Below are positions 1-64,000 of a DNA stretch of 64,000 bases, one piece after another. The stretch spans positions 1,708 to 65,707 of IMG/VR virus record IMGVR_UViG_3300042525_000901; one strand, given 5' to 3'. A model generated the notes under the pieces. It had not been told where the DNA came from and made no database searches. It was given only the letters and a program-made list of their open reading frames with translations. Source of the stretch: a virus (lineage: Duplodnaviria; Caudoviricetes). The position numbers and the translations under genes were made by a program. Within the stretch, counting starts at the first letter, position 1, and every line of letters starts with the position of its first letter.

Positions 1-630
1 GTGCTAGGTAGCGTCCCGCCTGGGCTGTTCATCCCCCTAGCTGAGGTCGGTAGTGAGATTTACGAGATCAGCCAATGGGTACTAGAGACAGCGGCTCGCC
101 AACTGAAAGAATGGCCAGAGGCCGAAATTGCGGTAAATCTGTCACCGTGGGATCTGGAGCGTGCCGGATTCCGCGATCGTTTACTGCGGCTATGCGATCG
201 CCTTCAAATAGATCCGTGGCGTCTGTCCCTCGAAATCACAGAGCGGGCTGTTGATTCGGATTTGTCCCACTTTGAGCAAGTTCTAGCGGATCTAGCTGAG
301 TGCAAAATCAGACTGTCGATCGACGATTTCGGGACAGGAGATTCAGGACTGTTGCGAGTTGCTCAGGCGATCGACTGGTACGAGGTCAAAGTTGACCGAT
401 CGCTTCTCCCCTCAGACATGACCGACAGCCGACGGCAAAAGATTTGCGGAGGGATTGTCGCCCTTTGCCGTCGGCTCGATATTCACGTATTGGCAGAGGG
501 AATCGAGACCAAAGAACAGCTTGAAGTGTGTCGGGCGTTGGGGTTTGAACATGCCCAAGGCTACTACTTCGCGAAGCCGCTACCACCAAACCTGATCACG
601 ACTAGAGCGACGGTGAGCAGTCAATCATAA
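1..630 (+). CDS. EAL-domain c-di-GMP phosphodiesterase (5'-truncated by window edge)
   Basis: PPGLFIPLAE, AVNLS, LEITE, DDFGTG, EVKVD, AEGIE and QGYYFAKP motifs of EAL domains. Confidence 0.9.
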   Translation: MLGSVPPGLFIPLAEVGSEIYEISQWVLETAARQLKEWPEAEIAVNLSPWDLERAGFRDRLLRLCDRLQIDPWRLSLEITERAVDSDLSHFEQVLADLAECKIRLSIDDFGTGDSGLLRVAQAIDWYEVKVDRSLLPSDMTDSRRQKICGGIVALCRRLDIHVLAEGIETKEQLEVCRALGFEHAQGYYFAKPLPPNLITTRATVSSQS

Positions 631-638
631 TACCTTGC

Positions 639-667
639 TTGCGTTAATTGTGCTATGCGCGTATAGT
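639..667 (+). promoter_or_regulatory. sigma70-like promoter, member of the TTGCGT promoter family
   Basis: TTGCGT-N17-TATAGT read directly; same architecture at 43712-43740 and 62739-62767. Confidence 0.65.
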
Positions 668-696
668 TTGAGGTGGTCTATTCCTTGGTCGCTTCC

Positions 697-819
697 ATGC
701 CGCATTCACAGCACCCTATTTGTCAACTCGTCAACGATTTGCTAGCCCCCATTTTTGAGGAATGGCGAGAAGGCAAGCGAGAAGACGAGGACGATGTTTA
801 TGACGAATTGAGAGTGTGA
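697..819 (+). CDS. small acidic hypothetical protein (40 aa, not in ORF track)
   Basis: MPHSQHPICQLVNDLLAPIFEEWREGKREDEDDVYDELRV, lying between a promoter and a terminator. Confidence 0.5.
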   Translation: MPHSQHPICQLVNDLLAPIFEEWREGKREDEDDVYDELRV

Positions 820-845
820 GCCGATCCAAGCTCCGCACCCCACGA

Positions 846-871
846 CGACCCCTAGCCGGGTCGTTTTTTTT
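846..871 (+). terminator. intrinsic terminator
   Basis: ACGACCC-ctagcc-GGGTCGT followed by a T-run. Confidence 0.75.
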
Positions 872-877
872 GTGCCC

Positions 878-1561
878 TCACAGCCACCCAAACTTGACCT
901 CTAGCAAATTGCCTCGAAACGAGTGCGACAACGAAGCCGACGCGCCATCGGGCTTAGACATGGAAAACTCCTTGTAGCAGCCACAGCGGGCGCGACAATC
1001 GCACTGAGATCCAGGTGTGGGCAATGTCCCGATCTTTTGCCATCCGCGTCCCTCGTACTCAACACACTGTCGGCACGATTCCGATAGCGTTCGGTGTCGT
1101 CGTTCCCACTCGTACCCCTGGGAATCGTGCGACAGTTCGCGAGATTCGTGATAGCTAGAGGTCGTGTTGTCGAGGTAAAGTTCGACCCGCGATCGAAACA
1201 TCGCGCTGCTCATTCCCTCGCTAATGTCGCGGCTGAAACCATGCAGAAATTCAAACTCCTTAACCAGCTTTTGAGAAAGTCTCGCAATATCACGATCACG
1301 CATTTGAGGGTAGCCGCCCACTCCCAACAGCCATGACCACGAGTGAAGCATCTTAAGTTCGCTTCCCATCGCCAACGTCCAGTCGGCCAGACTTAGCACG
1401 CCTGCCTCAAGATCGTCGGCCAATTTCAGCACGACAGATCGACGTGAGGCGATCGCCGTGTTTAAGAGAGATCTCACCTGCGTTGCCGATGCAAATCGTT
1501 TTGTGTCTTTGAACCGAAAACGCTGTGATCTTGCATCCCACTCGATGTCTATTTCGCTCAT
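878..1561 (-). CDS. phage head morphogenesis protein (Mu F/SPP1 gp7-like)
   Basis: C-terminal CxxC...WQKIGTLPTPG..C.CRARCGC cysteine motif typical of this family. Confidence 0.7.
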   Translation of the reverse strand: MSEIDIEWDARSQRFRFKDTKRFASATQVRSLLNTAIASRRSVVLKLADDLEAGVLSLADWTLAMGSELKMLHSWSWLLGVGGYPQMRDRDIARLSQKLVKEFEFLHGFSRDISEGMSSAMFRSRVELYLDNTTSSYHESRELSHDSQGYEWERRHRTLSESCRQCVEYEGRGWQKIGTLPTPGSQCDCRARCGCYKEFSMSKPDGASASLSHSFRGNLLEVKFGWL

Positions 1562-1600
1562 ATTCCTAGGTGATTATTTGGCGGCAGGGTGAGACTCAGA

Positions 1601-1702
1601 AAAACGGCTGTAGCGTTTGCCCTGTAAATGTTTGGGCTGTTTTGAAAGCGTGCCACGTGATGGCATTACCCCTATAAAAGAAGATTACATGGTGCACGTG
1701 GT
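1601..1702 (-). repeat. dispersed palindromic element, copy 1
   Basis: core 1651-1702 is nearly the exact reverse complement of 11810-11862; module B with CGCTACAGCCGTTTT at 1601-1643. Confidence 0.95.
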
Positions 1703-1708
1703 AGAGAG

Positions 1709-2554
1709 TTATGAGGCGACTGCCTGATTTCCGGTTGTGAGAGTTGGGACAAAATCAACTCCGTCGTACGTTCCCAAAATTGCCCCGTCATCGGTGGCGA
1801 CAGATCCAGATGCCGGGTCAACGGCTAGGGTTAGCGACCCGGTACGAGCGAGATCCGCGATCGCCTCTGGTAACGTCCCGAGGTTTTCGTTTACCCACGC
1901 AAGCGCTACTTTCTCAGCATCAACCTGTTGACGTTCGGTTAGGGGTTCACCCTCGGGCGGTAAGTCCGGGGCGGCGGCATCCGCAATCAAGTCGGGAGGC
2001 GGTAGCTGTAGCAGCGTCATTGACAAATCAGCATCGGCCACCTCGCCGCCCCGCCACGCGATTTCGTTTACGCTGACCTCGGACAGCACAACAGGCGATA
2101 GCGTACGTCTCCCCATGACGAATGACAACGCAGGGGGCGCAAATCGACCATTAACCGGATCGGCCTCTGTGAGCGCCTGCAACGCCTTGATCGCACCCTC
2201 AAGCGACACGCCTGCCAACCAACCCCGCAACTTTACGCCTGAGAGCGAATATGAGCGGCTAGCGGAATGTTGAAACTGTACCGAAGGGTATCGGCTCGCA
2301 AGCGGAGCGGCTTCGGTGTATTTCGCGCCAAATGGTGACGAGATGGATTCAGGGTTGACGAGGAACACCCACGGAGTGATAGTCGAGCCTGGTGCGGGTT
2401 CAAACTCAATCAAACGCGCCTCTGCCTTGTCTTTGCTCGCAGTGGGATAATCAGCCCACGCTCCCTTGTTTGTCCAGCTTGGGAATTTTGGCAGGGATAG
2501 CGCGTTGCGGCTAGGGTCGATTTCCTTCGGTGGCTTATCGAAAGCAAATGTCAT
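1709..2554 (-). CDS. contractile-tail tube-initiator/CIS tube-like protein
   Basis: FLVNPESIS...VQFQHS.SRSYSL...APPALSFVMG...VVLSEVSV pattern of GpU/CIS-tube-like proteins. Confidence 0.6.
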   Translation of the reverse strand: MTFAFDKPPKEIDPSRNALSLPKFPSWTNKGAWADYPTASKDKAEARLIEFEPAPGSTITPWVFLVNPESISSPFGAKYTEAAPLASRYPSVQFQHSASRSYSLSGVKLRGWLAGVSLEGAIKALQALTEADPVNGRFAPPALSFVMGRRTLSPVVLSEVSVNEIAWRGGEVADADLSMTLLQLPPPDLIADAAAPDLPPEGEPLTERQQVDAEKVALAWVNENLGTLPEAIADLARTGSLTLAVDPASGSVATDDGAILGTYDGVDFVPTLTTGNQAVAS

Positions 2555-2838
2555 TATGTCTCGATGGTTTCGGCTTGCAGTACGAACTTGAATTTCGGGT
2601 TAGGAGGCTTGCGTTCCCATTCGGCGATCGCCTCCTGTAGGTAGTCTCGCGTCACGTCGGCTAGTTCGTTAAGCGCTTCAATGCTGAGTAGTTCCGAGCC
2701 GATCAAGTCTTCCATGTTGGTCGTCCTCAAGATGTCTTCATTGTCGTTGCCAGGACGCCACAACACCGACAGGTCACAACGTTGGCGCGATCGCTTGGAC
2801 AATGGATGTATTGCAATCTCGGGATATTCCAATGGCAC
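2554..2838 (-). CDS. hypothetical protein
   Basis: 94-aa ORF translationally coupled to the downstream tail gene. Confidence 0.55.
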   Translation of the reverse strand: MPLEYPEIAIHPLSKRSRQRCDLSVLWRPGNDNEDILRTTNMEDLIGSELLSIEALNELADVTRDYLQEAIAEWERKPPNPKFKFVLQAETIET

Positions 2839-3056
2839 AATTTATTAACGACGGCTCCCCTGCGGACACGATCATCATCGGCATTCAAGGCCAAACGGGT
2901 CAGCGCGTAGAAGCGGCTCGCGTCGATATTTTTGCGATCGATTCCGACGGCACAGCCGATGGTACAGCGACAATCACCGTGACCGCGATCGGGACAGATT
3001 CCGCCGTCTCCGCTGGGCCTGTTACCGTCACGTACACTGATCCGCTGTTCTCGTAA
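2832..3056 (+). CDS. small hypothetical (possibly virion) protein
   Basis: MAQFINDGSPADT..., beta-rich, stop overlaps start of next gene. Confidence 0.55.
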   Translation: MAQFINDGSPADTIIIGIQGQTGQRVEAARVDIFAIDSDGTADGTATITVTAIGTDSAVSAGPVTVTYTDPLFS

Positions 3057-3517
3057 TGCCTCAAAAACGCCCTGAGAATCCAGACCTGCAACAGGCGGCG
3101 CGTGCCTTAGCCTATGCCGAACTGTACGACGATCGCGCGGCTACGACGGCGTGCGGATGCGATCGCGCGTCGCTGACCCGGTGGCGTGCTAAGTACCAGC
3201 TTGAGCAGGCGGGCGGGTCGGAATTCTCAGAGGCGTTTTACCATTGGCAGCAGCAATTCTCATCACCGGGCGAGACGGTCAAACGAGCGACGATCGCCAC
3301 CAATAAGTTACTCGACACGATCGCCGCGTTTGCTGATCGGGTACAGGGTGACCCTGAATCAGTGCCAGCCGAGATGATGGTCGCGTGTGGTCGGACACTG
3401 GATTACGTGCGGGCAACCGAACGTCAAGCCTCGCAGACAGCGGCATTGGAGCCGCTACGACGCAAGGTGATTACGAAGCAATTAGAATTAGAGCTGACCA
3501 TCAGTGGCGATTCGTGA
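3056..3517 (+). CDS. probable terminase small subunit
   Basis: N-terminal HTH-like segment (CGCDRASLTRWR) plus helical body; overlaps TerL start. Confidence 0.55.
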   Translation: MPQKRPENPDLQQAARALAYAELYDDRAATTACGCDRASLTRWRAKYQLEQAGGSEFSEAFYHWQQQFSSPGETVKRATIATNKLLDTIAAFADRVQGDPESVPAEMMVACGRTLDYVRATERQASQTAALEPLRRKVITKQLELELTISGDS

Positions 3518-4505
3518 GTATGGCGATCTCCTGAAGGATGTCCTACCCGATCGCGAGTTCCGGGAACTGGTAGACGCGATCATGGCAGAAGCCGACGCGG
3601 TTGAAGCGGATCGATTTCAGGTTGAACCGGAACCCATTGACGTTCCCGATAACTGGGTGGACTTTGCGCGATCGTGCGTCGTGCGTTCAGGTCATGGCAC
3701 GGTTGGCTTTGATCCGTTCCCGTTCCAAATTGCCTTGGTGGATACCTTTACCAAAAACCGAGGCACGGTGGTGTTGAAGACCCGACAACAGGGCATCTCC
3801 GAAACGTGCTGGATTTGGTTTCTGTGGAAGGCGTGTCGATTCCCCGGCTACACGGCGGCGCTGTTCTCGAAACGGAAGGAAGACACCAGCGACTTGGCGC
3901 GACGGGTTCGGCTTGCATTGGCGGGCTTGGGCGTGCAATTGGCGTCGGACAACCTCATGACGATCGAGTTGCCCAACCGCTCAAAGCTATTGTTTCGGAC
4001 TGCCCGCAAATCAGACGGGCGGGGTATTGCCTCGGTATGGGATCTCCTGTTTGATGAGGCGGCGTTTGTGCCGGATATCGAAGAAATTTATGGCGGTGCG
4101 GTTCCGTCGCAATCGATGCTGGGCGATCGCGCTCGTACGTTGGTTGTGTCAACTCCCGATAGCCCGTCGGGTTGGTATTACGATTTGCTCAACACCGGCA
4201 ATGGCGATCGCGAAATCGAGGCGGTGTGCCAACAAATCCGCAATCAGGCAGTTGAGCCGTTCCAAGTCTGGACAGACGAGAACGGGTGGGGGAAGGCGAT
4301 ATTGCATTGGCGAGCGCATCCCATCTACGGAAAGCAAGACGACTACCTGGAACGTGTGGCAAGAAATATGCGCTTGCCAATGTCAACGGTGCGGCGTGAG
4401 TACGACTTGGACTTTGGGCAGTCTGACCGATCGGTGTTTGGCGTTGACCTCGTGAAGCGGGCGCTCGTGATGGATGGCGACGCTGTTGAGTTTGATGAGT
4501 GGTAG
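3504..4505 (+). CDS. terminase large subunit, N-terminal ATPase part only
   Basis: FPFQ adenine-binding motif, LKTRQQGIS Walker A, LLFDEAAF Walker B, VSTP motif C; ends after RREYDLDF linker. Confidence 0.9.
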   Translation: MAIREYGDLLKDVLPDREFRELVDAIMAEADAVEADRFQVEPEPIDVPDNWVDFARSCVVRSGHGTVGFDPFPFQIALVDTFTKNRGTVVLKTRQQGISETCWIWFLWKACRFPGYTAALFSKRKEDTSDLARRVRLALAGLGVQLASDNLMTIELPNRSKLLFRTARKSDGRGIASVWDLLFDEAAFVPDIEEIYGGAVPSQSMLGDRARTLVVSTPDSPSGWYYDLLNTGNGDREIEAVCQQIRNQAVEPFQVWTDENGWGKAILHWRAHPIYGKQDDYLERVARNMRLPMSTVRREYDLDFGQSDRSVFGVDLVKRALVMDGDAVEFDEW

Positions 4506-4595
4506 AATGGGGATACTAAAAAGCCCGGTCGCATGGGGACGTTAGCGCGTCCGACCATCACCGGGGGTATCTCGCTCTACCGGGGCGAAACACAC

Positions 4596-5300
4596 ATGAA
4601 TTCTAGCAAATCACTGTCGCACAATCTATGCGGGGTTGCTGTTTCCCAAAGCTTTGGAGATGGTTACGTCAATGTGACTCAACTCAGCAAGGCTTATTTT
4701 GAATCGACGGGCAAACGCCGTCAGCCAAATGACTGGCTGCGATTAGAGCGAACGAAAGAGACCTTGGAGCATCTTTCCTCCGTTACGGGGATTCCCGTAA
4801 CGGCGCTAGTACGGACGGTTCAGGGTGGTAACGACCTGTCTGCACAGGGAACCTACTTACACCCACGGCTATCGATCCGTTTCGGAATCTGGCTGTCGGA
4901 TGAGTTCGGCTTTGCGGTTGAACAGTTTATCTCGCAATGGTCGTCAGAGTTTGGCGACTTTATCCAGACTCGTGACAAAGGCAAGCTGATCCGCCGATCA
5001 ACTACCGACGCAATCCAAAACGCGGGCTTTACGGAGCATTATCATTACATCAACGCAACCCAAGTTGTTTACCGATCTCTCTTTGGAAAGACGGCGAAGG
5101 AACTGAAGAAAGACTTAGGCTTGAGCGATCGCGAAAGCTTGCGTGACTCAATGGACGCTCATGATTTACGAATGGTTGAAATGATGGAGTATCGCCTAGA
5201 GAAAGAGCTGGCAAAGGGCGTCCATAAAACGTACTCGGATTTTCATGCAGCCGCGAAACTCATTGGCGAAAATATCAAGACTGCAATGACGATTGATTAA
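4596..5300 (+). CDS. KilA-N domain DNA-binding (antirepressor-like) protein
   Basis: DGYVNVTQLSK...PNDWLRL...QGTYLHPRLSIRFGIWLS KilA-N signature; C-terminal phage antirepressor-type domain. Confidence 0.85.
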   Translation: MNSSKSLSHNLCGVAVSQSFGDGYVNVTQLSKAYFESTGKRRQPNDWLRLERTKETLEHLSSVTGIPVTALVRTVQGGNDLSAQGTYLHPRLSIRFGIWLSDEFGFAVEQFISQWSSEFGDFIQTRDKGKLIRRSTTDAIQNAGFTEHYHYINATQVVYRSLFGKTAKELKKDLGLSDRESLRDSMDAHDLRMVEMMEYRLEKELAKGVHKTYSDFHAAAKLIGENIKTAMTID

Positions 5301-5325
5301 TTAGGCGATCGCTCTGATGTAGTTT

Positions 5326-6264
5326 ATGCCCCGTCATTTTGGCGGGGTTTCAAAAGAAATGTCCAAACAGAAGAAAAATACCCTTCGTCTTGTGGCAAAA
5401 GAGGCTAGCGCGATTGCAAATCGCAACGAGCTTCAAGTAAAACCTTTTCACCGTAAATACGAAACGCTTCGCAAAGCCTTTGTTTCTAATCAAGGCAACA
5501 TAAAAATGCAAGCTCCAAACGGGCAAGGTGTACGCATCCTCTCTCGATTCCATTTCAAAGAAACACCTTTAAATTTTGCGTCGCATTTTGAGCCTTTTTT
5601 TCTTTTACTTGCGCTTGCTTATGACATCAGAGAAAAACCTAACTGTGTTCTTGTCGGAGACGAAGCTGACTGTTACCGAGCCATAGAGGTGGTGGCTCAA
5701 GATTGCCTGGAGATAGGCATGTCTTCCCCCTCTTATGCCCGTCCATTGACAACACCAACGATAGGAATTGATCAAACTACAGCAGATCTTTTATTTCAAA
5801 CAGACTTGCCACGGGATTTTTCGAGAACAAAAATCCCGTGGGAATATGGGATTATTTTTTTTGATAAACGGTGTCATAATAGCCGATTTCAAGACTTTCC
5901 TTGCTGGATTGCGTTTTCTGCTACGGGGAAAAACCTTATTGCCTACAATGAGCTAACCTCTCAATCTGTTGTTATTGATTACCAAAAATCAGGGCGGAAC
6001 CGACCTCTGACAATACTAGCCCCTAGCCTTGATGGTGAAATACTTTTTGCTAATGCAGACATAGAAACATCAAGTCCTGATGATCTCAACTGTGGCAAAA
6101 GTAAGCCTGTCGTTACGCTTGAGGATGAATATTTCCTGTTTTGTCGTCGGCTACTAGGCAACGTTTTTGCTATGGCTAACGCATACCCTACGGATAAGTC
6201 CGCATCACCAACCTCCTTAATATCTTTCAATCTCAGTTCCAAACAAAGTCAACTCAATGGATAA
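5326..6264 (+). CDS. hypothetical protein (visibly AT-richer than flanks)
   Basis: 312-aa ORF with no motif recognised. Confidence 0.65.
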   Translation: MPRHFGGVSKEMSKQKKNTLRLVAKEASAIANRNELQVKPFHRKYETLRKAFVSNQGNIKMQAPNGQGVRILSRFHFKETPLNFASHFEPFFLLLALAYDIREKPNCVLVGDEADCYRAIEVVAQDCLEIGMSSPSYARPLTTPTIGIDQTTADLLFQTDLPRDFSRTKIPWEYGIIFFDKRCHNSRFQDFPCWIAFSATGKNLIAYNELTSQSVVIDYQKSGRNRPLTILAPSLDGEILFANADIETSSPDDLNCGKSKPVVTLEDEYFLFCRRLLGNVFAMANAYPTDKSASPTSLISFNLSSKQSQLNG

Positions 6265-6373
6265 CGGACTCTTTAACCCCTACCCTCAATCACATGATGG
6301 ATAGTCGCGCCCGCCTAGCGGGGTATGGCTGCTAGTTCGAGGCTGACGCAGTTTATCCCCTGTTTTTAACCCC

Positions 6374-6973
6374 ATGCCCACCGAAACGATCGCCTCACTC
6401 GACTGTGCCACCAGCGGCGCGGACTACCTCGTGTTCCTGGTAGGCCGCGTCACCAGCGAAGGCGTCAAAGTCATCGCCAAATTCAGACGCCAAAAGGTCA
6501 CGATGACCGAGGCGATCGCGACGATCGCAGCGATGACAGCCCGCTACGAAATTTCGCGCATCGTCGTCGAAACCACCGGTGGCGTAGGCGAACTCTACCG
6601 CCAACAGCTCATCGAACGCAGCGATATTCGTGCCGGTATCATCGGCTTCAACACCACGGCACAATCCAAGCCGATCGCGATCGAGCGGCTAGCCCTCTTC
6701 CTAGAGCGCGGTTGGCTGCAAATCTCCGACCCGCAAATCGCCGATGAGCTAAAGGCATTCCAGCGAAACGGACGCAAGCTTGAGGCCGCGTCGGGTAAGC
6801 ACGACGACACGGTCATGGCGCTCGCGTTCCTCGTGTCGATTGTGGAGATCGACCGGCTTCAGTATGGCGATCGTGATCCGACGTCCCTTCGGTTTTTCGC
6901 GACCGAACCCAAGCGATACGAGTCCGTGCCCGAGGCTCGCAACGAATTTCGCAGCATGTTTGGAGGCGATTAA
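6374..6973 (+). CDS. terminase large subunit, C-terminal RNase H-like nuclease part
   Basis: SLDCATSGADY, VETTGGVG, FNTTAQSK, GKHDDTVMALA acidic catalytic motifs. Confidence 0.9.
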   Translation: MPTETIASLDCATSGADYLVFLVGRVTSEGVKVIAKFRRQKVTMTEAIATIAAMTARYEISRIVVETTGGVGELYRQQLIERSDIRAGIIGFNTTAQSKPIAIERLALFLERGWLQISDPQIADELKAFQRNGRKLEAASGKHDDTVMALAFLVSIVEIDRLQYGDRDPTSLRFFATEPKRYESVPEARNEFRSMFGGD

Positions 6974-7073
6974 TTCCCAACCAAAATCACACCGCTACGG
7001 TTTTAAGCTAGGTTCGATTCCTGGCTGCGGTATTCCGCATTGGATGGTGCGGGTTCGTATTACGGAGAAAATC

Positions 7074-7367
7074 ATGTCAGCATATTTGAGCCAACCCCAA
7101 GACATTGACCTAGAACCGTTCACCGATAGCCCGGACTTGCCGGAGGGTCATCTGATCGTCGGCGGCGTCAAATTCTTTCAGTTGTTCCCGGATATGAGCG
7201 AGATCGTCATTCACGTTCCGGGTGACTGGAATGTGAATGACGACCCAATTTACTACCACAAAACAGCACAAGGCGGTCACATTATTTTGTACAACGACAT
7301 CACGGAGCAAGCCATCTTTGTAGGGCATCCCGCCCAGCCAGACACGACTCAGCAGAATCGTCCATAA
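7074..7367 (+). CDS. hypothetical protein
   Basis: GGAG RBS upstream of ATG at 7074; 97 aa. Confidence 0.55.
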   Translation: MSAYLSQPQDIDLEPFTDSPDLPEGHLIVGGVKFFQLFPDMSEIVIHVPGDWNVNDDPIYYHKTAQGGHIILYNDITEQAIFVGHPAQPDTTQQNRP

Positions 7368-7384
7368 ATCCAGCCCAGATCGCC

Positions 7385-9883
7385 CTAGTCCACCCGCTGT
7401 AATCGAAACACAGCGGCGGGGTAGGGCGTTCCCTCGAAGGAAATATCTTTGCTGTCGTAGAAGTTGTCGAACTCGATGTTTGAGTCCCACACAAAAGACG
7501 TGCGTGACGAGCTGTTTGAAATCACGCGACCATTGCCGGTAGCAATCCCAATATGATACGCACCATGCGAAAACACGATGTCGCCCGGTTGCGCTTCGCT
7601 TAGGGGAATTTGCACAGCGTTTCCGGGCTGCAAACACCAGTTATAAACAGTCGGGCAATGCACTGGATTAGCGGAGCCAATAACACCGCCGCCGGTCGCG
7701 TTGGCGATGATAGCGTTCACTGACCACGCGCACGCATTGGTTCCACCATCAGGCCCCGAACTCGTGTCAGTTCCGATATATGCCTGAGCCGCTGCGTAGA
7801 TGGCCGCGTTTAGGTCGGACGGTACATTGGTCGCTCCTGTCGTTGCTGCCCCCGTAGCGCCCGCGCTAGCCGCTGCTACCGCCTGTTCAGGCGCGGCTTT
7901 CTGTGGCGTATAAAACTCGATCGTCGTGACCGCATGACCGCCACCAATCTTGTGGCCGACGCGACCCACACGATACTCACGGGCGAACGCACGGCGGGCG
8001 TAGTCGTTGTTAAACAGTGCGGGGTCAAGGCCAAAAATTGAGCCGGGAACCAATGTCAAGACGGGGTAGGTCGTAAGCAGTTCCAGCGACCCGGTAACGC
8101 CCTTAACCCGGCGCGATTCGTTCGGGATTGCCTCCGCTGTGGCCGTGCCGTCGTCCGCTAAATCAGCCGCGCCAATCTTCTGGTTAGGCAGTCCTGTGAT
8201 CGATGTATCGAGTACCGGCGGCGGAACCTCAAGGATTAACTCAGCAGCCGATCGCGTTTCGGCTTGCGTCGGGGTTGGTTCGGCCTGGGGCGTGCCGTGC
8301 ACTGGCAAAGATTGCGAGCCCGTAGTAAATGTGCGAACTGCGTTACCCGTTCCCGTGGGGTCGTCTGTTTCGAGTACAACAATCTCAGAGGTTAGCGGGT
8401 TGATAGCTGCGCTTGCTTTCCCGGCTTCCGAGTCAGGCTCGCTTTCCGTTTCGAGTTGAGCGTCAGAAGTAACAGCGCCCGATCGCCGTTCGGTGATGGC
8501 CGAATCTGACCACGAAGCCGATATCAAAATGTCAGGCGTGACGACGAAGTTGGTGAAATGCGGAACCCACGGTTCAATCGTCAGCACCGCGCCATCATCC
8601 ACAACACGCAAACCATGAGCGCGACATTCTCTCAGGAGCAGTCGTAGATCGCTAATTCCGTCTTGAGATAGATAAGCGTACGTTGTCCCGTCGAATGGTT
8701 CACCGTTGGCGTCAACCATGTTGAGCGTCAGCCCGTGAGCTGCGCAAATGTTTTCAGCAAGCTGACGTAACGTGATGTTCTCGTAGGCCGTGTTTTTCTT
8801 TCGGCGATCAAGCAACCATCGAATTGACTGACCTTTGATCGTCAGCACGTCAGGTCGCATCGCCACGTCCAAGCCGGTATGAATGAAGTGATAGGAGATC
8901 GTTTGCTCTGCACTCTCAAAGCCCAGCTCTACGATGATTTCAGTACCAACATCGGCGGTTGGCGTTTCTATCGTTTCTGGGGGCGTTTCTGTGGCTGTGG
9001 TGGTATCTTCCGTTGTGGGTTCGGGTGTCGTTGGCGGCGGTGCAGCTGTGGTCGCTCCCGTGAGAGCTGACGCAAGGTCTCCTGATTGCAAGCGAGATAG
9101 GTAGTCGTCTGCATAGCCTGCGATCATCCCGCCATTAAGAGCAACGTCGCCATTGACGATCGCACGCGCCCCAACAAAATCAGCGCGCCCGCCTCCGATG
9201 TAGTCGCTTAGGCCAACGCCCGTGTAAGTGCCGTTGGCCATCCCGTGAACCAGGACATAGGCGCTCATGCTTGCGTTTGTGGCAAGTTGCTCAGGGTTGC
9301 CAATCAGGTCAACGCCTAGCAGGTCGGAATAACGCTGGTAGTTGATTCGCCCGGTTAGCTGCACATAGCCGCGTCCTTTGAAGCGCACGCCGTCACCGGG
9401 CTGTGTGTTGCCAAGGTCGCTACGCCCCTCGTACGCTTCACCGCTAGCGTATTCTTCAAGCGTATTGAATCGGTCGGACTCGTGGTAGGCGGTCGCCAAA
9501 ATGTAGGCAATTTGGTTAACGTCACTCACTCCCTGACGGAGACATTCAGCGATGATCGCCAATTCGTTCGACGCTTGCCCCTGCGTAAATCCAGACGAAC
9601 CGGGTGCGCCTACCGTTGCTTCACCCGTTCCGGCTGTTGCTGCTGGGGGTTGTGGATCTTGTAACAGCTCAGGGCTAACGATGATTCCGCCTTGAGCTTC
9701 GATCTCGACAAACTTTTCTCCCGAATACACCAGCCCCGGATCGTTTACCTCAATCGTGCAGGTAGCCGATCGCTTGTCTTCCCCCAAATCAACCGAGACG
9801 GACAAGAGGCGTTCGTCGCCAGTTTGGAGAACGTTCTGCCCAAACGTGACGCGAGTAAAAGTGACGCGCTCGTAATAACCCAC
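7385..9883 (-). CDS. baseplate hub/late-control-D-like protein with GH19 lysozyme-like and NlpC/P60-like domains
   Basis: YILATAYHES...YEGRSDLGNTQPGDGVRFKGRGYVQLTGR (GH19); YENITLRQLAENIC...QDGISDLRLL (gpD/gp27-like); CAWSV...PGDIVF...HIGI (NlpC/P60/CHAP-like). Confidence 0.8.
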   Translation of the reverse strand: MGYYERVTFTRVTFGQNVLQTGDERLLSVSVDLGEDKRSATCTIEVNDPGLVYSGEKFVEIEAQGGIIVSPELLQDPQPPAATAGTGEATVGAPGSSGFTQGQASNELAIIAECLRQGVSDVNQIAYILATAYHESDRFNTLEEYASGEAYEGRSDLGNTQPGDGVRFKGRGYVQLTGRINYQRYSDLLGVDLIGNPEQLATNASMSAYVLVHGMANGTYTGVGLSDYIGGGRADFVGARAIVNGDVALNGGMIAGYADDYLSRLQSGDLASALTGATTAAPPPTTPEPTTEDTTTATETPPETIETPTADVGTEIIVELGFESAEQTISYHFIHTGLDVAMRPDVLTIKGQSIRWLLDRRKKNTAYENITLRQLAENICAAHGLTLNMVDANGEPFDGTTYAYLSQDGISDLRLLLRECRAHGLRVVDDGAVLTIEPWVPHFTNFVVTPDILISASWSDSAITERRSGAVTSDAQLETESEPDSEAGKASAAINPLTSEIVVLETDDPTGTGNAVRTFTTGSQSLPVHGTPQAEPTPTQAETRSAAELILEVPPPVLDTSITGLPNQKIGAADLADDGTATAEAIPNESRRVKGVTGSLELLTTYPVLTLVPGSIFGLDPALFNNDYARRAFAREYRVGRVGHKIGGGHAVTTIEFYTPQKAAPEQAVAAASAGATGAATTGATNVPSDLNAAIYAAAQAYIGTDTSSGPDGGTNACAWSVNAIIANATGGGVIGSANPVHCPTVYNWCLQPGNAVQIPLSEAQPGDIVFSHGAYHIGIATGNGRVISNSSSRTSFVWDSNIEFDNFYDSKDISFEGTPYPAAVFRLQRVD

Positions 9884-9966
9884 CTATCGATCCTCGTGCC
9901 ACATCTTTCAACCCCTGAGAGAACTGAAGTGCGTTGTTATGATCCTACCTCGAAAAGATCTAGCTG

Positions 9967-10070
9967 TGCCACGTGCACCACATAATATCTTTTATATAAG
10001 GGTAAGGTCATCACGTGGCACGACGCCAAAAACGCCCAATCCTTTACCATTCATTCGTTACAGCCGTTTT
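9967..10070 (+). repeat. dispersed palindromic element, copy 2
   Basis: TGCCACGTGCACCACATAATATCTTTTATATAAGGGTAAGGTCATCACGTGGCA, then ...CGTTACAGCCGTTTT. Confidence 0.95.
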
Positions 10071-10587
10071 AGATGACGGTGAAGCGTCCCGAGTCGAGGC
10101 GGCGCTTTTGACCTTGAAAAGCGATGAAAACTTCGTATTCGATTGACCGCGTTCCTGGTTCAAGCGACGGAACCAGCGTGCTGAAATCGACGATCGCTTG
10201 GAACTCCAATCGCGATCGATCCAGGTGCAAGATCGACAAATCGTAATCATCGGTCGTAGAGTCGTTGTCCCACGTTCCTAGCAAAACACGCGGCTGTGTC
10301 GTGGCCTCGTACAGAGAAAGGGTGACAATCGCGTTGGTGAGATCCTGGCTGCGATCGGCTGCGGTAGCCGACAAAATCATCGCAGGGATTTCGGTACGGA
10401 GAAACGACGAATTACAGAGGGGAGCCATAGTACACAGATTGATTCGGAATGAGGGGACGGGAACGGTAGCGCAATCGCCACGCGGCGATCGGTGGGTGAC
10501 GGAGCAAGCCATAGTGGTCGGATTGTATTTGCTTCTATCATCCCCGTGGCTGACTTGAATTGAGTACAGGTCATAAATTTGGGACAT
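10069..10587 (-). CDS. hypothetical (probably virion-associated) protein
   Basis: 172-aa ORF among baseplate genes. Confidence 0.6.
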   Translation of the reverse strand: MSQIYDLYSIQVSHGDDRSKYNPTTMACSVTHRSPRGDCATVPVPSFRINLCTMAPLCNSSFLRTEIPAMILSATAADRSQDLTNAIVTLSLYEATTQPRVLLGTWDNDSTTDDYDLSILHLDRSRLEFQAIVDFSTLVPSLEPGTRSIEYEVFIAFQGQKRRLDSGRFTVI

Positions 10588-10685
10588 AGTCAGGGATAGT
10601 AAAACTGGGCGATAACCTACCCTGTCTTGTGTTTGTTCCGTCTGGCTCGTGTTTCATGTTTCGCGGGTCAGACTTCCCTAAATCA

Positions 10686-10985
10686 ATGCTGACAATTTAC
10701 CCACACCGTCTATCTCGCCTCACCGACCTAATTCAAGATCCTGACCGATCGCGTGTTTGGGTCAGGTTGCAACGCGGGCTAACCCAGGCCGATCAAAGCA
10801 AGTACGATCGCGCTCGGTGGTTCTTTGACCGGGCGCTAGAGATTTGCACAACCGAGCGAGAAACAGACATCGTCACAACCGCTATTGAATTTGTGGACTT
10901 GATAACAAGCTCACCCGAAGCAGACCGACTCGCGATCGCGGTTCAAAAGTTTTCCGTCATTAGACAATACTTTGCAGGAGCCTAG
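10686..10985 (+). CDS. hypothetical protein
   Basis: ORF directly upstream of and co-oriented with the gp25 gene. Confidence 0.5.
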   Translation: MLTIYPHRLSRLTDLIQDPDRSRVWVRLQRGLTQADQSKYDRARWFFDRALEICTTERETDIVTTAIEFVDLITSSPEADRLAIAVQKFSVIRQYFAGA

Positions 10986-10990
10986 GCTAA

Positions 10991-11362
10991 ATGGCGCTAC
11001 AACAGCCGACGTCGATTTCTTACCCACTCGCTATCGTTGACGGTGATTTGGCGCTGTCACGCGGCACGCAATGCGTCTATGATGCGATGCGCTCGGTTAT
11101 CGAAACCATCCCATTAGAGCGTGCATTTCGGCCTCGATACGGCACGCCTGATCCGCTGTTTAAAGCCGTGCAAGATCCAGCGACAATCGCGCAAGTGTAT
11201 CGCAATGCGCTCCTGACCCAAGTTGAGGCGCTGCGAGACGTGAGTATCGAGACCGACTTTGACGAAGCTAATGGCGTCCTGCTTCTTACCGTGACGCCAG
11301 ACATTAACCCCACGTCAGGGTTTGGCGTAACTCGTGATTCGTTCCAATTTGCATTGAGTTAG
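10991..11362 (+). CDS. baseplate wedge protein, GPW/gp25 family
   Basis: ISYPL...SVIETIPLERAFRPRYGT motif. Confidence 0.85.
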   Translation: MALQQPTSISYPLAIVDGDLALSRGTQCVYDAMRSVIETIPLERAFRPRYGTPDPLFKAVQDPATIAQVYRNALLTQVEALRDVSIETDFDEANGVLLLTVTPDINPTSGFGVTRDSFQFALS

Positions 11363-11366
11363 GCCC

Positions 11367-11807
11367 ATGCTGAAAATCACCGAGACCGGAGGCGATCGCG
11401 TTCGATTCAAAATCAACACAATGGCCGCGCGTGCCAAAAACCTGACCCCGGCTTACAAAACTTTTGGTGAGTATCGCGCCCGCCGCCATACGGCGATCTT
11501 CAACTCGCAGCGATCGCCCTACGATGAAAAGTGGACAGCGCTACAACCTGCCACGATCGCGAAGAAACGCAAGAAAGGATCTGACCCTCGCATCCTTCAT
11601 GACTCGCTAAAGATGCGAGGGTCGTTCTACACGAAGCCCACGGCACGCAAAATCGAATGGGGTTATTCAGTGCCCTACATCCGGTATCACGTCAAAGGGA
11701 CAAGACGCCTCCCCATTCGATCGCCGCTTGAGGATAAACGCGGGTTAGCGCCTCGCGACATGAAGCGCTACAAGAAACTTTTGGCAGAGTATTTGCTGAA
11801 CGACTAA
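11367..11807 (+). CDS. virion morphogenesis/tail completion protein (Mu gpG, P2 gpS-like)
   Basis: F.SQRSPY.EKWTALQPATIAKK...RILHDS..MRGS...YIRYH..GT..LPIR. Confidence 0.85.
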   Translation: MLKITETGGDRVRFKINTMAARAKNLTPAYKTFGEYRARRHTAIFNSQRSPYDEKWTALQPATIAKKRKKGSDPRILHDSLKMRGSFYTKPTARKIEWGYSVPYIRYHVKGTRRLPIRSPLEDKRGLAPRDMKRYKKLLAEYLLND

Positions 11808-11809
11808 TC

Positions 11810-11912
11810 TGCCACGTGCACCATGTAATCTTCTTTTATAGGGGTAATGCCATCACGTGGCACGCTTCCAAAATCCCCGCACATTCGACCCCGTAAACGT
11901 TACAGCCATTCT
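11810..11912 (+). repeat. dispersed palindromic element, copy 3
   Basis: TGCCACGTGCACCATGTAATCTTCTTTTATAGGGGTAATGCCATCACGTGGCA, then ...CGTTACAGCCATT. Confidence 0.95.
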
Positions 11913-11923
11913 CACCCCAAAAC

Positions 11924-12718
11924 ATGAGCGCAATTTTTAACGCACTGAATTCCGCCGAAACAACAGCCAAATCAAGCCAAGATCAAGGCGAGATCGGACG
12001 GGTCGCATCTGTCAGGATGGGGGTCGTTGTTGACAATGCAGATCCTCAAGGCTTACGTCGTGTTCGGGCGACCGAGGCAAGCACCGGGGGCACGGTGACG
12101 ACCGATTGGTTGTGGCGAGTCGTTGACGCCTACGACGATCCGCCACTACCCAAGCGCAACATGCTAATCGAGGTGATTTCGTTTGAGGGGAACCCACACG
12201 CACGCGCCTACCGGGTGATGTGCAACGCGCAAAACCGCCCGCTTGCCAAAGGCGATATCGTCAATGATTGGTATCGGATTGTTCCCGGCGATCGCGATAT
12301 GGACATCGGCAAAAACGAACACACCCGGATTGGTGGTGAAGAGTTCCGGGAGGTTGGCGGCGATCGCACGGTCACGATTGAAGCGGATGACCTGAAGCAA
12401 ATTGGCGATAGTTGGAAAGTTGAAGCAGGAAAGGATATCGAGTTTGTGGCAACTGGCAACATCAAGATCTCAACCAAAGGCGGTGCGGCGATCGTTCTCA
12501 CCGCGTCAGGCAATGCCTATATTGAATGCGCTGCTGGTTATCGCTTGACACTGGGCGGTTCGAGTTCGACGGCGATCGGCACAGACTTGGGAATGAACCT
12601 GGCAGGCGGCGTCTTTCGATTCGACAACCCTCAAGACGTGATCATCGATAGCAAGTCGGTGACGACGATCGGGGCGGTGGATAGCCGTGGCGATGCGCTC
12701 GTGACGCGGGGGTGGTAA
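11924..12718 (+). CDS. baseplate spike protein (gpV/gp5/VgrG-like)
   Basis: GVVVDNADPQGLRRVR OB-fold and 8-residue beta-helix repeats (IGKNEHTR IGGEEFRE VGGDRTVT). Confidence 0.85.
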   Translation: MSAIFNALNSAETTAKSSQDQGEIGRVASVRMGVVVDNADPQGLRRVRATEASTGGTVTTDWLWRVVDAYDDPPLPKRNMLIEVISFEGNPHARAYRVMCNAQNRPLAKGDIVNDWYRIVPGDRDMDIGKNEHTRIGGEEFREVGGDRTVTIEADDLKQIGDSWKVEAGKDIEFVATGNIKISTKGGAAIVLTASGNAYIECAAGYRLTLGGSSSTAIGTDLGMNLAGGVFRFDNPQDVIIDSKSVTTIGAVDSRGDALVTRGW

Positions 12719-12737
12719 AAAGCTGGATTGTTGCTGC

Positions 12738-12803
12738 TAGAATATTAGGGTATTTTGATCGCCGCGCCGAATGGTGGAACATTCGGCATTATCAGCGGTA
12801 ATC
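12738..12803 (+). promoter_or_regulatory. promoter plus structured leader (diverged copy)
   Basis: TAGAAT..GTATTTTGATCGCC-GCCGAATG/CATTCGGC-ATTATCA, matching leaders at 14098 and 55647. Confidence 0.6.
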
Positions 12804-12839
12804 AAAAGGAACTCTCGATCCCATACATAGATTTTACCA

Positions 12840-14036
12840 ATGGCTGACTTATTTTTCCCGTGTTCGGAACCACTGCGCCACGACTCTGGGCGCAGTGGTG
12901 TCATGCTGATTCAAACAACAGCGGATTGGGTCGTCAAAGCTCATCGCAAATTGGACTTGATTTCGGCTAACTTGCGGACTCAATGCCTGAATAAAACGGT
13001 TCGAGAGATTATTGATACGTTGATCCGAGAGCCTGAGATGTTCATCTTCAAAGCTGACCCGATCAAGCTCTCGATCGAAACAGCGGTGTACAGTTATGCA
13101 AAAGGCGGGCTGGAATGCGTGGCTTTGCCGTCGCAAGGTCAAGGCTTCAACAATGGGGGCGGTCGTATTCGCGCCTTTTGCTTGGCTGTTGAGCAATCCG
13201 ATTCTGTTGACCTATCAAAGATCCCGGTTTTCCTCCATATCGCTTACGGCTTAAGCGACGAAAAACAGGTAGATGTGTGCGTAGCTTCAAACACATCTAC
13301 GAACGTTGGGGCTGCATCAATCCTAAATAAACGCGGGATCTTTGACCCCATCAAGGAGCGCTGGGGTGACAAGTTCCCCTGGTGCGTCTATCACGAGGGA
13401 CAGCACACGGCGGATCTGGGAGAGGCGCATTCGTTCTCCTCGTCAGTGTCTGTCGTTCTTTTGATCAACCTGATGCTATGTGTCAGCCCTTCCTACAACT
13501 ATGAGCTAGGGAAGCATCCATCCTCCATTGTTTCTGGCAGCGGCGTTTTGTCCGCCCCTCGGCTGGCCGAGATTAGTATCAAACACCGACTACACTTGCT
13601 TGGAGATTTGTACGATATTTGGTTTTACGGGATGGAAGCTATAAAGGCGTACGTTGATCGCTATGGGTGGGTAAGTCAGGAGACCGGGCGTCCCTTTTTC
13701 CCTAGCACAAAGAATAGCCCAAAAAAAGCTACTCATTTCATGCATACGCCTCTCAAGTGGCCTGGGCTAATCAGCAAAGACATTCCGGTTCCAGTCGTCG
13801 CTGCTTGCCGTGTTTTTCTTCGCGACAATGACTGGGGCGTGACCCGTTCCTGGTTGATGAAAGTAGCCGTTCCCGCGCTTTGGAAACAGTACCAGATTTC
13901 GCTAGTCAAAAGTGCCAAGATACAGAAATACACCAACCTTCGCGCCGCGCTAGGTCATGAGTCCATGTGGTCGAGTTTGGTCATCAAAGCGCAAAGCCTG
14001 CTGAACGAATATAACGAACAGAAGCGATCAGCTTAG
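12840..14036 (+). CDS. AIPR-family-like protein
   Basis: ANLR...IIDTLIREPEMF...GFNNGGGR...ASNTSTNV...GIFDPIK resembles the AIPR consensus, with degenerate DGG motif. Confidence 0.55.
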   Translation: MADLFFPCSEPLRHDSGRSGVMLIQTTADWVVKAHRKLDLISANLRTQCLNKTVREIIDTLIREPEMFIFKADPIKLSIETAVYSYAKGGLECVALPSQGQGFNNGGGRIRAFCLAVEQSDSVDLSKIPVFLHIAYGLSDEKQVDVCVASNTSTNVGAASILNKRGIFDPIKERWGDKFPWCVYHEGQHTADLGEAHSFSSSVSVVLLINLMLCVSPSYNYELGKHPSSIVSGSGVLSAPRLAEISIKHRLHLLGDLYDIWFYGMEAIKAYVDRYGWVSQETGRPFFPSTKNSPKKATHFMHTPLKWPGLISKDIPVPVVAACRVFLRDNDWGVTRSWLMKVAVPALWKQYQISLVKSAKIQKYTNLRAALGHESMWSSLVIKAQSLLNEYNEQKRSA

Positions 14037-14045
14037 CCCTGTTTC

Positions 14046-14104
14046 TTACCACAGCGAAAACACCCGGATCTTGTAGGACGATCCGGGTATTTTCGCTGTG
14101 GTAA
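14046..14104. repeat. 25-bp-arm inverted repeat (terminator/cruciform)
   Basis: TTACCACAGCGAAAACACCCGGATC-N9-GATCCGGGTATTTTCGCTGTGGTAA, one mismatch. Confidence 0.8.
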
Positions 14105-14199
14105 AATGATGGAGTATTTTGATCGCCTAGCCAGGTGCTACCAACACCCGGCATTACCAAGACGATCTTCCTGCGTGAACACACCACGCAATCAACATG
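14098..14199 (+). promoter_or_regulatory. conserved structured 5' leader
   Basis: closely similar to reverse complement of 55547-55647, with compensatory stem changes. Confidence 0.8.
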
Positions 14200-14712
14200 A
14201 GTATATCAAAATCGCAGCGCGAAACCGTCCGGTTCTTTGACGGACTTTCTATCGATGGCTACATGATGCCAGATGGAAGCTTTCGAGTTTCCATGAGTGG
14301 GGCGAGCATCTTGATGGGTTTCGCTCCAAACTGGCTTGGACGATTAATAAGCCGGGGTGGTACAAACCTCAAAGCCTTACAGGGTTTAGGTTTCAGCGGA
14401 CAAACCGAGGAAACTGGTACATTTGCAGGAAAACCAGCTCAGACCATTAGCCTTAAGGATTTTCAGCGACTTCTCTTGTTTGGAGTGCAAGCGGGTAAGC
14501 CCCAAGCGATCGCCCTTCAAATGGCGCTGTCTGATATGGCGCTTGGGGATTTCTTTCGAGACGCTTTCGGGTTGCGTGCGCTATCAATCGAAGAAAAACG
14601 AGCGAAGTTTTACCAGGCATTCGCCGCAACACTCACTCGTCAAGATTGGCTCGACTGGGATCGTGGTGACGTTGAAGAGCTGGAAGACCATGCTCGCTTT
14701 TTAGGAGCCTAG
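14197..14712 (+). CDS. phage antirepressor-like DNA-binding protein (P63C-type N-terminus)
   Basis: LSIDGYMMPDGSFRVSMSG motif; shares leader with a KilA-N gene. Confidence 0.6.
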   Translation: MSISKSQRETVRFFDGLSIDGYMMPDGSFRVSMSGASILMGFAPNWLGRLISRGGTNLKALQGLGFSGQTEETGTFAGKPAQTISLKDFQRLLLFGVQAGKPQAIALQMALSDMALGDFFRDAFGLRALSIEEKRAKFYQAFAATLTRQDWLDWDRGDVEELEDHARFLGA

Positions 14713-14715
14713 CTC

Positions 14716-14916
14716 ATGAAATTGACTCACGAATCAGGCCGTCCGTTGTCGTTGCTCGAACTACGCGCGATCGCTATTCCCTTAATCTTAGGTGGGCATA
14801 CAGCGACAAGCATCATAGGACAATTCGACGTGACCAAGCGGACGGCAGAGCGCTGGATCGCAAAAACTACGGAATCCAGCAATACTGCAACCGAGATCCT
14901 TTCCCCCAGAATGTAG
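14716..14916 (+). CDS. small HTH protein
   Basis: GHTATSIIGQFDVTKRTAERW helix-turn-helix pattern. Confidence 0.5.
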   Translation: MKLTHESGRPLSLLELRAIAIPLILGGHTATSIIGQFDVTKRTAERWIAKTTESSNTATEILSPRM

Positions 14917-15400
14917 CCGTCGGCGCAACATCAATCGCCAATCGAATCGGCGTTCCCGGCAACACAAACCCAACATTGGCTGATGGCCTTGTGTGATTTG
15001 TGTACGTGTACCGAACAATGCCGTCGGCTGCGATCTCAAGGAATCGGACACCACGGGGACGAATGGGCGTGTAAGCGATTCCTGTAAGCTCTACCACGCG
15101 ATGCTGATGCGCCGGGTCAGGGCGAAACCCGATCAATTCAGGAAACAGATCCTCCAGCCCGTAAGACGTTCCCAAGATTTGGTTTGCGGCATCCAGCATC
15201 GCTTTGCAGTCTTCAAGCCGTGCGCGGCGTTGCCCTCGGATCTGATTGGCGGTGTTGCTGCGATCAAGCCCGGTGATCTCAATTAGCCGCTTCATAAACG
15301 GAGCCTCGCCAGAACTTAACGCTCCGTCAAAGTTCTCCATTACTCCGATCAAAGTTTCCATTTGCGTAAACGCGGGATTGGGATTGCGAGACAGCGCCAT
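14867..15400 (-). CDS. XRE/Cro-like HTH regulator
   Basis: MKRLIEITGLDRSNTANQIRGQRRARLE...YGLEDLFP. Confidence 0.5.
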   Translation of the reverse strand: MALSRNPNPAFTQMETLIGVMENFDGALSSGEAPFMKRLIEITGLDRSNTANQIRGQRRARLEDCKAMLDAANQILGTSYGLEDLFPELIGFRPDPAHQHRVVELTGIAYTPIRPRGVRFLEIAADGIVRYTYTNHTRPSANVGFVLPGTPIRLAIDVAPTATFWGKGSRLQYCWIP

Positions 15401-15527
15401 AATCGACAAACCTAAACAGATACATATCACTAATATGTCATATCGTACAGGTATCGCGACAGGTTTATCTAGACTCGCGCTAGTCTTGCAAAGTATGCGA
15501 TTCTAGGGTATATGCGTTGGTCTTGGT

Positions 15528-15989
15528 ATGGCTTCTTATATTGATCGCAATGTGCTGAGAGTTCGGCTAGGTGAAATGGAGTTGCGGCAGTTATCACAAG
15601 TTGGTGATGACTTTACCGACGTTGAACCGAATGACGTGCGAATGGACGCGGCGATCGCGGCTGCGTCGTCCGAAATTGACGCGGTGTTAGCGGCGTCGTT
15701 TTTCATCCCCCTTCCGTGCCCCGCTCCAATTGATATCCAAGATATCTGCTTTGCGTTGGCACGAGAGCGGCTTGATACGATTGATCGTCGCGAGGTAGTA
15801 GCTGCGGACGCGGCAATGGCACGGGAACGGTTGCGAGATTTTGCAGACGGAAGACGGGTGCTAGTTTCCAAAGGTAAGCGTGTCCCGCCGATTGCCCGTG
15901 CCGGTTTCACTTCGACCGGAGATCTGAAAACAGCCGTTTACCGTGACGACACTTACCTAGGGGATTCATGGGACAGCCGGAACTCCTGA
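15528..15989 (+). CDS. head-tail adaptor, Mu gp36/DUF1320 family
   Basis: LRVRLGEMELRQL...AIAAASSEIDAVL...PL...ICFALAR. Confidence 0.85.
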   Translation: MASYIDRNVLRVRLGEMELRQLSQVGDDFTDVEPNDVRMDAAIAAASSEIDAVLAASFFIPLPCPAPIDIQDICFALARERLDTIDRREVVAADAAMARERLRDFADGRRVLVSKGKRVPPIARAGFTSTGDLKTAVYRDDTYLGDSWDSRNS

Positions 15990-16558
15990 ACGAGCTGGAA
16001 CGCCGTCTTACAATTCGGGTGCAACGCGCAATCAACGAAGTGCCTGAAGTGCGAGGCCGGATTGCTGACGCGATCGGGTTAGAGTCTCGCGTGTCCAGGC
16101 CGACAAGCACGGCTAATGTCTATGTCGGCTATTCGTCATCGTCGTTTCGGCTTGATGATGAACAGTCAACCGAACGGATCGAAATGCATGTCCGCTCCGA
16201 AGTGCTTGGCCTAAAAAACAACCGACTATCGAAGCTGCTGTCTGACGCGATCATCGGCCATGTTTTATATTGGCGTCCCGGCCATCCCTGGATCGGTCGG
16301 TTTGAAGCTGAATCACGATCTGAGATTGGCTACTCGGAAGACGCTTCGATGTGGGTGTGGGACGCCGCTTTCGGGATTGACTTTACCTGGAATGGTTGGC
16401 CGATCGCTGATTGGATCGATCTTGATCCGTGTCTTCCGCCGATCGGTACGCCAACGGTCAAGGTTGGGCTATGGCGAGCCGATCACCCGGTTGATGATGA
16501 GTCCGTAGCCAATGCCGAATTTGAAGCCACAATCGAGGTAGACCCGCCGCAACCATGA
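15968..16558 (+). CDS. probable tail terminator (Mu gp37-like)
   Basis: position after gp36 and size; weak sequence pattern. Confidence 0.5.
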   Translation: MGQPELLNELERRLTIRVQRAINEVPEVRGRIADAIGLESRVSRPTSTANVYVGYSSSSFRLDDEQSTERIEMHVRSEVLGLKNNRLSKLLSDAIIGHVLYWRPGHPWIGRFEAESRSEIGYSEDASMWVWDAAFGIDFTWNGWPIADWIDLDPCLPPIGTPTVKVGLWRADHPVDDESVANAEFEATIEVDPPQP

Positions 16559-17715
16559 CAATAAAATTCACGCCACTACTCGCGCCTCAGTTGTCCGACT
16601 GGGATGAGCGGAAGATCGTCAGGATTGCCCTAGAACGCCTCAAGGCTGCATCTGGCAATCAAATCAACATCACCGACGCTCACAGCCCTGCTACCGCATT
16701 TATCGAAGCCCAGGCACTTGCTAGTGCAGAATTGCTCTGGCAAGCGGACAAACTAGCCGAGCGATTCTCTGTCCTGTTTCTCCAAAACTACGGCATTCAG
16801 CAAAAGCTCGGTACGACCGCACTAGGCGAGGTGCGGTTTGAGCTAAAAAGTGCGCTTGCGTCTCCGTACACAATTCCAGCCGGTGTCATCGTCCTGAGCG
16901 GTGCTAACAAACGTTATCGCACTGTGGAGAATCTGACGTTTGCGCCTGCTGAGTTAGCGCGTACGGTTGGGGTTGAATCGGTTGAAGTTGGCACTGCCTA
17001 CAACGTTCCGGCAAACGCGATCGGGTCAATGCAGCAACCGCTAGCGTTTGTCTCACGAGTGTTCAACCCTGAACCTATCACGGGAGGAACCGACGCGGAA
17101 ACAATTGAACAAACTAAAATCCGAGCGTTTGAACGGTTGCGATCGCGTGGTTTAGTGCAAGCGGTTGATTGGGAGAACGAAGCCCGATCAGTTCTAGGTG
17201 GCGGCATCGCTGTAGCCATTCCCAACCTAGGCCCCGACGGTCAGCGTGAAGAGCAAGGCACGGTTCATCTATTTGTGGCGAACTCTGACGGATCTCTACC
17301 ATCGGATGAGCAGCGGGAAAGCTTAAGAGCGTACCTTGATGCAATGGCTCCGCTGACGATTGAGACAATCGTCAGTTCGTGCGATCCACAACCCGTCTAT
17401 GTTGAGGTCATCGTCTCTGGAAACTCAGGATCAAATCCAACAACCATCGCCAACACGATCGCGTCTCGTCTCATGGCTTACCTGACGCCAGGGCGTTTCC
17501 CGTTTGGGCAGACTGTAATCCTAAACGAACTGGAATGGCAGTCTCGGGTCAACGGTGTTTCGTTTGTTCAGGGGGTGACGCTGGGAACGCAACCCGGATT
17601 AACGGAAGCCAAAAACTTTGCCATGCGTTACCGCTGGTCAATCCCAATCCTTACCCGAATCGGTGTTCGTGTTGAGATTGATTCACGTCCGTTTGCCTAC
17701 ACATTCGAGTTTTAA
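16555..17715 (+). CDS. baseplate J/gp47 protein
   Basis: YTIPAG...GTAYNVPANAI...NPEPITGGTDAETIEQ...GTVHL. Confidence 0.92.
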   Translation: MTIKFTPLLAPQLSDWDERKIVRIALERLKAASGNQINITDAHSPATAFIEAQALASAELLWQADKLAERFSVLFLQNYGIQQKLGTTALGEVRFELKSALASPYTIPAGVIVLSGANKRYRTVENLTFAPAELARTVGVESVEVGTAYNVPANAIGSMQQPLAFVSRVFNPEPITGGTDAETIEQTKIRAFERLRSRGLVQAVDWENEARSVLGGGIAVAIPNLGPDGQREEQGTVHLFVANSDGSLPSDEQRESLRAYLDAMAPLTIETIVSSCDPQPVYVEVIVSGNSGSNPTTIANTIASRLMAYLTPGRFPFGQTVILNELEWQSRVNGVSFVQGVTLGTQPGLTEAKNFAMRYRWSIPILTRIGVRVEIDSRPFAYTFEF

Positions 17716-17719
17716 TCAC

Positions 17720-18622
17720 ATGGTTCAGATTGTTGGTCAGTTAGTCGATTCTGGTGTCAGAACAGTTCCCCTGGTTTTGCGCGTCACAGCCGACGCTCCG
17801 ATCCTCGATGCCTCGGTGTCGCCATCTCGCCTGCTCACAGAAATTCCACGTGAATGGGAGCTACCCACCGGCTCAATTAACATCACGCTGCCGGAGTCTG
17901 AATCGGCGAACGTCTCCTACCTATTCCAAGTGTTGCAGCGGGCTGAAATCCTGACGCTTTACACGAATGATGGTGAGGCGTATTACGGCCCATATCACGA
18001 AGAGAATGGCGAGTATTTTACCGGGTCGTCACCTTCGGACGAACAGATCTCGTTAAGCTCTCGCGTCCGAATACAGGACACAACCGTCCAAGCATTTCGT
18101 GCGATCGTTCCGCCTTCCATCACCCCGATCAACTATGCCGACTTGCGACCCGTCGGCATTACTCGCGAGGTGATGGACGCAAACTTTATCCGCCTTGCCC
18201 AAATTCTCGCCACGGACACCGAACTCCAAACCGCGATTGTAAACAACCTCGCAAGCGCGGCGAACATTCCGTTTTCTCCTACCGGAGCTGTCTCTGCCAC
18301 GGATGTGCAAGGGGCGATCGGGCAACTTGATACTCAGCGGCTACGCTCATCCCAAAACCTATCCGATCTCGCCAACGCAGCAACGGCACGCACCAACCTC
18401 GGATTGGGGTCGATCTCGGTTGAAGCCGCGTCATCGTTCGCCGTCGCTGATCATGGTCACACGTCTGACGAGGTGGCCTATCCGGTTGCAACGTCGGGAG
18501 GAACAACCGTTCAACTAAAAAACGCACCGAATTCAATCAGTGCGCTTTCTAATCCTGATGCTTGGTGTGAAATCCAAGTTCAGGGTGTGATTTATGTCTT
18601 TCCGGCGTGGCGGCTTTCGTAG
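17720..18622 (+). CDS. tail fibre-related protein
   Basis: SATDVQGAI and QNLSDLANAATARTNLGLGS fibre motifs. Confidence 0.7.
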   Translation: MVQIVGQLVDSGVRTVPLVLRVTADAPILDASVSPSRLLTEIPREWELPTGSINITLPESESANVSYLFQVLQRAEILTLYTNDGEAYYGPYHEENGEYFTGSSPSDEQISLSSRVRIQDTTVQAFRAIVPPSITPINYADLRPVGITREVMDANFIRLAQILATDTELQTAIVNNLASAANIPFSPTGAVSATDVQGAIGQLDTQRLRSSQNLSDLANAATARTNLGLGSISVEAASSFAVADHGHTSDEVAYPVATSGGTTVQLKNAPNSISALSNPDAWCEIQVQGVIYVFPAWRLS

Positions 18623-18897
18623 CTAGCGATCCATTTTTCGGCATTGACTAGCGTATCAAATTTGCCTGCCCATTCTGCATCCCAGATGGCAGCATCAGGA
18701 ATGTTTTCTAATCGGGCTGCAATCTCGACTAGCTTGGCTCTTGAAATGTTGCGGAGCAACTCTAGGCCAATAGGCTCTAAGCCGTACCAAATCAAAGCAA
18801 AAACTCGCCCATACTTCTGGACTAACCAGTATGTCTTGTTGTCCTTAATGCCTTCGGAGTAATCTCGGCGTTTTTTGTGAAACAGTGTGCTAGTCAT
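18592..18897 (-). CDS. hypothetical protein
   Basis: AGGAGG RBS upstream; 101 aa. Confidence 0.6.
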   Translation of the reverse strand: MTSTLFHKKRRDYSEGIKDNKTYWLVQKYGRVFALIWYGLEPIGLELLRNISRAKLVEIAARLENIPDAAIWDAEWAGKFDTLVNAEKWIASYESRHAGKT

Positions 18898-18966
18898 CGA
18901 AAGACCTCCTGTGCTTTGGCTTGCAGTTCTTTAAAGCTCGGCTGATTGTGAAAGTAATGGCCTTTG

Positions 18967-19314
18967 TCATGAATACTCTCCGATCGCGCGTCGGACTTGG
19001 CGAGCTACTTCTAAACATGCCAAGGCGAGCAAGTAGCATCGTTTGTGGCGTGGGTCGGACATTTCAATCAAGAGCTTTTCGCCGCTAGGCCATACAAGGC
19101 GAACGGATCGACCATCAGGATCAACTCCATCAACGGTAACCGCGCCGTGTCGGAAGTTGCCCGCAATTGACCCAGGCGCGATCGCGTCCTTAGCCTTTGG
19201 TGTTGCGACCTCTGCTGTGAAAAACGCATAAGGGCGTTTCATATACTGTACGGTCGCCACATAAGGTGTCTCGGTTGCCGCTGTGATTGATTCGATATCT
19301 GCTGCCGTTATCAT
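18967..19314 (-). CDS. hypothetical protein
   Basis: GAGGAGG RBS upstream of MITAADIES start. Confidence 0.6.
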   Translation of the reverse strand: MITAADIESITAATETPYVATVQYMKRPYAFFTAEVATPKAKDAIAPGSIAGNFRHGAVTVDGVDPDGRSVRLVWPSGEKLLIEMSDPRHKRCYLLALACLEVARQVRRAIGEYS

Positions 19315-19340
19315 TGAATTTTGCCTCCTCTGTTTGTGAG

Positions 19341-19637
19341 TTACAGGTTCCAACACCGTTCTAGGTGGCGTACGTTGGCACTCCCTGACGTGGAAGCTGC
19401 AACGTAGGCGATCCACGCATCGCACAAAATATCGATGCCTTGCTTTTGACTTACGACCCGTTGCGAGATCCGTGTATCCCAGAACGGATACGCGACCCAT
19501 TCGCCGTTACCACCACGCCCAGGGGTGCGGACTAGGTAGCCAATCTGAGCGCCGTTTGAGATGACATCCCATGCGGCTTCAACCACCGATAGCCGGTGAC
19601 CACTCCATCGGCTTTTTATCAAAAAAACTTTGTCCAT
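19341..19637 (-). CDS. hypothetical protein
   Basis: AGGAGG RBS and TTGCGT-family promoter upstream. Confidence 0.6.
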   Translation of the reverse strand: MDKVFLIKSRWSGHRLSVVEAAWDVISNGAQIGYLVRTPGRGGNGEWVAYPFWDTRISQRVVSQKQGIDILCDAWIAYVAASTSGSANVRHLERCWNL

Positions 19638-19752
19638 AAACCTCCTGTCGATTCTCTATACATCATAAACGCAAATCAACAAAAACGATCATTTATTTTG
19701 CGACAGGTAGAGCCGACCTCTTTGGTTGAGCTAGCGTGAAAGAAAACGGGAT

Positions 19753-21366
19753 TTGGGTATGGCCAAGATTGAGCGGACGATTCCTTGGGGTAACGGAAGC
19801 GACGTGGCGTGCGCTCCGATTTACGCGCGTCTCCCTGCGTACAACCGAGGCTACCGACGTTGGGGCGAAACGGAAGACGCCGATAATATCGCCAATGGTG
19901 AGGTGTCGCGATGGTTGACGATCGCAACGGATGAGCTTCTGTGCGAGCTGAAGGGCGATGTCACGGGGTTCTACGAAAACTATCTCGACCCGGAAACAGC
20001 TCGATCTGATGCACTCGATTGGCTTGCGATGCACCTCGGCTTCTCTGGTCAGTTTTGGCGTGCGGAATGGCCTGACGAAGTGAAGCGCGAAGTCCTAAAG
20101 CTGGGTGATGAGGCTTGGATCGGGCGTGGCTCCATCGACAAAATTGACACGCTGCTAGAAACCATCGGCGTCATCACCTGTGCCGATGTTTGGCCGCTTA
20201 ATGATACGGGACATCGTTCATATCGGTTGCCGTGGTTACGAGCCGATTTAGGCACTGCTGATAACTATTGGCGAGCTGATAACACCCACTACTTTATTCG
20301 TCTGCCGCTGACGACGAAACGCGGTGATGAGACATGGCAGTACGCAAAATGGATCGTGGACGGGTTTACTCCGGTCGGTGCGGTTGGTGTGCCGTGCTTC
20401 TGCAACTTCTACCCGGACAAATCCCACGCTGACGATCCGATCTTCGATGAAGTGTGGGAACAATCACGACCGATGGTCGATACATTCTGGGATGGTCGCG
20501 AGCCAAGCGATCGCCCTGACCTCGATTTTGCTGCGCTTCTAGAGTACCTAATCGCCGAGTTTGGTATCACCGCCCAGATTGTCACGCGAGAGCCGTTCCT
20601 GGCTGACGTGACGACCGCTGATAGCCGATTTGTTGATATTGGCTGGTGGGGACATCCGTTCCCTGAAAATGCGTCAGGCGCGATCGGGACTCGAACCAAT
20701 TACGAACCGGCTCCCAACGTGTTCGTGGTATTTCCAACTTTGGTAACGTTTCGCGATGACACATGGGAAACAGTCAAGCGGTTAATCGAGCTGTACCGAC
20801 CTTACGAGTATTTCGATCCGCTCGCCATGATCGGCCACGGCGTGTTCTTGCCTGAGTTGAGTCATGCTAACGCTCCGATGCTTTGGGATGAACCGGCGGA
20901 TGAACAGTTGTGGCAAGACGCTAACGACGCGGTGAAAGCGTACTGGCTTGCCAATCCATTTGAGGTGGGCGATCGTCAAGACCTCGCGTTCGGCTATCTC
21001 CTGAAGGCGGTGCTAACCGCGCTGGACTTGCCTGGACAAATCGCCGTCTACGACCCTGCGATATTTGAGACGGGATGGTCGGGGCATCCGGATCAGGCGA
21101 ACGCATCAGGGAGCGTTGGCACTCGATCCAATTACGAACCAGCTCCGAATGTGTTTGTGATTTTCCCCGAGGCGATCGCGGTCGGTGACGAAACTTGGGA
21201 AAGCGTGAAGCAAATCGTCTACTGGTTCCGCCCTTACGACTTCTATCATCCCGACTACATGCTCGGATACGGAATCGAATATCCCGATCGCCTCACGCCT
21301 ACGATGCCAGTCTTGACCACTGATCCGACCCTGGGTGACGTGCCGATTATCTCTTCCAACCCCTGA
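19753..21366 (+). CDS. baseplate/tail protein I (P2 gpI-like) with duplicated C-terminal module
   Basis: YLDPETARSDALDWLA..LG..W...W....KR motif; two copies of GW.GHP...NASG..GTR.NYEPAPNVFV.FP. Confidence 0.8.
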   Translation: MGMAKIERTIPWGNGSDVACAPIYARLPAYNRGYRRWGETEDADNIANGEVSRWLTIATDELLCELKGDVTGFYENYLDPETARSDALDWLAMHLGFSGQFWRAEWPDEVKREVLKLGDEAWIGRGSIDKIDTLLETIGVITCADVWPLNDTGHRSYRLPWLRADLGTADNYWRADNTHYFIRLPLTTKRGDETWQYAKWIVDGFTPVGAVGVPCFCNFYPDKSHADDPIFDEVWEQSRPMVDTFWDGREPSDRPDLDFAALLEYLIAEFGITAQIVTREPFLADVTTADSRFVDIGWWGHPFPENASGAIGTRTNYEPAPNVFVVFPTLVTFRDDTWETVKRLIELYRPYEYFDPLAMIGHGVFLPELSHANAPMLWDEPADEQLWQDANDAVKAYWLANPFEVGDRQDLAFGYLLKAVLTALDLPGQIAVYDPAIFETGWSGHPDQANASGSVGTRSNYEPAPNVFVIFPEAIAVGDETWESVKQIVYWFRPYDFYHPDYMLGYGIEYPDRLTPTMPVLTTDPTLGDVPIISSNP

Positions 21367-21408
21367 GAGGATTGAAGTGTGTTGCCACAATCCTACTGCG
21401 ATTATCTA

Positions 21409-21510
21409 GCCACGTGCACCATGTAATTCTTTTATATAGGGGTAATGCCATCACGTGGCACGCTTCCAAAATCGCCGGAACGCTTACAGTATAAAAGCTA
21501 CAGCCGTTTG
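21409..21510 (+). repeat. dispersed palindromic element, copy 4
   Basis: GCCACGTGCACCATGTAATTCTTTTATATAGGGGTAATGCCATCACGTGGCA, then ...GCTACAGCCGTTT. Confidence 0.95.
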
Positions 21511-21603
21511 CCGGGTCGCACCGAGGCCGTTCCCTCTCGCCTGGGAAAACTGCCCAAATTTACCCCAAATAATTGCAGGATTTTGCAGGATTTTTCCGGG
21601 AAA

Positions 21604-21813
21604 TTTGCGCTTATCCTGCGCTGACGATTGCGCTTTGCCTGCGCCAACGATTGCGCCAAGCCTGCGATCAACTTGAGACAGCCCTGCACATTGATTGCGC
21701 GATCGCTGCATCTTGCCTGCGATGTTGGTGCGCTCTGATTGCGCTTTCGGTTACGTTCACTATTGCGCGATCGTTTGCGCTTTAGAGATCCAGGGTTCGG
21801 CGATTTTGTCAAT
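21604..21813 (+). repeat. phased TGCG array A (16 units, 11-12 bp period)
   Basis: TGCG or variants at 21606, 617, 629, 640, 652, 663, 674, 685, 696, 707, 718, 729, 740, 752, 764, 776. Confidence 0.9.
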
Positions 21814-21869
21814 AGCCACAAAAAAAACGCCGCTGGTGTTGCGGCGTGGTGGAAGGATTTTGGCGTAAC

Positions 21870-22076
21870 TTAGACTGCGATTAGCGTGCCGTGATGAACT
21901 CGGACACATGCGACTTGGTGGCGGGTTGTGATTTCCTTTACAGGCTGAATGTCATGGCAACTTGCTTCAATGACGCCTGATTGCTGGTGAACATGGGGAG
22001 ACAGTCCAAGTGATCGCAGTTCGTTTGCCACTTGACTAGCTACGGTGTCTCCATAAATGCGAATGTCTAAACTCAT
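21870..22076 (-). CDS. hypothetical protein
   Basis: 68 aa, coupled to upstream ORF. Confidence 0.5.
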   Translation of the reverse strand: MSLDIRIYGDTVASQVANELRSLGLSPHVHQQSGVIEASCHDIQPVKEITTRHQVACVRVHHGTLIAV

Positions 22077-22555
22077 GGGATTATCCGGTCAAGCAAGCTT
22101 GCGACCTTGAGATCGCCATTCATGGCTTTCATGATCCGTGTGCCATAAACCTGACGAACGTTAACATCTTCATTGGACAGAATGGTGACGACGATCCAGC
22201 ACAGATCCTCGCGACCATTTTCTCGCAGATAGATCGTAAGCCGTTCCCCTGCTGCGCGTGCTTCTTGTGACAGGCTTGTGCGCTGAGTTTCTTCAGGCTC
22301 AAAAATAGAACACAATTTTAACTGGCACGCATTAAGCATCGCTCGCACACTTGCTGCATGGTGAGAAGGAAGCTTGTAGTGCTTGCTTTGCTGAGAGGCT
22401 AACAGTAGCTCCTCCATTTTTAGGCGAGCATTTTCCAGCTTGTACGGGTCGGACAAGACGCGATCGCAGATTTCGTCGTCAACAGGCAAGTCAAGCAACT
22501 GGCGACAGAGGTTGGCAACCTCGGCAATTAGTGGATACATCGGATCGGGCTTCAT
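22073..22555 (-). CDS. hypothetical protein
   Basis: 160-aa ORF. Confidence 0.6.
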   Translation of the reverse strand: MKPDPMYPLIAEVANLCRQLLDLPVDDEICDRVLSDPYKLENARLKMEELLLASQQSKHYKLPSHHAASVRAMLNACQLKLCSIFEPEETQRTSLSQEARAAGERLTIYLRENGREDLCWIVVTILSNEDVNVRQVYGTRIMKAMNGDLKVASLLDRIIP

Positions 22556-22601
22556 AGCTTTCGTGTCTTGTGTTGTTTGCGTATAACGATAATATCACGA
22601 C

Positions 22602-23267
22602 TCAAGGAAGTTCCATTATTTTTGTCGTGAGCGCCCGTGTTCGCCGGGCTTGGTCTGCTCTAAGCGCCGACAAGCTATTGCCAAATCCAGGCGCGTCTAA
22701 TTTGCCTTCGTTGTAAAACGCACGCACGCGAGCATCGACAATGCCGTCGAAACCGCGTGCGCGATCGGCGGCTGTGTAACCTTCCTTGAAGGCTTTGGCC
22801 GCTAGTGGAGCCTGGACTAGCATATCGGCGTACACCCACGCCTCAAGCCGCGAAAACTGAGGCTTAGAAATGATGAGCTTTTCGAGTTCGGGTTGCAGTC
22901 GTTTTGCGAGAAGTTCAGCGTCGGCACGCTCGGGCGATCGCGACTGGCACGTTGACGGTTGGCACGAAAACGATCCGACGTTCGGCGCGGCGTTGCCGGG
23001 GTCGGTATGGCCTGCGTAGGCCGACGTGATACCGCCTTCAATCGTCCGCGTCCCTTCCGCCATGCCGATGGCGATCGCGCCTGGGCTGTTGGGCGTAGCG
23101 AAGTCATTGCGGATGGGTTCAAGAGAACCCGACGGCAATGGTCGAACGTTGGTTGATTGGGTTGGTGTTGGTGGCTGTGTGCCGATTGCGTCACCGTCGA
23201 TTGCCATTGCTCCTGACAGAACGATGAACGCGGCTAACCATGTGTTTTGGTTGGATAGAAATTTCAT
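22602..23267 (-). CDS. secreted protein, possibly lysozyme-fold
   Basis: N-terminal signal; AIGMAEGT...Y.GHTDPGN...N.GSFS motif; coupled to M23 gene. Confidence 0.5.
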   Translation of the reverse strand: MKFLSNQNTWLAAFIVLSGAMAIDGDAIGTQPPTPTQSTNVRPLPSGSLEPIRNDFATPNSPGAIAIGMAEGTRTIEGGITSAYAGHTDPGNAAPNVGSFSCQPSTCQSRSPERADAELLAKRLQPELEKLIISKPQFSRLEAWVYADMLVQAPLAAKAFKEGYTAADRARGFDGIVDARVRAFYNEGKLDAPGFGNSLSALRADQARRTRALTTKIMELP

Positions 23268-23887
23268 CGCTTAAGCACGGGCGAGGGTTTACGTCCGGTC
23301 ATTGTTTGCCAAACCAAGTCGGCAGGCGGTGCAACTTTTTTGCCATCCTGCAACAGTTCCAAATGGAGATGAGCGCCGGTAGACATACCGGTATTGCCGG
23401 TGTTGGCGATCGCTTCACCAGCTCGGTATGTGCCGGGGATGCAACGCTTCAGGTGGGCAAGACGGATCTCGCTACCGTCCGGCAGTCGGTAACTTCCCCA
23501 CAAACCATAGCCGTCGGGTTCGTTTCCGCAAATCAGGTCAACGGTTTGACCTGCTTCGATTGCTGCGTAGAGTGGCGTACCTTCGGGTGTGGCGAGGTCA
23601 ACACCGCTATGATGCTTTTGCTCGCCTGTTACCGGATGAGTACGCATCCCGAACGGAGACGATACCGTATAGCCTGCGATGCGATCGCCTACCACAGGCG
23701 TTTTCGATAGCGACGGCGCAACGAATTCAGCGATCGCATTTTTGCGCTGCTCAGTTTCGGCGGCGACGGGTTTGGCGATCGTGCTGGTGGCGAGGACTCG
23801 CAGCGGTTCTCGGAACTCGCGAACGCCAACGATTAGGCAGTTTGCAATGATGACCGCTACTCTAATTTGCTTCAGTGAGGGTGACAT
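23264..23887 (-). CDS. M23 family metallopeptidase
   Basis: SSPFGMRTHP...HSGVDLA...AHL...GNTGMSTGAHLHLE. Confidence 0.93.
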   Translation of the reverse strand: MSPSLKQIRVAVIIANCLIVGVREFREPLRVLATSTIAKPVAAETEQRKNAIAEFVAPSLSKTPVVGDRIAGYTVSSPFGMRTHPVTGEQKHHSGVDLATPEGTPLYAAIEAGQTVDLICGNEPDGYGLWGSYRLPDGSEIRLAHLKRCIPGTYRAGEAIANTGNTGMSTGAHLHLELLQDGKKVAPPADLVWQTMTGRKPSPVLKR

Positions 23888-24335
23888 CTTTCACGACTCC
23901 TAATGTTGTATAGCGGATATCCAACACCCGCCGCTCTGTGTTGCCCTGGACTACTCGCCGCTCGGTTCCGGCAAACGTGTAGCAAAGCGGTTCGCCCAAG
24001 ATCTCAGCAACTTGCGAGACGGTTTTGCCACTGCCAACTTGGCTAAACATCTGGTACTGAGCCAACGTAATCGGCTCCGGTCTGGGCTCTGTCTTAAGCG
24101 TGCAGGCGTCGATCGCGTCGGTTGCCCCGTAACCAAAATGCTCTTCGTTGATTCGGTCAACCTGGCTGGTGACGGTATCCAAGACGGACGGGATAGATGT
24201 GACGACGTTTGCCACATCTTCAACCAAGCCAAAGTTAAACCCGTTAGGCTTGGGGGACGTGACGACGCCATGAAGCATTACCAGCGATGCCGCCAATAAT
24301 GCGTTCTGGATTGCGTCGTCACGAGAGACTTGCAT
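23862..24335 (-). CDS. membrane-anchored/secreted hypothetical protein
   Basis: N-terminal hydrophobic segment; GKTVSQVAEILGEP motif. Confidence 0.6.
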   Translation of the reverse strand: MQVSRDDAIQNALLAASLVMLHGVVTSPKPNGFNFGLVEDVANVVTSIPSVLDTVTSQVDRINEEHFGYGATDAIDACTLKTEPRPEPITLAQYQMFSQVGSGKTVSQVAEILGEPLCYTFAGTERRVVQGNTERRVLDIRYTTLGVVKDVTLTEAN

Positions 24336-24598
24336 TAGCGATCACCCCCAAACCACTCCATCTTTTTTAGCTCCTCACCACCTTCGTCACGAGCGGCAAC
24401 AACCGCACCCCACGCAATACGACCCGTCGCCTGAGACAGACGAGAGACGGGATTGTCGAGAAATCCGCTCAACTCCTGAGCGCCAAACACGCCCGAAATT
24501 AACGGAAGTCCGACGATTACGAATGACAAAGCAACCCCGGTCGTTGTCCAGGGCTGCTCTTTGATCGCCTTTACGATTAGCGCGTCATCACGACTCAT
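24335..24598 (-). CDS. small membrane protein
   Basis: TM segment VALSFVIVGLPLISGVFG. Confidence 0.6.
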   Translation of the reverse strand: MSRDDALIVKAIKEQPWTTTGVALSFVIVGLPLISGVFGAQELSGFLDNPVSRLSQATGRIAWGAVVAARDEGGEELKKMEWFGGDR

Positions 24599-24648
24599 TA
24601 CTCAACTCCTGGCTTGTGTATGCCGCCATTATACATAAAACACACAAG

Positions 24649-25830
24649 TTAGGAAATGATAGGCAGTGCGCTATCAATGGTTGCTACGACGTTGGTAAAA
24701 TCGGGCAGATACTCAACTTTCTCGGTCTGTACGTCCAGAATGACGGGAATTTGCTTATGGCGCTTGGGACTGTTCCATAGTTTTAGAAACCGGTACTCAA
24801 TCTCTTGCTTGCGTTTGGTGGACTGGAACAACACCGATCGCTGTCCCAAAATTTCGTCAGCAATCATCGTTTTGTTTTCGTCTCGTGCCAGACCGAACCA
24901 CGAGAAACTTCGACGGGCTTGGCTGGTCAGCCCCATGTCTTCGCATAGTGCCGACTGCGTAATCAGGACAACATGAACGCCTGAGTGAGCGGCCATGTAA
25001 ACGAGTTGCTGCAAAATCGTTTTGATTTTCTTCGCAAGAATCGTTTTGTTTTCGTCGTCGTATGCCTTAACCATTGCCAACATGGAAACCCACTCATCAG
25101 CCACGATCAAAAGTTTCTTCTGGGATAACTCAGGGTTCTCCTGGCGCTGTCTTGCGAGAACTTGCATTGACTCCCAAAAGTCAACGACAGCATCGGGATT
25201 GAACTTGTCATAGTTCCCCGGTCTCGTGACTTTTGCTAGCGGAGGCCATTCGGTATCTTTGGGGTCAATGATACGAATATCGGATTCCGGGAATTGTTCC
25301 AGCATCGCAGCCAGGAACGCTTTGATCAGATAGGTTTTGCCCATGCGAGTTGCCGCCACGATCGCGACGTGCTTCGGCACGGTCGTGTCGGCCATCGTCG
25401 CGATCGCGCTGCCATAGCGATCGGCTATCGTTGGCGTTTTGACTGGTTCGGGTGGTAGCGAAATAGGGGGCGGATCGTCGATGGGGGCTGGAACGGAGAT
25501 GGTTGGTGCACTCGCCACCGTTGGCGGGGCGAAATCAAAATCGTCATCATCGTCGTCGTCTGGCTCAATTACGCGCGATCGTCTAGGCGATTCGGATGGC
25601 TCATCCTCAATCTCATCATCGCCGTAGTCATCCCCGGCGGTTTTCATGAGCTGAAACGTTGCCCACGCCGATACTCCGCCCATGACTGCCAGGGGCAAAT
25701 TTGGGCGAGACGTTGTGCGGTAGGTTGTGCCGTCCTCAACTCGGATTTCGGAATGCTCCTGAAATCCTGCAAGTACGGCGCAACCTGACGCGATTAGGTT
25801 GAGCCAAAGTAATGATTTCGTTTTCGACAT
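24649..25830 (-). CDS. membrane-anchored FtsK/HerA-superfamily ATPase (TraB/coupling-protein-like)
   Basis: two N-terminal hydrophobic segments; HVAIVAATRMGKT Walker A; IIDPK; LLIVADE Walker B; VVLITQS. Confidence 0.8.
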   Translation of the reverse strand: MSKTKSLLWLNLIASGCAVLAGFQEHSEIRVEDGTTYRTTSRPNLPLAVMGGVSAWATFQLMKTAGDDYGDDEIEDEPSESPRRSRVIEPDDDDDDDFDFAPPTVASAPTISVPAPIDDPPPISLPPEPVKTPTIADRYGSAIATMADTTVPKHVAIVAATRMGKTYLIKAFLAAMLEQFPESDIRIIDPKDTEWPPLAKVTRPGNYDKFNPDAVVDFWESMQVLARQRQENPELSQKKLLIVADEWVSMLAMVKAYDDENKTILAKKIKTILQQLVYMAAHSGVHVVLITQSALCEDMGLTSQARRSFSWFGLARDENKTMIADEILGQRSVLFQSTKRKQEIEYRFLKLWNSPKRHKQIPVILDVQTEKVEYLPDFTNVVATIDSALPIIS

Positions 25831-26471
25831 CAGAAGTTCTCCCCATCACGAGCCATGCCCGCTTGTCGTTCGACAGTAAGCTGACGTTCCCAAAGGTCAG
25901 CCAAATTGCCAATCTGAACCGCTAACAATTCGGGACGCGCTCCGATGGTGCCTACCGTGTAATGACTGACCATCGCCTGCTGTGCCTCGGTTCGTGCGCC
26001 TTCCGGCGTGGCACGAGCGATCGCCAACATCAGCGCTTCTACCTCGATGCGTCGGATAGCTGATTCGCGCACGTCCCCCGTTGCCTTATCGTCAGCACGA
26101 GACGCGAGGAACGATTGGAGACAAACCGTCACGTCTTGCTGATAGCAGTCGGTGTAAGCTTTGTCGCCGCGAAATGAATCAGCGCGTAACGCAAACTCAC
26201 GCGCGATCGTATCGATTTCTGCTCTTTGCTCTTCCTGTAGGAACGCCAACAAATTCGACTCAACCGCAGTCACTTCCGACGAACTCGCATTAATCGCGAG
26301 CGCCGGATCAAATTCGACCTGTTCAGACTTGCTGCCCTCTTCTACCACCTCAACTTTTGATGGCGACATCGCTTGCACCGTAAACATGACAGCCGCAGCG
26401 CCCATCAGCAACTTAGGCCAATGCTCCATCATTAACGACTGAATATCTAGATCCCCCTCACGCTCTTTCAT
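25830..26471 (-). CDS. membrane-anchored hypothetical protein
   Basis: N-terminal TM segment; coupled to ATPase gene. Confidence 0.65.
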   Translation of the reverse strand: MKEREGDLDIQSLMMEHWPKLLMGAAAVMFTVQAMSPSKVEVVEEGSKSEQVEFDPALAINASSSEVTAVESNLLAFLQEEQRAEIDTIAREFALRADSFRGDKAYTDCYQQDVTVCLQSFLASRADDKATGDVRESAIRRIEVEALMLAIARATPEGARTEAQQAMVSHYTVGTIGARPELLAVQIGNLADLWERQLTVERQAGMARDGENF

Positions 26472-26490
26472 TTTTGCTATCTCCTATTGC

Positions 26491-26543
26491 TTGCGTTATT
26501 GATGTATAATCTAGCATAGAAAACATTACGCAAGATACGCAAG
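26491..26543. promoter_or_regulatory. divergent promoter region with TTGCGT motifs on both strands
   Basis: TTGCGTTATTGATGTATAAT (+) and ACGCAAGATACGCAAG (two TTGCGT on -). Confidence 0.55.
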
Positions 26544-26548
26544 TCCTC

Positions 26549-26890
26549 ATGAACGAAAAAATGACCGGCCAAGTTGAAGCGCTGCAATCTCAGATTGGAG
26601 AGTTGCAGCGAGACATTGCAGACCTAATGGACACGATTACGTCCGCACGAAAGCTGGTGGAAAAGGCGTTTTCGTGGGATGCAATCCAGCCGCCGCCGCC
26701 CGGTTTTTCGCTTTCTCCGTCCGAGTATGCTGAATTAATCGGCTTGACCCCTAGTGCTATCCGCGCTCGCATTAAGTCCTCAAAGTGGAAGAAAGGTGTG
26801 CATTACGTGGATGTGCGAGCGCCTGGGGCGACGCGTCCTCGGTTCCTGATCAATCCCAAAGCTGTTGAGGCGGGTAGCGATGCTGCGTGA
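26549..26890 (+). CDS. excisionase/Cox-like HTH protein
   Basis: LSPSEYAELIGLTPSAIRARIK...WKKGVHY. Confidence 0.6.
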   Translation: MNEKMTGQVEALQSQIGELQRDIADLMDTITSARKLVEKAFSWDAIQPPPPGFSLSPSEYAELIGLTPSAIRARIKSSKWKKGVHYVDVRAPGATRPRFLINPKAVEAGSDAA

Positions 26891-28523
26891 ATATCAGCGC
26901 ACGGCAATCGATAGCGTTTTTGGTCAAATGCGATCCGGTGTTTCTGACTCCCTGTTGGTTTCGCCTACCGGATCTGGCAAGACCGTGATCGCCGCCGATA
27001 TTTGTCGGCAGGGTTACGAGCGCGGGCGGCGTATTTTATTCGTGGCGACGCGGCAACCGTTGATCGCACAGACAGCAAAAAAACTCTCAGCGTTTGGGGT
27101 AAGCCGCGAACACATTGGCTTAATCCAGGGCGCAAACTCGGAAACGCAATCCGCCCCGGTTCAGGTCGCCTCGCTCCAAACCTTAGCCCGTCGCAAGTGG
27201 TGGAAAGCAAAACCGTTTGACCTCATTATTTACGATGAGGCTCACGAGTCTCGTTTCCATAAGGCCGCGCAAACCGTTCGCGAGCTGTCACCGAACGGCA
27301 AAGTGCTTGGCTTAACTGCTACTCCCTATCGCACTAAGTCGTCAGAAACGCTAGGGAAGTTTTTTAACGGACTAGTCGTGACACGATTAGTTCGTGAACT
27401 TCAAGCTGATGGCTTTCTCGCCAAAGCGGACTACTACGCCGCTGGTGAAGAAACGGATGTTAGCACCGTTCGGATCGCTTCCGATGGTGATTACAACCAA
27501 GACGACCTACAGCAGGCGTGCAACTCCCCTGAACTGATTGATGATGCGATCGCACATTGGCAAGCGCTAGCTGGGGGGAAACGAACTATTGTGTTTGCCA
27601 CCGGCATTGCTCACGCTGACGCCATTCGCGATCGCTTTCAGTCTCTCGGTGTTCGTGCCGAGGTCGTGACGGGTGAGACACCAGAGAAGCGGCGAAACAT
27701 TCTTTATAAGCGGATGCGTTCCGGTTCTATTCCTGTGCTGATTTCTGTCGGTGTCCTGACCACGGGCTTTGATGAACCGTCGGTAGAATGCTTGCTGCTA
27801 CTTCGTAAGACGTTATCGCGATCGCTTCATGAACAAATGATCGGGCGGGGTCTGCGGATCTCGCCCGAGACTGGCAAAGAGAAATGCATCGTGATTGACC
27901 AGGCTCGAAACTGCCTGGTTCATGGCGTGCCTGAATTGATCGATGGGTATGAACTCGACCCACCGAAGGATAAGAAAAAACGTGGCGAGGCTGACCCACG
28001 GTTGAAAGTCTGCCCTGCCTGTTCCAACTACTCGACCGACCCCAAACGCTGCGATAATTGCGGTTACGAGTTTCCAATCCTCGATAGCCAAGTCGTTGAA
28101 ATTGAGAATCCAATTTTAGGTTTCTCGAAAATCGCCATTCCAGAAGATCCAGCAGTGCGTCATCGTGCACAGTTTCGCAAGCTATGCGCCCAAGCATTCA
28201 AAAAAGGCTATCAGCCCATGTGGGTGCAAAAACGATGGGCAGAGGCCAAGCCCGACGGCTGCAAAGGTGTCGCGATGGAATGGTGGGATCGCGCGGCAAC
28301 CGAGCACATCGAAGACACGTGGCAAGCGATTCATGCTTACAAATCACACCTCGAATTCCTCGCCAGAAAGCACAACAAAGCTAACCCCGGCAACTGGGTT
28401 CATCATTACTTGTGTGTTGAGTTTGCTGAAGATATTGACCTTATTTCGGACTTAGAGGACTTTGACCAACTTGATGATCAGCCCGAGAGTTATTACGCCA
28501 AAGAACCCACTCACAATATGTAA
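26880..28523 (+). CDS. SF2 (DEAH) helicase with Zn ribbon
   Basis: LREYQ, SPTGSGKT, DEAH, LTATP, LTTGFDEP, QMIGRGLR, CPAC..CDNC. Confidence 0.93.
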   Translation: MLREYQRTAIDSVFGQMRSGVSDSLLVSPTGSGKTVIAADICRQGYERGRRILFVATRQPLIAQTAKKLSAFGVSREHIGLIQGANSETQSAPVQVASLQTLARRKWWKAKPFDLIIYDEAHESRFHKAAQTVRELSPNGKVLGLTATPYRTKSSETLGKFFNGLVVTRLVRELQADGFLAKADYYAAGEETDVSTVRIASDGDYNQDDLQQACNSPELIDDAIAHWQALAGGKRTIVFATGIAHADAIRDRFQSLGVRAEVVTGETPEKRRNILYKRMRSGSIPVLISVGVLTTGFDEPSVECLLLLRKTLSRSLHEQMIGRGLRISPETGKEKCIVIDQARNCLVHGVPELIDGYELDPPKDKKKRGEADPRLKVCPACSNYSTDPKRCDNCGYEFPILDSQVVEIENPILGFSKIAIPEDPAVRHRAQFRKLCAQAFKKGYQPMWVQKRWAEAKPDGCKGVAMEWWDRAATEHIEDTWQAIHAYKSHLEFLARKHNKANPGNWVHHYLCVEFAEDIDLISDLEDFDQLDDQPESYYAKEPTHNM

Positions 28524-28538
28524 GCAAGGGGAATCCTC

Positions 28539-28862
28539 ATGAAGCCACCCACAACACGAGACGGCCTGACGTGCCTGAGTGCCGTCGCAAAATTCTACGA
28601 AGTCCCCACGGCCACCATTATTCAAAAAGTAGGGTCAAGCCACGCGTTTAACTGTGAGCGACCTCGTTACCTGACGAAGGAAGAGGCGATCTCGTTAGGT
28701 GTTGGCACAGCGTCAAAAATCAAATTGTTTCGGTGGGCAGATGACCATCACGAGCTTATCGTCACAGCACTGACCACCAAGCCCGAGCCAAGACCACGAC
28801 CTCAAATCGAGCCTCGCTACCCTCAGTCTACCAATTACACACCTGGAAAATTCCGACGATGA
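28539..28862 (+). CDS. hypothetical protein
   Basis: operonic ORF. Confidence 0.55.
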   Translation: MKPPTTRDGLTCLSAVAKFYEVPTATIIQKVGSSHAFNCERPRYLTKEEAISLGVGTASKIKLFRWADDHHELIVTALTTKPEPRPRPQIEPRYPQSTNYTPGKFRR

Positions 28863-29410
28863 TTGAGATCAAGCATTACATTATCGGGATTGACCCTGGC
28901 ACGTCAGGGGCGATCGCCGTCATCGCTCCTAGCAGTGGATTGATTGAAATTCACGATTGCCCTACCCGATCTGTTCGTGGCAGCAATGGCAAGCCAAAAG
29001 ATATCTTGGACTTTAGTGGCGTCGCGAGCCTGTTGCGCTCGTACCGAGGAAACGCGATCGCCGTCATAGAAAAAGTCAGTGCGGGTCTTTTCCGCGCTGA
29101 CGATGGCAAGTCTGGAGATAAACGCACAGCGATCGGGGCGGTTTCCGCTTCGACGTTTATGCAGAATTTCGGAGCGTGGCAACAGGCTTGTGCCTGCAAC
29201 GACATTCCCACTCGCCTCGTAACGCCGTCCGTCTGGAAACGCACCGTGGGTCTTTCAAAGGATAAAGCCCGCTCAATTCGGGTAGCAGCGGAGCTATTCC
29301 CGCGTGCCGACATTTCCGACAGTCACGATCGAGCAGAGGCGCTGATGCTCGCCTACTATGGTTGGCTAGCCGATGCTGACGCTTTTCTCACCCCGCCCCC
29401 AAAACTTTAA
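28859..29410 (+). CDS. RuvC-like Holliday junction resolvase (phage type)
   Basis: IIGIDPG.SGAIA, AVIEKV, VTPSVWK, DRAEALMLA. Confidence 0.85.
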   Translation: MIEIKHYIIGIDPGTSGAIAVIAPSSGLIEIHDCPTRSVRGSNGKPKDILDFSGVASLLRSYRGNAIAVIEKVSAGLFRADDGKSGDKRTAIGAVSASTFMQNFGAWQQACACNDIPTRLVTPSVWKRTVGLSKDKARSIRVAAELFPRADISDSHDRAEALMLAYYGWLADADAFLTPPPKL

Positions 29411-29412
29411 TC

Positions 29413-30000
29413 ATGACTTTCTCTACTCCCAACACTGCTTTGCTGTCCCGCTCCGAGATTTCCCGTCGTGCCATCCTGGGGATGATTGATCCGTTCGTTT
29501 CGACCAAAGTTCGGGATGGTGGCATCAGCTACGGCCTGACCGAGACGGGCTATGATTTGCGGTTGTCCTCGATCGACTTCCGGCTCATCACCGGCAATCT
29601 CGATAAACCCATCGACCCGCTCAACTTTGATGCAGGCCGTGAAACGACGCGACTACCGCTTCAGGAGGACGACAACGGGCTGTACTTCGTAATGCCTCCG
29701 CACTCCTATGCGCTAGGTGTAGCGGTTGAAAAGCTCGTCATGCCGAACGATGTTCTCGCGATCGCCGTCGGAAAATCGACCTATGCTCGCGTAGGTGTGA
29801 TCGCAAACATTACCCCAATTGAACCCGGATGGCACGGATACCTGACGTTAGAATTCTGCAACGGTTCAAACGCTCCTGTACGCCTGTATGCCAACAAAGG
29901 CATTGTGCAACTGCTCTTCTACCACTGCGAGACCGGAGTGGCGTACAATGGCAAATACCAAGGCCAAGCAAACCGTGTTACGCCCGCCTGTGGTGATTGA
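29413..30000 (+). CDS. dcd: dCTP deaminase
   Basis: ISYGL...GYDLRL, GKSTYARVG, TPIEPGWHGYLTLE, YNGKYQ. Confidence 0.93.
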   Translation: MTFSTPNTALLSRSEISRRAILGMIDPFVSTKVRDGGISYGLTETGYDLRLSSIDFRLITGNLDKPIDPLNFDAGRETTRLPLQEDDNGLYFVMPPHSYALGVAVEKLVMPNDVLAIAVGKSTYARVGVIANITPIEPGWHGYLTLEFCNGSNAPVRLYANKGIVQLLFYHCETGVAYNGKYQGQANRVTPACGD

Positions 30001-30016
30001 ACTGCTGTCTAGAACC

Positions 30017-30056
30017 AAAATACCCTCGTGACGAACAATCACGAGGGTATTTTTTT
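30017..30056. terminator. bidirectional terminator between convergent operons
   Basis: AAAATACCCTCGTGA-N7-TCACGAGGGTATTTTTT. Confidence 0.8.
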
Positions 30057-30065
30057 GAGTGGTCA

Positions 30066-30392
30066 TTAACGGTCAAAGTCGTGCTTTACCAGTTCCTCGA
30101 TCGCCATTTGGGTGAGAATGTCGTCGTCCACGATTGCCTGTCGCCATCTTTTCCACGCTTGAAATGAGCTGCGAGACACCGCCTGGTATCTGTCTAGATG
30201 AGCTAGGTAGCGCTGCACACCGCCAAACACGACAGCCGAAACGAACGCGGCAACGTGCGTCGCCATTGAAATTGCGGCGGCAACGTCGGGAGGCCACGAT
30301 AGCCGGTTGGATATGATTGCACCAGCTATCGTGGCGAGATAGGTGCTGATGAGGATAGCGGCGATCGTGTGCGGTGGGAACGGAGCTTTCAT
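30066..30392 (-). CDS. small two-TM membrane protein
   Basis: two hydrophobic segments. Confidence 0.6.
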   Translation of the reverse strand: MKAPFPPHTIAAILISTYLATIAGAIISNRLSWPPDVAAAISMATHVAAFVSAVVFGGVQRYLAHLDRYQAVSRSSFQAWKRWRQAIVDDDILTQMAIEELVKHDFDR

Positions 30393-30601
30393 GGTTTGTA
30401 CTCTGCGTGAATGTATGTGCGTTTACTTGATGCTGAGGATTTTTGCGTAACTTCGATTCCGGTTCGTGCGAGTAAGGCGATCGCCTGGGGAAGAACTTCA
30501 ACGGCTTCGTCTGGTATCAAAAAAAACTTGCGAACGCACTTGCCAGGATTGGCGGGCGCTCGCAAGTCGAACAGCAATTTGCTCGGCTAGATCTACGTGG
30601 C

Positions 30602-30871
30602 TCATTTTGATAAAGTCGCAGTGGATACCGTATGTTCAACATCCGGCGTCAAAATTTTGTAGGTAACACCTTCCCACCCTTTTGGAGAGGGGTGAGCGTC
30701 TTTACAGGTAAACGTCACCCCTTCGCTTTTTGTTGCCTTGGCGAGCAACGCTTGGAGCATTGCGTCTCCCATAGAATCCGCTTCGACTTCAATATCCCAG
30801 TGCTGTAAATCAGTGTCGCGGCACAGGCGACGAGAGAACCCGGAGGCAAGATATTTATGCATCGTAGTCAT
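30602..30871 (-). CDS. hypothetical protein
   Basis: operonic ORF. Confidence 0.5.
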   Translation of the reverse strand: MTTMHKYLASGFSRRLCRDTDLQHWDIEVEADSMGDAMLQALLAKATKSEGVTFTCKDAHPSPKGWEGVTYKILTPDVEHTVSTATLSK

Positions 30872-31076
30872 ACGTTACGGGTAAAGCTGCACGTGTAGCT
30901 TGGATGATCGTTTCGTCAGCCTTGACGGTTCCGATAATGGAACCTACTAACGCACCAATCGAAGCAATCGCCGCTTTAGTAGAGAGGCTTGACGGGATGA
31001 CGAAACCCGACGCGGCCAGACCGAAGGCGGTAATGGCAAATGATTTGATTGCGTACTGTTGAACAATGGCTCTCAT
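30855..31076 (-). CDS. small two-TM membrane protein
   Basis: two hydrophobic segments. Confidence 0.55.
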   Translation of the reverse strand: MRAIVQQYAIKSFAITAFGLAASGFVIPSSLSTKAAIASIGALVGSIIGTVKADETIIQATRAALPVTYDYDA

Positions 31077-31126
31077 GGCTTGCTTTCGGGTTTCGTCTAG
31101 AGATTGATATCGATTATAAATTGCTT

Positions 31127-31657
31127 CTACATCAAGAACTGATTGAGGGAGTTGGCCGAACGTTGCCGACGCTCCATTACTTCCTTTCCCGCCGTACCAG
31201 CTTGGTCGCCAGAGCCGAACACTGAGCCGGTCAGCGACTCAAACGCCGTCTGCAATGCTGTCGCGTTTGAATCGAGCTGAGAAGCAAACGCAGCCGCATA
31301 TTGAACAGCCACTTCGTCGGCTAACGCAGCGCCCGCCTCGCTAGCCGATACTCGCAAGTCGGCTGCCCCACGGCTTAGGGTTTCAGCTACTTGCGCCATT
31401 GCCCCTTTTGACGGGCTAGCGTCTTGAATTTCGATGGCATCATTGGCGCTCTCGGGCAATGCCATTGCGTTAGCACTAACGACTGACTGAGGCTCGCCTG
31501 CGAGAGACGTGATCGCCAATTCTAGTTCTTTGTCGGTACAGCTTTCGATATAGTTGGGAGCCACGCCTTGAATGCCTGCGAGCGCTTCTCGCAGCAAGTC
31601 CTCAGTGATCTCGGGATTGCTTTGAGTGGCTCGGGTGACGGCAGTTTTGATTTGCAT
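31127..31657 (-). CDS. hypothetical helical protein
   Basis: 176 aa, preceded by TTGYGT-family promoter at 31699-31727. Confidence 0.65.
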   Translation of the reverse strand: MQIKTAVTRATQSNPEITEDLLREALAGIQGVAPNYIESCTDKELELAITSLAGEPQSVVSANAMALPESANDAIEIQDASPSKGAMAQVAETLSRGAADLRVSASEAGAALADEVAVQYAAAFASQLDSNATALQTAFESLTGSVFGSGDQAGTAGKEVMERRQRSANSLNQFLM

Positions 31658-31728
31658 TTGCGAAACCCTCTTGGGGTGATTGATTTGCTTCTTTGTTCAG
31701 TATACACAAAACACGCGACACACACAAA

Positions 31729-32202
31729 TTAAGTGATAGCTTCAAAGAGCGCGGGACGTGTTTCGAGTTTTTGGGCGAGTTGGCGATCACATAACGACTT
31801 TGCCCATGCTTCGTAATTGCGCTGAAAACAGGAAAAGTTTAGCTTTTCGTCCGAACATCGCGAGATCGCGCGGGCATAGTCTGTCCAGCAAAAATACTTT
31901 GAGCGCTCGCTTCGGACAGCATGTAGAACCCACATCGAGTAAGGGCAGAGGTTTCGCCGTTTAACGCGGGTGCGGGCGTTCACGTATGTTACGAACCGCC
32001 AATCGACCGGCAATGAATCAGCAAGTTGCTGCTCTGTTGTGGCAAGCGTGTTTTTGGCAACGCCGATTGTATTGGCGAACGTTTGGCGATCAGTTGCGCG
32101 ATTTTCAGACAGCAAGCAATCGTGAATTGTCTTTGGCGGCTCCAAGGGCAAGATAATCACGACACTAGATCCCCATAGCGGTCGTACCACTGCACGAGCC
32201 AA
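31729..32202 (-). CDS. hypothetical, possible HTH protein
   Basis: RQTFANTIGVAKNTL HTH-like segment. Confidence 0.45.
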   Translation of the reverse strand: MARAVVRPLWGSSVVIILPLEPPKTIHDCLLSENRATDRQTFANTIGVAKNTLATTEQQLADSLPVDWRFVTYVNARTRVKRRNLCPYSMWVLHAVRSERSKYFCWTDYARAISRCSDEKLNFSCFQRNYEAWAKSLCDRQLAQKLETRPALFEAIT

Positions 32203-32810
32203 TTTTCAAACAGCTCTAGCATTTGCTCGTAGGTTTCGTTCTTGGCGTCTACACGTTTCAGTCTCATGACGTGAGCGTTACCGTTGGGCAGGGCGAAAAT
32301 GATTCGAGCTTCGTCGATTAGGTCGTCTCCGATCGCGTGCCAGTATGCGGCAATTTGACAAAGGTATCCAATACACTGAGCCGACGATCGGGCGCGGCGC
32401 GAGGCTGGGGCTTTCCAGTCGATTACGACTTTGATGGTTTGCCCTTTCTCTACGATCTCGCCGTAGAAATCGTATGACCCTGCATAACGCAAGCCGCGCA
32501 ATTCCCCAATGATTTGCTGTTGGCGATCGTAAATGCGCTCAACCTTATCAAGCTCTGGCAGGACGGAAACAAGCCACGGACGATACTGCGGCTCAATTTC
32601 ACACAGACCTGTGTCGAGGTAGCGGTCAATCGCCGCTTCTACTATGTTGCCTCGCCCCAAGTGGTCAACACCGGGCTTGGAATACGATTGAATGATTGCA
32701 TCTGTAATGTCGGGCTCACTGCATTTGGCAATCGTGGTGACGCCCGGTAGCAAGCCGATCGGTGTTTGATGTAGGCGTTGACCGCCTACTGTTTTGTGCG
32801 TTGCGAGCAT
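32157..32810 (-). CDS. PD-(D/E)XK exonuclease (phage Cas4/RecE-like)
   Basis: PGVTTI...RGN...YAGSYD...VIDWK...QIAAY. Confidence 0.8.
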   Translation of the reverse strand: MLATHKTVGGQRLHQTPIGLLPGVTTIAKCSEPDITDAIIQSYSKPGVDHLGRGNIVEAAIDRYLDTGLCEIEPQYRPWLVSVLPELDKVERIYDRQQQIIGELRGLRYAGSYDFYGEIVEKGQTIKVVIDWKAPASRRARSSAQCIGYLCQIAAYWHAIGDDLIDEARIIFALPNGNAHVMRLKRVDAKNETYEQMLELFENWLVQWYDRYGDLVS

Positions 32811-32961
32811 GTTTCCTGCTGTCTTGTCTTTCGTTCTTGCCGCATTATACCCCAATAGCGCAAACTCGCGTTACTCGTGAAATTGACAAAAAAAAGACCG
32901 CACGAGGTTGTGCGATCAATGGGCTGTGTTTGTGAGCGGTTGAGTTGTGCCTGTTGGTTGA

Positions 32962-33543
32962 TTATGCGAGCTTAGAAAACGAGATTCGCTCCCATGCCGG
33001 TCGCCCGAGGTCGTTAGGTTCAAGGCATGTTTTGCACGTAACGACGTTATCGCCCACGACTACGCTGACGCGACCTAGTGCATCAGGAACGTCTCTCAGG
33101 GCGGAAAGCAACTCTTGGCATTCGGAGTGCCACCGAATGTGTATTTCGCTCCAGTCGTAATCGATTGCGTCGGGCGGGATTTTGTACCCTGACGCAATCA
33201 ATTCGTTCGCTGTGTTGAGGACTTTTTCAGCTAAAGTTTGGAGGTGACTGGGTTTACTCATGACTGCATCCCGCGATTCTATCGACAGGTTCGACTCGAT
33301 GCGATTTACCGCGTCAAGGATAGCCACCACCTGCTCTTTGATGGAGTCGATAGAATCGGCGGGTCTGAGATCTTGGCCACCTTTAGCGAAGAGGACTTCG
33401 ACGCCGTGCGCTAGCCCTACCCGAAGAACGTCAGCAAGGCTTAGATCTTTTTCTCGTGCAACTTTTTCGACGATACCCATCGTCGTCTTTGTTAAAGTTA
33501 CGCTCAGTCGTTCGGTCTTAAGTTCGCGATTTCGGGCTGTCAT
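32962..33543 (-). CDS. ribbon-helix-helix (CopG-like) protein with C-terminal extension
   Basis: ERLSVTLTKTTMGIVEKVAREKDLSLADVLR. Confidence 0.7.
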   Translation of the reverse strand: MTARNRELKTERLSVTLTKTTMGIVEKVAREKDLSLADVLRVGLAHGVEVLFAKGGQDLRPADSIDSIKEQVVAILDAVNRIESNLSIESRDAVMSKPSHLQTLAEKVLNTANELIASGYKIPPDAIDYDWSEIHIRWHSECQELLSALRDVPDALGRVSVVVGDNVVTCKTCLEPNDLGRPAWERISFSKLA

Positions 33544-33666
33544 TTGCCTTGACTCCTTAGTTGTTTTTTGAGGACACCCCAAGATTGTGCTGAGGTGTAT
33601 TATTTTCGTTTGGCGTGAATTGTAGGCGATCGCTCGTAATGCGAGATCGCCTGTTTTGTGGTTGTC

Positions 33667-34671
33667 TTACGGGCTAAGATTTGCAATCTGCGAGATTAGC
33701 CCGTAGTACAGCGGAGGCGGGACACTGTACCCCACGATCGAGCCAGTGACGGCCAACGACTTGGGCATCTGATACCAATCAGGGAATCCACCCCATCGAG
33801 CAAGGCAACGTCCATCGGCTTGTCGTGCAATACCGTCGTCGGTGATGATGTCGATAAAGCGATTGCGATCGCTCATCTTGTCCTTTTCGCCGTTATGCCA
33901 GTCGCATGAGACGCGCCGTAAAATCGTCCACATCGGTTCATCTTTGGTGAGCACTCGTGGCGTCCCGTTGCGGTAGCCTGAACGCTCGATCAAGAGTGGC
34001 GTGGCAGAACCATGGGGCTTGATGGCATTTTTCTCTACAGGTAGCAGTGTCGTCTCCGGCAACTCATAGGCGAACGATTTGATCGCATCCCACCAGCCAA
34101 TCTTTACCCCTTGAGGTTGGATTTGAGGGGCGAACGCATGGCGAACGGCAATCCCGAAAAATCGGCGTCGGTCTTGTGGTGTGCCAAAGTCCGCAGCGTT
34201 GAAGACGGCTTCTTTCACCCAATAACCTTCCGACCAAAGGTAATCACGAATCATGTACCAGCTTTCAGATTTGCGATAGGCTGGAACGTTTTCGATTGTA
34301 ACGATTCGCGGATGGACTGAGTTGATCGCTCGGGTGACGGCTTCCGCCATTTCCACGTCTAACGATCGCTCCCCTCGATCTCGCTTCGCCAGTGAGAAAT
34401 TAGTACAGACGGGCGATGCGTGGAAGATGTCGGCACGGGGTAGCTCATCGGCGCAGTCTTGGATCGATCGGCGGATAACTTCATGGCCGTATTCAGCGAA
34501 GTTGAGGTCGTTGGCGTCAGCGAGGGCGGCACTAAGGTTCGGCATGGTCGGATCAAATTCGACGCTCGCGATCGGGCGAATTCCAGCCATCACCGCACCG
34601 GCTTCGACGCCACCGCCACCGGCAAACGCGGTAACGATGGTTGGGGCGTCAGGGGGAAGGGTTGGTTTCAC
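33667..34671 (-). CDS. DNA cytosine-C5 methyltransferase
   Basis: FAGGGG (I), SPVC (IV), IENV (VI), QDRRR (VIII), GFPDWY...G.SVPP (IX-X). Confidence 0.9.
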   Translation of the reverse strand: MKPTLPPDAPTIVTAFAGGGGVEAGAVMAGIRPIASVEFDPTMPNLSAALADANDLNFAEYGHEVIRRSIQDCADELPRADIFHASPVCTNFSLAKRDRGERSLDVEMAEAVTRAINSVHPRIVTIENVPAYRKSESWYMIRDYLWSEGYWVKEAVFNAADFGTPQDRRRFFGIAVRHAFAPQIQPQGVKIGWWDAIKSFAYELPETTLLPVEKNAIKPHGSATPLLIERSGYRNGTPRVLTKDEPMWTILRRVSCDWHNGEKDKMSDRNRFIDIITDDGIARQADGRCLARWGGFPDWYQMPKSLAVTGSIVGYSVPPPLYYGLISQIANLSP

Positions 34672-34749
34672 TCGGCCTCCAACAAAGACAGTTGACCTGA
34701 CCGACGCTGATCAATCTCGACGTATTGATGGAACTGCCAAGCCCACCAC

Positions 34750-35160
34750 TCAGCAGGTCTTGATAAGTCTGTGGCATCCATCGTTACTGTGCCGAACAAA
34801 AACATCGCCAGACGGTGTAACAACGTAGCAGTAGGTCAGGTTTGCAAGACCTAGGTCTTCTGCCCAATCAAAAAGCAGCTTGTACTCGCCCCGATCTTTG
34901 GCGACAGTGCCAAGCAAATCAGTCAAAATCTTTTCACACGTTAACTCTTGTCGCAATTCCCACGTAAGCAAGTAAGGTTCTGCAACGTATGCCGAAACTT
35001 TAACAATGACTCCATTTTCAATGTAATTATTTGCTTCCTTTTTAGCTCGTTCAATAGCGTGAGCCTCGCTTAGTCGCATATCGAACGCGAACTCAATTTG
35101 GTGAATTTCTTGGCTGTCATCAATCCACTCGACACGAACGAAACGATCTTGAATTTGCAT
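34750..35160 (-). CDS. hypothetical protein
   Basis: 136-aa ORF. Confidence 0.6.
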   Translation of the reverse strand: MQIQDRFVRVEWIDDSQEIHQIEFAFDMRLSEAHAIERAKKEANNYIENGVIVKVSAYVAEPYLLTWELRQELTCEKILTDLLGTVAKDRGEYKLLFDWAEDLGLANLTYCYVVTPSGDVFVRHSNDGCHRLIKTC

Positions 35161-35222
35161 TGCTTTTACAAAATAATGGTCAGTGATTGGGCAAGATCAG
35201 TTAGTACCTTGCCCCATAAGAA

Positions 35223-36362
35223 CTAATCCCGAATCTGTACCGGCATGACGAGGTGTGTCATTTTTGTGCCCCCGAGGGGGGTAATGATCACGGGTGAAGT
35301 GGGCGTATTGAACTGCATTTGCACCTCCGTTGATTGCAGGTTTCGCAGCGATTCCATCACGTATTTCACGTTGAAGGCGATCGTCAAGCCATTGCCAGTC
35401 AGTTGGATGTTGAGCGATTCTTTGCCACTGCCCACATCGGCAGCATCGACACTGAGGGCGAGGGTTTGGCTTTTCTCGTTGATCGTAAATTTGACGATGT
35501 TGTTCTTGCGATCAGCAATTACCGCGATCCGTTCCAGGGTGCTGAGAAGCTGACGACGATCGACCGTCATCTGGGTGGCGAACTGTTGCGGGATGAGCTG
35601 ACGATAAGCCGGATACGTCCCGTCCAGCTTGCGGCTTGTAATCCGCTGATCATCCATCTCAAACACCACCTGACTATCGTCAAAGTGCAACTTAACCGCT
35701 TCGTCACCGTTCATCTTGGCCAAAGCCCGCTCTAGTTCCCGCAACGCATTCGCCGGGATGGTGACCGCCACATCCTTTAGCGACTCATCCGCCGCTGCAT
35801 CATCATCGATCGTTTCCACCACCGCGAGACGATGCCCATCGGTTGCCGCAAACTCTAGGCCATGCTGACCCATCGACAAATGAACCCCGGTTAACACCTG
35901 TTTTGTCTCGTCACTGCTGGCGGAGAACAATGCCCCGCGCAATCCTTCGGTTAACGTCTCCGCAGCGATCTCGATCGTCTTACCGTCCTCGATCCATGGC
36001 AGTTCAGGGAATTCCTCCGAACTCATGCCGCGTAATTCGTAGTTACCGGTTAGGCAGGTGAGCGTCGTCAAGGTGGCGTCCGGCTCATTTTCCAGGGAGA
36101 TCGGGCCGTCCGGCAGGCGGGATACGATATCGTTTAGCAGTTTCGCCGGGATAGCAATCTCGCCGCTTTCGTCTACCGTCGCGGCAAAGCTGGTACGAAT
36201 TCCGAGGCTTAGGTTAAACCCAATTAGCGAGACTTGCTGCGTCGTGGAACAAGCCACAACACGAACGTTTGCCAATACCGGATGGGTCGGGCGGGATGGG
36301 ACGGCACGAAGTGCAAAACTAACAGCATCAGCAAGTTGAGAGCGATTACAAGTAAATTTCAT
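35223..36362 (-). CDS. dnaN: DNA polymerase III beta sliding clamp, cyanobacterial type
   Basis: RAVPSRPTHPVLAN, GFNLSLGI, ATDGHRL, YPAYRQLIP, IAFNVKY, LVMPVQIR. Confidence 0.97.
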   Translation of the reverse strand: MKFTCNRSQLADAVSFALRAVPSRPTHPVLANVRVVACSTTQQVSLIGFNLSLGIRTSFAATVDESGEIAIPAKLLNDIVSRLPDGPISLENEPDATLTTLTCLTGNYELRGMSSEEFPELPWIEDGKTIEIAAETLTEGLRGALFSASSDETKQVLTGVHLSMGQHGLEFAATDGHRLAVVETIDDDAAADESLKDVAVTIPANALRELERALAKMNGDEAVKLHFDDSQVVFEMDDQRITSRKLDGTYPAYRQLIPQQFATQMTVDRRQLLSTLERIAVIADRKNNIVKFTINEKSQTLALSVDAADVGSGKESLNIQLTGNGLTIAFNVKYVMESLRNLQSTEVQMQFNTPTSPVIITPLGGTKMTHLVMPVQIRD

Positions 36363-36486
36363 GTTTTGAGTTTTTGGATAGCTTGAGTGATTGCGTCAAA
36401 AGCAACAGAGCGGCATTCGGGGCTTAAGTTGAGGTAATCAAATGCGACCTCTGCTCGGTTGATCCGAAGCCGTTGGGTCAAGGCGT

Positions 36487-36897
36487 TTACGTCTCCAAAG
36501 AGGTCAGCGCATCGACCGCGATCATTAGCAAGCGCTTGGCGTCCGAGAGAATCTGGCGGGTGCGCTTCTCCCCCCAAAGCTCGATCATGATCTTTTTTGC
36601 CTCACCAGCCTCGCCACATACGGCGAATTGAGCTACGGTCATGGCACTGTCAATCATTTGCAATTTCATATCAACCGGCTGCGGCTCAGGCGTTGGAGCA
36701 ACTTGATCGCCTAGCGCGTCGCGAGCGTCTTGCAATTCCCAATCTGCTGGGAGGTTGGAAACAAATTGTGCTGGGCATTCGCTTGCCAGTAACGCAGCCT
36801 TGATCTCACTTGCACCAGCCTCTCGGACGATCGCCATTGCGATCTCCCCAGACTTGCACATCCGCATTCGATTCTTGATTTTGCCTGACAGAGCCAT
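36487..36897 (-). CDS. hypothetical protein
   Basis: start placed downstream of promoter at 36929-36950. Confidence 0.55.
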   Translation of the reverse strand: MALSGKIKNRMRMCKSGEIAMAIVREAGASEIKAALLASECPAQFVSNLPADWELQDARDALGDQVAPTPEPQPVDMKLQMIDSAMTVAQFAVCGEAGEAKKIMIELWGEKRTRQILSDAKRLLMIAVDALTSLET

Positions 36898-36994
36898 GCG
36901 CCTAACCTTTTGGTTTTGTTCTGACACCATTATACACAAAACACGCAAACTTGATTGATTACTTTGTCTGCGTGTTTTGCGATGGAATGCGGGG

Positions 36995-39900
36995 CTACAT
37001 GGCGAACATGCGAACAGCGGACGAGACTTTGACTGGCTGGCCGTTCCCGTCTGTTAGCGTGCCTAGGTGAGGCCAGAACAATGCCGTCCCTAGCTGCATG
37101 GTTCCATCTTCGTGATGCGTGAATGTGCGCGTGTAATCAGCGTGTGGCGTTGATTCAGTCGGCAGGACGGTGCTGATGGTCGTTGCGAACTCGATTATCT
37201 CGCCTTCCGGTGTGGTTAGTGTTCCGAGGTTCGCATCAGGATGAGCAATTTTCCATGATTTCGCCTTGTCGTCCCAAGCCCAAACCCAATCGACATTAGC
37301 TAGCCATGCGATCCATGTAATACCTTTTATATAGGGGTAAGTGGTTGACGTGGCACGCTCTGCAATCGGCTGTGATTCACTTGCTGTAACCGTTTCAGCC
37401 GATCCAACTGGTTCGTCGTCGTTGGATTCGTCCGGGGTGATATATTCCTGGTAAGCAGCCTCAAAACGCTTCTGGATTGCGACAACGGTTTCCCCTTCAA
37501 ATTTGTCTTCACTGAACCCGTACATCGTGGGTTCGCCTTTCTTCCCACGCGATTTGCGGGTGGGGTTGTAGCCCAGGAATCGAAGGCAAGCATGAAGGAA
37601 ACGAAGCGAATCACGGCGCACTGAAACACCAAAAGCGAGATCTACAAGGCTGCGTTGTTCGCGAGTTAGCGAGCCGTACCAAGCGTCAACATCGTCGCGA
37701 GTCCAGTCTTCCGATCTTTCAACCCATTGCATCAAATCAATCTCGGATAGCGCTTTGACTTTGAGGGTCATAAATCCCCAGTCAAACAAGAGGGTTTGCG
37801 ATCGGTCGTAGGTTCGCAGGCGCTTGGCATCATTCACGAGAGCGTAAGACGGATTGAGAAACGCGACGCGCAATTCAATGCGACGTAGGTAAGCGCGATC
37901 GTCATGCCGCACCAAGCGGACGAACTCGGGTGTAATCTCGCGACCGGGAACACGATCTTGCAGTAGCGACTTTTGAGCGCTGTAACGCAATCCAGGATCA
38001 ACGCAATCACGACGTAGAATCTCTAGTGCGTCTTCACGGTTAAGGCCGCCCGGTGCGTCCGCTTCACGCGCGGCCTCGGCATCAATAATTTCGTCTGCTA
38101 CGGCTTGACGATCCTCTTCGATTTCGTCGTCCCGTTCGGCCATGATTTTGGTGATAGTTTTGCCGTCGGCTTCCAGCGATTCGTATAGGTTGCCTGCGAG
38201 ATCAAACTTGGAGCAGTTGGCCGATGCCGTGTACTCACACCACGCCGTGAGCCACGGGTGAGAGTAGCGCTTCGTCACCGGATCAAACAGGCGCATCATG
38301 TTCGCTTGGTGGATTTCGTCAGGGCCTAGCCCGTGAGGTAGGCCATAGCGAGAATACTCAAGAATCGCGTGCAAGTTTTCGCGATTCACTTCCGACTGGC
38401 GCGACTCCAGTACGGACACAAACGGGCTGTGAGCCGCGTAGGTTTGGCCGCCGATCGCGTTGACAGCGATGAAGCGCTCAACCGGCACGCGGTAGCGACC
38501 GAGCATCTGTAGCGCGGCTTGGTGGGTTGTCTCGCCGCCCTGGAATAGGGCGTACACCCGATCAAAGTAGGGAACGGTGATCGACAATCCCGACTCAACC
38601 GAGGGCGAGCACAAATAGAAATCGTAGTCGTGAGCCAGGATGAAAGCGTCAGGATCTTGGATGAACTTTTGGGCAAGTTCCTGTAGCTCTTTCCCGTGAT
38701 CGCCACTCAATACTTTGGAGTCGATGCGTAAAGTTTTCGCGCCAAACGACTTGACTAAAAGCTCCTCAATTGAATGCAGCCAGATCCGTGATGACGATTG
38801 AATCAGGCATTTTTTGCGATCAGCAGCGGCAGAGAGTAAGTGCGTTTGCAGTGCCTCGTCACAGCCGGTACGAGTTGCTTTCCCGTTCGAGCCGATTGAC
38901 CCATCAAACCAGGTGACGGGATAAGCGATCGCGGTGTCGTATTTATTGACGTGCGCGTGAGCCTTGAACTCCTGAGAGGCGATCGCACGCACGGTGCGGA
39001 CTGATTTTGATGACGCGGCTGCATCAGCAAGAATGATGTGACGATTGCCTCGAAACAGCTCGCCCATCAATCCAAGGATTTCGCAACGGTCATTGGCGTT
39101 GATGGTTCCGCCCAGCAGTGCGTGGGGGAACACCGACTCGCATTCGTCAATGAAGACGATTGTGTTTTCGTGACTGCTACCGTCCCACCACGGCATTTCC
39201 AATTTTTTTAGGGAATCAGCGCAGAGGAACATGACGCGAGAGTTTCGCATCTGATCCAAACTGGCATCAGCTAAAACAGTCGAGCCAAACTCTGATAGAC
39301 GCTCAACCGTTTGGCGGCCAAGAGCGTTGCGGTATCCGATGACTAGCACTCGCAGTGTTGAGTCTTCTCGTAACCACTGAGCAAGCAATTCTGTCTTGCC
39401 TGTCCCCATCGGAGACTTGACTACGGTAACGCCCTTTTGACGCGGTAGGGCGATCGCACTTGACGAAAGGTAGCGGAGTTCGTGCTCGGTTGTAGGGATA
39501 TCATCAAGCCCGTCTAGTCGCCGCATTTCGCGCTTGACCTTTTCTGTGAGAATTCGCTTGCGAACATCGCGTCGGGTTTGCCCTGGTTCCCGACGCGATT
39601 CAACGTCATCAGCATCCAACACGCAGTTGGCGAACCACGTGTCTACGTCAACGAACTTGATTGAGCTTTTGGCCGCCGGGGTCTGATTCAGGAGATCGTC
39701 ATAATCAAAGCGAGATTTGTCATACCCGTGACCCCAATCGGCGATCGTGACCTCTTCCGATGCTGCATCCAGAATCGTCAGCGTCTTCCAGTCCCGCTTG
39801 GCAACCCCCGAGTTAACGAGCGAACCCGCGTCTGGGTAAAACACGACTGGTAGCTTTTGCCCCGCCATTTTGCGGATCTCTTCAATCTCGCTCATCAGCC

Positions 39901-40726
39901 ATGCAGGGCTGTTGAAGAACTGGCCACCGAAGCAGCCGACGAACACTGTCTCACCATCGAGATGGGCTGAGTAAAACGGTTTCCCTGTGCCTTCGATTAG
40001 ACCAATACGCTTGACGCGCGATCGGTCAGCAGGCCAGCACACCGTCAGCGGTTGCTCACCTGTTTCCTTGAGGTGCGGTGTCGGTGCGTTCGGGCGTTTC
40101 TTCGTGGTGCTGGAAAGGTGCTTGTACTTGCCCCCGCGCTTGTCGTTCATCGCAATCTCGAACGCGAGGATTTGACCTCGTGCGGAGAGCTTGGGCAGGA
40201 TGTAGCCCGAGCCGGGAGTGATTAGGCAATCACCGTCGATCGAGACTCCGGGCAAATTCGGATTTGTCGGGCGCACCTTTTGCCATTGAGCCACGGTGCG
40301 GAACCCAGCCTGAAATGCGATTTCCCAGGAAATACCACGACGCTTCATTTCGTCGCGATGCGCTTGCGACAATTGCAGATTGGCAATGATGTCACGGTAA
40401 AGCGAATCGCGTTCTGAAGTCGGCAGGGCGATCGCCTGACGCGCGGATTCTGTTTCCAGTACTTTTTCTCGGTTCTGGCGTCGCGATTCCGCCCAGTCGC
40501 GTTTGCGTTGCTCAATCTCTTCAGGAGATAGTGCGTTTTCATCTTTGAGCAGAACGCGAGTGATGCCAGTTGTGTCCTCACAGTCCCAACACATGAAACC
40601 GCCTTGCCCAACGGTTAGCTTGCCATCGCACAACGGGCAGTGGTATGCGTGCTTCAGCCCCCGTGGGTGAGACTCCGAGACGTAGGGTTGCAGCTCAACC
40701 AGTCGATCTGATAGAATATTAGACAT
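36995..40726 (-). CDS. replication initiator: Zn ribbon, Toprim-like (DUF3854-like) and SF2 origin-binding helicase (CyRepA1-like)
   Basis: CPLC..CWDC; LIEGTGKP...FYPDAG...D.DD Toprim-like; KSPMGTGKT, YRNALG, DECES, ADA, SPSVESGLSI, QMLGRYR; AGGAGG RBS. Confidence 0.85.
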   Translation of the reverse strand: MSNILSDRLVELQPYVSESHPRGLKHAYHCPLCDGKLTVGQGGFMCWDCEDTTGITRVLLKDENALSPEEIEQRKRDWAESRRQNREKVLETESARQAIALPTSERDSLYRDIIANLQLSQAHRDEMKRRGISWEIAFQAGFRTVAQWQKVRPTNPNLPGVSIDGDCLITPGSGYILPKLSARGQILAFEIAMNDKRGGKYKHLSSTTKKRPNAPTPHLKETGEQPLTVCWPADRSRVKRIGLIEGTGKPFYSAHLDGETVFVGCFGGQFFNSPAWLMSEIEEIRKMAGQKLPVVFYPDAGSLVNSGVAKRDWKTLTILDAASEEVTIADWGHGYDKSRFDYDDLLNQTPAAKSSIKFVDVDTWFANCVLDADDVESRREPGQTRRDVRKRILTEKVKREMRRLDGLDDIPTTEHELRYLSSSAIALPRQKGVTVVKSPMGTGKTELLAQWLREDSTLRVLVIGYRNALGRQTVERLSEFGSTVLADASLDQMRNSRVMFLCADSLKKLEMPWWDGSSHENTIVFIDECESVFPHALLGGTINANDRCEILGLMGELFRGNRHIILADAAASSKSVRTVRAIASQEFKAHAHVNKYDTAIAYPVTWFDGSIGSNGKATRTGCDEALQTHLLSAAADRKKCLIQSSSRIWLHSIEELLVKSFGAKTLRIDSKVLSGDHGKELQELAQKFIQDPDAFILAHDYDFYLCSPSVESGLSITVPYFDRVYALFQGGETTHQAALQMLGRYRVPVERFIAVNAIGGQTYAAHSPFVSVLESRQSEVNRENLHAILEYSRYGLPHGLGPDEIHQANMMRLFDPVTKRYSHPWLTAWCEYTASANCSKFDLAGNLYESLEADGKTITKIMAERDDEIEEDRQAVADEIIDAEAAREADAPGGLNREDALEILRRDCVDPGLRYSAQKSLLQDRVPGREITPEFVRLVRHDDRAYLRRIELRVAFLNPSYALVNDAKRLRTYDRSQTLLFDWGFMTLKVKALSEIDLMQWVERSEDWTRDDVDAWYGSLTREQRSLVDLAFGVSVRRDSLRFLHACLRFLGYNPTRKSRGKKGEPTMYGFSEDKFEGETVVAIQKRFEAAYQEYITPDESNDDEPVGSAETVTASESQPIAERATSTTYPYIKGITWIAWLANVDWVWAWDDKAKSWKIAHPDANLGTLTTPEGEIIEFATTISTVLPTESTPHADYTRTFTHHEDGTMQLGTALFWPHLGTLTDGNGQPVKVSSAVRMFAM
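37303..37405 (+). repeat. dispersed palindromic element, copy 5, inside the rep CDS
   Basis: GCCATGCGATCCATGTAATACCTTTTATATAGGGGTAAGTGGTTGACGTGGCA...CGTTTCAGCCG; encodes SAETVTASESQPIAERATSTTYPYIKGITWIAW on the minus strand. Confidence 0.88.
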
Positions 40727-40850
40727 TAGATAACCTCCTGTAACGCGATTCCCCGACGTAACACAACCTTCCCCGGTTGATCTTGGTTGTCCTTCACACT
40801 CTTACTTCTGAAATGACCCGCCGTTTCCTCCGGTGGGTCATTTTGTTTTT
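40688..40850 (+). ncRNA. candidate antisense RNA opposite the rep 5' leader
   Basis: TTGCAG-N18-TAGAAT with extended TG (40688-40717); terminator AAATGACCCGCCG/CGGTGGGTCATTT plus T-run (40811-40850). Confidence 0.5.
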
Positions 40851-40998
40851 GTGAATTTGTTCGTGATTTTGATGGGTTCATCCCACTCGCCTCAACCAGG
40901 GTTCCCCCATCTTACCCTGATATTCTCAAACTCAAACAAAAAAACGCTGACGATTTTGTCAACGTTTAAAAGTGTCACTTTTTGAGAATCAATGAGAA

Positions 40999-42492
40999 TC
41001 AAATCGAGCGGCTGATGATGTAGGCCGTTTCACGAGCGCGGGTGATCGCCGTGTAGCGTAGTCGGTTTCGGGTAGGGAGTTTTGCCCCTTGAAAATCATC
41101 GTCAATGACAAAAACCTTGTCAAAAGTTTGGCCGGTGGCCTTGTGTGTGGTTGATGCGTACCCATAAGAGATCGGGTCATGCATGTCTTTGAAGCGGTAC
41201 AAATCTGACCAGGCGAACCGGCGATCTTGCTTGTTTTTGATGCCCTTGATCACGTCGGTGATTTCTTTGATTGAGCGGTAGTACCAGGCCATTAAATCGT
41301 CAGGCAACTGGGTCAAGACGACCTCCTCTCCGTTCGACTTACGTCCGGTGATGTAAAAGACTTTGTTCCAGGCCATCCATTCTTTGATACGCGCGTCTTC
41401 GATAAGGGCGATCGTTTGTGGGTTCCATCGCTGTTCGCCAACCCGACGATTTATCACGCGAAACATCGTACCGTTTTGCGCGGCAAAATAGGCTTGATTG
41501 ATCAGGCTGTCCCAGCGACGAATGGGTTTGTTGGCGAGTAGGATTTCCCCCACACAGTAAGGCTCGGTGAAGCCTAGAAGCTTTGTGCGGACGAATTCGT
41601 TGGTTCGCTTCACTGTCGCGTTTGTCCACGCCACAACGCGAGCCGCGCGTGGGTGTGTGGCGCTTAGGAAGGCATCGCGCATCGTGTCGAGGATGTCTTC
41701 GCTGCGAACAAATTTGAGCGTATCGTCACCACGGAACATCACCGACAAAGTGGCCGCATTCGTTTGCGCGTTTCGTAAATCACTGCGAATATGAGTGGCG
41801 ATCGCCAATGCCGCGCCTGAGTAGCGGACAACTTCGGTTAGCGTGTATGACCATGAGATTGAAGGCGAAGCGAATGCCGATGGTTCAATCTCGCCAACCG
41901 GCGCGGGCTGTGCCGGATCGCCCATGAATAAGATGCGAGTGTGTGGTAGGGCTTGCTCTTCCAAAAAACGAACGATCTGACGGTTGAGCATCCCGCTTTC
42001 ATCTGAGATCACCAAGTCAAACAACCCGATATCTGGCACGGTTTCGGGGTCGCGTTCGCAGCGCTCGTCACCGTTGTCATCGATTTCGATTTTGAACGCG
42101 CACGCCGCCTGGATGGTGCGGAATGTGCAATAACGCGAGACGCCCGCTTGACTTGCGGTATCTCGCAAAACGTCTAATGCTGCGTGGGTTGGCGCTGCTA
42201 GCAAGATTCGGATCTCGTTTCGTTCCTCCGCACGTTTCTCGCCCGTGTGAGGGTCAAGGATGGGGATTGAATACGCCTTGAAGTTGGTAGCAGCATACTC
42301 AATCATCTGCATCGAGCATGTGGTCTTACCAGTTCCGGCGTAACCCTGTAACGCTGCGCGTTGTCCCTTGGTGGTGTCATCGTCCCACCAGTCACGAAAG
42401 CGATCAAAGACTACCTGCTGATCCGGTGTCAGCGTGATTTTGCTTTCGGCTGCGGTGGCGTCAACGGTGATAGTGTGCGTCATGTCGGTCAT
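40999..42492 (-). CDS. SF1B helicase, T4 Dda/RecD-like
   Basis: LTPDQQ, GYAGTGKT, APTHAA, DESGM, GDPAQ, LTEVVR, TTHKATGQTF, YTAITRAR. Confidence 0.92.
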   Translation of the reverse strand: MTDMTHTITVDATAAESKITLTPDQQVVFDRFRDWWDDDTTKGQRAALQGYAGTGKTTCSMQMIEYAATNFKAYSIPILDPHTGEKRAEERNEIRILLAAPTHAALDVLRDTASQAGVSRYCTFRTIQAACAFKIEIDDNGDERCERDPETVPDIGLFDLVISDESGMLNRQIVRFLEEQALPHTRILFMGDPAQPAPVGEIEPSAFASPSISWSYTLTEVVRYSGAALAIATHIRSDLRNAQTNAATLSVMFRGDDTLKFVRSEDILDTMRDAFLSATHPRAARVVAWTNATVKRTNEFVRTKLLGFTEPYCVGEILLANKPIRRWDSLINQAYFAAQNGTMFRVINRRVGEQRWNPQTIALIEDARIKEWMAWNKVFYITGRKSNGEEVVLTQLPDDLMAWYYRSIKEITDVIKGIKNKQDRRFAWSDLYRFKDMHDPISYGYASTTHKATGQTFDKVFVIDDDFQGAKLPTRNRLRYTAITRARETAYIISRSI

Positions 42493-42571
42493 TGTGCTGT
42501 CTCCCTAAAAAGAGGCCAGGATTGACAATTAGATCAACCCTGGCAATGGTCATTGTTGCGTGAAGGCTAGG

Positions 42572-43660
42572 CTAGAACGGTAGGGACTGCTCTACCACTT
42601 CCGGCACAACGGCTGTGATTGCTTCAACGGAAACAGGAGCAGACTCGACACTGGCAGACGCGATCGCCTTGACCGTGACAGGTTGCTTTTGATCAGGAAG
42701 CATTGAAAACCCATCGAAGTTAGGCAAAGGGTTCTCGCTGATATTGCCTTTAACTTTTGTGCGGATAGACTTATCCGTACGACTTTCGTACTCTTCCAAG
42801 CCAAGGATATTGAGATAAACTGGACGCGATCGATCTTTGAGTTTCCAGCCATCGTCGGTACGAACGGCTAGCGCTTCACGACCGTTTACGGGTTGCCAGC
42901 GACGGCGCAAAACTTGAGTTTCGAGCGTGCCATCCATCCAGACTTGGTCTCCGGTTGAGAGAATGCCGATCGCGCGTGGGTATTTGCCATTCTTGCCGTT
43001 GCACATGATGAACTTCATTCCGACAAGCGGAAACGTTCCTAGCCCCAATTCCGCAGCGTTATACGTGTTTCCGAACGACATTGGAGCACGCAAGAACTTG
43101 ACGGCCAGTTCGTTCGACTTTAACGCACTGGCAAGCATCGGTTTCGTGTGAGGTTCGCGTGAGTTCACGAGAACTGGAATCTCCAGGGAGACTGACTCAC
43201 CATTGATCACGACAAACGACTCGGCCTTGGCAGGGTAAAACTCGTACTCAACATCACCCAGCGTCGTAGTCTTTGTTTCGGAATCAACGATGATCGAGAA
43301 CGTAACATCTCCCACAACAACACCAGCGGGCGTACACGTCGCAGGAAACTCGTTACCACCCGACACGACGGCGGGCTGACCATCTTTGCCCAACCCTAAA
43401 CCAGCAGCCAGGATTTTCTCAACCAAACCGCAGTCGTCGGTGACAACGTTAAACAAATGCTCAACGTTGATCTCCATGTCGGTATCACCGGCCAGTAGGC
43501 CGAATGCTTGACCGATCGCGTCAGCATCCAAATCGCTTAAATCATCAATCCCAATGGGGAGGTTCTTTTTGCTGGGGGCGTAAACCTTGGACATTACCGA
43601 ACTGAGTCGGTCAAAAATGTTTGCGCTTTGCTCAATCGCATTCGTGCTTGCGTCAGTCAT
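42572..43660 (-). CDS. probable single-stranded DNA-binding/recombination protein
   Basis: next to helicase; flexible tail ending VVEQSLPF, like SSB C-termini. Confidence 0.45.
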   Translation of the reverse strand: MTDASTNAIEQSANIFDRLSSVMSKVYAPSKKNLPIGIDDLSDLDADAIGQAFGLLAGDTDMEINVEHLFNVVTDDCGLVEKILAAGLGLGKDGQPAVVSGGNEFPATCTPAGVVVGDVTFSIIVDSETKTTTLGDVEYEFYPAKAESFVVINGESVSLEIPVLVNSREPHTKPMLASALKSNELAVKFLRAPMSFGNTYNAAELGLGTFPLVGMKFIMCNGKNGKYPRAIGILSTGDQVWMDGTLETQVLRRRWQPVNGREALAVRTDDGWKLKDRSRPVYLNILGLEEYESRTDKSIRTKVKGNISENPLPNFDGFSMLPDQKQPVTVKAIASASVESAPVSVEAITAVVPEVVEQSLPF

Positions 43661-43711
43661 CTTGCTTAAGTTCTTGCATTAGTAGTGCCGATTTATTTCG
43701 GCTGTGATACC

Positions 43712-43740
43712 ACTATACACAAACGACGCAAATAACGCAA
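43712..43740 (-). promoter_or_regulatory. TTGCGT-family promoter
   Basis: TTGCGT-TATTTGCGTCGTTTGTG(17)-TATAGT. Confidence 0.7.
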
Positions 43741-43744
43741 CTAC

Positions 43745-44206
43745 TTAAGCTGACTGCTGGATAGCTTTTGCCGTGTGGCTTTGAAGGTCTCGTAGGGAGT
43801 AGGTTGTAACAGCGGAGCGCATTTGAAGTGTTGCCCATTTCTTGATAGGCATTCCGCCGATAGTCTCGCACGATCTGAAAGCAAACCGTAGTAGCGCATC
43901 GTTTCGACACGTCCATCGCGGGGCGGGAACATGCGCGGAAACCATCGCCTCAATGGGCGTTTCGTCAAACAACTTGGCAATATCGTCGGGTAGCAGCGCC
44001 GTTGTCGATTTGGTTTTGTGGGGAATCGTTAGGACTGGCGCAAACAGTCCCGTGCCGGGGTCTGTTAATTTGCCTCGTTCAAAATCTTCGATCCACTCTT
44101 CAAACGCAAGACCTAACGCCTGAGTTCGGCTCAAGTCTCCGTACTTTAAGAGTGTTGCTCTTGCGAAAACTTTTAGGGTTGGGCTTGCGACTCGGATCAG
44201 CTTCAT
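43745..44206 (-). CDS. hypothetical, possibly tandem RHH-like DNA-binding protein
   Basis: LIRVASPTLKVF...LSRTQALGLA and CRNDALLRFAF segments. Confidence 0.45.
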   Translation of the reverse strand: MKLIRVASPTLKVFARATLLKYGDLSRTQALGLAFEEWIEDFERGKLTDPGTGLFAPVLTIPHKTKSTTALLPDDIAKLFDETPIEAMVSAHVPAPRWTCRNDALLRFAFRSCETIGGMPIKKWATLQMRSAVTTYSLRDLQSHTAKAIQQSA

Positions 44207-44265
44207 GGGGTCAGGATAAGTAATGGGCTTCTCCTGAATAACCTATCGTGCATGTATAACGCAAA

Positions 44266-45027
44266 TCACCCCATCGGCATAGTTGGGATTTTGAGCGTTG
44301 AGATCATCTGCTCAGTGATGATCGATGCCGCCGGTAACATGCCTGCCCACACTAGGCTAACTTCTGAGCTTGCGTACAGCCCCCGGTAAGTTGAGTAAGG
44401 CTGAATTGAGAACCCGGCCTCATTCCACATCTCTCGGACGGACGAATCTTTCATTGACGGGTGAAACGGCACGTGGCCTTTCTCGGCGCAGCCTTGGGCG
44501 TGATACGACGTGCCACACTCAGGGCATTCAAGATGTTCAATGCGGAACCCGCCCAAGCTAACCTTTTGGACTCCGTAGCGCATCGCCTCAAGTAGTGGCG
44601 AATTCGAGGGAAGAAACGCACTCGCGAGGCATCCCCACGCCCCGCCCTCGGCACGGACGATCGCGCGGTTTTGTTCGCCATAGCCCGCCAAGTCAAGGTA
44701 CGGCGTCGGGTCGATTTGAATCGCGATCGCGTGAAAGATGATTCCGTGAATCGCTTCGACTTCCCACTCGTGATCAATCATGAATCGATTGCCGACTACG
44801 AGCTTTGCCATTTTCTCAATTTCGGTTCTATCCCATCGTTCGGCGTTGTGATTAAGCAGAGTATCCGCCACCAGAATCGGCACGATCGCGACGTCACTTG
44901 CTCCGTACGGTTCAGCATTAATCGGGCGGTATTGATTGATGAGCGCCAACGCCTCCTGACTAACTGCGTCAGAAGTTTCGTCATCTTCACTAACTCGACT
45001 TTCGGGGAATGGCTGCAAGGTGGGCAT
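44266..45027 (-). CDS. prohead protease with Zn-ribbon insertion
   Basis: FMIDHEW, KVSLGG, CPECG...C..H, SEVSLV.AG of HK97-type proteases. Confidence 0.75.
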   Translation of the reverse strand: MPTLQPFPESRVSEDDETSDAVSQEALALINQYRPINAEPYGASDVAIVPILVADTLLNHNAERWDRTEIEKMAKLVVGNRFMIDHEWEVEAIHGIIFHAIAIQIDPTPYLDLAGYGEQNRAIVRAEGGAWGCLASAFLPSNSPLLEAMRYGVQKVSLGGFRIEHLECPECGTSYHAQGCAEKGHVPFHPSMKDSSVREMWNEAGFSIQPYSTYRGLYASSEVSLVWAGMLPAASIITEQMISTLKIPTMPMG

Positions 45028-45171
45028 GGCGACAAGCTCTCATGGTTCCACCAAATTATCATCGTTTTGACGGTGACGTGATGACCTGTCGCGAGGGCGA
45101 TCGCCGCTAACCTAAACTACAATCAGCCGCCAAAATTAAGCGATCGCCCAGAACCGTCGGACGTGAGCCCA

Positions 45172-45271
45172 AAAAACGTTAGACAGCTTGAGGCGTAAGC
45201 AGCGCAGCCATTTTAGCTTTGTGCCACGTGAACCACTTACCCTTATATAAAGGTATATACGTGTCATGGCA
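45172..45271 (-). repeat. dispersed palindromic element, copy 6 (diverged)
   Basis: TGCCACGTGAACCACTTACCCTTATATAAAGGTATATACGTGTCATGGCA at 45222-45271, between divergent protease and portal genes. Confidence 0.85.
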
Positions 45272-45303
45272 GAAAACCACTCCGGATCAAAAGGACTAAG
45301 ACC

Positions 45304-46518
45304 GTGCCGATTTCCCGATCGTGGGCGAACCTATTCAAGAAAATCGCGAATCGAATTCGGGGCGCAAAACCGAGCAATATTGATCCGCCCGGAACACAGC
45401 GACCTGCGCGGAAGGAACGTTGGCACGATACGACGGTTCCGTCCGGGCGGGATTACGATAACGAAATTGACGACATTCCGGTGCGGTCGCCGGACTACGC
45501 GATCGCCGTGATGGACTTGTGCCGCAATTGTCCCGAGGCGGCAGCGGCGATCGATACAATCGTCCACGCAACCTTGACCGATCCGACTGGTGATGAGGTC
45601 GGCTTCACCGCTACCGCTGACGAGGGATACAGCAACATCCAAGCAATCCTGGATCGGGTCATGAATGACGCTGTGGGTGGCCTTAAGTCACAGCAAGCAC
45701 TGTTTGACCTGCTAGAGGGTGGTAACGCCTTTGCGACGCCATTATTAGAGGTTGCACCAAACGAGACGGGCTACCGATTGCGCGGCCTATCGTTTCGGCC
45801 ACCGTGGGAGATGTTCCGGATTGAGGATAAGCACGGGAACTTGCAGGGCTTTGAGCAGCGAGCTTATACGCACGACACCGACGCGGAATTCTACCACCCG
45901 CTTGCCTGCATTCATTGGCGGTTCCGTCAACGCAAGCTTTATGGGCGATCGCTCTTCCACGAATCGATCCAAGATTGGGCAGATCTAAAAGAAGTGAAAA
46001 CAGACTTGATTCGAGGCGCTAGAGCGGTCGGCCTGAATCCGATGGTTCACACGATGCCAGAGGGTTCTGGATCGTTTTACCGTGAAGAGTACCAAAAAGC
46101 GCACCAGGCCAGCTTACGGACGGGTGCGGTCGCTCATATCTACCTCGATTACGGCGCGACGGTTGGGCGGGTAAACACGTCCGACCCAGACCTTGAGGCG
46201 CTGCAATCGACGATGGAGATTTTGCAACGACGAATCATCCTCAAGTCGCACGTGCCTCCGTACTTGATGGGAATGATGCAAGCAGGAGCGCAGGATCTTG
46301 CGACCCAACCCGCCCACCAATTCGCCCGCTTTATCTCAAATTTGCGAATGTGTTTTTCGCAGGGCATCCGGCAGGCGATCGATCTTGAGTTGGCGCTACA
46401 CGGAGTACCGCGTGAGCAATGGAAATATCAGCTACAGTTTCCAAAGACGGTGATCAACCCGTACGAACCGCAGAGCGATCTCAATAATCCTCAGCTACTC
46501 GACACGCAGCCGGATTAG
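45304..46518 (+). CDS. portal protein
   Basis: PEAAAAIDTIV, GNAF, CIHWR....YGRSL, HVPPYLMG portal motifs. Confidence 0.85.
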   Translation: MPISRSWANLFKKIANRIRGAKPSNIDPPGTQRPARKERWHDTTVPSGRDYDNEIDDIPVRSPDYAIAVMDLCRNCPEAAAAIDTIVHATLTDPTGDEVGFTATADEGYSNIQAILDRVMNDAVGGLKSQQALFDLLEGGNAFATPLLEVAPNETGYRLRGLSFRPPWEMFRIEDKHGNLQGFEQRAYTHDTDAEFYHPLACIHWRFRQRKLYGRSLFHESIQDWADLKEVKTDLIRGARAVGLNPMVHTMPEGSGSFYREEYQKAHQASLRTGAVAHIYLDYGATVGRVNTSDPDLEALQSTMEILQRRIILKSHVPPYLMGMMQAGAQDLATQPAHQFARFISNLRMCFSQGIRQAIDLELALHGVPREQWKYQLQFPKTVINPYEPQSDLNNPQLLDTQPD

Positions 46519-46814
46519 GGGTAGACTGGAATACAAAGGCACGAACAAACATTCGTGTGTGGTTCGCCTCTCTGACGTTCCCGGAAAGAAAAGACAGAGA
46601 GGCTAAGTTATAAAATTCGACTCGCTCCTGCGTTGCCCGAGACACTTGCTCTCAGGTTTTGACGTTTCAGGGGCGTTTCGACTTTTAGGCATTTTTGTCA
46701 GTATCACGTATGATTGACGCATCTCAAAGAGAACCCCGATCGCTCGACCCCAAGTCACAGGATCGCCGGAACCCGCCCCGAATTCGTTCGGGGTTTGCCG
46801 TGTAGGGAGACAGT

Positions 46815-47030
46815 ATGGAAACGCCTGGACATTACCAACACTCACGCTCAACACCGTTCGAGACCTTCCTGAATCACTACGGCGCTGATGCAACGATCGC
46901 CGCGTGCCGATTTAATGTATGGAAATACCTAGACCGATTTCAGCACAAAGGGACGCCGATCGAAGATCTCAAAAAGGCTCGCCACTACATCGACTTGCTC
47001 ATTCAAATCACCGAAAATAATGGCGACTGA
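46815..47030 (+). CDS. DUF3310 (T7 gp1.7-like) protein
   Basis: P.HY...NVWKYLDR..HKG..IEDLKKARHYID. Confidence 0.85.
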   Translation: METPGHYQHSRSTPFETFLNHYGADATIAACRFNVWKYLDRFQHKGTPIEDLKKARHYIDLLIQITENNGD

Positions 47031-47301
47031 TCTGATGACGACTGCGTTAAGCGTGAGTGTGCCGCTTTACATTCAGCGTTTTTGCGATCGCGGTTACCCA
47101 CCCACGCCGAGCGAAATCAGCCGAGTGCAAGATGAAGTATTGCCGATTATCATGGCGGCAGATAGCGAGCTGATGTACAAATCTAAAAGCACACCGTCGG
47201 GACGTATCGCTAACAACTTCAACCGCTTGGCCGAGGCGATCGCAATTCTTGCTCATCAACCGGGCGGAATCCATATCTTTGATCACCACTGGCAGGCATG
47301 A
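47020..47301 (+). CDS. hypothetical protein
   Basis: operonic ORF. Confidence 0.6.
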   Translation: MATDLMTTALSVSVPLYIQRFCDRGYPPTPSEISRVQDEVLPIIMAADSELMYKSKSTPSGRIANNFNRLAEAIAILAHQPGGIHIFDHHWQA

Positions 47302-47302
47302 A

Positions 47303-47479
47303 ATGATACTCCCAAAACTTGACCTAACGTTGAGCATTGAAACTCAGCTCATGGTCGAACAGCAAAAACGCCAAATTGAGAATGCCGACCCGGAAGCCCT
47401 GCGAGAAATTTGCAAGTCACTGGTCATTCAAAACGCCACGCTGATGACCGCAGTTCGATCGTTGATGAAACCGGATTGA
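47303..47479 (+). CDS. NblA-like phycobilisome degradation protein
   Basis: 58 aa; LTLSIETQL....KRQIE..D.EALRE....L..QN......VRSLMK two-helix pattern of NblA. Confidence 0.6.
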   Translation: MILPKLDLTLSIETQLMVEQQKRQIENADPEALREICKSLVIQNATLMTAVRSLMKPD

Positions 47480-47484
47480 ACAGC

Positions 47485-47520
47485 ACCAAAAAGCCCGCCA
47501 ATTACGACGGGCTTTTTGGT
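47485..47520. terminator. bidirectional terminator
   Basis: ACCAAAAAGCCCG-N10-CGGGCTTTTTGGT between convergent genes. Confidence 0.8.
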
Positions 47521-47522
47521 GG

Positions 47523-47924
47523 TTATAGGTTAAACAATGAGAGCTGTTCTTTTTGTCCTGCGGTGCGTTTTAGCGCTTCATCAGCTTGGCGTTTTGCTTT
47601 GCTTTGGCGCTGTTTGATTTCCTTTTGTCTGGCTTCTAAGTTTTTTCGCTCAATCGTCCAACGCTTTTCAATCGCTTTGTCTAAATCAGGGTATCGTTTA
47701 GCCAGAAAGCTTGGGATGCCAAACAGGGCAAAACCTAGCTGAGTTCGTCGTGTTGGGTAGTCGAGTCCTTCCCAATGCATTCCGACGTTCATTCCCGCCT
47801 GACTTCTTATCATCAGTGTCCCCGATTCCTCAAGCGATACGTTCATCCCGAGGGATGAAAGTTTATCAAGTATTTCGCCGCTTTCTTCCGTGAAGATTAG
47901 GTCGAGAAATTCGTCTTGTGTCAT
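47523..47924 (-). CDS. hypothetical protein with C-terminal clamp-binding-like motif
   Basis: ends EQLSLFNL. Confidence 0.65.
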   Translation of the reverse strand: MTQDEFLDLIFTEESGEILDKLSSLGMNVSLEESGTLMIRSQAGMNVGMHWEGLDYPTRRTQLGFALFGIPSFLAKRYPDLDKAIEKRWTIERKNLEARQKEIKQRQSKAKRQADEALKRTAGQKEQLSLFNL

Positions 47925-47925
47925 G

Positions 47926-48126
47926 CTAGTACATCGCCTGTAGCACGCGCTCGGCTACCTCCGGATCATTCCCAAGACAATCGCCTTCGTCGTGAAAATA
48001 GCGCGGTTCCTCAGGTATTGCCCAGAATGCTTTCCCGCGTTTTTCAATAATGAAGGGCATATGATCGGGTTTGTCCGCTGCGAGCTGATCCGCGATCGCC
48101 TGTAGCTGTTCTAATTGGCTTGTCAT
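47926..48126 (-). CDS. hypothetical protein
   Basis: coupled to nrdB stop. Confidence 0.5.
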   Translation of the reverse strand: MTSQLEQLQAIADQLAADKPDHMPFIIEKRGKAFWAIPEEPRYFHDEGDCLGNDPEVAERVLQAMY

Positions 48127-49160
48127 TAAATTTCGTCCCATCCTGTGACGCTGCTGCTCATCATGTAGCTGGTAACTTGTGCCTCAAAAAAGTTCGCTTT
48201 GGTTGACCCGTCGGCCTTCGTGTCTGCGAATTTTTCGAGATGAGAATACGGGTTTTTGGTGAACACCTCATCAGCGTAAAGCGGCTGTAGCCCGATCGCC
48301 CGTAGCCGTTGGTTTGCTAAGTACTTGGTGTATTGTTCCGTGCTTTCTGATGTGATACCGAGAATGTCGTCTCCGATAATGTGGTTCGACCACAAGCATT
48401 CGTGTTGCACCGCAGCATCAAACATTTCGTAAACGCGATCAACCGAATGAGTGAATGTTTGCATCGCCTCCGGGAGCATTTTCTGATACAGCCGAACGTG
48501 ACTCAATTCGTCACGATTGATCATCTTAAAAATGTCGGCACTCCCTGGCATAAGCTGACGACTTGCCAGGTTGTAGTAAAAGCAAAATCCATTGTAGAAG
48601 TACAAGCCTTCTAGCAAGTAGTCCGCTACCAAAGCAGTAAAGTAATTCTCTTGCGTTGGGCTGTCAATGTACGCTTGGTACATCCCCGCAATAAACTTGC
48701 ATCGATCGCGCAATACCGTATCTGTCCGCCAAAAGTCGTAAACATTTGATCGGCGATCGGAAGGAACGATCGTTTCAATCATGTACTGATATGACTGATT
48801 ATGCATCCCCTCTTGGCTGATTTGTTCTGCCATACACAGCGAAACTTCGGGAGCAGTAACGCTACTTTTAAGATGAGGAATGTTGCAAGTTTGAACTGAA
48901 TCGAGAAACGTTAGGTAGCTAAGAATCCCGTCAAATGCACGGCGTTCTTTCGGCGTCAGATTGACGTAATCCGTCACGTCCGAGGTTAGGTCAAGCTTTT
49001 CGGGAATCCAAAAGTTCTGACGCATTTGCTTGTACAGCCCGACCGCCCAATTGTATCGAACATCGTTGAGCTGCATTAGGTTTGTTGTTTCACCAAACCA
49101 GATTGTTCGGTGAATTGTATCGTCGTTTCCGTCTGGGTTGAAAATGAGATTGGGATGCAT
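48126..49160 (-). CDS. nrdB: class I ribonucleotide reductase beta (R2) subunit
   Basis: NFWIPE, LTFLDSVQ, QEGMHNQSY, LEGLYFY.GF, NRDELSH, NFFE. Confidence 0.95.
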   Translation of the reverse strand: MHPNLIFNPDGNDDTIHRTIWFGETTNLMQLNDVRYNWAVGLYKQMRQNFWIPEKLDLTSDVTDYVNLTPKERRAFDGILSYLTFLDSVQTCNIPHLKSSVTAPEVSLCMAEQISQEGMHNQSYQYMIETIVPSDRRSNVYDFWRTDTVLRDRCKFIAGMYQAYIDSPTQENYFTALVADYLLEGLYFYNGFCFYYNLASRQLMPGSADIFKMINRDELSHVRLYQKMLPEAMQTFTHSVDRVYEMFDAAVQHECLWSNHIIGDDILGITSESTEQYTKYLANQRLRAIGLQPLYADEVFTKNPYSHLEKFADTKADGSTKANFFEAQVTSYMMSSSVTGWDEI

Positions 49161-49214
49161 TGATTCAATCATTAAACTTCTGGGGAATGAGTGTGTACCT
49201 GCCAGACTTGTTGC

Positions 49215-49796
49215 TTAGGATATTTTCTGCCAACGATAACCCGCACATTTGTAGCCATACCGAAAGCTTCTCGCTAATGTTGATTTATGAACATAAACAT
49301 CTTTGGCCGCCTCCGCAATGGTTGGGTACACTTTTCCTGTGTCCAAGTTCTTTACGGGAGTTCTGCGAGGGGACTGATCTAAGACGTATTGCACGTAATT
49401 TTCGCCCAAAAAAGCTGCGACAGCTTCTCGGTCTGCTCCGCACAGCAGAAAAGGATTTCGCTTCGCCACTCTGCGAACTGCTGTTGTTGAAACGCCCTTG
49501 TCATAGCCCAGCTCTGCTCGGGATGTGTAGCGCTGCAATGCGTGGTAAGCCTGGTTTCGGCTTACCCCAAGAATTCGCGACCACTGAGCGACGGAAAACC
49601 GATCAATCTGCGGACACACAACACGGACATCCTCAGCTTTTGAGACTACCTGAGTGAGCGTCCGATCGTGCCCATCGCGATCGGGGTTTTTCTTTTGCCA
49701 TTGCAGAAACAATCTCACGGCCTCCTGCGTGCCGTGGTAGCACACAAGGTCGTATATTTTATCCACCTCATCGGCTGTCCAACGCTTTCGAGCCAT
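49215..49796 (-). CDS. DNA-binding protein with C-terminal NUMOD1/IENR1-like domain
   Basis: VKNLDTGKVYPTIAEAAK...KCAGYRW. Confidence 0.7.
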   Translation of the reverse strand: MARKRWTADEVDKIYDLVCYHGTQEAVRLFLQWQKKNPDRDGHDRTLTQVVSKAEDVRVVCPQIDRFSVAQWSRILGVSRNQAYHALQRYTSRAELGYDKGVSTTAVRRVAKRNPFLLCGADREAVAAFLGENYVQYVLDQSPRRTPVKNLDTGKVYPTIAEAAKDVYVHKSTLARSFRYGYKCAGYRWQKIS

Positions 49797-49969
49797 CCTG
49801 CTTAACCCCAAAAGGGCGAAATATACACAACAAACACATTGTACGTTAATGCGCGTCGGGAGTGCTGAAATAAGTGCTGGACGTTGCCGTAGTTGAGTTG
49901 TGATGACAGGTCAAAGCATTCCAGGCGATTGCGTCAATATATAGATATCAAACATTTCAACGTGAGTAG

Positions 49970-51883
49970 ATGACAGCACGTAACGTATTGAGTGAGCTTC
50001 GATCGCTCTACGCAGACGCGGCGAAAAGCGCGGAAACCCCGATCGCCGATTCAAGCGCTGTGGCCGAAGCTCGGCTCAGTGCCATGTCTGTCGAAGCTCC
50101 TGCTTCCCCCCAACCTTTAACGCATTCGGATACCGTAATGGCAAAAGAACCGACAGCACCCCAGGCCGAAGCGGTCGATCCGGGTGCGACAACTGAACCA
50201 CTGAAGCACGACGCGCCTAGCGGCCTCGATACCGCTAATGATGACGAGATCGTCGTCAGCGCTGAGAACCTGCAAGCGATGGTGAACCTCAAAGCCTCGC
50301 AAGCGTTGGCATCGCACAAAGCCCAGATGGATGCTGAGAAAGAACGAATCGAGCGCGAAAAACAGGAGGCGATCAAAGCCGCTGAGTCGCTGTCTCACGC
50401 TGTTACCGAAGCCGAGAAACGCGCGGCAAAAGCTGAGAAAAACGCAATGCAACTCGGTCGCGTGTTTGAGGCCATGTCGCACGGTCAAGGCGTGCCGATC
50501 GGTGCGCTTGGACATGGGTTCGTTCCTGATGGTCACGGCCCCGTGATCAAAACCGATTCAGTCCCGGCCTACCATGCCGACGGTTTGGCTCGCGATTTCA
50601 AAAACCTGTTTGAGAACTCTCGAACGGTGATGGTTCCTGATCGCCTCTCGAACCGCACCTATTCCACTCGTGATACCGCCCAGCTTCGTGAATTTGTCAG
50701 CACGACCGATCGCCACGCCCTCCGCTTGGGAATGGAGAAGATGATGGCTCGTGACGGCTTGCTGACCGGCGGTGCTCGCAAGCATGACATTACCGCCCCG
50801 GTTGACGTTCCTCACCTTTATCGCGAGTTCATCTCGTCTGAGCTGCGTGAAACGTTTAACCCGCAACGAATCTTTCACCAGTTCGTCAAGCCGTACTCGC
50901 GACCTGACGCCGCCCCCGGCCAAACGGTAACGATTCCACGTATCCATCGCACGACCGCTGCTACAACCGCCTCGGCATGGAAGGCGACCTATCGCGGCGC
51001 GGTCAACACAAACCGTCAGCCGATCGAATCATCTAGCGTCATCATCCCGATCGAGATGTGGATGATGGGTACGGAGAACGTAGCCCCGATCGCCGTTTCC
51101 GAATTCGTGTTTGCCTCGTCGCTGACCGAGCTGTTGTCGGCAGTGAACGAAAACCTCAATCACAACTACCGTGATTGGGAAGACATGGTGATTCGTGAGA
51201 TTTACTTTAGCTCCACTCGTAAGCTGTACAGCAATGACGGCGCGGTTGTGGATGCACCGGGCAGCGTGACCGCCGGTGGCACATTCACTTACGAGTTCCT
51301 GGTCAATCTGTGCGCTCGCATGGCAGAGGAGGGCGTGCCTCCGTACACCGCTGATGGTAAGTACATCCTCTGGGTGTCTCCGAAGCAGTTGGCGCAACTG
51401 AAGCTTTCGATCCAAGAAAGCCGCGCACCGAAGGATGACGTAGACATCAAAGCTCTGAGCGAGATGCTCATGCCGTCGATGAGCCTACCGAACCAGTACA
51501 CGCTGTCGGGTTACTCCGGTTCGTTCGCTGGTTTCCACATCTTCTCGTCTAACGCGGTTGGCGTTGCTGATTCCGGCACGGCTGGCGATATTGCAGTTCA
51601 AACTGAAACGACCGGCGCTGGCGCGAAACTCACCCGATCAGCGTTGGCCTTTGGTGGCGCTCCGGTTGGCAAAGTTGATGCCATGCCGTTCGAGATTGTT
51701 GAAGACGACTACCACCGCTTCAATAGCGAGCGTTCCTACATCTGGCGTTCTGCGTGCGGTGTTGCCGGTATCGACGTTGACCCCATCCGCACCCCGATCG
51801 CGGAAACCGAAGGCACTACGAGCCGCGCATCTGAGCAAGTAGGCGTTTACCGCGTCCATACCACCGACCTACCCGTCGCATAG
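49970..51883 (+). CDS. major capsid protein with N-terminal scaffold-like region
   Basis: coiled-coil N-third; IFHQFV...GQTVTIPR, YILWVSPKQLAQL, GSFAGFHIF HK97-fold-like pattern; upstream of sheath. Confidence 0.8.
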   Translation: MTARNVLSELRSLYADAAKSAETPIADSSAVAEARLSAMSVEAPASPQPLTHSDTVMAKEPTAPQAEAVDPGATTEPLKHDAPSGLDTANDDEIVVSAENLQAMVNLKASQALASHKAQMDAEKERIEREKQEAIKAAESLSHAVTEAEKRAAKAEKNAMQLGRVFEAMSHGQGVPIGALGHGFVPDGHGPVIKTDSVPAYHADGLARDFKNLFENSRTVMVPDRLSNRTYSTRDTAQLREFVSTTDRHALRLGMEKMMARDGLLTGGARKHDITAPVDVPHLYREFISSELRETFNPQRIFHQFVKPYSRPDAAPGQTVTIPRIHRTTAATTASAWKATYRGAVNTNRQPIESSSVIIPIEMWMMGTENVAPIAVSEFVFASSLTELLSAVNENLNHNYRDWEDMVIREIYFSSTRKLYSNDGAVVDAPGSVTAGGTFTYEFLVNLCARMAEEGVPPYTADGKYILWVSPKQLAQLKLSIQESRAPKDDVDIKALSEMLMPSMSLPNQYTLSGYSGSFAGFHIFSSNAVGVADSGTAGDIAVQTETTGAGAKLTRSALAFGGAPVGKVDAMPFEIVEDDYHRFNSERSYIWRSACGVAGIDVDPIRTPIAETEGTTSRASEQVGVYRVHTTDLPVA

Positions 51884-51886
51884 GCC

Positions 51887-52243
51887 ATGACTTACACCCG
51901 AACCGAACTAGCCAATATGAGCGCTAACGAGGTTCGGGAACTAGCGTTAATGCTTGACCTTGAGTACGTCAACAAGACGGAAGCGATCGAACTGATCCTT
52001 GCGTCAGAATCGACGGAGCCAACAGAAGATCCGCTAGTTCTCGAACCCGAGCCAATCCCAAACTCCGAGCCCGCTTGCGAAATCAAGCCGGTTGCCTCGC
52101 AGTCACAATACCCTACGGAACTCCTGATCCGACTAGGTCAGCCGCTTTGCCGTACTTGTGGCGCTCCGAAGGCGACCGATCGCTACGGCCAAATCGTTTG
52201 CGCGGCTGGAAATTCCGACACGTCCCAATGTCTCTTTAAGTAG
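51887..52243 (+). CDS. hypothetical protein (HEH/Rho-N-like N-terminus, Zn finger)
   Basis: ELANMSANEVRELA...KTEAIELI; CRTC...C...C. Confidence 0.6.
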   Translation: MTYTRTELANMSANEVRELALMLDLEYVNKTEAIELILASESTEPTEDPLVLEPEPIPNSEPACEIKPVASQSQYPTELLIRLGQPLCRTCGAPKATDRYGQIVCAAGNSDTSQCLFK

Positions 52244-52249
52244 AACCTC

Positions 52250-53761
52250 ATGGCAGTCTCTATTACATTTGGCAAGCCGCCCGGTGTCTACGTCAGTGAA
52301 GGCGCTAGCGGTTTAATTCCCTCCGAATTTGCACGACAAGACCGGCTCTATCTTCTCGGTAGCGGCGCTGGCCCGATCGACGAAGCCGACCCGGATTTGT
52401 TCGCAACCCCAACTCAGGTCGTCAGCCTTGACGACGCTCAAGCTCGCTTTGGTGTTGGCAGTGCCTCAACGACCGGGCTATCGATCGGGCTGATCTTCGA
52501 TATCTTCGCAGCGGCGATCGTTCAGTTTGTCCGCGTTCCCGTTGGTCAGACGATCACGGTGACACCGACTGAAATCCATAACGGTGGCGTTGTCACTATT
52601 ACGGTGTCTGGCGTTGTGTTCACCTATAACGTGAACACTGTTCACCATGCAAGCGTGTCGTCGTTCATCACTCAGCTTGTAGCAGCGATCAACGACGAAG
52701 GCAGTTCGATCAACGGGTTGGTTGTTGCTTACGGCGCAACCGCTACCGACTTCTCCCTGCGATGGGTTGACCCGTCCGCACCGGGAACCGTCACCATTAC
52801 GGCCACCGGCAACACGGAGATCACCGCCACTGTTGACGCAACAGCCTCAGCGCCTTCGCTAGCCGATTATCTCTGGACAATCGAGAACGCTTTTGATCGA
52901 GATGAGCATAGCCAAGGATTCCTAGCTGCCCCTGAAGCGTTCGCCACGCTAGAAGCGAGCGATCGCACAGCACTCCGAATCGCGATGGAAGCTCATTGTG
53001 CCGAGGAAGGTTTCGATTGGTGTGCGCTAATCGACGCAGGCGATACGGACATCGCGACGGCTGCGAGTGAATCGGCTGGTTATGCCTCACCCCAAGGTCA
53101 TAGCACCTTGCCGTTTTATCCGTACTTCGTCACCTTGTCCGGAGGCAATGTTCCGCAATCGGCGGCGGTTGCTGCTACCGCGTTTCGTCGGTGGCGTGAG
53201 CAAGGCTTCATCGAGCCGCCTGCTGGTGGTCAGTACCCCGTCCCGGTCGCCGGTCTCACCCGTCGCGTCACGTTTAACGAGTTCTCGGCTCATTACGAAT
53301 CGCTCAACGTTGCCCGCACCCTGCCGACGATCGGTACGGTGATCTACGGTTCCCGCACCCGCGCAACCGACCCGCGTTTCCTCTGGCTAAATGGCCGGAT
53401 CATCGCCAATACAATCATCGGCACGCTACGTCGTCCCGCGTTGTGGAACTCGGTTGTATTCAGCGCGATCGACGGACGTGGTGCGCTTTTCCTTCGCATC
53501 CGTCAGACGATCGAGAATCTGCTTTATCGTCTCTGGCAAGCGGGCGGGCTGTATGGCGCAAACCCATCAGCGGCATATCTCGTGAATGTCTCCGCATCGA
53601 ATAATCCCGATTTTGATATCCAGAATGGCGCGGTCAATGCTGACGTATATGTTGCGATTTCGCCCACGCTGGAAAAACTGGGAATCAACCTGATCCGCAC
53701 CGCGATCGGGCAAGTTCAGGCCGTTGCAGCATCTCTCGATACCAGTCGTTCTAACCTGTAG
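52250..53761 (+). CDS. tail sheath protein
   Basis: PPGVYVSE, LAAPE, YPY...VPQSAAVA...PPAG, IYGSRT, VFSAIDG. Confidence 0.93.
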   Translation: MAVSITFGKPPGVYVSEGASGLIPSEFARQDRLYLLGSGAGPIDEADPDLFATPTQVVSLDDAQARFGVGSASTTGLSIGLIFDIFAAAIVQFVRVPVGQTITVTPTEIHNGGVVTITVSGVVFTYNVNTVHHASVSSFITQLVAAINDEGSSINGLVVAYGATATDFSLRWVDPSAPGTVTITATGNTEITATVDATASAPSLADYLWTIENAFDRDEHSQGFLAAPEAFATLEASDRTALRIAMEAHCAEEGFDWCALIDAGDTDIATAASESAGYASPQGHSTLPFYPYFVTLSGGNVPQSAAVAATAFRRWREQGFIEPPAGGQYPVPVAGLTRRVTFNEFSAHYESLNVARTLPTIGTVIYGSRTRATDPRFLWLNGRIIANTIIGTLRRPALWNSVVFSAIDGRGALFLRIRQTIENLLYRLWQAGGLYGANPSAAYLVNVSASNNPDFDIQNGAVNADVYVAISPTLEKLGINLIRTAIGQVQAVAASLDTSRSNL

Positions 53762-53766
53762 CCACC

Positions 53767-54222
53767 ATGCCTAGACCCCAAAACGCACGAACCGAATCCA
53801 TGTTCGTTGTGACGATCTCCGGTATTCCGGGCTATGCCGAATACTGGCAAACCTGCGAAGGATTGGAAGACGAGGCCGACTCGGGAGACACCTACAGCGA
53901 CGGCCTGAATCGCACACTCAAGAATCTACCTGGCCCGCGCAAAGTAGCAAACTGTACGCTAACCAAAGCGTACGATCATGTTGCCGATCGCGCGGTGATG
54001 TCTTGGTACGATGTCTGGTGCGAAGGTGATGTCCCTCCGGTCACCGTCACGGTTCAGCCCGTCCGGTACTGCAACGAAGCACCCGAGCTTGACGGTGAAC
54101 CCATCGTCCTGCAAGGTTGCCGACCGACAAAGCTGACCCTCCCAAATATCGACAAAAAGTCATCGAACATCGCTATGCTGGGATTGGACTTGACCGTTGA
54201 GCGTATCCAGTTTCCCCGCTAA
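53767..54222 (+). CDS. tail tube protein
   Basis: follows sheath; CTLTK, CRPTK...DKKSSNIAM..L.LTVE. Confidence 0.85.
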   Translation: MPRPQNARTESMFVVTISGIPGYAEYWQTCEGLEDEADSGDTYSDGLNRTLKNLPGPRKVANCTLTKAYDHVADRAVMSWYDVWCEGDVPPVTVTVQPVRYCNEAPELDGEPIVLQGCRPTKLTLPNIDKKSSNIAMLGLDLTVERIQFPR

Positions 54223-54241
54223 TCTCACCCGATAACACAAG

Positions 54242-54700
54242 ATGCCCATTCAACCTTTACCGACTGCTGTTGCGCCTGAGAACGTCGCCATGAACGGCGC
54301 TCTTTCATGCGTAACCGAAATCCCGATCGCCACGGTGATCGCAGACGAGAAACGATACCGCCATTGCGAATTAGCTGATTGGTCGCACCTTGTCGAATTT
54401 AAGCTAGACGACCGATCGCGCACTCGCCCCAATTTGCTGCATAAGATTTGGTTCCGGGAGCTAACCGGGAAAGACTTCTTTGAGATGGCAAATGGCGACG
54501 GCAGCGCGATCGACAAAACCCAATTTGTGATCGCCCGCCTCGCCACTCGCTTTGAGGGGAACTTCCCTGATTTTGGCGAGGTCAACCCGAACGCCCCCAC
54601 TGAGTACGACATCAAGGGCATTCTGAATCGTATTCCGGCATGGCAAATCACGGCGATCTCAAAGGTCGTCGCGACGTTTCTTGACGCAGATTCCGAGTAA
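54242..54700 (+). CDS. tail assembly chaperone
   Basis: follows tube gene; FRELTGKD motif. Confidence 0.7.
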   Translation: MPIQPLPTAVAPENVAMNGALSCVTEIPIATVIADEKRYRHCELADWSHLVEFKLDDRSRTRPNLLHKIWFRELTGKDFFEMANGDGSAIDKTQFVIARLATRFEGNFPDFGEVNPNAPTEYDIKGILNRIPAWQITAISKVVATFLDADSE

Positions 54701-54860
54701 CTTTGACGAGCTGTTTTTCGCTCGCGCAACCTACGCTATGAACGGCGGTAGCTTTTGCGGATTGCGAGAATATGAATCGATGCCTGTGTCGAAATGGTTG
54801 CAGCTTTTGGGCATCCACAACGACGCGGTAGAAGAACAAAAACGGGCGGCTAAGGGATGA
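54681..54860 (+). CDS. second tail-chaperone reading frame (gpGT/E' part; not in ORF track)
   Basis: +1 frame: ...FDELFFARATYAMNGGSFCGLREYESMPVSKWLQLLGIHNDAVEEQKRAAKG*. Confidence 0.6.
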   Translation: MTQIPSNFDELFFARATYAMNGGSFCGLREYESMPVSKWLQLLGIHNDAVEEQKRAAKG

Positions 54861-54872
54861 GCCGCCCGTTTT
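54839..54872. terminator. bidirectional terminator
   Basis: AAAACGGGCGGCT-N8-AGCCGCCCGTTTT. Confidence 0.8.
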
Positions 54873-54892
54873 CTTGTGTTGAGATTTAGAGG

Positions 54893-55027
54893 CTATTCAC
54901 AAACGCCTAGCCACTCGCATTTCTCTTCAGGCGTGGGTTCTTCGGTACTGGTGGAAACGACCGCTAAAAAGAGCGTGTGGAGCGCGACTAGGGCGGTTAG
55001 GGCGAACAGGGCGATTAAGTATTTCAT
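54893..55027 (-). CDS. small membrane protein (44 aa, not in ORF track)
   Basis: MKYLIALFALTALVALHTLFLAVVSTSTEEPTPEEKCEWLGVCE. Confidence 0.5.
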   Translation of the reverse strand: MKYLIALFALTALVALHTLFLAVVSTSTEEPTPEEKCEWLGVCE

Positions 55028-55069
55028 GGGCTGACTAGGGTAAGGAATTCGGAAACAACGGCGCTAGGA

Positions 55070-55549
55070 TCAATCGTATGGAGTCACGTCATCCATTGCC
55101 GCGTCCCATGAGTTTTGGCGATGCCAAAGCATATCCCGGCGCAGTTCGTCGCGATTGTACTCGGATTGATTGAGCGCGTGCTTGAGTGAAGACAACTCTT
55201 CCTGTAGTTCGACTTTGCCTTGGGTTAGCAGTTTCTCGATCATGGAGTAAACCCAAACCTCGAACGCAGCATTAAGCCACGCAGCCAGTTTTAAGGCGAC
55301 TCGCGGATGAACCCATGTACCTTGCAGTTGCGGCGTACCACCTTGAACTTGCTGGATCAATTCCGTTATGGGAATTCCCATAACGGGCGAAAGTGCCTCT
55401 AGGTAAGCCTTTGTGGATTTCAATCGAAGAAAGTCAGCAAACAATCGACCATGACGCTGACACATTTCTGTTGCGTTCCAGTACCCATCAGAACGAATGG
55501 TGATGGGTTTGCCGCTGTCGAAATACTCGCGAAAAACTGATAAACTCAT
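55070..55549 (-). CDS. KilA-N domain protein
   Basis: DGYWNATEMC...DFLRL...QGTWVHPRVALKLAAWL. Confidence 0.9.
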   Translation of the reverse strand: MSLSVFREYFDSGKPITIRSDGYWNATEMCQRHGRLFADFLRLKSTKAYLEALSPVMGIPITELIQQVQGGTPQLQGTWVHPRVALKLAAWLNAAFEVWVYSMIEKLLTQGKVELQEELSSLKHALNQSEYNRDELRRDMLWHRQNSWDAAMDDVTPYD

Positions 55550-55647
55550 ATTGATTGCGTGGTTGGTACACGCATGACGATCGCCTTGGTAATGCCGGAT
55601 GCTGTCAACATCTGGCTAGGCGATCAAATACTTCATAATTTTACCAC
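55547..55647 (-). promoter_or_regulatory. conserved structured 5' leader
   Basis: reverse complement matches 14098-14199. Confidence 0.8.
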
Positions 55648-55761
55648 GACTTCCAGCAGGGTAAAACCCTATCTAGCTTGGGCAGAAGATTCCCCATATT
55701 TCAAAAAACAAACCCCACCGGGCTAGGGCGGGGTCTTCGCTGAATGGGCTGAGGGCGATCG

Positions 55762-56091
55762 CTAACTCTGACTTTCTGCGAGCATTTCCTTAAAACGCTT
55801 CGACAACGCCGCCTCAATATCGGTTCTGAGGATCAGGAGCTTGTCCACATCTTCCGAGGCTTGAATCACAAGTTCCTGGGCGATCGCGCTGTCGTTGCCT
55901 GAGAGCAAGTCCGCAATCATCAAAATAGGGTTAGGGTTCCCCGTATTGAGGATAGCGGCTTGCACGATATTAGCGGCAAACGCGCCTGACGATATACCGC
56001 CGTCGGCTGTGCCGTCCTCTAACTCAATGGGGATTGGTCGTTCTGACAGCCACGGGTCAAGCGCAGTTAGTACGGTTTCAGCAGTAAGCAT
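55762..56091 (-). CDS. hypothetical protein
   Basis: 109-aa ORF downstream of the MTase gene. Confidence 0.55.
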   Translation of the reverse strand: MLTAETVLTALDPWLSERPIPIELEDGTADGGISSGAFAANIVQAAILNTGNPNPILMIADLLSGNDSAIAQELVIQASEDVDKLLILRTDIEAALSKRFKEMLAESQS

Positions 56092-56093
56092 AA

Positions 56094-56687
56094 TTAATCC
56101 AGCAATCCAAGTTGACGATGTTGATGATCAGGCGACGACGTTTCGTGAGGGTACGCGACCAGGCAACCGTTCACCCGTGAACCGCTGCCGGTTGGGGATT
56201 TGAGGCGAGAAAATGTGTAAGCAAACAACCCCGTGGCTTCAGCACCCCAGTCGCAATCACTCCCGCACCAAAGCGCAAACAGGGCGTCACGCGGGTTTGA
56301 GTCTCCATTGTTTTCGTAATTGATACGCCCGCACGGGAACGCAATTGCATGGCAATAAGCAGAGGAAAACATCCACGCTGACGATTTATTGTGCAGCAGT
56401 CCGGGCAGGGTTAGCGTGATAGCCACGTCAACGACGCCCAAGTCCAAATACTTCCAAAGCTCATCGACAAAGGTTGACCCTTTGCTATATGGCGGGTTCA
56501 TGAACACTGTATCTGACTCGCTTAGATACGGAGTCCAGTCTGTTGTGAATGTGTTTTGTTCCTGAGTGATTTCGCTATAGGCGATCAAACCCTGCCCGTT
56601 TCCAGTGGGGTCAAGCGCGATATCGCCTACCACTTCCTTTACCGCATTGACCACCCACGTCGGGGTGTAACTTTCGTCTCGCGCCAT
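56094..56687 (-). CDS. phage DNA N6-adenine methyltransferase (Dam-like)
   Basis: DESYTP.WV, LDP, VFMNPPYS, GRINY. Confidence 0.85.
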   Translation of the reverse strand: MARDESYTPTWVVNAVKEVVGDIALDPTGNGQGLIAYSEITQEQNTFTTDWTPYLSESDTVFMNPPYSKGSTFVDELWKYLDLGVVDVAITLTLPGLLHNKSSAWMFSSAYCHAIAFPCGRINYENNGDSNPRDALFALWCGSDCDWGAEATGLFAYTFSRLKSPTGSGSRVNGCLVAYPHETSSPDHQHRQLGLLD

Positions 56688-56797
56688 TTCAAAACCTCGC
56701 ATTGTTTCCCTTAATTATACACAAACAACACAAATGGTTTTGATTGAAATTCGGGGTGATTTTTAGGGGTCGCGCCAGTTGTGCTGAAAATCCCAGA

Positions 56798-56900
56798 GGA
56801 TCGGCCAGGACGTTTGCTGCGTAAATGCTTGAGCGATTTCGAGGGTGTGCCACGTGAACCCTTTACCCCTATATAAAAGAATTACATGGTGCATGTGGCA
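56798..56900 (-). repeat. dispersed palindromic element, copy 7
   Basis: TGCCACGTGAACCCTTTACCCCTATATAAAAGAATTACATGGTGCATGTGGCA at 56848-56900. Confidence 0.93.
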
Positions 56901-56941
56901 AATATAATGGGGTAAGACAAGAACACAAAAACAGGTAAAGC

Positions 56942-57370
56942 ATGAGAAGACTTTTGGTTGGGGTGACGAGTTTGGCGCTACTGGCGATCGCGGGGTGCGA
57001 CATGGTAGGCGAGCCACGGCAAAGCGCCTCTGATGTGGAATTGCATCGCGTTCGACATCACGCCCTGAAAGTTCCGGTGATGGTTGAGTATGCCGAATTA
57101 TTGGCAAGCGTTCAGGAGGCAGGAGGCGTAACGCAATGTCAGCGTCATTTGCCAATCTTGCGAAGCGCGATCGTCTCGTCCTATCGCGAGGTTTCTCAAC
57201 TGCCTAGCTCGTGGCAACAGCGACGGGTGCAAACCATTTACTCAGTGATGACGCTATGCGTTCCCGACTCGTGTGCAAGCGACGTGAACTTAAATCGGTG
57301 CGCTGATGCTCTAGCAGATCTGACCTATTTGTTCGGCGAAGACCCTCGGTTTGATCAAGGGGATGTATGA
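56942..57370 (+). CDS. lipoprotein
   Basis: MRR plus hydrophobic stretch and IAGC lipobox. Confidence 0.7.
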   Translation: MRRLLVGVTSLALLAIAGCDMVGEPRQSASDVELHRVRHHALKVPVMVEYAELLASVQEAGGVTQCQRHLPILRSAIVSSYREVSQLPSSWQQRRVQTIYSVMTLCVPDSCASDVNLNRCADALADLTYLFGEDPRFDQGDV

Positions 57371-57690
57371 GCGAAGTCGAATCAGTAATATTTGCCAAGC
57401 TGTCGCGTGAGGCTTTGCCGTTTTCCGTCACGACCGGGCGATCGCTATCCAACCTCGAATTTGCTCGCCACGCGGTCGCTCAGTGTTACATCGAGGGACA
57501 GCTAAAGCCCATCTTTCTAGAATTGTCAGGAGTCATCACGGACGACGAAGTTCAAGTAAACGAATTGCGCGATCGCGTCATCGCTGGACTCAGTGATCCG
57601 CAAATTATCCTTAATTTTGTCTCGCAAGTGAAGGCAAAACTGGACAGCGTTCACCCTAGTTGTGAGTGGAGTCCACTGATCATCGATTGA
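57367..57690 (+). CDS. hypothetical protein
   Basis: coupled to lipoprotein gene. Confidence 0.55.
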   Translation: MSEVESVIFAKLSREALPFSVTTGRSLSNLEFARHAVAQCYIEGQLKPIFLELSGVITDDEVQVNELRDRVIAGLSDPQIILNFVSQVKAKLDSVHPSCEWSPLIID

Positions 57691-57708
57691 TTCGTGGCCA
57701 CAAATTCA

Positions 57709-57809
57709 AAAACGGCTGTGACGTAATCACCCAAAGCGTCACAGCCGTTTTCTATGCCTGCCACGTGACCTCATTACCCTTATATAAAAGAATTACATGG
57801 TGCATGTGG
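57709..57809 (-). repeat. dispersed palindromic element, copy 8 (perfect module-B palindrome)
   Basis: AAAACGGCTGTGACG-N13-CGTCACAGCCGTTTT, then TGCCACGTGACCTCATTACCCTTATATAAAAGAATTACATGGTGCATGTGG. Confidence 0.93.
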
Positions 57810-57887
57810 ATCTCGATTGGCCGACTCTCGCGACAGGTCAGATCAACCCAGCGAAGCGAGTGAAGATGTAATCACCAACCTTGATCG

Positions 57888-60800
57888 GTGATCCGTGTGG
57901 CTGAAACTCAGAGCTTTATTCTTGAGGCAATAGATCGAGCGTCCGCACCTTTGCGACGGGTGAGCGAAGCGTTCGGTCGCGTGAGCGCAGCCGCCGAACA
58001 AATGGGCGCTCGTGCGGGGCGGGCTGCTAGCGGGGTGGGCAAGACGTTCGACGAGATGGCAGACGCGGCACAGCGATCGGGCGCAAGGATGCGAGATGTT
58101 GGTGCAAGCCTGACGTTAGGGCTGACCGCGCCGTTAGTTGGGGCGGGCGCGTTGGCGGTTAAAGCTTTTGCGGATTACGAACATTCGCTAGCATCGCTCT
58201 CTAAGGCCACAGGGTTAACCGGGGCTGACCTAGACACGATGGGTCAAAAGTTCCGGGAGATCGCGTCTAGCGACCTCCCAGTAGCCGCTAATGACCTACT
58301 AGCGATCGCGACTGAGGGGGCAAAGATGGGGATTGCGAGTACCGAGCTAGAGCGCTTCACTCGCCTAACCGCAACAATGGCGACGGCGTTTGATATTTCA
58401 GCTCAGGACGTGACCGGCCAAACAGCCAAAGTTGCCAACCAATTTAAGATCCTTAACGCGGCAACAGGCGAGCTTGATTTCGCTCGAATGGAGACGTTTG
58501 GGGATGCGGTCAACAATATGGCCGACAATATGGCGACTTCGGAGGCAAAAATCCTCGAAGCTGTTTCTCGGATGGCAGGTATCACACAACCATTAGGCTT
58601 TGACGAAAACCAAACGGCGGCGTTGGCTGCGGGCTTCACTGCGTTAGGGATGGAGGCGGACGTGGCTAGCCGCGCGGTAAACAGCTCCATGCAACGACTA
58701 GCAAATGCCCCGGCGTTGACGGAAGACGCGGTCGCCGCATTGGAAGAGATGGGCTATTCCGCAGAGGATTTACAAAAGCAGTTTTTGGACGGTAAGGGGC
58801 CAGAGGCTTATATTGGATTCCTTCAGAAAATTTCAGGCATGGGCTCAAAAGCTATCCCATTGCTGACGGAGATTTTCGGGACTGGGTTTTCCGACGAGAT
58901 GGCACGCGGCGGCGTTGGCATCGAGCAATTCTCGAAAGCGTTTGGCCTGATGGAAGAGTCGATCTCGGGTGGCGGTGCAACGATGCAAAAAAGCCTAGAA
59001 ATTATGGGCGGCACAAGCCAAGCTGAATTCCAGAAACTCAAAAGCGCCGCGCTAGACGTTTTGGTCGTGTTCGGTCGGCTCCTAGCAGAAGCCGTCCTCC
59101 CCCTAGCAAAAGGTTTGCGCCAAGCGTTGATCGCGATGTCAGAATTTGGGCAAACAAACCCCGGTCTCGCCAAAGTCATTGTTTCGATTTTGGCGATCGC
59201 CGCTGCGATCGGCCCCGTCGTTTTCGCCATTGGTACGGTGCAAGGTGCGTTTGCCGCGCTAGGTGTGTTTCTGTCCGGTGGGTTTGGAGCGGCGCTGGTA
59301 GGTGTTGTCACGTCATTGACTGGCACACTAGCCGTAGGGCTGACAATGTTTGCTCAGTTTTCAGCGGGGGCGATCGCGGCGATTTTAAGGTTCACTGTGA
59401 CGGGGGCGGCTCACGTCTTGGGATTTGCGATCAAAGCAACAACCGCGATCGCCCAGTTTGCAATCAAAGCGACGACTTCGCTAATTCAGTTTGCGGCACA
59501 GGGCGTCGCCGCGATCGCGCGGTTTGCCGCTTCGTCTATCGTTAGCCTTGCCCAATTCGCGCTTCGGGGGGTAGCCTCCGTCGCAAGCTTCGTGGTTAGT
59601 GCGTTAGCTCAACTGGGAACTTTTGTCGTGCAGGGAATCCTTGGGATTAGCCGCTTCGCTACTCAGGGGGCTATCGCATTAGTTCAGTTTGCCGCCAAAG
59701 GCGCGGCGGCGATCGGGTGGTTTGTGGTTGATTCCGCCTTGGCGATCGCAGAATTCGTGCTTACCGGGCTAGTAGAGATTGGAAAGTTTGTCGCTCAATC
59801 TCTCGTAAGCCTTGGGAAATTTGCGGTGCAAGGTGCAATAGCGCTAGGCAAGTTTGCGATCAATGGCGTCCTCGCGATAGCCCGCTTTGTTGCTACTTCC
59901 ACAATAAGCCTTGCTTCGTTTGCGGCACAGGGGGCAATATCAATTGCAAAGTTTGTAGCATCAGGAACTTTGAGCCTTGTCAAATTTGCGGCACAAGCGG
60001 CTATTACGTTCGCCCCGCTACTCCTGGGCGCAGCAGCTTTGGCGGCGGCTGGTTATCTTGTTTACAAAAACTGGGATGGGATTTCAGAGGTACTATCACG
60101 GGCTGAACTACCGAAGGCAGACTCAGCCAAACTCTCGGCCAAGATTGGTATCGAGGTCGAGAATAGCGCCGATATCGTAGAGGCATTATTCCAAAAGCCA
60201 TTGCAAACGATTGGAGCCATATCTAGCGCTTACCTTGGAGCGTTCTCTGATATCTGGAATGGCTTTTGGTCGAACCTCACCAGCTCAATTCAGATGATTG
60301 GACTTAACATCCAATTTCAGCTTACCTCCTGGGGCGTGGCGTTTTCGGCGTTTGTTGCCGGAGTAGCAAGCTGGGTCACAAGTCTAGGCGCATCGATCAC
60401 TGCGGTCTTTGCTGGGATTGTGGCGGCGTTTGCGGCGCTGCAATCATCAGCGATCGCCAAGGCTTCTGAGATAACTACAACGGTCGTAAATGCTTTCGAG
60501 GGAATACGCGCAACGTTCGACGGACTGCGGGAAGGCGCGATCGCCAAAGTTGCCGAAATTCGCGACGCCATTACAAACGCCTTTGACGGCGTGAAGTCTC
60601 AAATCCAGTCGGCACTATCATCAATCCCCAACCCATTCGCTAACCTACGAATACCCTCGTTCTCGCGGGGTGGAAGCGTCGGAAACAGCGCTCAAGGTAA
60701 TATCCCTCAAAGTGTCGCCGGATTGCTGTCAGCAGCTCAAAGAGAGGCGCGTGCTATGCCTGCTGGATCAGCGCTAACCGTGGCCAACACTTCAGAGCTA

Positions 60801-61016
60801 ATTCTGAACCGCGCCCAATACGGTAGCCTTCTAAGTCAACGCGCCCGACCGATCGCGATCGCGCAACGCGAAAACCAGATCGCCTTCGCTACGTTTGCAC
60901 CGACCATCAACCTGAATGTTGCTCAAACCGGCCAGGTTGATCCTCGCCAAATCGCAAAACAGGTGATGGCCGAATTAGATCGGGAGTACCGCCAATGGTC
61001 AGCGGGCATGGCCTAA
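57888..61016 (+). CDS. tail tape measure protein (TP901-type core)
   Basis: LTLGLTAPL, TMP core, about 20 eleven-residue Phe-anchored repeats (approx. 59355-60010). Confidence 0.95.
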   Translation: MIRVAETQSFILEAIDRASAPLRRVSEAFGRVSAAAEQMGARAGRAASGVGKTFDEMADAAQRSGARMRDVGASLTLGLTAPLVGAGALAVKAFADYEHSLASLSKATGLTGADLDTMGQKFREIASSDLPVAANDLLAIATEGAKMGIASTELERFTRLTATMATAFDISAQDVTGQTAKVANQFKILNAATGELDFARMETFGDAVNNMADNMATSEAKILEAVSRMAGITQPLGFDENQTAALAAGFTALGMEADVASRAVNSSMQRLANAPALTEDAVAALEEMGYSAEDLQKQFLDGKGPEAYIGFLQKISGMGSKAIPLLTEIFGTGFSDEMARGGVGIEQFSKAFGLMEESISGGGATMQKSLEIMGGTSQAEFQKLKSAALDVLVVFGRLLAEAVLPLAKGLRQALIAMSEFGQTNPGLAKVIVSILAIAAAIGPVVFAIGTVQGAFAALGVFLSGGFGAALVGVVTSLTGTLAVGLTMFAQFSAGAIAAILRFTVTGAAHVLGFAIKATTAIAQFAIKATTSLIQFAAQGVAAIARFAASSIVSLAQFALRGVASVASFVVSALAQLGTFVVQGILGISRFATQGAIALVQFAAKGAAAIGWFVVDSALAIAEFVLTGLVEIGKFVAQSLVSLGKFAVQGAIALGKFAINGVLAIARFVATSTISLASFAAQGAISIAKFVASGTLSLVKFAAQAAITFAPLLLGAAALAAAGYLVYKNWDGISEVLSRAELPKADSAKLSAKIGIEVENSADIVEALFQKPLQTIGAISSAYLGAFSDIWNGFWSNLTSSIQMIGLNIQFQLTSWGVAFSAFVAGVASWVTSLGASITAVFAGIVAAFAALQSSAIAKASEITTTVVNAFEGIRATFDGLREGAIAKVAEIRDAITNAFDGVKSQIQSALSSIPNPFANLRIPSFSRGGSVGNSAQGNIPQSVAGLLSAAQREARAMPAGSALTVANTSELILNRAQYGSLLSQRARPIAIAQRENQIAFATFAPTINLNVAQTGQVDPRQIAKQVMAELDREYRQWSAGMA

Positions 61017-61021
61017 CTTTC

Positions 61022-61124
61022 TGCCACGTGCACCATGTAATCTTCTTTTATAGGGGGAAAGGCATCACGTGGCACGCTTCCAAAATCGCTCAAAGATTCA
61101 CGCTACAAACGTTACAGCCGTTTC
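61022..61124 (+). repeat. dispersed palindromic element, copy 9
   Basis: TGCCACGTGCACCATGTAATCTTCTTTTATAGGGGGAAAGGCATCACGTGGCA, then ...CGTTACAGCCGTTT. Confidence 0.95.
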
Positions 61125-61195
61125 GCCACACATCGGAAGATGCCCAGAGTCAAACCGCTAAGTTCGCCGCAAATCTCGCCTACTTTTGGGCATAT

Positions 61196-61394
61196 CTTGA
61201 GATCCGGGTTGCGCTTTCCCCGCGATCTCGTTTGCGCTTTGGGTGCGTTTTGGCTGCGCTCATCTTGCGATCTGATTGCGCGATCGCCGCGAACGAGTTG
61301 CGCTTGTCCTGCGTTTTTGTTGCGCGATCGGTTGCGTTCACCATTGCGTGATTGTTTGCGCTTTAGCGATCCAGCCTGTCGCCATTTTGTCAAT
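61196..61394 (+). repeat. phased TGCG array B (15 units, 11-12 bp period)
   Basis: TGCG or variants at 61198, 210, 221, 233, 244, 255, 266, 277, 288, 299, 310, 321, 333, 345, 357. Confidence 0.9.
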
Positions 61395-61408
61395 CCCAAT
61401 CAAAAACC

Positions 61409-61870
61409 ATGACTCAACTTTTCCCAGAACCCGGCAGAACAATCCACGACATCGCCGCGATCGCCGGTATCGATTGGCGAGTCATCGCGGAACAAAACGA
61501 TTTGGATTTGTTCGCAGAACTGCCGATCAATTCCGAAATCCCTCTTGATGTACCGTCGGTGTTGGAGGCGATCACGCCTGCGTTACCGGTGCTTTCAAGT
61601 GTGGGTAACACAGTGCGGACGGTGTCGAGCCAAGCCAAAGGTATTTTGTCCCGAGTGTCGGGTGTGGCAAACCAAATCGCTGATGTGTTGCCACCTAGCT
61701 TGAAGGGGTACGTTTCGCCCGCGCTGGATGCGATCGCGTCAGTCAACGGAGTCATTGACAACGTGACTAGCGATATTGATTCGTTTTTGTCAGGAGGTGG
61801 CGCAAACCAAAACAGCCGCACGTACAATGGTGCGGCTGTGAGATTAATTGATTGGATGTTTAGTCGCTAG
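61409..61870 (+). CDS. LysM-like tail protein (gpX-like)
   Basis: PGRTIHDIA...DWRVIAEQNDL; follows TMP. Confidence 0.7.
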   Translation: MTQLFPEPGRTIHDIAAIAGIDWRVIAEQNDLDLFAELPINSEIPLDVPSVLEAITPALPVLSSVGNTVRTVSSQAKGILSRVSGVANQIADVLPPSLKGYVSPALDAIASVNGVIDNVTSDIDSFLSGGGANQNSRTYNGAAVRLIDWMFSR

Positions 61871-62199
61871 GCGAGTGATTCGCCACGCTCCTGAAGCTCA
61901 TTAACGGCCTCCACCTGCTCTTGTCCCAGCAGATCTAGCCAACACTTGAGGTTGCCTTGAATCTCGACTCGCGAGACAAATCCGGGGATGTACTCAGTGT
62001 CGTCGATTCCTGGCTTAATCCGGGCGATGATGCCATTGAGAGCATTGAGGCGATCGCGCAAATCGTTCGTCTTGGTATCTTCACCCCATAGCCCTGACGC
62101 ATCGTGGTAGCAGGTTTGCGCGTCCTGAATCAAATCCAACAACTCGTTTTCGGTATCGGTAACTTCAATCACGTCGGGTTCGTAGTAATCAATAATCAT
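61867..62199 (-). CDS. hypothetical protein
   Basis: acidic 110-aa ORF. Confidence 0.55.
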   Translation of the reverse strand: MIIDYYEPDVIEVTDTENELLDLIQDAQTCYHDASGLWGEDTKTNDLRDRLNALNGIIARIKPGIDDTEYIPGFVSRVEIQGNLKCWLDLLGQEQVEAVNELQERGESLA

Positions 62200-62237
62200 G
62201 ACGGTGTCTCGGTTTGGTGTGCAAAAAGCTTGGCAGG

Positions 62238-62693
62238 CTAGGCGTGAGCAAACACGCGGGATTGGGACAGATTCCGAATCCAGTTGTCCACCGCGATGAT
62301 GTGCTTGCATCGATGGCTGTTATTGGCCTCCGAATGGCGCACCCAGTCTTCACAAGAGCATCGCGACGGCATCCCGTCATAACTGCGATGCGTGACAATG
62401 TGCCACTGGTCAGAACCCTCAGTCTTTGCGTCGTAAAGACCAAGGCAATTCAGATCGTATTCAGCCATCGGCCAAACCTTAACCGATTCCGCACCCCGAA
62501 CACGCAGAGCGACGAAATCCAAGGAAAATGCGTTAAAGCTCACAAACGTCGCCCAGCCTTTCCCAACGACTAACACGACGTTCTTGGACTCTAGCACTCG
62601 CACTTCTTTAATCTGGCTAGGCTTGACGTTGAGGATTCGAGCAGCGGCGGCTTTGCTGGCAGAGCCGGGTGTTTTGACGATTGTGGTTTTCAT
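62238..62693 (-). CDS. SWIM zinc-finger protein
   Basis: CSCEDW...CKHI. Confidence 0.8.
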   Translation of the reverse strand: MKTTIVKTPGSASKAAAARILNVKPSQIKEVRVLESKNVVLVVGKGWATFVSFNAFSLDFVALRVRGAESVKVWPMAEYDLNCLGLYDAKTEGSDQWHIVTHRSYDGMPSRCSCEDWVRHSEANNSHRCKHIIAVDNWIRNLSQSRVFAHA

Positions 62694-62738
62694 CTAAAAA
62701 AGTCCTTGCGTGGGTCGTCGTTCCGACCTGATGTAGCC

Positions 62739-62767
62739 ACTATACACAAATAACGCAAATAACGCAA
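62739..62767 (-). promoter_or_regulatory. TTGCGT-family promoter
   Basis: TTGCGT-TATTTGCGTTATTTGTG(17)-TATAGT. Confidence 0.7.
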
Positions 62768-62853
62768 GTGGATCTAGAAACTAACTGGAGACAGGTCTAC
62801 AGGGATTTGAGGCTTGAGATAGGATGGGGATACTAAAGCGAAACGTAAGGCGT

Positions 62854-64000
62854 ATGTCATCTCCCTCAGATCTGGATCGCTCTTATAATTCATCAGTTCG
62901 CGTCACCTCGGCTTGGCTCAACGCGATCAACTCGCGCTTGCTTAATGGAGACGGATCGGACTGGCGACGATGGACAGACGCGGATCTAGATGTTTCCCCT
63001 GGGAGCTTGTCCGACCGTGTTGCCAAGATTTCAGATCAACTTCGCGTGCAGGCCGGTATAGGGTTGAGCGTATCCGTTTTCCCCGGTCGTGTGGGGTTAT
63101 CCGATGGAACGACGCTTGAGGTGGGCAACATAGTAGCCTCAGTGCCAGCGTCATTGACGCTGGCCGATGACAGCAACCTTTTTGTGTATGTATCTGCAAA
63201 TGGCTTAGGCTTTGGCGAGACGTTGCCATCGGGCGCGTTGTTGCTGGCAGCCGCTCAAACAGCGGGCGGGATTTTAGTTAGCCTGGAAGATCGGCGATCG
63301 TTGTTCTCTGTTTTTGGCGATAGCGAAGGCATGATCGGTGATCGGCTCGATAGCTTGGAAGCGGTTTCCGATACGCTTGATGGTGCAATCACGACGATCA
63401 ATCAGTCGATCGATACCATCGACAGCGCAATTACCAACATTCAATCAACTTTTAATTTTAGCGACGCAAGCGGCGGTGACTTCGTTCGGATTGGCGTTGC
63501 AGGCGAGTTGGTAGCAGATAGTTTAATTGGCGGCCAGATTGCATCTATTAGCGACGCTATCGACACGCTCGCAAGTGGATTGGCTGGGGTTGAAGAGACG
63601 TTGGATTTTGCCGGTGCAACTGCTGGCGATTTCATTCGGATCGATTCGTTTGGCAACCTCGCCGCGCAGACGACAAATCTCGGTGTGATGAGTGTGGGGT
63701 TAACCGCACCGGAGGTGTTCACCGTCTCCAGTAGTCCCGTGACCGGATCAGGGTCGCTTGCTATCTCCTTTGCCGGTGGGCAATCCCCTAATCAATTCCT
63801 CGCAAGCCCACCGGGAGTAGCAGGCGCAGTGGGACTCCGATCCATCGTTGCAGATGATATCCCCAGCCTAGGCGCATCCAAAATCACGACCGGAATATTA
63901 GATCCCGCCCGAATTCCTGATTTAGATGCATCCAAAATCACGACCGGAATATTAGATCCCGCCCGAATTCCTGATCTTGAGATGGCTGTCGCGGTACAAG
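62854..64000 (+). CDS. tail fibre protein (runs off the window; not in ORF track)
   Basis: open frame from MSSPSDLDRSY...VTSAWLNAIN to the window end, with IPxLDASKITTGILDPAR fibre repeats. Confidence 0.8.
   Translation, partial: MSSPSDLDRSYNSSVRVTSAWLNAINSRLLNGDGSDWRRWTDADLDVSPGSLSDRVAKISDQLRVQAGIGLSVSVFPGRVGLSDGTTLEVGNIVASVPASLTLADDSNLFVYVSANGLGFGETLPSGALLLAAAQTAGGILVSLEDRRSLFSVFGDSEGMIGDRLDSLEAVSDTLDGAITTINQSIDTIDSAITNIQSTFNFSDASGGDFVRIGVAGELVADSLIGGQIASISDAIDTLASGLAGVEETLDFAGATAGDFIRIDSFGNLAAQTTNLGVMSVGLTAPEVFTVSSSPVTGSGSLAISFAGGQSPNQFLASPPGVAGAVGLRSIVADDIPSLGASKITTGILDPARIPDLDASKITTGILDPARIPDLEMAVAVQ
63874..63975 (+). repeat. 54-bp-period tandem repeat in the fibre gene
   Basis: 48 identical nt at 63874-63921 and 63928-63975 (18-aa unit). 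Confidence 0.9.

Follow-up and report, generated by a model that had tools for sequence, protein, structure and literature searches.

Nine copies of a two-part palindrome of ~105 bp are dispersed over the window, the whole 64 000-nt stretch of viral DNA analysed here, which belongs to the contig of a myovirus with cyanobacterial signatures, and several of them stand at the ends of tail genes that are displaced relative to the order in related loci. The element is most likely a lineage-specific cassette that a protein would recognise as double-stranded DNA. The explanation that we favour, tentatively and short of calling it probable, is that it would serve as a portable regulatory and recombination linker, a functional counterpart of the PeSL cassettes of T4-type phages. 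Nothing in the analysis shows that the element is a set of replication origins.

Table 1. Coordinates of the nine copies (E1 to E9) and of associated features in the window
Feature	Coordinates	Strand	nhmmer E value	Remarks
E1	1601-1703	-	3e-27	
E2	9967-10070	+	1e-24	Between two minus-strand genes
E2 extra left flank	9904-9966	+		Homologous to 21352-21407 upstream of E4
E3	11810-11912	+	3e-25	
E4	21408-21509	+	4e-28	
Phased TGCG/TTGCGC array	21604-21813	not assigned		Downstream of E4; families D5 and D7
rep	36995-40726	-		CyRepA1-family primase/helicase-type initiator; candidate binder if the copies are origins
E5	37302-37404	+	2e-22	Antisense inside rep
E6	45173-45271	-	2e-17	Most diverged copy
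E7	56799-56900	-	8e-26	
Sigma-70-like promoter	56881-56908	+		10/12 match; points at 56942
E8	57709-57810	-	1e-24	Anti-oriented
E9	61022-61123	+	6e-28	
Second phased TGCG array	61196-61394	not assigned		Downstream of E9

The sequence-only reading of the window had listed nine copies, and an nhmmer profile built from these re-found exactly the same nine on the 65.7-kb contig (E 1.9e-17 to 4e-28), with no tenth copy there or on the other 639 contigs of the bin. The anatomy that it had described, inverted boxes flanking an AT-rich TATA centre, was likewise borne out. The core is 52 bp long and consists of two CACGTG-containing half-sites, with the CACGTG arms spaced 36 bp apart; the right box, ACGTGGCA, is unchanged in all nine copies and the left is weaker, being degenerate in E5 to E8. 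Between the half-sites lies a -10-like TATA run with GGGG after it, an arrangement that resembles the phage's own early -10 plus discriminator. Module B, a looser second palindrome bordered by A and T runs, lies ~7 bp beyond the core. Element boundaries are sharp at ~105-110 bp and individual copies measure 103-110 bp. The 9-mer box by itself was not enriched (23 sites at up to one mismatch against 17.9 expected), and significance belongs to the composite element rather than to the box alone.

Identity between copies was 81 % in the core, 57 % in module B and 31-34 % (~32 %) in the flanks, which shows the core to be under selection. E1 and E3 are 98 % identical in the core and 64 % in module B, indicating that the copies are old and the core constrained. 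The core can fold as a 9-bp stem with an inner G.U-rich stem, pairing on the element's own strand only, and module B of E8 is a perfect 16-bp hairpin bordered by A and T runs (fold -44.3 kcal/mol, z -4.1) that resembles a strong bidirectional terminator. These features would be consistent with an element that works as RNA, whether as a processing or stability hairpin in late polycistronic RNAs (of the kind seen in REP hairpins or the RNase III sites of T7), as a terminator or as the source of small RNAs of ~75 nt that begin at the TATA centre and end at the T run of module B; coverage of E6 by an RNA-library contig and the start of every head-to-tail copy 0-42 nt past the upstream stop codon would also agree. 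We nevertheless regard an RNA function as very unlikely. Compensatory change was seen in none of the eight outer-stem pairs, four of which vary by breaking alone, and covariation was no better than in shuffled alignments (99 of 500 shuffles reached it). The single-copy folds of six of the nine copies were no better than shuffles (|z| <1.2), the core is not followed by a U run, and no Rfam match was found at E up to 1. Module B is terminator-like in E8 and partly so in E4 to E6, with a weak hairpin in E1 and E2 and none in E3, and both orientations of the element are found within operons. Left-box changes disrupt the palindrome and in no case are compensated, so the pattern of variation points to a double-stranded DNA protein site rather than a hairpin RNA.

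Eight of the nine copies are intergenic, compared with 12.3 % of the window (P ~4e-7), and their neighbours are virion genes; on both points, and on the orientation of each copy, the earlier description was accurate. Orientation has no fixed relation to the neighbouring genes: E1, E3, E4 and E9 are oriented like the gene ending just upstream, E2 and E8 run against the head-to-tail gene pairs that enclose them, and E6 and E7 are placed between divergent genes. Head-to-tail, divergent and convergent contexts had all been proposed, and the first two were found as described, with a convergent context applying to E4 only. The early/replication region contains no copies except E5 and E6.

At the level of single copies, E1 lies directly after the stop codon of gene A (1709-2554, -), and gene Z (878-1561, -) begins 36 nt beyond its module B. 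Gene C (7385-9883, -) begins 84 nt from the left box of E2, whose module B abuts the stop of the gene at 10069-10587 (-). E3 takes up the 116 nt that separate the tail-completion gene N (11367-11807) from the baseplate hub gene D (11924-12718), and E4 begins 42 nt past the fibre-gene stop (fibre gene at 19753-21366), with a phased TGCG array downstream of it. E6 has on one side the portal gene (45304, +), 29 nt from its left box, and on the other the gene at 44266-45027 (-), the first of the leftward replication block. Pfam matches place E7 between a Dam/KilA-N minus-strand block and two small plus-strand ORFs (56942-57690), presumed tail chaperones, which lie upstream of the tape-measure gene (TMP, 57888-61016), and E8 lies between the ORF at 57367-57690 and TMP. 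E9 begins 5 nt past the TMP stop codon and is followed by the second phased array and then by gene B (61409-61870).

In 98 related loci with any match, some of which are one contig present in two collections, the detected tail genes always occurred on a single strand and in the same collinear order (adjacency counts: TMP-A 44, A-C 29, C-M23 27, M23-D 23, F-J 20, D-F 18, A-B 12 and B-C 11). In this phage the same genes are in pieces over both strands. Of the elements found at the displaced genes, E1 follows A, E2 precedes C, E3 separates N from D, E4 follows the fibre gene, and E8 and E9 flank TMP; 6 of the 11 gaps adjoining displaced tail genes contain an element versus 2 of the 31 other gaps (Fisher p 0.002). 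Several breakpoints, however, have no element, namely those at the 5' ends of A and F and at the 3' ends of C and D. Three copies have common flanks beyond the element, in the pairs E2/E4 and E4/E9. The left flank of E2 matches the end of the fibre gene, from its last codons through the stop codon into the 3' flank (family D16, 80 % over 50 nt), such that the E2-E4 alignment extends over 166 nt and begins 63 nt before the element, and E4 and E9 with their arrays form a common composite unit in which similarity runs for ~400 nt. E1 and E9 have a common stop-codon context. Of the functions put forward by the sequence-only reading, that of recombination hot spots that shuffled the virion genes is the only one to have gained evidence, from the collinearity in relatives, the scrambling here, the elements at displaced ends and the common flanks. 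Because ~100 bp of homology recurs in both orientations, the copies may have served as homologous-recombination substrates, and recombination between them would have excised, inverted and re-inserted gene blocks. The phage has genes for recombination, namely for an exonuclease and a RuvC-like resolvase.

The scrambled gene order, and hence the placement of copies at junctions, would be an assembly artefact if false joins had been made at the repeats, and the Logan contigs of an independent DNA run do break at E7, E8 and E9, with no contig bridging any of the three among the matches listed. This is extremely improbable. Cores of just 52 bp, next to a module B and flanks that are unique, are spanned by ordinary reads, and E6 is bridged both by a DNA contig (44001-46563) and by an RNA-library contig (45134-45630). 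The relic in the E2 flank and the common arrays of E4 and E9 are real sequence features, and the nine copies stay real regardless.

The contig is mis-binned: the bin is a 68 % GC genome that is not cyanobacterial and is not the host. The core pattern had no match in genome, metagenome and viral contig collections, and no copies were detected in 185,579 species genomes, IMG/VR, JGI metagenomes, GenBank phages or PLSDB. The profile gave no match in 2.2 Mb of related loci or in four public collections, and the 4.5-kb stretch with E7 to E9 had no match longer than 38 bp, and none to the element, in 401 cyanobacterial genomes. A generic repeat scattered through the host chromosome, which had been named among the findings that would refute the earlier interpretation, was therefore not seen in the collections searched. 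Sharp boundaries, the occurrence of both orientations, the filling of whole gaps by E1 and E3, one copy in frame inside a gene and weak NUMOD1/HTH matches in the ORF at 49215-49811 would all be expected of a selfish MITE-like or homing-type miniature mobile element residing in intergenic sites and the rep linker with no function for the phage. We consider this highly improbable, given that the collections above contain no copies, that no transposase was found, that inspection revealed neither terminal inverted repeats nor target-site duplications, and that the core is far better conserved than module B. Moreover, the common flanks of E2/E4 and E4/E9 extend beyond the element, which suggests copying by segmental recombination rather than precise transposition.

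Several observations favour a promoter-like centre. The motif T[AT]TATA[GA][GA] is confined to the nine elements, one site inside a gene and one site 32 nt upstream of ORF 49970, the presumed major capsid gene, where RNA-library contigs (two runs of one study) start 15-17 nt past the motif (49959-49961). The early promoters have TATAAT followed by GG.G, and the reverse strand of every copy reads GTGCCA-17 nt-TATAAA or TATATA. Against it, the centre has no TAnnnT hexamer on either strand, so an ordinary host sigma-70 promoter is unlikely, and a promoter consensus scan called just one E2 site and the site in the E7 flank. In the latter, the -35 lies in the conserved CATGTAAT motif of E7 and the -10 (TATAAT, then GGGGTAA) just outside the element; TATAATGGGGTAA at 56903 is the sole exact extra copy of the centre motif. 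Orientation is inconsistent and also tells against such a role: forward firing would serve genes Z, D, B, 44266 and Dam, and reverse firing C, portal, 56942 and TMP, with one direction always antisense for E1, E2, E3, E8 and E9. Further, a separate early-type promoter for Dam follows E7, elements are missing from several divergent late regions and from the capsid-sheath-tube operon, the most expressed of the late ones, and an RNA-library contig reads straight through E6. As a regulatory linker, the cassette would sit at the joints between virion-gene blocks, where a phage or host factor may bind the half-sites and control transcription that starts at or crosses the TATA centre; the scattered tail genes on both strands would thereby be controlled together. 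As for a candidate binding protein, Pfam and PHROGs scans of ~70 ORFs gave weak HTH matches only.

PeSL are motifs of ~100 bp, composed of a promoter and a stem-loop, that mediate module shuffling in T4-type phages such as RB49/phi1, PST/T4 and nt-1/KVP40 (PMC2839356, PMC4122927), and the phage N15 has dispersed centromere sites, one of which lies inside repA (PMC2847241, PMC3235114). The earlier statement that no description of such an arrangement in a phage was known is thus too strong. The likeness of the element to PeSL extends to an intergenic composite motif with ~100 bp conserved, to many dispersed copies flanking gene cassettes, to a promoter-like AT-rich part overlapped by a stem-loop with G-T pairs, and to the proposed role as homologous-recombination sites that shuffle modules while carrying regulatory signals. 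PeSL have a strong sigma-70 -35/-10, whereas the element has no canonical -10; they are oriented like the flanking genes, whereas its orientation is mixed (E2 and E8 being anti-oriented); and they occupy early hyperplastic regions beside ORFans, whereas it is found among late virion genes. Conserved arms in the form of CACGTG boxes 36 bp apart are specific to the element, and tested promoter and terminator activity is specific to PeSL. By promoter and by orientation it does not qualify as a PeSL. If the linker interpretation is correct, a contractile-tail module would have been cut up over both strands yet remain coordinated via one ~105-bp cassette, and the PeSL idea would extend to an unrelated cyanobacterial myovirus with a plasmid-type replicon, to late structural genes and to a non-canonical, orientation-independent site. 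The core also offers a defined stretch of 52 bp with which a new cyanophage regulator could be sought.

The sequence-only reading had proposed that the encoded Rep helicase binds all nine copies, for which the layout and a Pfam match to the helicase core are the grounds. In HSV oriS/UL9, inverted initiator-type boxes surround an AT-rich spacer, and the hr elements of baculoviruses are imperfect palindromes, likewise dispersed, that have enhancer activity and work as origins in transient assays. The element resembles the former in its boxes and the latter in its dispersal; unlike here, those viruses infect eukaryotes, the similarity of Rep to UL9 covers the helicase core only, and the AT-rich stretch of the element is ~16-20 bp. 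The copies would on this account be Rep-binding sites, with E5 in rep as the origin (as in lambda O and N15 repA) and the other eight as secondary origins, Rep-loading sites or enhancers coupling replication to late transcription, which we consider unlikely. Consistent with such a role, the inverted boxes surround a short stretch that is among the genome's most AT-rich, ranking in the top 0.01-0.9 % of windows of 16-20 bp, placement is independent of orientation, iteron-like phased arrays follow E4 and E9, and the phage has its own DnaN clamp and no polymerase among the ORFs scanned. E5, the sole copy within a gene, falls in the 3' part of rep, an initiator gene of the CyRepA1 family that resembles N15/VP882 RepA; there it encodes residues ~1108-1142 in an acidic/Ser-Thr linker, in a region that is hypervariable among six CyRepA1-family homologues. 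NCBI gives the rep homologue P0035 the name 'plasmid replication protein, CyRepA1 family', and tblastn matched rep to RepA of VP882 and phiHAP-1. A precedent is N15, in which replication initiates within repA (PMC2847241).

The Herpes_ori_bp match of rep (28.6 bits, residues 427-583 versus profile positions 45-202 of 820) is limited to the motifs of the helicase core and is therefore silent on DNA recognition, the rep C-terminus has no detectable relatives, and this analysis produced no evidence for Rep binding to the element. The rep promoter region has no box, GC skew shows no origin-like switch, and the AT-rich stretch is unremarkable at 40 bp (rank 0.1-6.5 %). E5 is among the most degenerate copies. 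Eight of the nine supposed origins would be at virion-gene joints within 64 kb, for which we know of no bacterial-virus precedent. The dispersed origins of T4 and T7 consist of a promoter and an AT-rich unwinding region, with promoter and origin functions coinciding, and use ordinary phage promoters and R-loops; unlike these, the element is a repeated 105-bp palindromic cassette, and T4/T7 origins are not bound by a plasmid-type Rep. It is distinctly improbable that the nine elements are loading sites for the CyRepA1-type primase-helicase and the phage's own DnaN clamp, with E5 as the primary origin, the eight others as secondary origins or clamp-entry enhancers, and late genes switched on only after replication begins. 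Such a system would be a bacterial-virus counterpart of baculovirus hr, plus T4-like clamp-coupled late transcription, in a phage-plasmid. Were Rep the binder, the element would provide the binding site of a CyRepA1-family initiator, and the available extracts of the CyRepA literature define no origin sequence.

An orientation-independent, intergenic site of double-stranded type, with two arms around an AT-rich centre and on a plasmid-type replicon, would also fit an architectural or partition function. The copies would then be a dispersed centromere or operator of a ParB/KorB/SopB-like or nucleoid-associated protein, as in N15 and RK2, or a REP/BIME-RIP-like gyrase/HU site with a bendable centre, as in P1 parS; either is quite unlikely. 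In RK2, the KorB OB sites also act as operators that regulate transcription globally. Reports of dispersed centromere-like sites cover N15, RK2 and pSM19035 (PMC3235114, PMC5016525), and the copy inside rep has a parallel in one N15 centromere site (PMC2847241). The N15 sopC-like and RK2 KorB OB sites resemble the element in being palindromic, scattered over a phage-plasmid-type genome and independent of orientation, with one in the initiator gene; they differ in being short (13-16 bp), without a TATA centre or second module, and in being accompanied by a ParA/ParB-type operon. Known centromere sites are short simple palindromes rather than 52 bp of continuous constraint, and the scarcity of copies in the early/replication region, E5 and E6 excepted, also counts against partition. 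Six-frame matches to ParB_N (PF02195) and ParA (AAA_31, PF13614) were found on other contigs of the bin and none on the phage contig; because this contig is incomplete on the right, a partner gene may lie outside it. In P1 parS, two arms are arranged around an IHF site (PMC5016525). The element shares with P1 parS and with REP/BIME a bendable AT-rich centre between two inverted arms in units of ~100 bp. REP/BIME elements of enterobacteria, including the IHF-binding RIP/RIB, are present in hundreds of chromosomal copies, with hairpins kept by pairing, whereas the element has nine copies in one phage only and no compensated pairing. REP/BIME bind architectural proteins and, like the element, are intergenic, often located just after stop codons and found in either orientation.

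The repeated element is a solid observation. Repeat search, alignment and profile search returned the same nine copies of ~105 bp, as an earlier sequence-only reading had claimed, with nhmmer E-values of 2e-17 to 4e-28, and the nhmmer profile found no tenth copy, either elsewhere on the 65,707-bp contig or among the 639 further contigs of its bin. The bare 9-mer box was not enriched (23 sites vs 17.9 expected); the enrichment signal is that of the composite element, not of the box. The placing of eight copies between genes in that reading also held, with 8/9 copies intergenic against an intergenic share of only 12.3 % of the window (P about 4e-7).

Copies of the element and extended -10 promoters in the window
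Feature	Position	Strand	Basis or setting
E1	1601-1703	-	nhmmer
E2	9967-10070	+	nhmmer
E3	11810-11912	+	nhmmer
E4	21408-21509	+	nhmmer
E5	37302-37404	+	nhmmer
E6	45173-45271	-	nhmmer
E7	56799-56900	-	nhmmer
E8	57709-57810	-	nhmmer
E9	61022-61123	+	nhmmer
Extended -10 promoter	24628	-	ahead of early genes
Extended -10 promoter	31699	-	ahead of early genes
Extended -10 promoter	36929	-	ahead of early genes
Extended -10 promoter	43712	-	ahead of early genes
Extended -10 promoter	49820	-	ahead of early genes
Extended -10 promoter	56714	-	ahead of early genes
Extended -10 promoter	62739	-	ahead of early genes

Outside the contig, the exact core pattern gave 0 matches in IMG/VR, GTDB species genomes and JGI metagenomes, and blastn found no element in GenBank phages or PLSDB, where the sole match was 22 nt of chance similarity to a Listeria plasmid. 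The profile scan of the nine copies that had been proposed returned the contig copies only, with none by nhmmer in 180 related loci (2.2 Mb). A 4.5-kb stretch carrying E7-E9 was compared by BLAST with 401 cyanobacterial genomes and 201 genomes near the bin (G000); matches were at most 38 bp, none of them to the element. A de novo repeat search in five related loci found no analogous dispersed intergenic repeat family. The closer sheath homologues were P0001, P0002 and P0004 (92, 85 and 61 % identity); related locus L010 (62 %) was only 2.8 kb long and L009 (100 %) covered no element. The possibility of a generic repeat scattered through the host chromosome was not borne out, there being no copies in the collections searched. 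A MITE does not fit this absence from every collection searched, and the copies show, by inspection, neither terminal repeats nor target duplications, share flanks beyond the element and are selectively conserved in the core.

The 52-bp core consists, in order, of left box TGCCACGTG, CACCATGTAAT, a T-rich stretch, TATA, GGGGTAA, ~5 nt and right box CACGTGGCA, giving two CACGTG half-sites. Module B begins ~7 nt past the core and has a conserved A run and CGC on the left, CAGCCGTTTT on the right and a variable middle. The right box ACGTGGCA was invariant across copies and the left box degenerate in E5-E8. Mean pairwise identity between copies was 81 % in the core, 57 % in module B and 31-34 % in the flanks; for E1 and E3 it was 98 % in the core and 64 % in module B. 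Core identity so far above that of module B and the flanks indicates that the copies are old and that selection, or else gene conversion limited to this part, maintains the core. Among the outer-stem pairs 0/8 showed compensatory change and 4/8 varied by breaking alone, covariation in the core was not above shuffles, single-copy folds were no better than shuffled sequence in 6/9 copies and no Rfam match to the element was found. This argues that what is constrained is the sequence of the DNA duplex, as expected of a protein-binding site, rather than a hairpin. The module B hairpin was strong only in E8 (16 bp, z -4.1), moderate in E4-E6 and absent in E3.

The tail module of the phage is strikingly scrambled. 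All called window proteins were compared with related loci >12 kb, which supplied the breakpoint comparison suggested earlier: in 98/98 loci with any match, the tail genes detected shared a single collinear arrangement, all on the same strand (N ... sheath, tube, c, TMP (tape measure), A, (B), C, (M23), D, F, J, fibre). Adjacency counts, in which some loci are the same contig in two collections, were TMP-A 44, A-C 29, C-M23 27, M23-D 23, F-J 20, D-F 18, A-B 12 and B-C 11. In the phage, the left end carries A (1709-2554) and C (7385-9883) in inverted orientation, F and N come before D, M23 is placed in the early region and B directly follows TMP. The displaced genes have elements at their ends, with E1 after A, E2 before C, E3 between N and D, E4 after the fibre gene and E8 and E9 on either side of TMP. 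Set against the relatives L013-L160, the module is in at least six pieces over both strands, and an inserted Dam/KilA-N block separates the tube-side genes from the ORFs that precede TMP. An assembly artefact is an unlikely source of the scrambled order, the core being just 52 bp and the flanks unique, although no bridging contig across E7-E9 was present among the matches listed.

The suggestion that the copies are recombination hot spots gained evidence. Gaps adjoining conserved tail genes carried an element in 6/11 cases vs 2/31 for other gaps (p 0.002), and copies share flanks, but some rearrangement breakpoints have no element. A 63-nt stretch of E2 is homologous to the end of the fibre gene upstream of E4, covering its last codons, stop codon and 3' flank; E4 and E9 have a stretch of ~400 nt in common, including a phased TGCG array; and E1 and E9 share a stop-codon context. 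Copies have been moved together with their surroundings. A simple history would fit: from an order TMP-E-A-E-B, recombination between two direct copies would remove A and one element, giving TMP-E9-B, and A-E1 would have been re-inserted at another place. Small gene blocks are still bracketed by pairs of copies, either direct (E7/E8, E2/E3) or inverted (E5/E6, E8/E9). The copies may have caused the rearrangements, or they may have been retained to give every displaced block a control site of its own.

Phased arrays built of TTGCGC/CTGCG motifs, with an ~11-bp period and readable as 22-23-bp iteron-like units, were present at 21604-21813 and 61196-61394. They are related to each other and each sits 70-95 bp downstream of a plus-strand element (E4, E9); E4 with its array looks like a duplicate of E9 with its array minus the downstream gene. 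Facing the E4 array is a GC-rich hairpin followed by T8 (21820-21855, minus strand), a likely terminator of the leftward early operon. A second intergenic segment of 91 nt is shared between 14118-14208 and 55538-55628 (85 % complementary), ahead of unrelated genes on opposite strands, and may be another sign of recombining leader cassettes.

The proposal that the copies are origins bound by Rep received no direct support. E5 lies antisense within rep, in the part coding an acidic Ser/Thr-rich linker (residues about 1108-1142), and this linker is hypervariable among six CyRepA1-family homologues; the E5 region aligned with CyRepA1 relatives too poorly to distinguish an insertion. The few tblastn matches of rep included RepA of N15 relatives. 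In the account available for N15, replication starts within repA, which parallels the position of E5 within rep, and repA contains a centromere site as well (PMC2847241). Element centres ranked with the most AT-rich genomic windows of 16-20 bp but were not exceptional at 40 bp. On these grounds the origin proposal stays a candidate reading. Against the origin proposal, the Herpes_ori_bp match of Rep covered helicase motifs only, its C-terminus had no homologue but itself and no ESM Atlas lead, and the rep promoter region had no box. The GC skew profile was uninformative as to an origin switch. In the available text on pSYSA the origin is placed only within a 3.6-kb ssr7036-slr7037 fragment (PMC9978351), and that of the CyRepA work gives no binding sequence (PMC10079941).

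A promoter function was considered from the octamer T[AT]TATA[GA][GA], which is present in all nine elements, at one site within a gene and at another 32 nt upstream of a 637-aa ORF at 49970. This ORF had no Pfam or PHROGs match and we take it, from its position only, to be the presumed major capsid gene. RNA-library contigs (two runs, one study) begin 15-17 nt past this upstream octamer, these being assembled contigs, from which starts, ends and strand are not readable, and not mapped starts; one such contig runs through E6, which counts against a promoter. Stretches lacking such cover were not counted as evidence. The seeming joint 62767->44001, like the loose ends at 56847, 56879 and 56899, is cross-mapping of other repeat copies and not a recombinant.

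Seven extended -10 promoters (TGTGTATAAT, up to one mismatch) were found vs 1.8 expected, all on the minus strand. With every one of them directed leftward and placed before early genes, the early and late sets fall largely on different strands. These promoters read TATAAT then GG.G, much like the TATATA-GGGG of the element, which favours a promoter function. Also in its favour, every copy reads GTGCCA, 17 nt, then TATAAA or TATATA on the reverse strand, and E7 has a sigma-70 site (10/12 match) with the conserved CATGTAAT motif as -35 and a flanking TATAAT-GGGGTAA. Against it, a TAnnnT hexamer is absent from the element centre on both strands, orientation relative to genes is mixed, Dam is served by a separate early-type promoter downstream of E7, and the capsid-sheath operon and most divergent late regions have no element. 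As to function, we infer that the element may be an operator or enhancer-type site instead of a promoter; if a promoter, it would be factor-dependent and bidirectional. Pfam and PHROGs turned up neither a sigma factor nor a clear regulator. Divergent from the presumed capsid gene, a 198-aa protein (49215-49811, minus strand) with an early-type promoter and weak HTH_23/NUMOD1 matches might act as a regulator or be the remnant of a DNA-binding domain from a homing endonuclease.

Other known sites were rejected. A promoter of a T7-type phage RNA polymerase (TATAGGG) has no single-subunit polymerase among the large ORFs, and a sigma-54 promoter (TGGCAC in the right box) has no -12 element; to our knowledge, cyanobacteria lack sigma-54. 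NtcA and HLR1 sites were rejected on spacing, which does not match that of the element. A protelomerase target was dropped on account of nine copies and imperfect symmetry, and an integron attC site on account of the absence of R'/R'' motifs.

A partition or architectural site, as described for N15, RK2 and P1 parS in the accounts available (PMC3235114, PMC5016525), fits the orientation independence of the element; neither ParB_N nor ParA is encoded on the contig, which is incomplete at its right end. The closest described system is the PeSL cassette of T4-type phages, presented in the available accounts as a ~100-bp promoter-plus-stem-loop motif between genes, one that brings regulatory signals with it and by which modules are shuffled (PMC2839356, PMC4122927). 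The likeness is in position and apparent evolutionary effect. The element is not a PeSL member: unlike PeSLs, it lacks a strong sigma-70 promoter, departs from their orientation rule, has its copies among the late virion genes and is organised on two CACGTG half-sites.

The contig, the longest of its 4.8-Mb bin, is mis-binned, because it differs from the bin in GC (53 vs 68 %) and in GCGATCGC sites per kb (1.17 vs 0.26), no phycobilisome protein was found in the bin at 92 % completeness and a 4.5-kb stretch of the contig was absent from 200 relatives of the bin. It carries myovirus genes (sheath, baseplate wedge, TMP, portal, split large terminase), a plasmid-type replication block (CyRepA1-family Rep, Dda-like helicase, DnaN) and a RuvC-like resolvase and exonuclease. 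Sheath relatives in species genomes were in cyanobacteria in 20/20 cases, mostly filamentous (Nostoc, Calothrix, Leptolyngbya), and the phage was found in many lake-water metagenomes. A fibre-like gene (62824 onwards), in which a tandem 54-bp repeat (63869-63976) encodes a repeated peptide, is cut off by the contig end, so the genome is incomplete at the right. At the left contig end (window 1-630, C575:1-2337), by-eye motifs in a six-frame translation indicated a long GGDEF-EAL (diguanylate cyclase/phosphodiesterase-type) protein, followed by a terminator at 844-865; its gene could be a phage auxiliary gene or the host flank of an integrated prophage.

Palindromic hexamers wholly absent from the 64 kb numbered 17/64 (e.g. 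GGATCC, CTGCAG, CCCGGG, GGCGCC), with 7-15 copies expected of each of 12 listed, which indicates very strong restriction-site avoidance. Because of these absences, the scarcity of CACGTG outside the elements (6 sites vs ~16-20 expected) is uninformative as to special avoidance. The window also encodes two methylases, one of C5 type (33667-34671) and one of Dam type (56094-56702). RNA-library contigs from two runs depart from the reference after 57005 and 60865 for >180 nt, which suggests a strain variant whose sequence differs inside the 56942-57370 ORF and the TMP gene.

Follow-up and report, generated by a model that had tools for sequence, protein, structure and literature searches.

A dispersed ~103-nt element of an apparent lake cyanophage has one copy translated in frame within the rep gene

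Introduction

Origins of replication embedded in the gene for the initiator are known from lambda O, SPP1 gene 38 and P1 repL, and SPP1 has further copies of its origin site elsewhere in the genome. Overprinting of a working DNA signal on a coding frame has precedent in a few phage origins. Dispersed repeats of phage genomes include T7-type promoters and the stoperators of mycobacteriophages, and the centromere sites of N15 are dispersed as well. Rickettsia palindromic elements and bacterial REP sequences are palindromic repeats of ~100 nt, translated in frame within a protein gene. The herpesvirus oriS, bound by UL9, consists of two inverted boxes around an A+T core. The CyRepA1 family of replication proteins is already in use for cyanobacterial vectors.

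In phage N15, bidirectional replication begins inside repA, and one centromere site also lies within repA (PMC2847241). PMC9978351 describes pSYSA of Synechocystis, the prototype CyRepA1 replicon, in which replication needs a locus upstream of rep together with rep itself, and priming has been proposed in the upstream spacer. Intergenic repeats of the halovirus HF2 are reported to carry promoters (PMC8707807).

A further comparison is offered by the Leptolyngbya phage Lbo402-yong5, whose tail sheath is 39.5% identical to that of the present phage. It contains 11 copies of a 53-nt element of the form GTCCACTT-N37-AAGTGGAC, situated 1-88 nt from start codons. They adjoin the genes for the tape measure, baseplate wedge, portal/scaffold and lysozyme, and the helicase gene contains no copy. 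No publication on these 53-nt repeats was found, nor did a literature search find a published description of the element system reported here or of the origin and late-promoter logic of related cyanophages.

Results

The phage contig and its Rep protein

The 65.7-kb contig looks like an apparent cyanomyovirus, a lake cyanophage, mis-binned into a high-GC MAG, and the window (the whole stretch of DNA analysed, 64,000 nt) is taken from it. Among sequencing runs, 18 from lake-water DNA and 2 from RNA contain the stretch. Four of these runs were examined as contigs; RNA cover over rep was patchy and low and gives no weight to either side of the questions discussed below. A scan for Rfam families and tRNAs found none.

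The rep ORF comprises 1243 codons, and the peptide quoted in the preliminary description, SAETVTASESQPIAERATSTTYPYIKGITWIAW, is found at residues 1109-1141. Rep scores above the curated cut-off of NCBIfam NF042913 (CyRepA1) over residues 431-1054 (250.5 bits vs 200), and its helicase region matches Pfam PF02399 (Herpes_ori_bp) with E 5e-7. PF12965 (DUF3854, Toprim-like) was not reported in Rep at E <= 0.01 and is present in the remote relatives P0005-P0008. The helicase part of the N15-like RepA proteins of VP882 and phiHAP-1 is distantly similar to that of Rep (22.7-23.9% identity by tblastn). In the homologue alignment the conserved part of Rep stops near residue 1092. The C-terminal 119 aa had no stand-alone homologues in a word search and gave no Atlas lead, and the AlphaFold model of residues 1054-1243 had a mean pLDDT of only 32.9. 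Elsewhere the phage encodes two KilA-N proteins (4533-5300 and 55070-55549).

A family of nine copies on one contig

The element is ~103 nt long and occurs in nine copies, all on one 65,707-bp contig, eight of them intergenic and one in frame in rep (Table 1). A profile HMM trained on the eight intergenic copies gave nine full-length matches on the contig; the remaining matches were partial or opposite-strand self-matches with E of at least 7e-5, the module B part of the model giving opposite-strand self-matches at c8, c4 and c1. A 26-nt degenerate pattern of the core matched nine times in the window, against 0.00 expected from 100 shuffles. When copy c4 was compared by BLAST with the whole 4.8-Mb assembly, the family was found on one contig only, and three matches elsewhere had E > 3. 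The copies occur in both orientations with pairwise identities of 53-84%, and the conserved core across copies amounts to 32-34 columns. Copy c6 departs from the others at 8 of 40 columns invariant among them.

On the ORF map, the intergenic copies occupy the gaps 1562-1708, 9884-10068, 11808-11923, 21367-21497, 45028-45303, 56703-56941, 57691-57887 and 61017-61408, and three of the eight stand between divergent genes. ORFs overlapping the intergenic copies are short, and the three that were scanned (10069-10587, 21498-21821 and 60995-61351) had no family match. The copy in rep is accordingly the only one within a gene on the ORF map, as had been proposed.

Table 1. Positions of the element copies and associated features in the window
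Feature	Position	Strand	Remarks
Rep ORF	36995..40726	-	1243 aa: Zn-ribbon-like CxxC pair (N-terminal), CyRepA1-family helicase body 431-1054, linker, Trp-rich C-terminal region
In-gene copy	37302..37404	+ (family orientation; antisense to rep)	encodes Rep residues 1108-1141
Left half-site	37302..37309	+	AGCCATGC vs family TGCCACGT, 5/8
Core	37323..37340	+	CCTTTTATATAGGGGTAA; rep strand reads T-Y-P-Y-I-K-G, includes rare Ile codon ATA (relative use 0.08)
Right half-site	37347..37356	+	GACGTGGCAC
Module B	37357..37404	+	imperfect second palindrome ATCGGCTG...CAGCCGAT; encodes Ser/Thr/Glu-rich linker SAETVTASESQPIAE
Copy c1	1601..1704	-	flanked by two - strand genes; 97.4 bits
Copy c2	9966..10070	+	divergent gap adjoining 832-aa lysozyme/NlpC-like gene
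Copy c3	11809..11911	+	takes up gap between tail-completion and baseplate genes
Copy c4	21408..21509	+	downstream of tail-protein gene; followed by phased TGCG array
Copy c6	45172..45272	-	divergent gap, replication-module operon / portal gene
Copy c7	56799..56901	-	divergent gap
Copy c8	57709..57810	-	between 107-aa gene and tape-measure gene, orientation opposite to both
Copy c9	61021..61124	+	begins 5 nt past tape-measure stop codon; followed by phased TGCG array
TGCG/TTGCGC array 1	21606..21779	+	12 repeats, spacing 11-12 bp or multiples, one strand
TGCG array 2	61210..61360	+	12 phased repeats; offset from element copy equals that of array 1
Sigma-70-like -10 box	36929..36940	-	TTTGTGTATAAT, just 3' of rep stop codon; second repeat family preceding - strand early genes

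Anatomy of the copy inside rep

The preliminary description had placed a copy of the element in frame in the 3' part of rep, and this was borne out: the HMM of the other eight copies recovered a full-length copy in codons 1108-1141 with E 8.4e-17 (57.1 bits, model positions 3-104 of ~105), establishing both family membership and in-frame dual coding. The copy stands at the junction of the conserved Rep body with the variable tail. Its description as a palindrome applies to the outer 8 bp, to which the inverted repeat is limited, and does not extend to the interior, which is asymmetric. The left arm was said to be degenerate, and it does keep only 5 of the 8 family bases; this is not peculiar to the coding copy, however, since c8 likewise keeps 5/8 and c6 6/8. 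The right box is also changed in the rep copy, from the family TCACGTGG to TGACGTGG at 37347, while ACGTGGCA within the right half-site is invariant in all nine copies. A TGA in the rep frame is carried by all eight intergenic copies, and in the rep copy G at 37347 in place of the family C means that this in-frame TGA is lost. The A+T core is ~10-12 bp long, and a 60-nt window at 37320-37379 has a GC content of 0.467. Module B of copy c8 is a 16-bp hairpin without mismatches, and a run of T follows it. By eye, in the alignment, the rep copy and c6 have an AGTGGTT block and a CCATG left arm in common.

Conservation of the rep copy as DNA

The other eight copies agree throughout in 34 columns, and the rep copy retains 32 of these; one of its two departures is the change that removes the TGA. 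At silent third-codon sites within invariant columns it has the family base in 12 of 12 cases, whereas in variable columns it does so at 12 of 23 third positions (Fisher p 0.003), the comparison being among copies of one genome; the single copy closest to it at the variable third positions agrees at 13/23. When codon adaptation in rep is taken over windows of 34 codons, the 25 lowest all start at codons 1100-1128, and resampling of synonymous codons for the same peptide gave p 0.022. Conservation at synonymous positions, expected in the preliminary description, was thus upheld in a comparison within the genome, with every one of these silent sites kept and the codon-usage minimum of rep at the element. 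The silent-site conservation and the stop-avoiding substitution are established observations. The kept invariant columns and silent sites, the stop-removing change and the codon-adaptation minimum together indicate that the rep copy is under selection as DNA, and we consider it very probable, from these comparisons of sequence, that it is a functional DNA element beyond a coding accident.

Variants of rep were compared at the protein level, among 13 near-identical cluster members (98-100% identical). The core peptide, residues 1124-1139, is invariant among the 13, and the low-complexity linker encoded by module B varies among strains (S1116N, with V1107S just upstream). Among the Rep variants, linker and C-terminal haplotypes occur in all four pairings, which indicates recombination somewhere in residues 1102-1176, an interval that contains the element. 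Recombination in rep was also found between residues 843 and 1099.

Searches among relatives

The Rep relatives compared were at most 30% identical, with C-terminal tails that could not be aligned. Searches of viral contigs with Rep and with Rep alignments found no related loci, and genome contigs yielded four Rep loci with 24-27% identity, two of which end before the 3' end. Patterns of the element gave no match in viral contigs and none in genome contigs; one match was obtained in metagenome contigs, and it had no other feature of the element. The element had no blastn match among 50,697 phage records.

The repeat of Lbo402-yong5 was the nearest in build. An alignment of the two elements scores ~10 SD above shuffled sequences, and both have 8-bp inverted end boxes with CCAC...GTGG, an asymmetric interior of ~35-37 nt and a T-rich/purine-rich core. 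Both occur in about 10 copies, in both orientations, between genes and beside the tape-measure, baseplate, portal and lysozyme genes. In contrast to the present element, however, the box sequence of the Lbo402-yong5 repeat is different, both of its boxes are perfect in 11 of 11 copies, it has no module B, and it often occurs as inverted pairs. Lbo402-yong5 also differs from the present phage in being temperate (integrase) and in having its own DNA polymerase.

Discussion

A candidate control site

Our preferred reading, to which we give a probability of roughly 40%, is that the element may be a regulon-type control site, operator-like or promoter-like, marking off the phage's numerous short transcription units from one another. 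We infer both protein binding and a regulatory role for it. The element would be a DNA docking cassette for a sequence-specific protein, in which ACGTGGCA, the invariant half-site, and a weaker inverted counterpart ~45 bp away would bracket the fixed TTTTATA(T)A(R)GGGKAA core, with the looser module B beyond. The rep copy would then place the 3' end of rep, the downstream genes or an antisense RNA under common control. The invariance of the right half-site and the uncompensated changes of the left arm (1 of 13 pairs with a double change) favour sequence-specific recognition over a hairpin. The location of all eight other copies in intergenic gaps, three of them divergent, suits a control site, as do the similarly built elements of Lbo402-yong5, 1-88 nt from start codons at comparable junctions. 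On the opposite strand the conserved block resembles, by eye, GTGCCA-17-TATAAA/TATATA, and promoter-bearing intergenic repeats have a precedent in HF2 (PMC8707807). The HF2 repeats are similarly dispersed between phage genes, conserved over tens of bases and furnished with an A+T motif; unlike such promoter repeats, the present element has an orientation untied to gene direction and one copy in a gene.

Several observations count against control of transcription. Orientation is inconsistent with the flanking genes: read toward module B, ~6 of the 8 intergenic copies enter a gene start, and read in reverse 4 of 8 do so, while the rep copy and c8 run antisense to what surrounds them. The final T is missing from the -10-like hexamer. 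A promoter scan of 44000-62000, which covers c6-c9, showed no excess of sites (12 against 11.7 expected), the sole element-associated site being at the edge of c7. The capsid-sheath operon (49970 onward), which is covered by RNA-library contigs, has no copy of the element. Moreover, the - strand early genes already have a sigma-70-like promoter family of their own, and one member stands directly after rep, so that a promoter inside rep is not needed.

Other explanations of the element

The element could instead be a Rep-cognate origin, which we regard as possible but doubtful. The variable C-terminal part of Rep would bind the ACGTGGCA half-sites, Rep would open the TTTTATA core and prime there, and the intergenic copies would serve either as secondary origins or as control sites to which Rep binds. 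For the rep copy such a role is plausible by analogy with N15 repA, which contains an origin (PMC2847241), and the helicase part of N15-like RepA proteins is distantly similar to that of Rep; as in initiator-gene origins of that kind, a cis-acting site lies here inside a tolerant part of the initiator CDS. The site falls in the linker-coding 3' part of a gene for an initiator-type primase-helicase and is conserved as DNA, its inverted boxes and A+T core resemble the layout of oriS with UL9 (the Rep helicase matches Herpes_ori_bp), and c4 and c9 each precede an iteron-like phased TGCG array. In contrast to initiator-gene origins, however, there are nine copies, which is many, rather than one or two; two inverted half-sites, the left one at 5/8, take the place of an iteron array; the A+T core is short at 10-12 bp, with no adjacent A+T unwinding region of tens of bp; and the rep copy is antisense relative to most members of the family. 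No phased repeats were found within +/-400 nt of the rep copy, unlike c4 and c9. Rep also passes the model of CyRepA1, the family typified by Rep of pSYSA, but the cis requirement of pSYSA lies upstream of rep in a region with an antisense RNA (PMC9978351), whereas the present gene belongs to a contractile-tailed phage. CyRepA2 likewise requires its ORF and the region upstream of it, and the phage has an AT-rich, repeat-bearing stretch of its own upstream of rep (GC 0.32 at 40920-40979). The Lbo402-yong5 family has no copy in the helicase gene, and a 24%-identical Rep homologue on a cyanobacterial MAG contig shows no repeat family represented in its 3' part. GC skew showed no switch at the rep copy and no origin signal, and was uninformative. 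Judged by their sequence, the TGCG arrays beside two of the intergenic copies are better origin candidates than the rep copy.

It is unlikely that the element is a structural site of another kind to which a phage protein binds, such as an N15-like dispersed centromere, a hotspot of recombination or module exchange, or a site for packaging or condensation. One N15 centromere site lies in repA (PMC2847241), random orientation suits a function that is independent of direction, and the element stands exactly where the Rep body meets the variable tail, within the 1102-1176 interval of inferred recombination. Recombination is not confined to that interval, however, since it is also seen at 843-1099, and no hotspot is thereby shown; a scan of 68 ORFs with Pfam and/or PHROGs, which left ~30 small ORFs outside, found no ParA/ParB (SopAB), integrase or protelomerase, and a site of this kind does not account for the conserved, asymmetric core or for module B. 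Quite improbable is a fossil copy without present function as DNA, in which the peptide alone is needed. The core and left arm do encode TYPYIKGITWIAW, with which a Trp-rich and perhaps folded C-terminal region begins, and the invariance of the core peptide in the 13 cluster members is as expected for selection on protein, but such selection does not account for the twelve degenerate third positions that are kept or for rare codons such as ATA, and the linker encoded by module B is of low complexity and differs from strain to strain. Most improbable of all, in our estimate, is a selfish palindromic repeat of the REP or Rickettsia type that spread and landed once in frame in a tolerant linker. 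Like those elements, the present one is a palindromic repeat of ~100 nt, dispersed in both orientations, with a tight fit in intergenic gaps and a single copy translated in frame, in a linker; poor codon usage at the element fits a non-coding ancestry, and a rep-frame stop is present in every one of the eight intergenic copies. Unlike them, it has a strict core, conserved silent sites and stems without covariation or compensatory change, and its nine copies are in one phage genome, the family being limited, within the assembly, to one contig. With pairwise identities of 53-84% the copies are old, but they keep their 32-34-column core, all 12 silent sites are conserved in the rep copy, and target-site duplications were not seen in the flanks.

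Descent of the copies and wider implications

The rep copy had been proposed as the ancestral one, with the intergenic copies as its derivatives. The data do not support this: all eight intergenic copies carry the TGA, the rep copy has the lowest profile score, it has blocks in common with c6, decay of the left arm is also seen in intergenic copies, and the helicase gene of Lbo402-yong5 has no copy. The tree of copies is unrooted, and thus the direction of descent is not fixed.

A broader picture, which we offer as speculative and rather unlikely in its entirety, is that of a lytic-looking freshwater cyanomyovirus with a network of origin-type sites recognised by a CyRepA1-family primase-helicase. 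One site would be dual-coded in the rep linker, c4 and c9 with the TGCG iteron arrays would be the main origins, and the others would double as control points between transcription units; the 53-nt family of Lbo402-yong5 would represent this system in a host that can be cultured. If the origin role were true, the element would be the first cis site to be linked with a CyRepA1-type initiator carried by a phage. The overprinting can be read from the sequence itself, with the silent sites of the core frozen, a stop removed by substitution and the worst codon usage of the gene at this point. The 12 silent sites and the half-site ACGTGGCA are concrete targets for recoding and binding tests, and the element family, together with its look-alike in the Leptolyngbya phage, points to a cis-regulatory or replication system of freshwater cyanophages.

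Some further candidates were tried and rejected. A 'TYP' motif that seemed common to homologue tails was present in one homologue only and is attributed to chance. A programmed -1 frameshift through c8 was considered; a -1 ORF exists at 57666-57863, but its 25-nt overlap has no slippery site. An RNA hairpin was discarded because a double change occurs in 1 of 13 predicted pairs and fold z-scores are ordinary in 7 of 9 copies. Finally, a T4-like late promoter was dismissed, as the core motif was found inside copies of the element only.

The repeat element and its copy within rep

The element, a repeat of about 103 nt, occurs eight times between genes and once, at 37302-37404, antisense within rep (ORF 36995..40726, minus strand), which encodes a CyRepA1-family primase-helicase. 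The preliminary description had placed this copy in frame inside rep, and its quoted peptide indeed corresponded to residues 1109-1141 of the 1243-codon ORF; that it is the sole copy within a gene was likewise borne out, the remaining eight lying in gaps between the best ORFs of the ORF map. A profile built from these eight detected the rep copy at full length (E 8.4e-17), as the lowest-scoring of nine full-length matches, and found no tenth copy on the contig. Nine matches were obtained with a 26-nt degenerate core, against zero expected, and within the whole assembly the family was confined to this contig.

In alignment orientation the 5' part of the consensus consists of TGCCACGTG, CACCATGTAAT, (C)TTTTATA(T)A(R)GGGKAA, five variable bases and TCACGTGGCAC; the 3' part, module B, is about 50 nt long and terminates in ACAGCCGTT. 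The two CACGTG hexamers of the element start 41-42 bp apart, and inverted symmetry is confined to its outer 8 bp, the interior being asymmetric. CACGTG occurs 22 times in the window, 15 times in element copies and 7 times elsewhere; since equal base use would give roughly 16 per 64 kb, it may be avoided outside the elements.

Rep scored above the NCBIfam CyRepA1 cut-off (250.5 bits against 200, residues 431-1054) and its helicase region matched Pfam Herpes_ori_bp, while DUF3854 was not reported for it in the Pfam scan. Relatives numbered 1643 (E <= 0.001), with a best non-self identity of 30%. When Rep was aligned with 12 of the best relatives, conservation extended to about residue 1092 (...VVAIQKRFEAAY), beyond which tails of 7-165 aa were unalignable. 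Because conservation stops there, the element occupies the linker joining the family body to a variable Trp-rich C-terminal part.

Selection on the rep copy as DNA

Of the 34 columns that never vary among the eight intergenic copies, the rep copy retained 32, its overall identity to any other copy being only 56-64%. In a leave-one-out test the other copies broke 0-2 invariant columns, and c6 (45172..45272, minus strand) broke 8 of 40. Thirteen of the 34 columns fall at third codon positions, 12 of them with synonymous alternatives, and at all 12 silent sites the family base was kept. At third positions in variable columns the rep copy carried the majority base at 12 of 23 (best single copy, 13 of 23). 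The 12 silent sites and the third positions in variable columns differed in this respect (Fisher p 0.003), in a comparison between copies of one genome and not between homologous rep genes.

One of the two deviations, C to G at 37347, converts TGA to TCA. All eight other copies carry TGA at that site in the rep-equivalent frame, which shows that a non-coding state is the norm for the family; each has 1-4 stops in this frame, against none in the rep copy. The codon adaptation minimum of rep also lies at the element, all 25 of the lowest 34-codon windows beginning at codons 1100-1128 (synonymous-codon resampling with the same peptide, p 0.022; the gene-wide permutation was weaker, p 0.078). Judged from sequence, the rep copy appears to be under selection as DNA, so that the preliminary observation is confirmed and strengthened: a cis-element maintained by selection is dual-coded with the linker of a CyRepA1-type initiator in a phage gene.

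The proposal that the rep copy is the ancestor of the intergenic ones was not sustained: nothing favours founder status among the unrooted copies. By eye, the rep copy and c6 share an AGTGGTT block, an extra core base and a CCATG left arm. The left arm of the rep copy is indeed degenerate, as had been described, but not uniquely so, since c6, c7 and c8 are also affected; as the CCATG arm is common to intergenic c6, this decay is not produced by coding.

Control site or origin

We favour, at a probability of about 0.4, a putative regulon-type control site at which protein docks. Every intergenic copy abuts a gene start or end, three of them in divergent gaps, and similar elements of Leptolyngbya phage Lbo402-yong5 adjoin start codons at comparable junctions. 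A simple promoter fits poorly, as elements are oriented independently of the genes around them, the hexamer resembling a -10 box is missing its final T, and no copy stands at the capsid-sheath operon, which RNA-library contigs cover. Moreover, minus-strand early genes are already preceded by a separate TATAAT-bearing repeat family, one member of which lies just after rep; three of its four strict matches are 12-42 nt before minus-strand start codons, and its members are probably early promoters.

That the element is instead the cognate origin of Rep, as first proposed, is rather doubtful. A site within the initiator gene is suggestive, and in N15 replication begins inside repA, which also holds a centromere site (excerpt of PMC2847241); two inverted boxes flank the A+T core, and the helicase region of Rep has a UL9-like Pfam match. 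Against this stand the number of copies (nine), an A+T core of just 10-12 bp and the presence of only two half-sites. The cis DNA required for replication is described as lying upstream of rep for CyRepA1 of pSYSA (excerpt of PMC9978351), and CyRepA2 as requiring the ORF and its upstream region (excerpt of PMC10079941). The phage offers rival candidates, namely two TGCG arrays and, ahead of rep, an AT-rich stretch with direct repeats whose position resembles that of the ssr7036 locus relative to CyRepA1 on pSYSA. The arrays, the only phased TGCG clusters in the window, lie at equal offset from an element copy, have repeats spaced 11-12 bp or multiples apart and terminate in TTTGCGCTTTAG..GATCCAG..TTTTGTCAAT; candidate roles are those of iteron origin, terminase-binding site or parC-like centromere.

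A maintained hairpin is probably not involved: where the left arm has changed (c6, c7, c8 and the rep copy), the right side shows no compensation, only 1 of 13 predicted stem pairs shows a double change, and fold energies are ordinary in seven of nine copies. A known RNA is also improbable, as neither an Rfam family nor a tRNA was found. Some other structural site is improbable and a fossil copy quite improbable, while a drifting selfish repeat is very unlikely because the core is strict and the silent sites are frozen. The element is a variant of kinds already known, overprinted cis sites and dispersed phage repeats, and its 12 silent sites and ACGTGGCA half-site open it to direct testing.

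Repeat features of the phage and of Lbo402-yong5
Feature	Position	Strand	Remarks
TGCG/TTGCGC array, 12 repeats	21606-21779	one strand	about 100 nt past c4; non-coding
TGCG/TTGCGC array, 12 repeats	61210-61360	one strand	about 100 nt past c9; non-coding
Second repeat family, strict matches	24628-24639, 31699-31710, 36929-36940, 56714-56725	-	GCGTGTTTTGTGTATAATGG, including sigma-70 -10 box
Second repeat family, looser copies	near 32844-32875, 43693-43740, 62737-62767		
AT-rich stretch upstream of rep	40882-40998		GC 0.32 at 40920-40979; direct repeats GATTCTCA (twice) and TTTGAG (twice); TTGACA hexamer; adjoins 51-codon ORF
Lbo402-yong5 53-nt element	3863, 6351, 6431, 14749, 16496, 25590, 30277, 30379, 41391, 41493, 48179		

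Elements in related phages

The 53-nt element of Lbo402-yong5, GTCCACTT-N37-AAGTGGAC, is present in 11 copies; inverted pairs of copies occur at three places. Its alignment with the present element was about 10 SD over shuffled sequence, partly owing to common CCAC...GTGG ends. The comparable junctions are those of tape measure, baseplate wedge, portal/scaffold and lysozyme genes; unlike in the present phage, however, none of the 11 copies lies in the helicase gene. The annotated GTG starts of CDS 14466-14828 and 29727-30371 traverse an element copy, with an ATG 1 nt and 33 nt past it, respectively, and are therefore probably placed too far upstream.

No dispersed element family of this build was found in Nostoc phage YongM. 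Its TGTAACG/CGTTACA inverted repeats are clustered at two places (L007 36256-36340; L008 15037-15130). One cluster precedes the VirE-like primase-helicase gene by about 350 nt, the second lies close to the end of the genome, and the two may serve as paired origins.

The phage genome

The window covers bases 1708-65707 of a contig of 65,707 bp, the longest of 640 in its assembly. With a GC content of 53% against 67.7%, and the cyanobacterial octamer HIP1 at 1.17 sites per kb against 0.26 per kb (a 4.6-fold higher density than in the remainder), the contig looks to be cyanophage DNA mis-binned into an unrelated MAG. Its gene products include portal, tail-sheath, tape-measure and baseplate proteins and a split large terminase, together with an RNR small subunit, dCTP deaminase, Holliday-junction resolvase, DnaN clamp, helicases and DNA methyltransferases. 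The tail sheath shared 33-40% identity with its counterparts in Nostoc/Anabaena phages A-1(L), N-1 and YongM and in Leptolyngbya phage Lbo402-yong5, and the phage was present in 18 lake-water DNA runs. We read the contig as the near-complete genome of a freshwater cyanomyovirus; no terminal repeat of at least 11 nt was found on the contig.

At the left contig end, window positions 1-630 belong to an ORF of 560 codons that extends leftwards and encodes an EAL domain (c-di-GMP phosphodiesterase); it represents either host DNA or a signalling gene carried by the phage. In RNA run X19, contigs stop at 44987 and 47216 with an identical non-matching tail of 28-29 nt; an adapter, some artefact or a common RNA end could account for it. 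The large terminase is divided between ORFs 3504-4505 and 6374-6973, one ATPase and one nuclease, separated by a gene with a KilA-N domain and by an ORF without family match (4533-5300 and 5326-6264), an arrangement that suggests mobile gene insertion.
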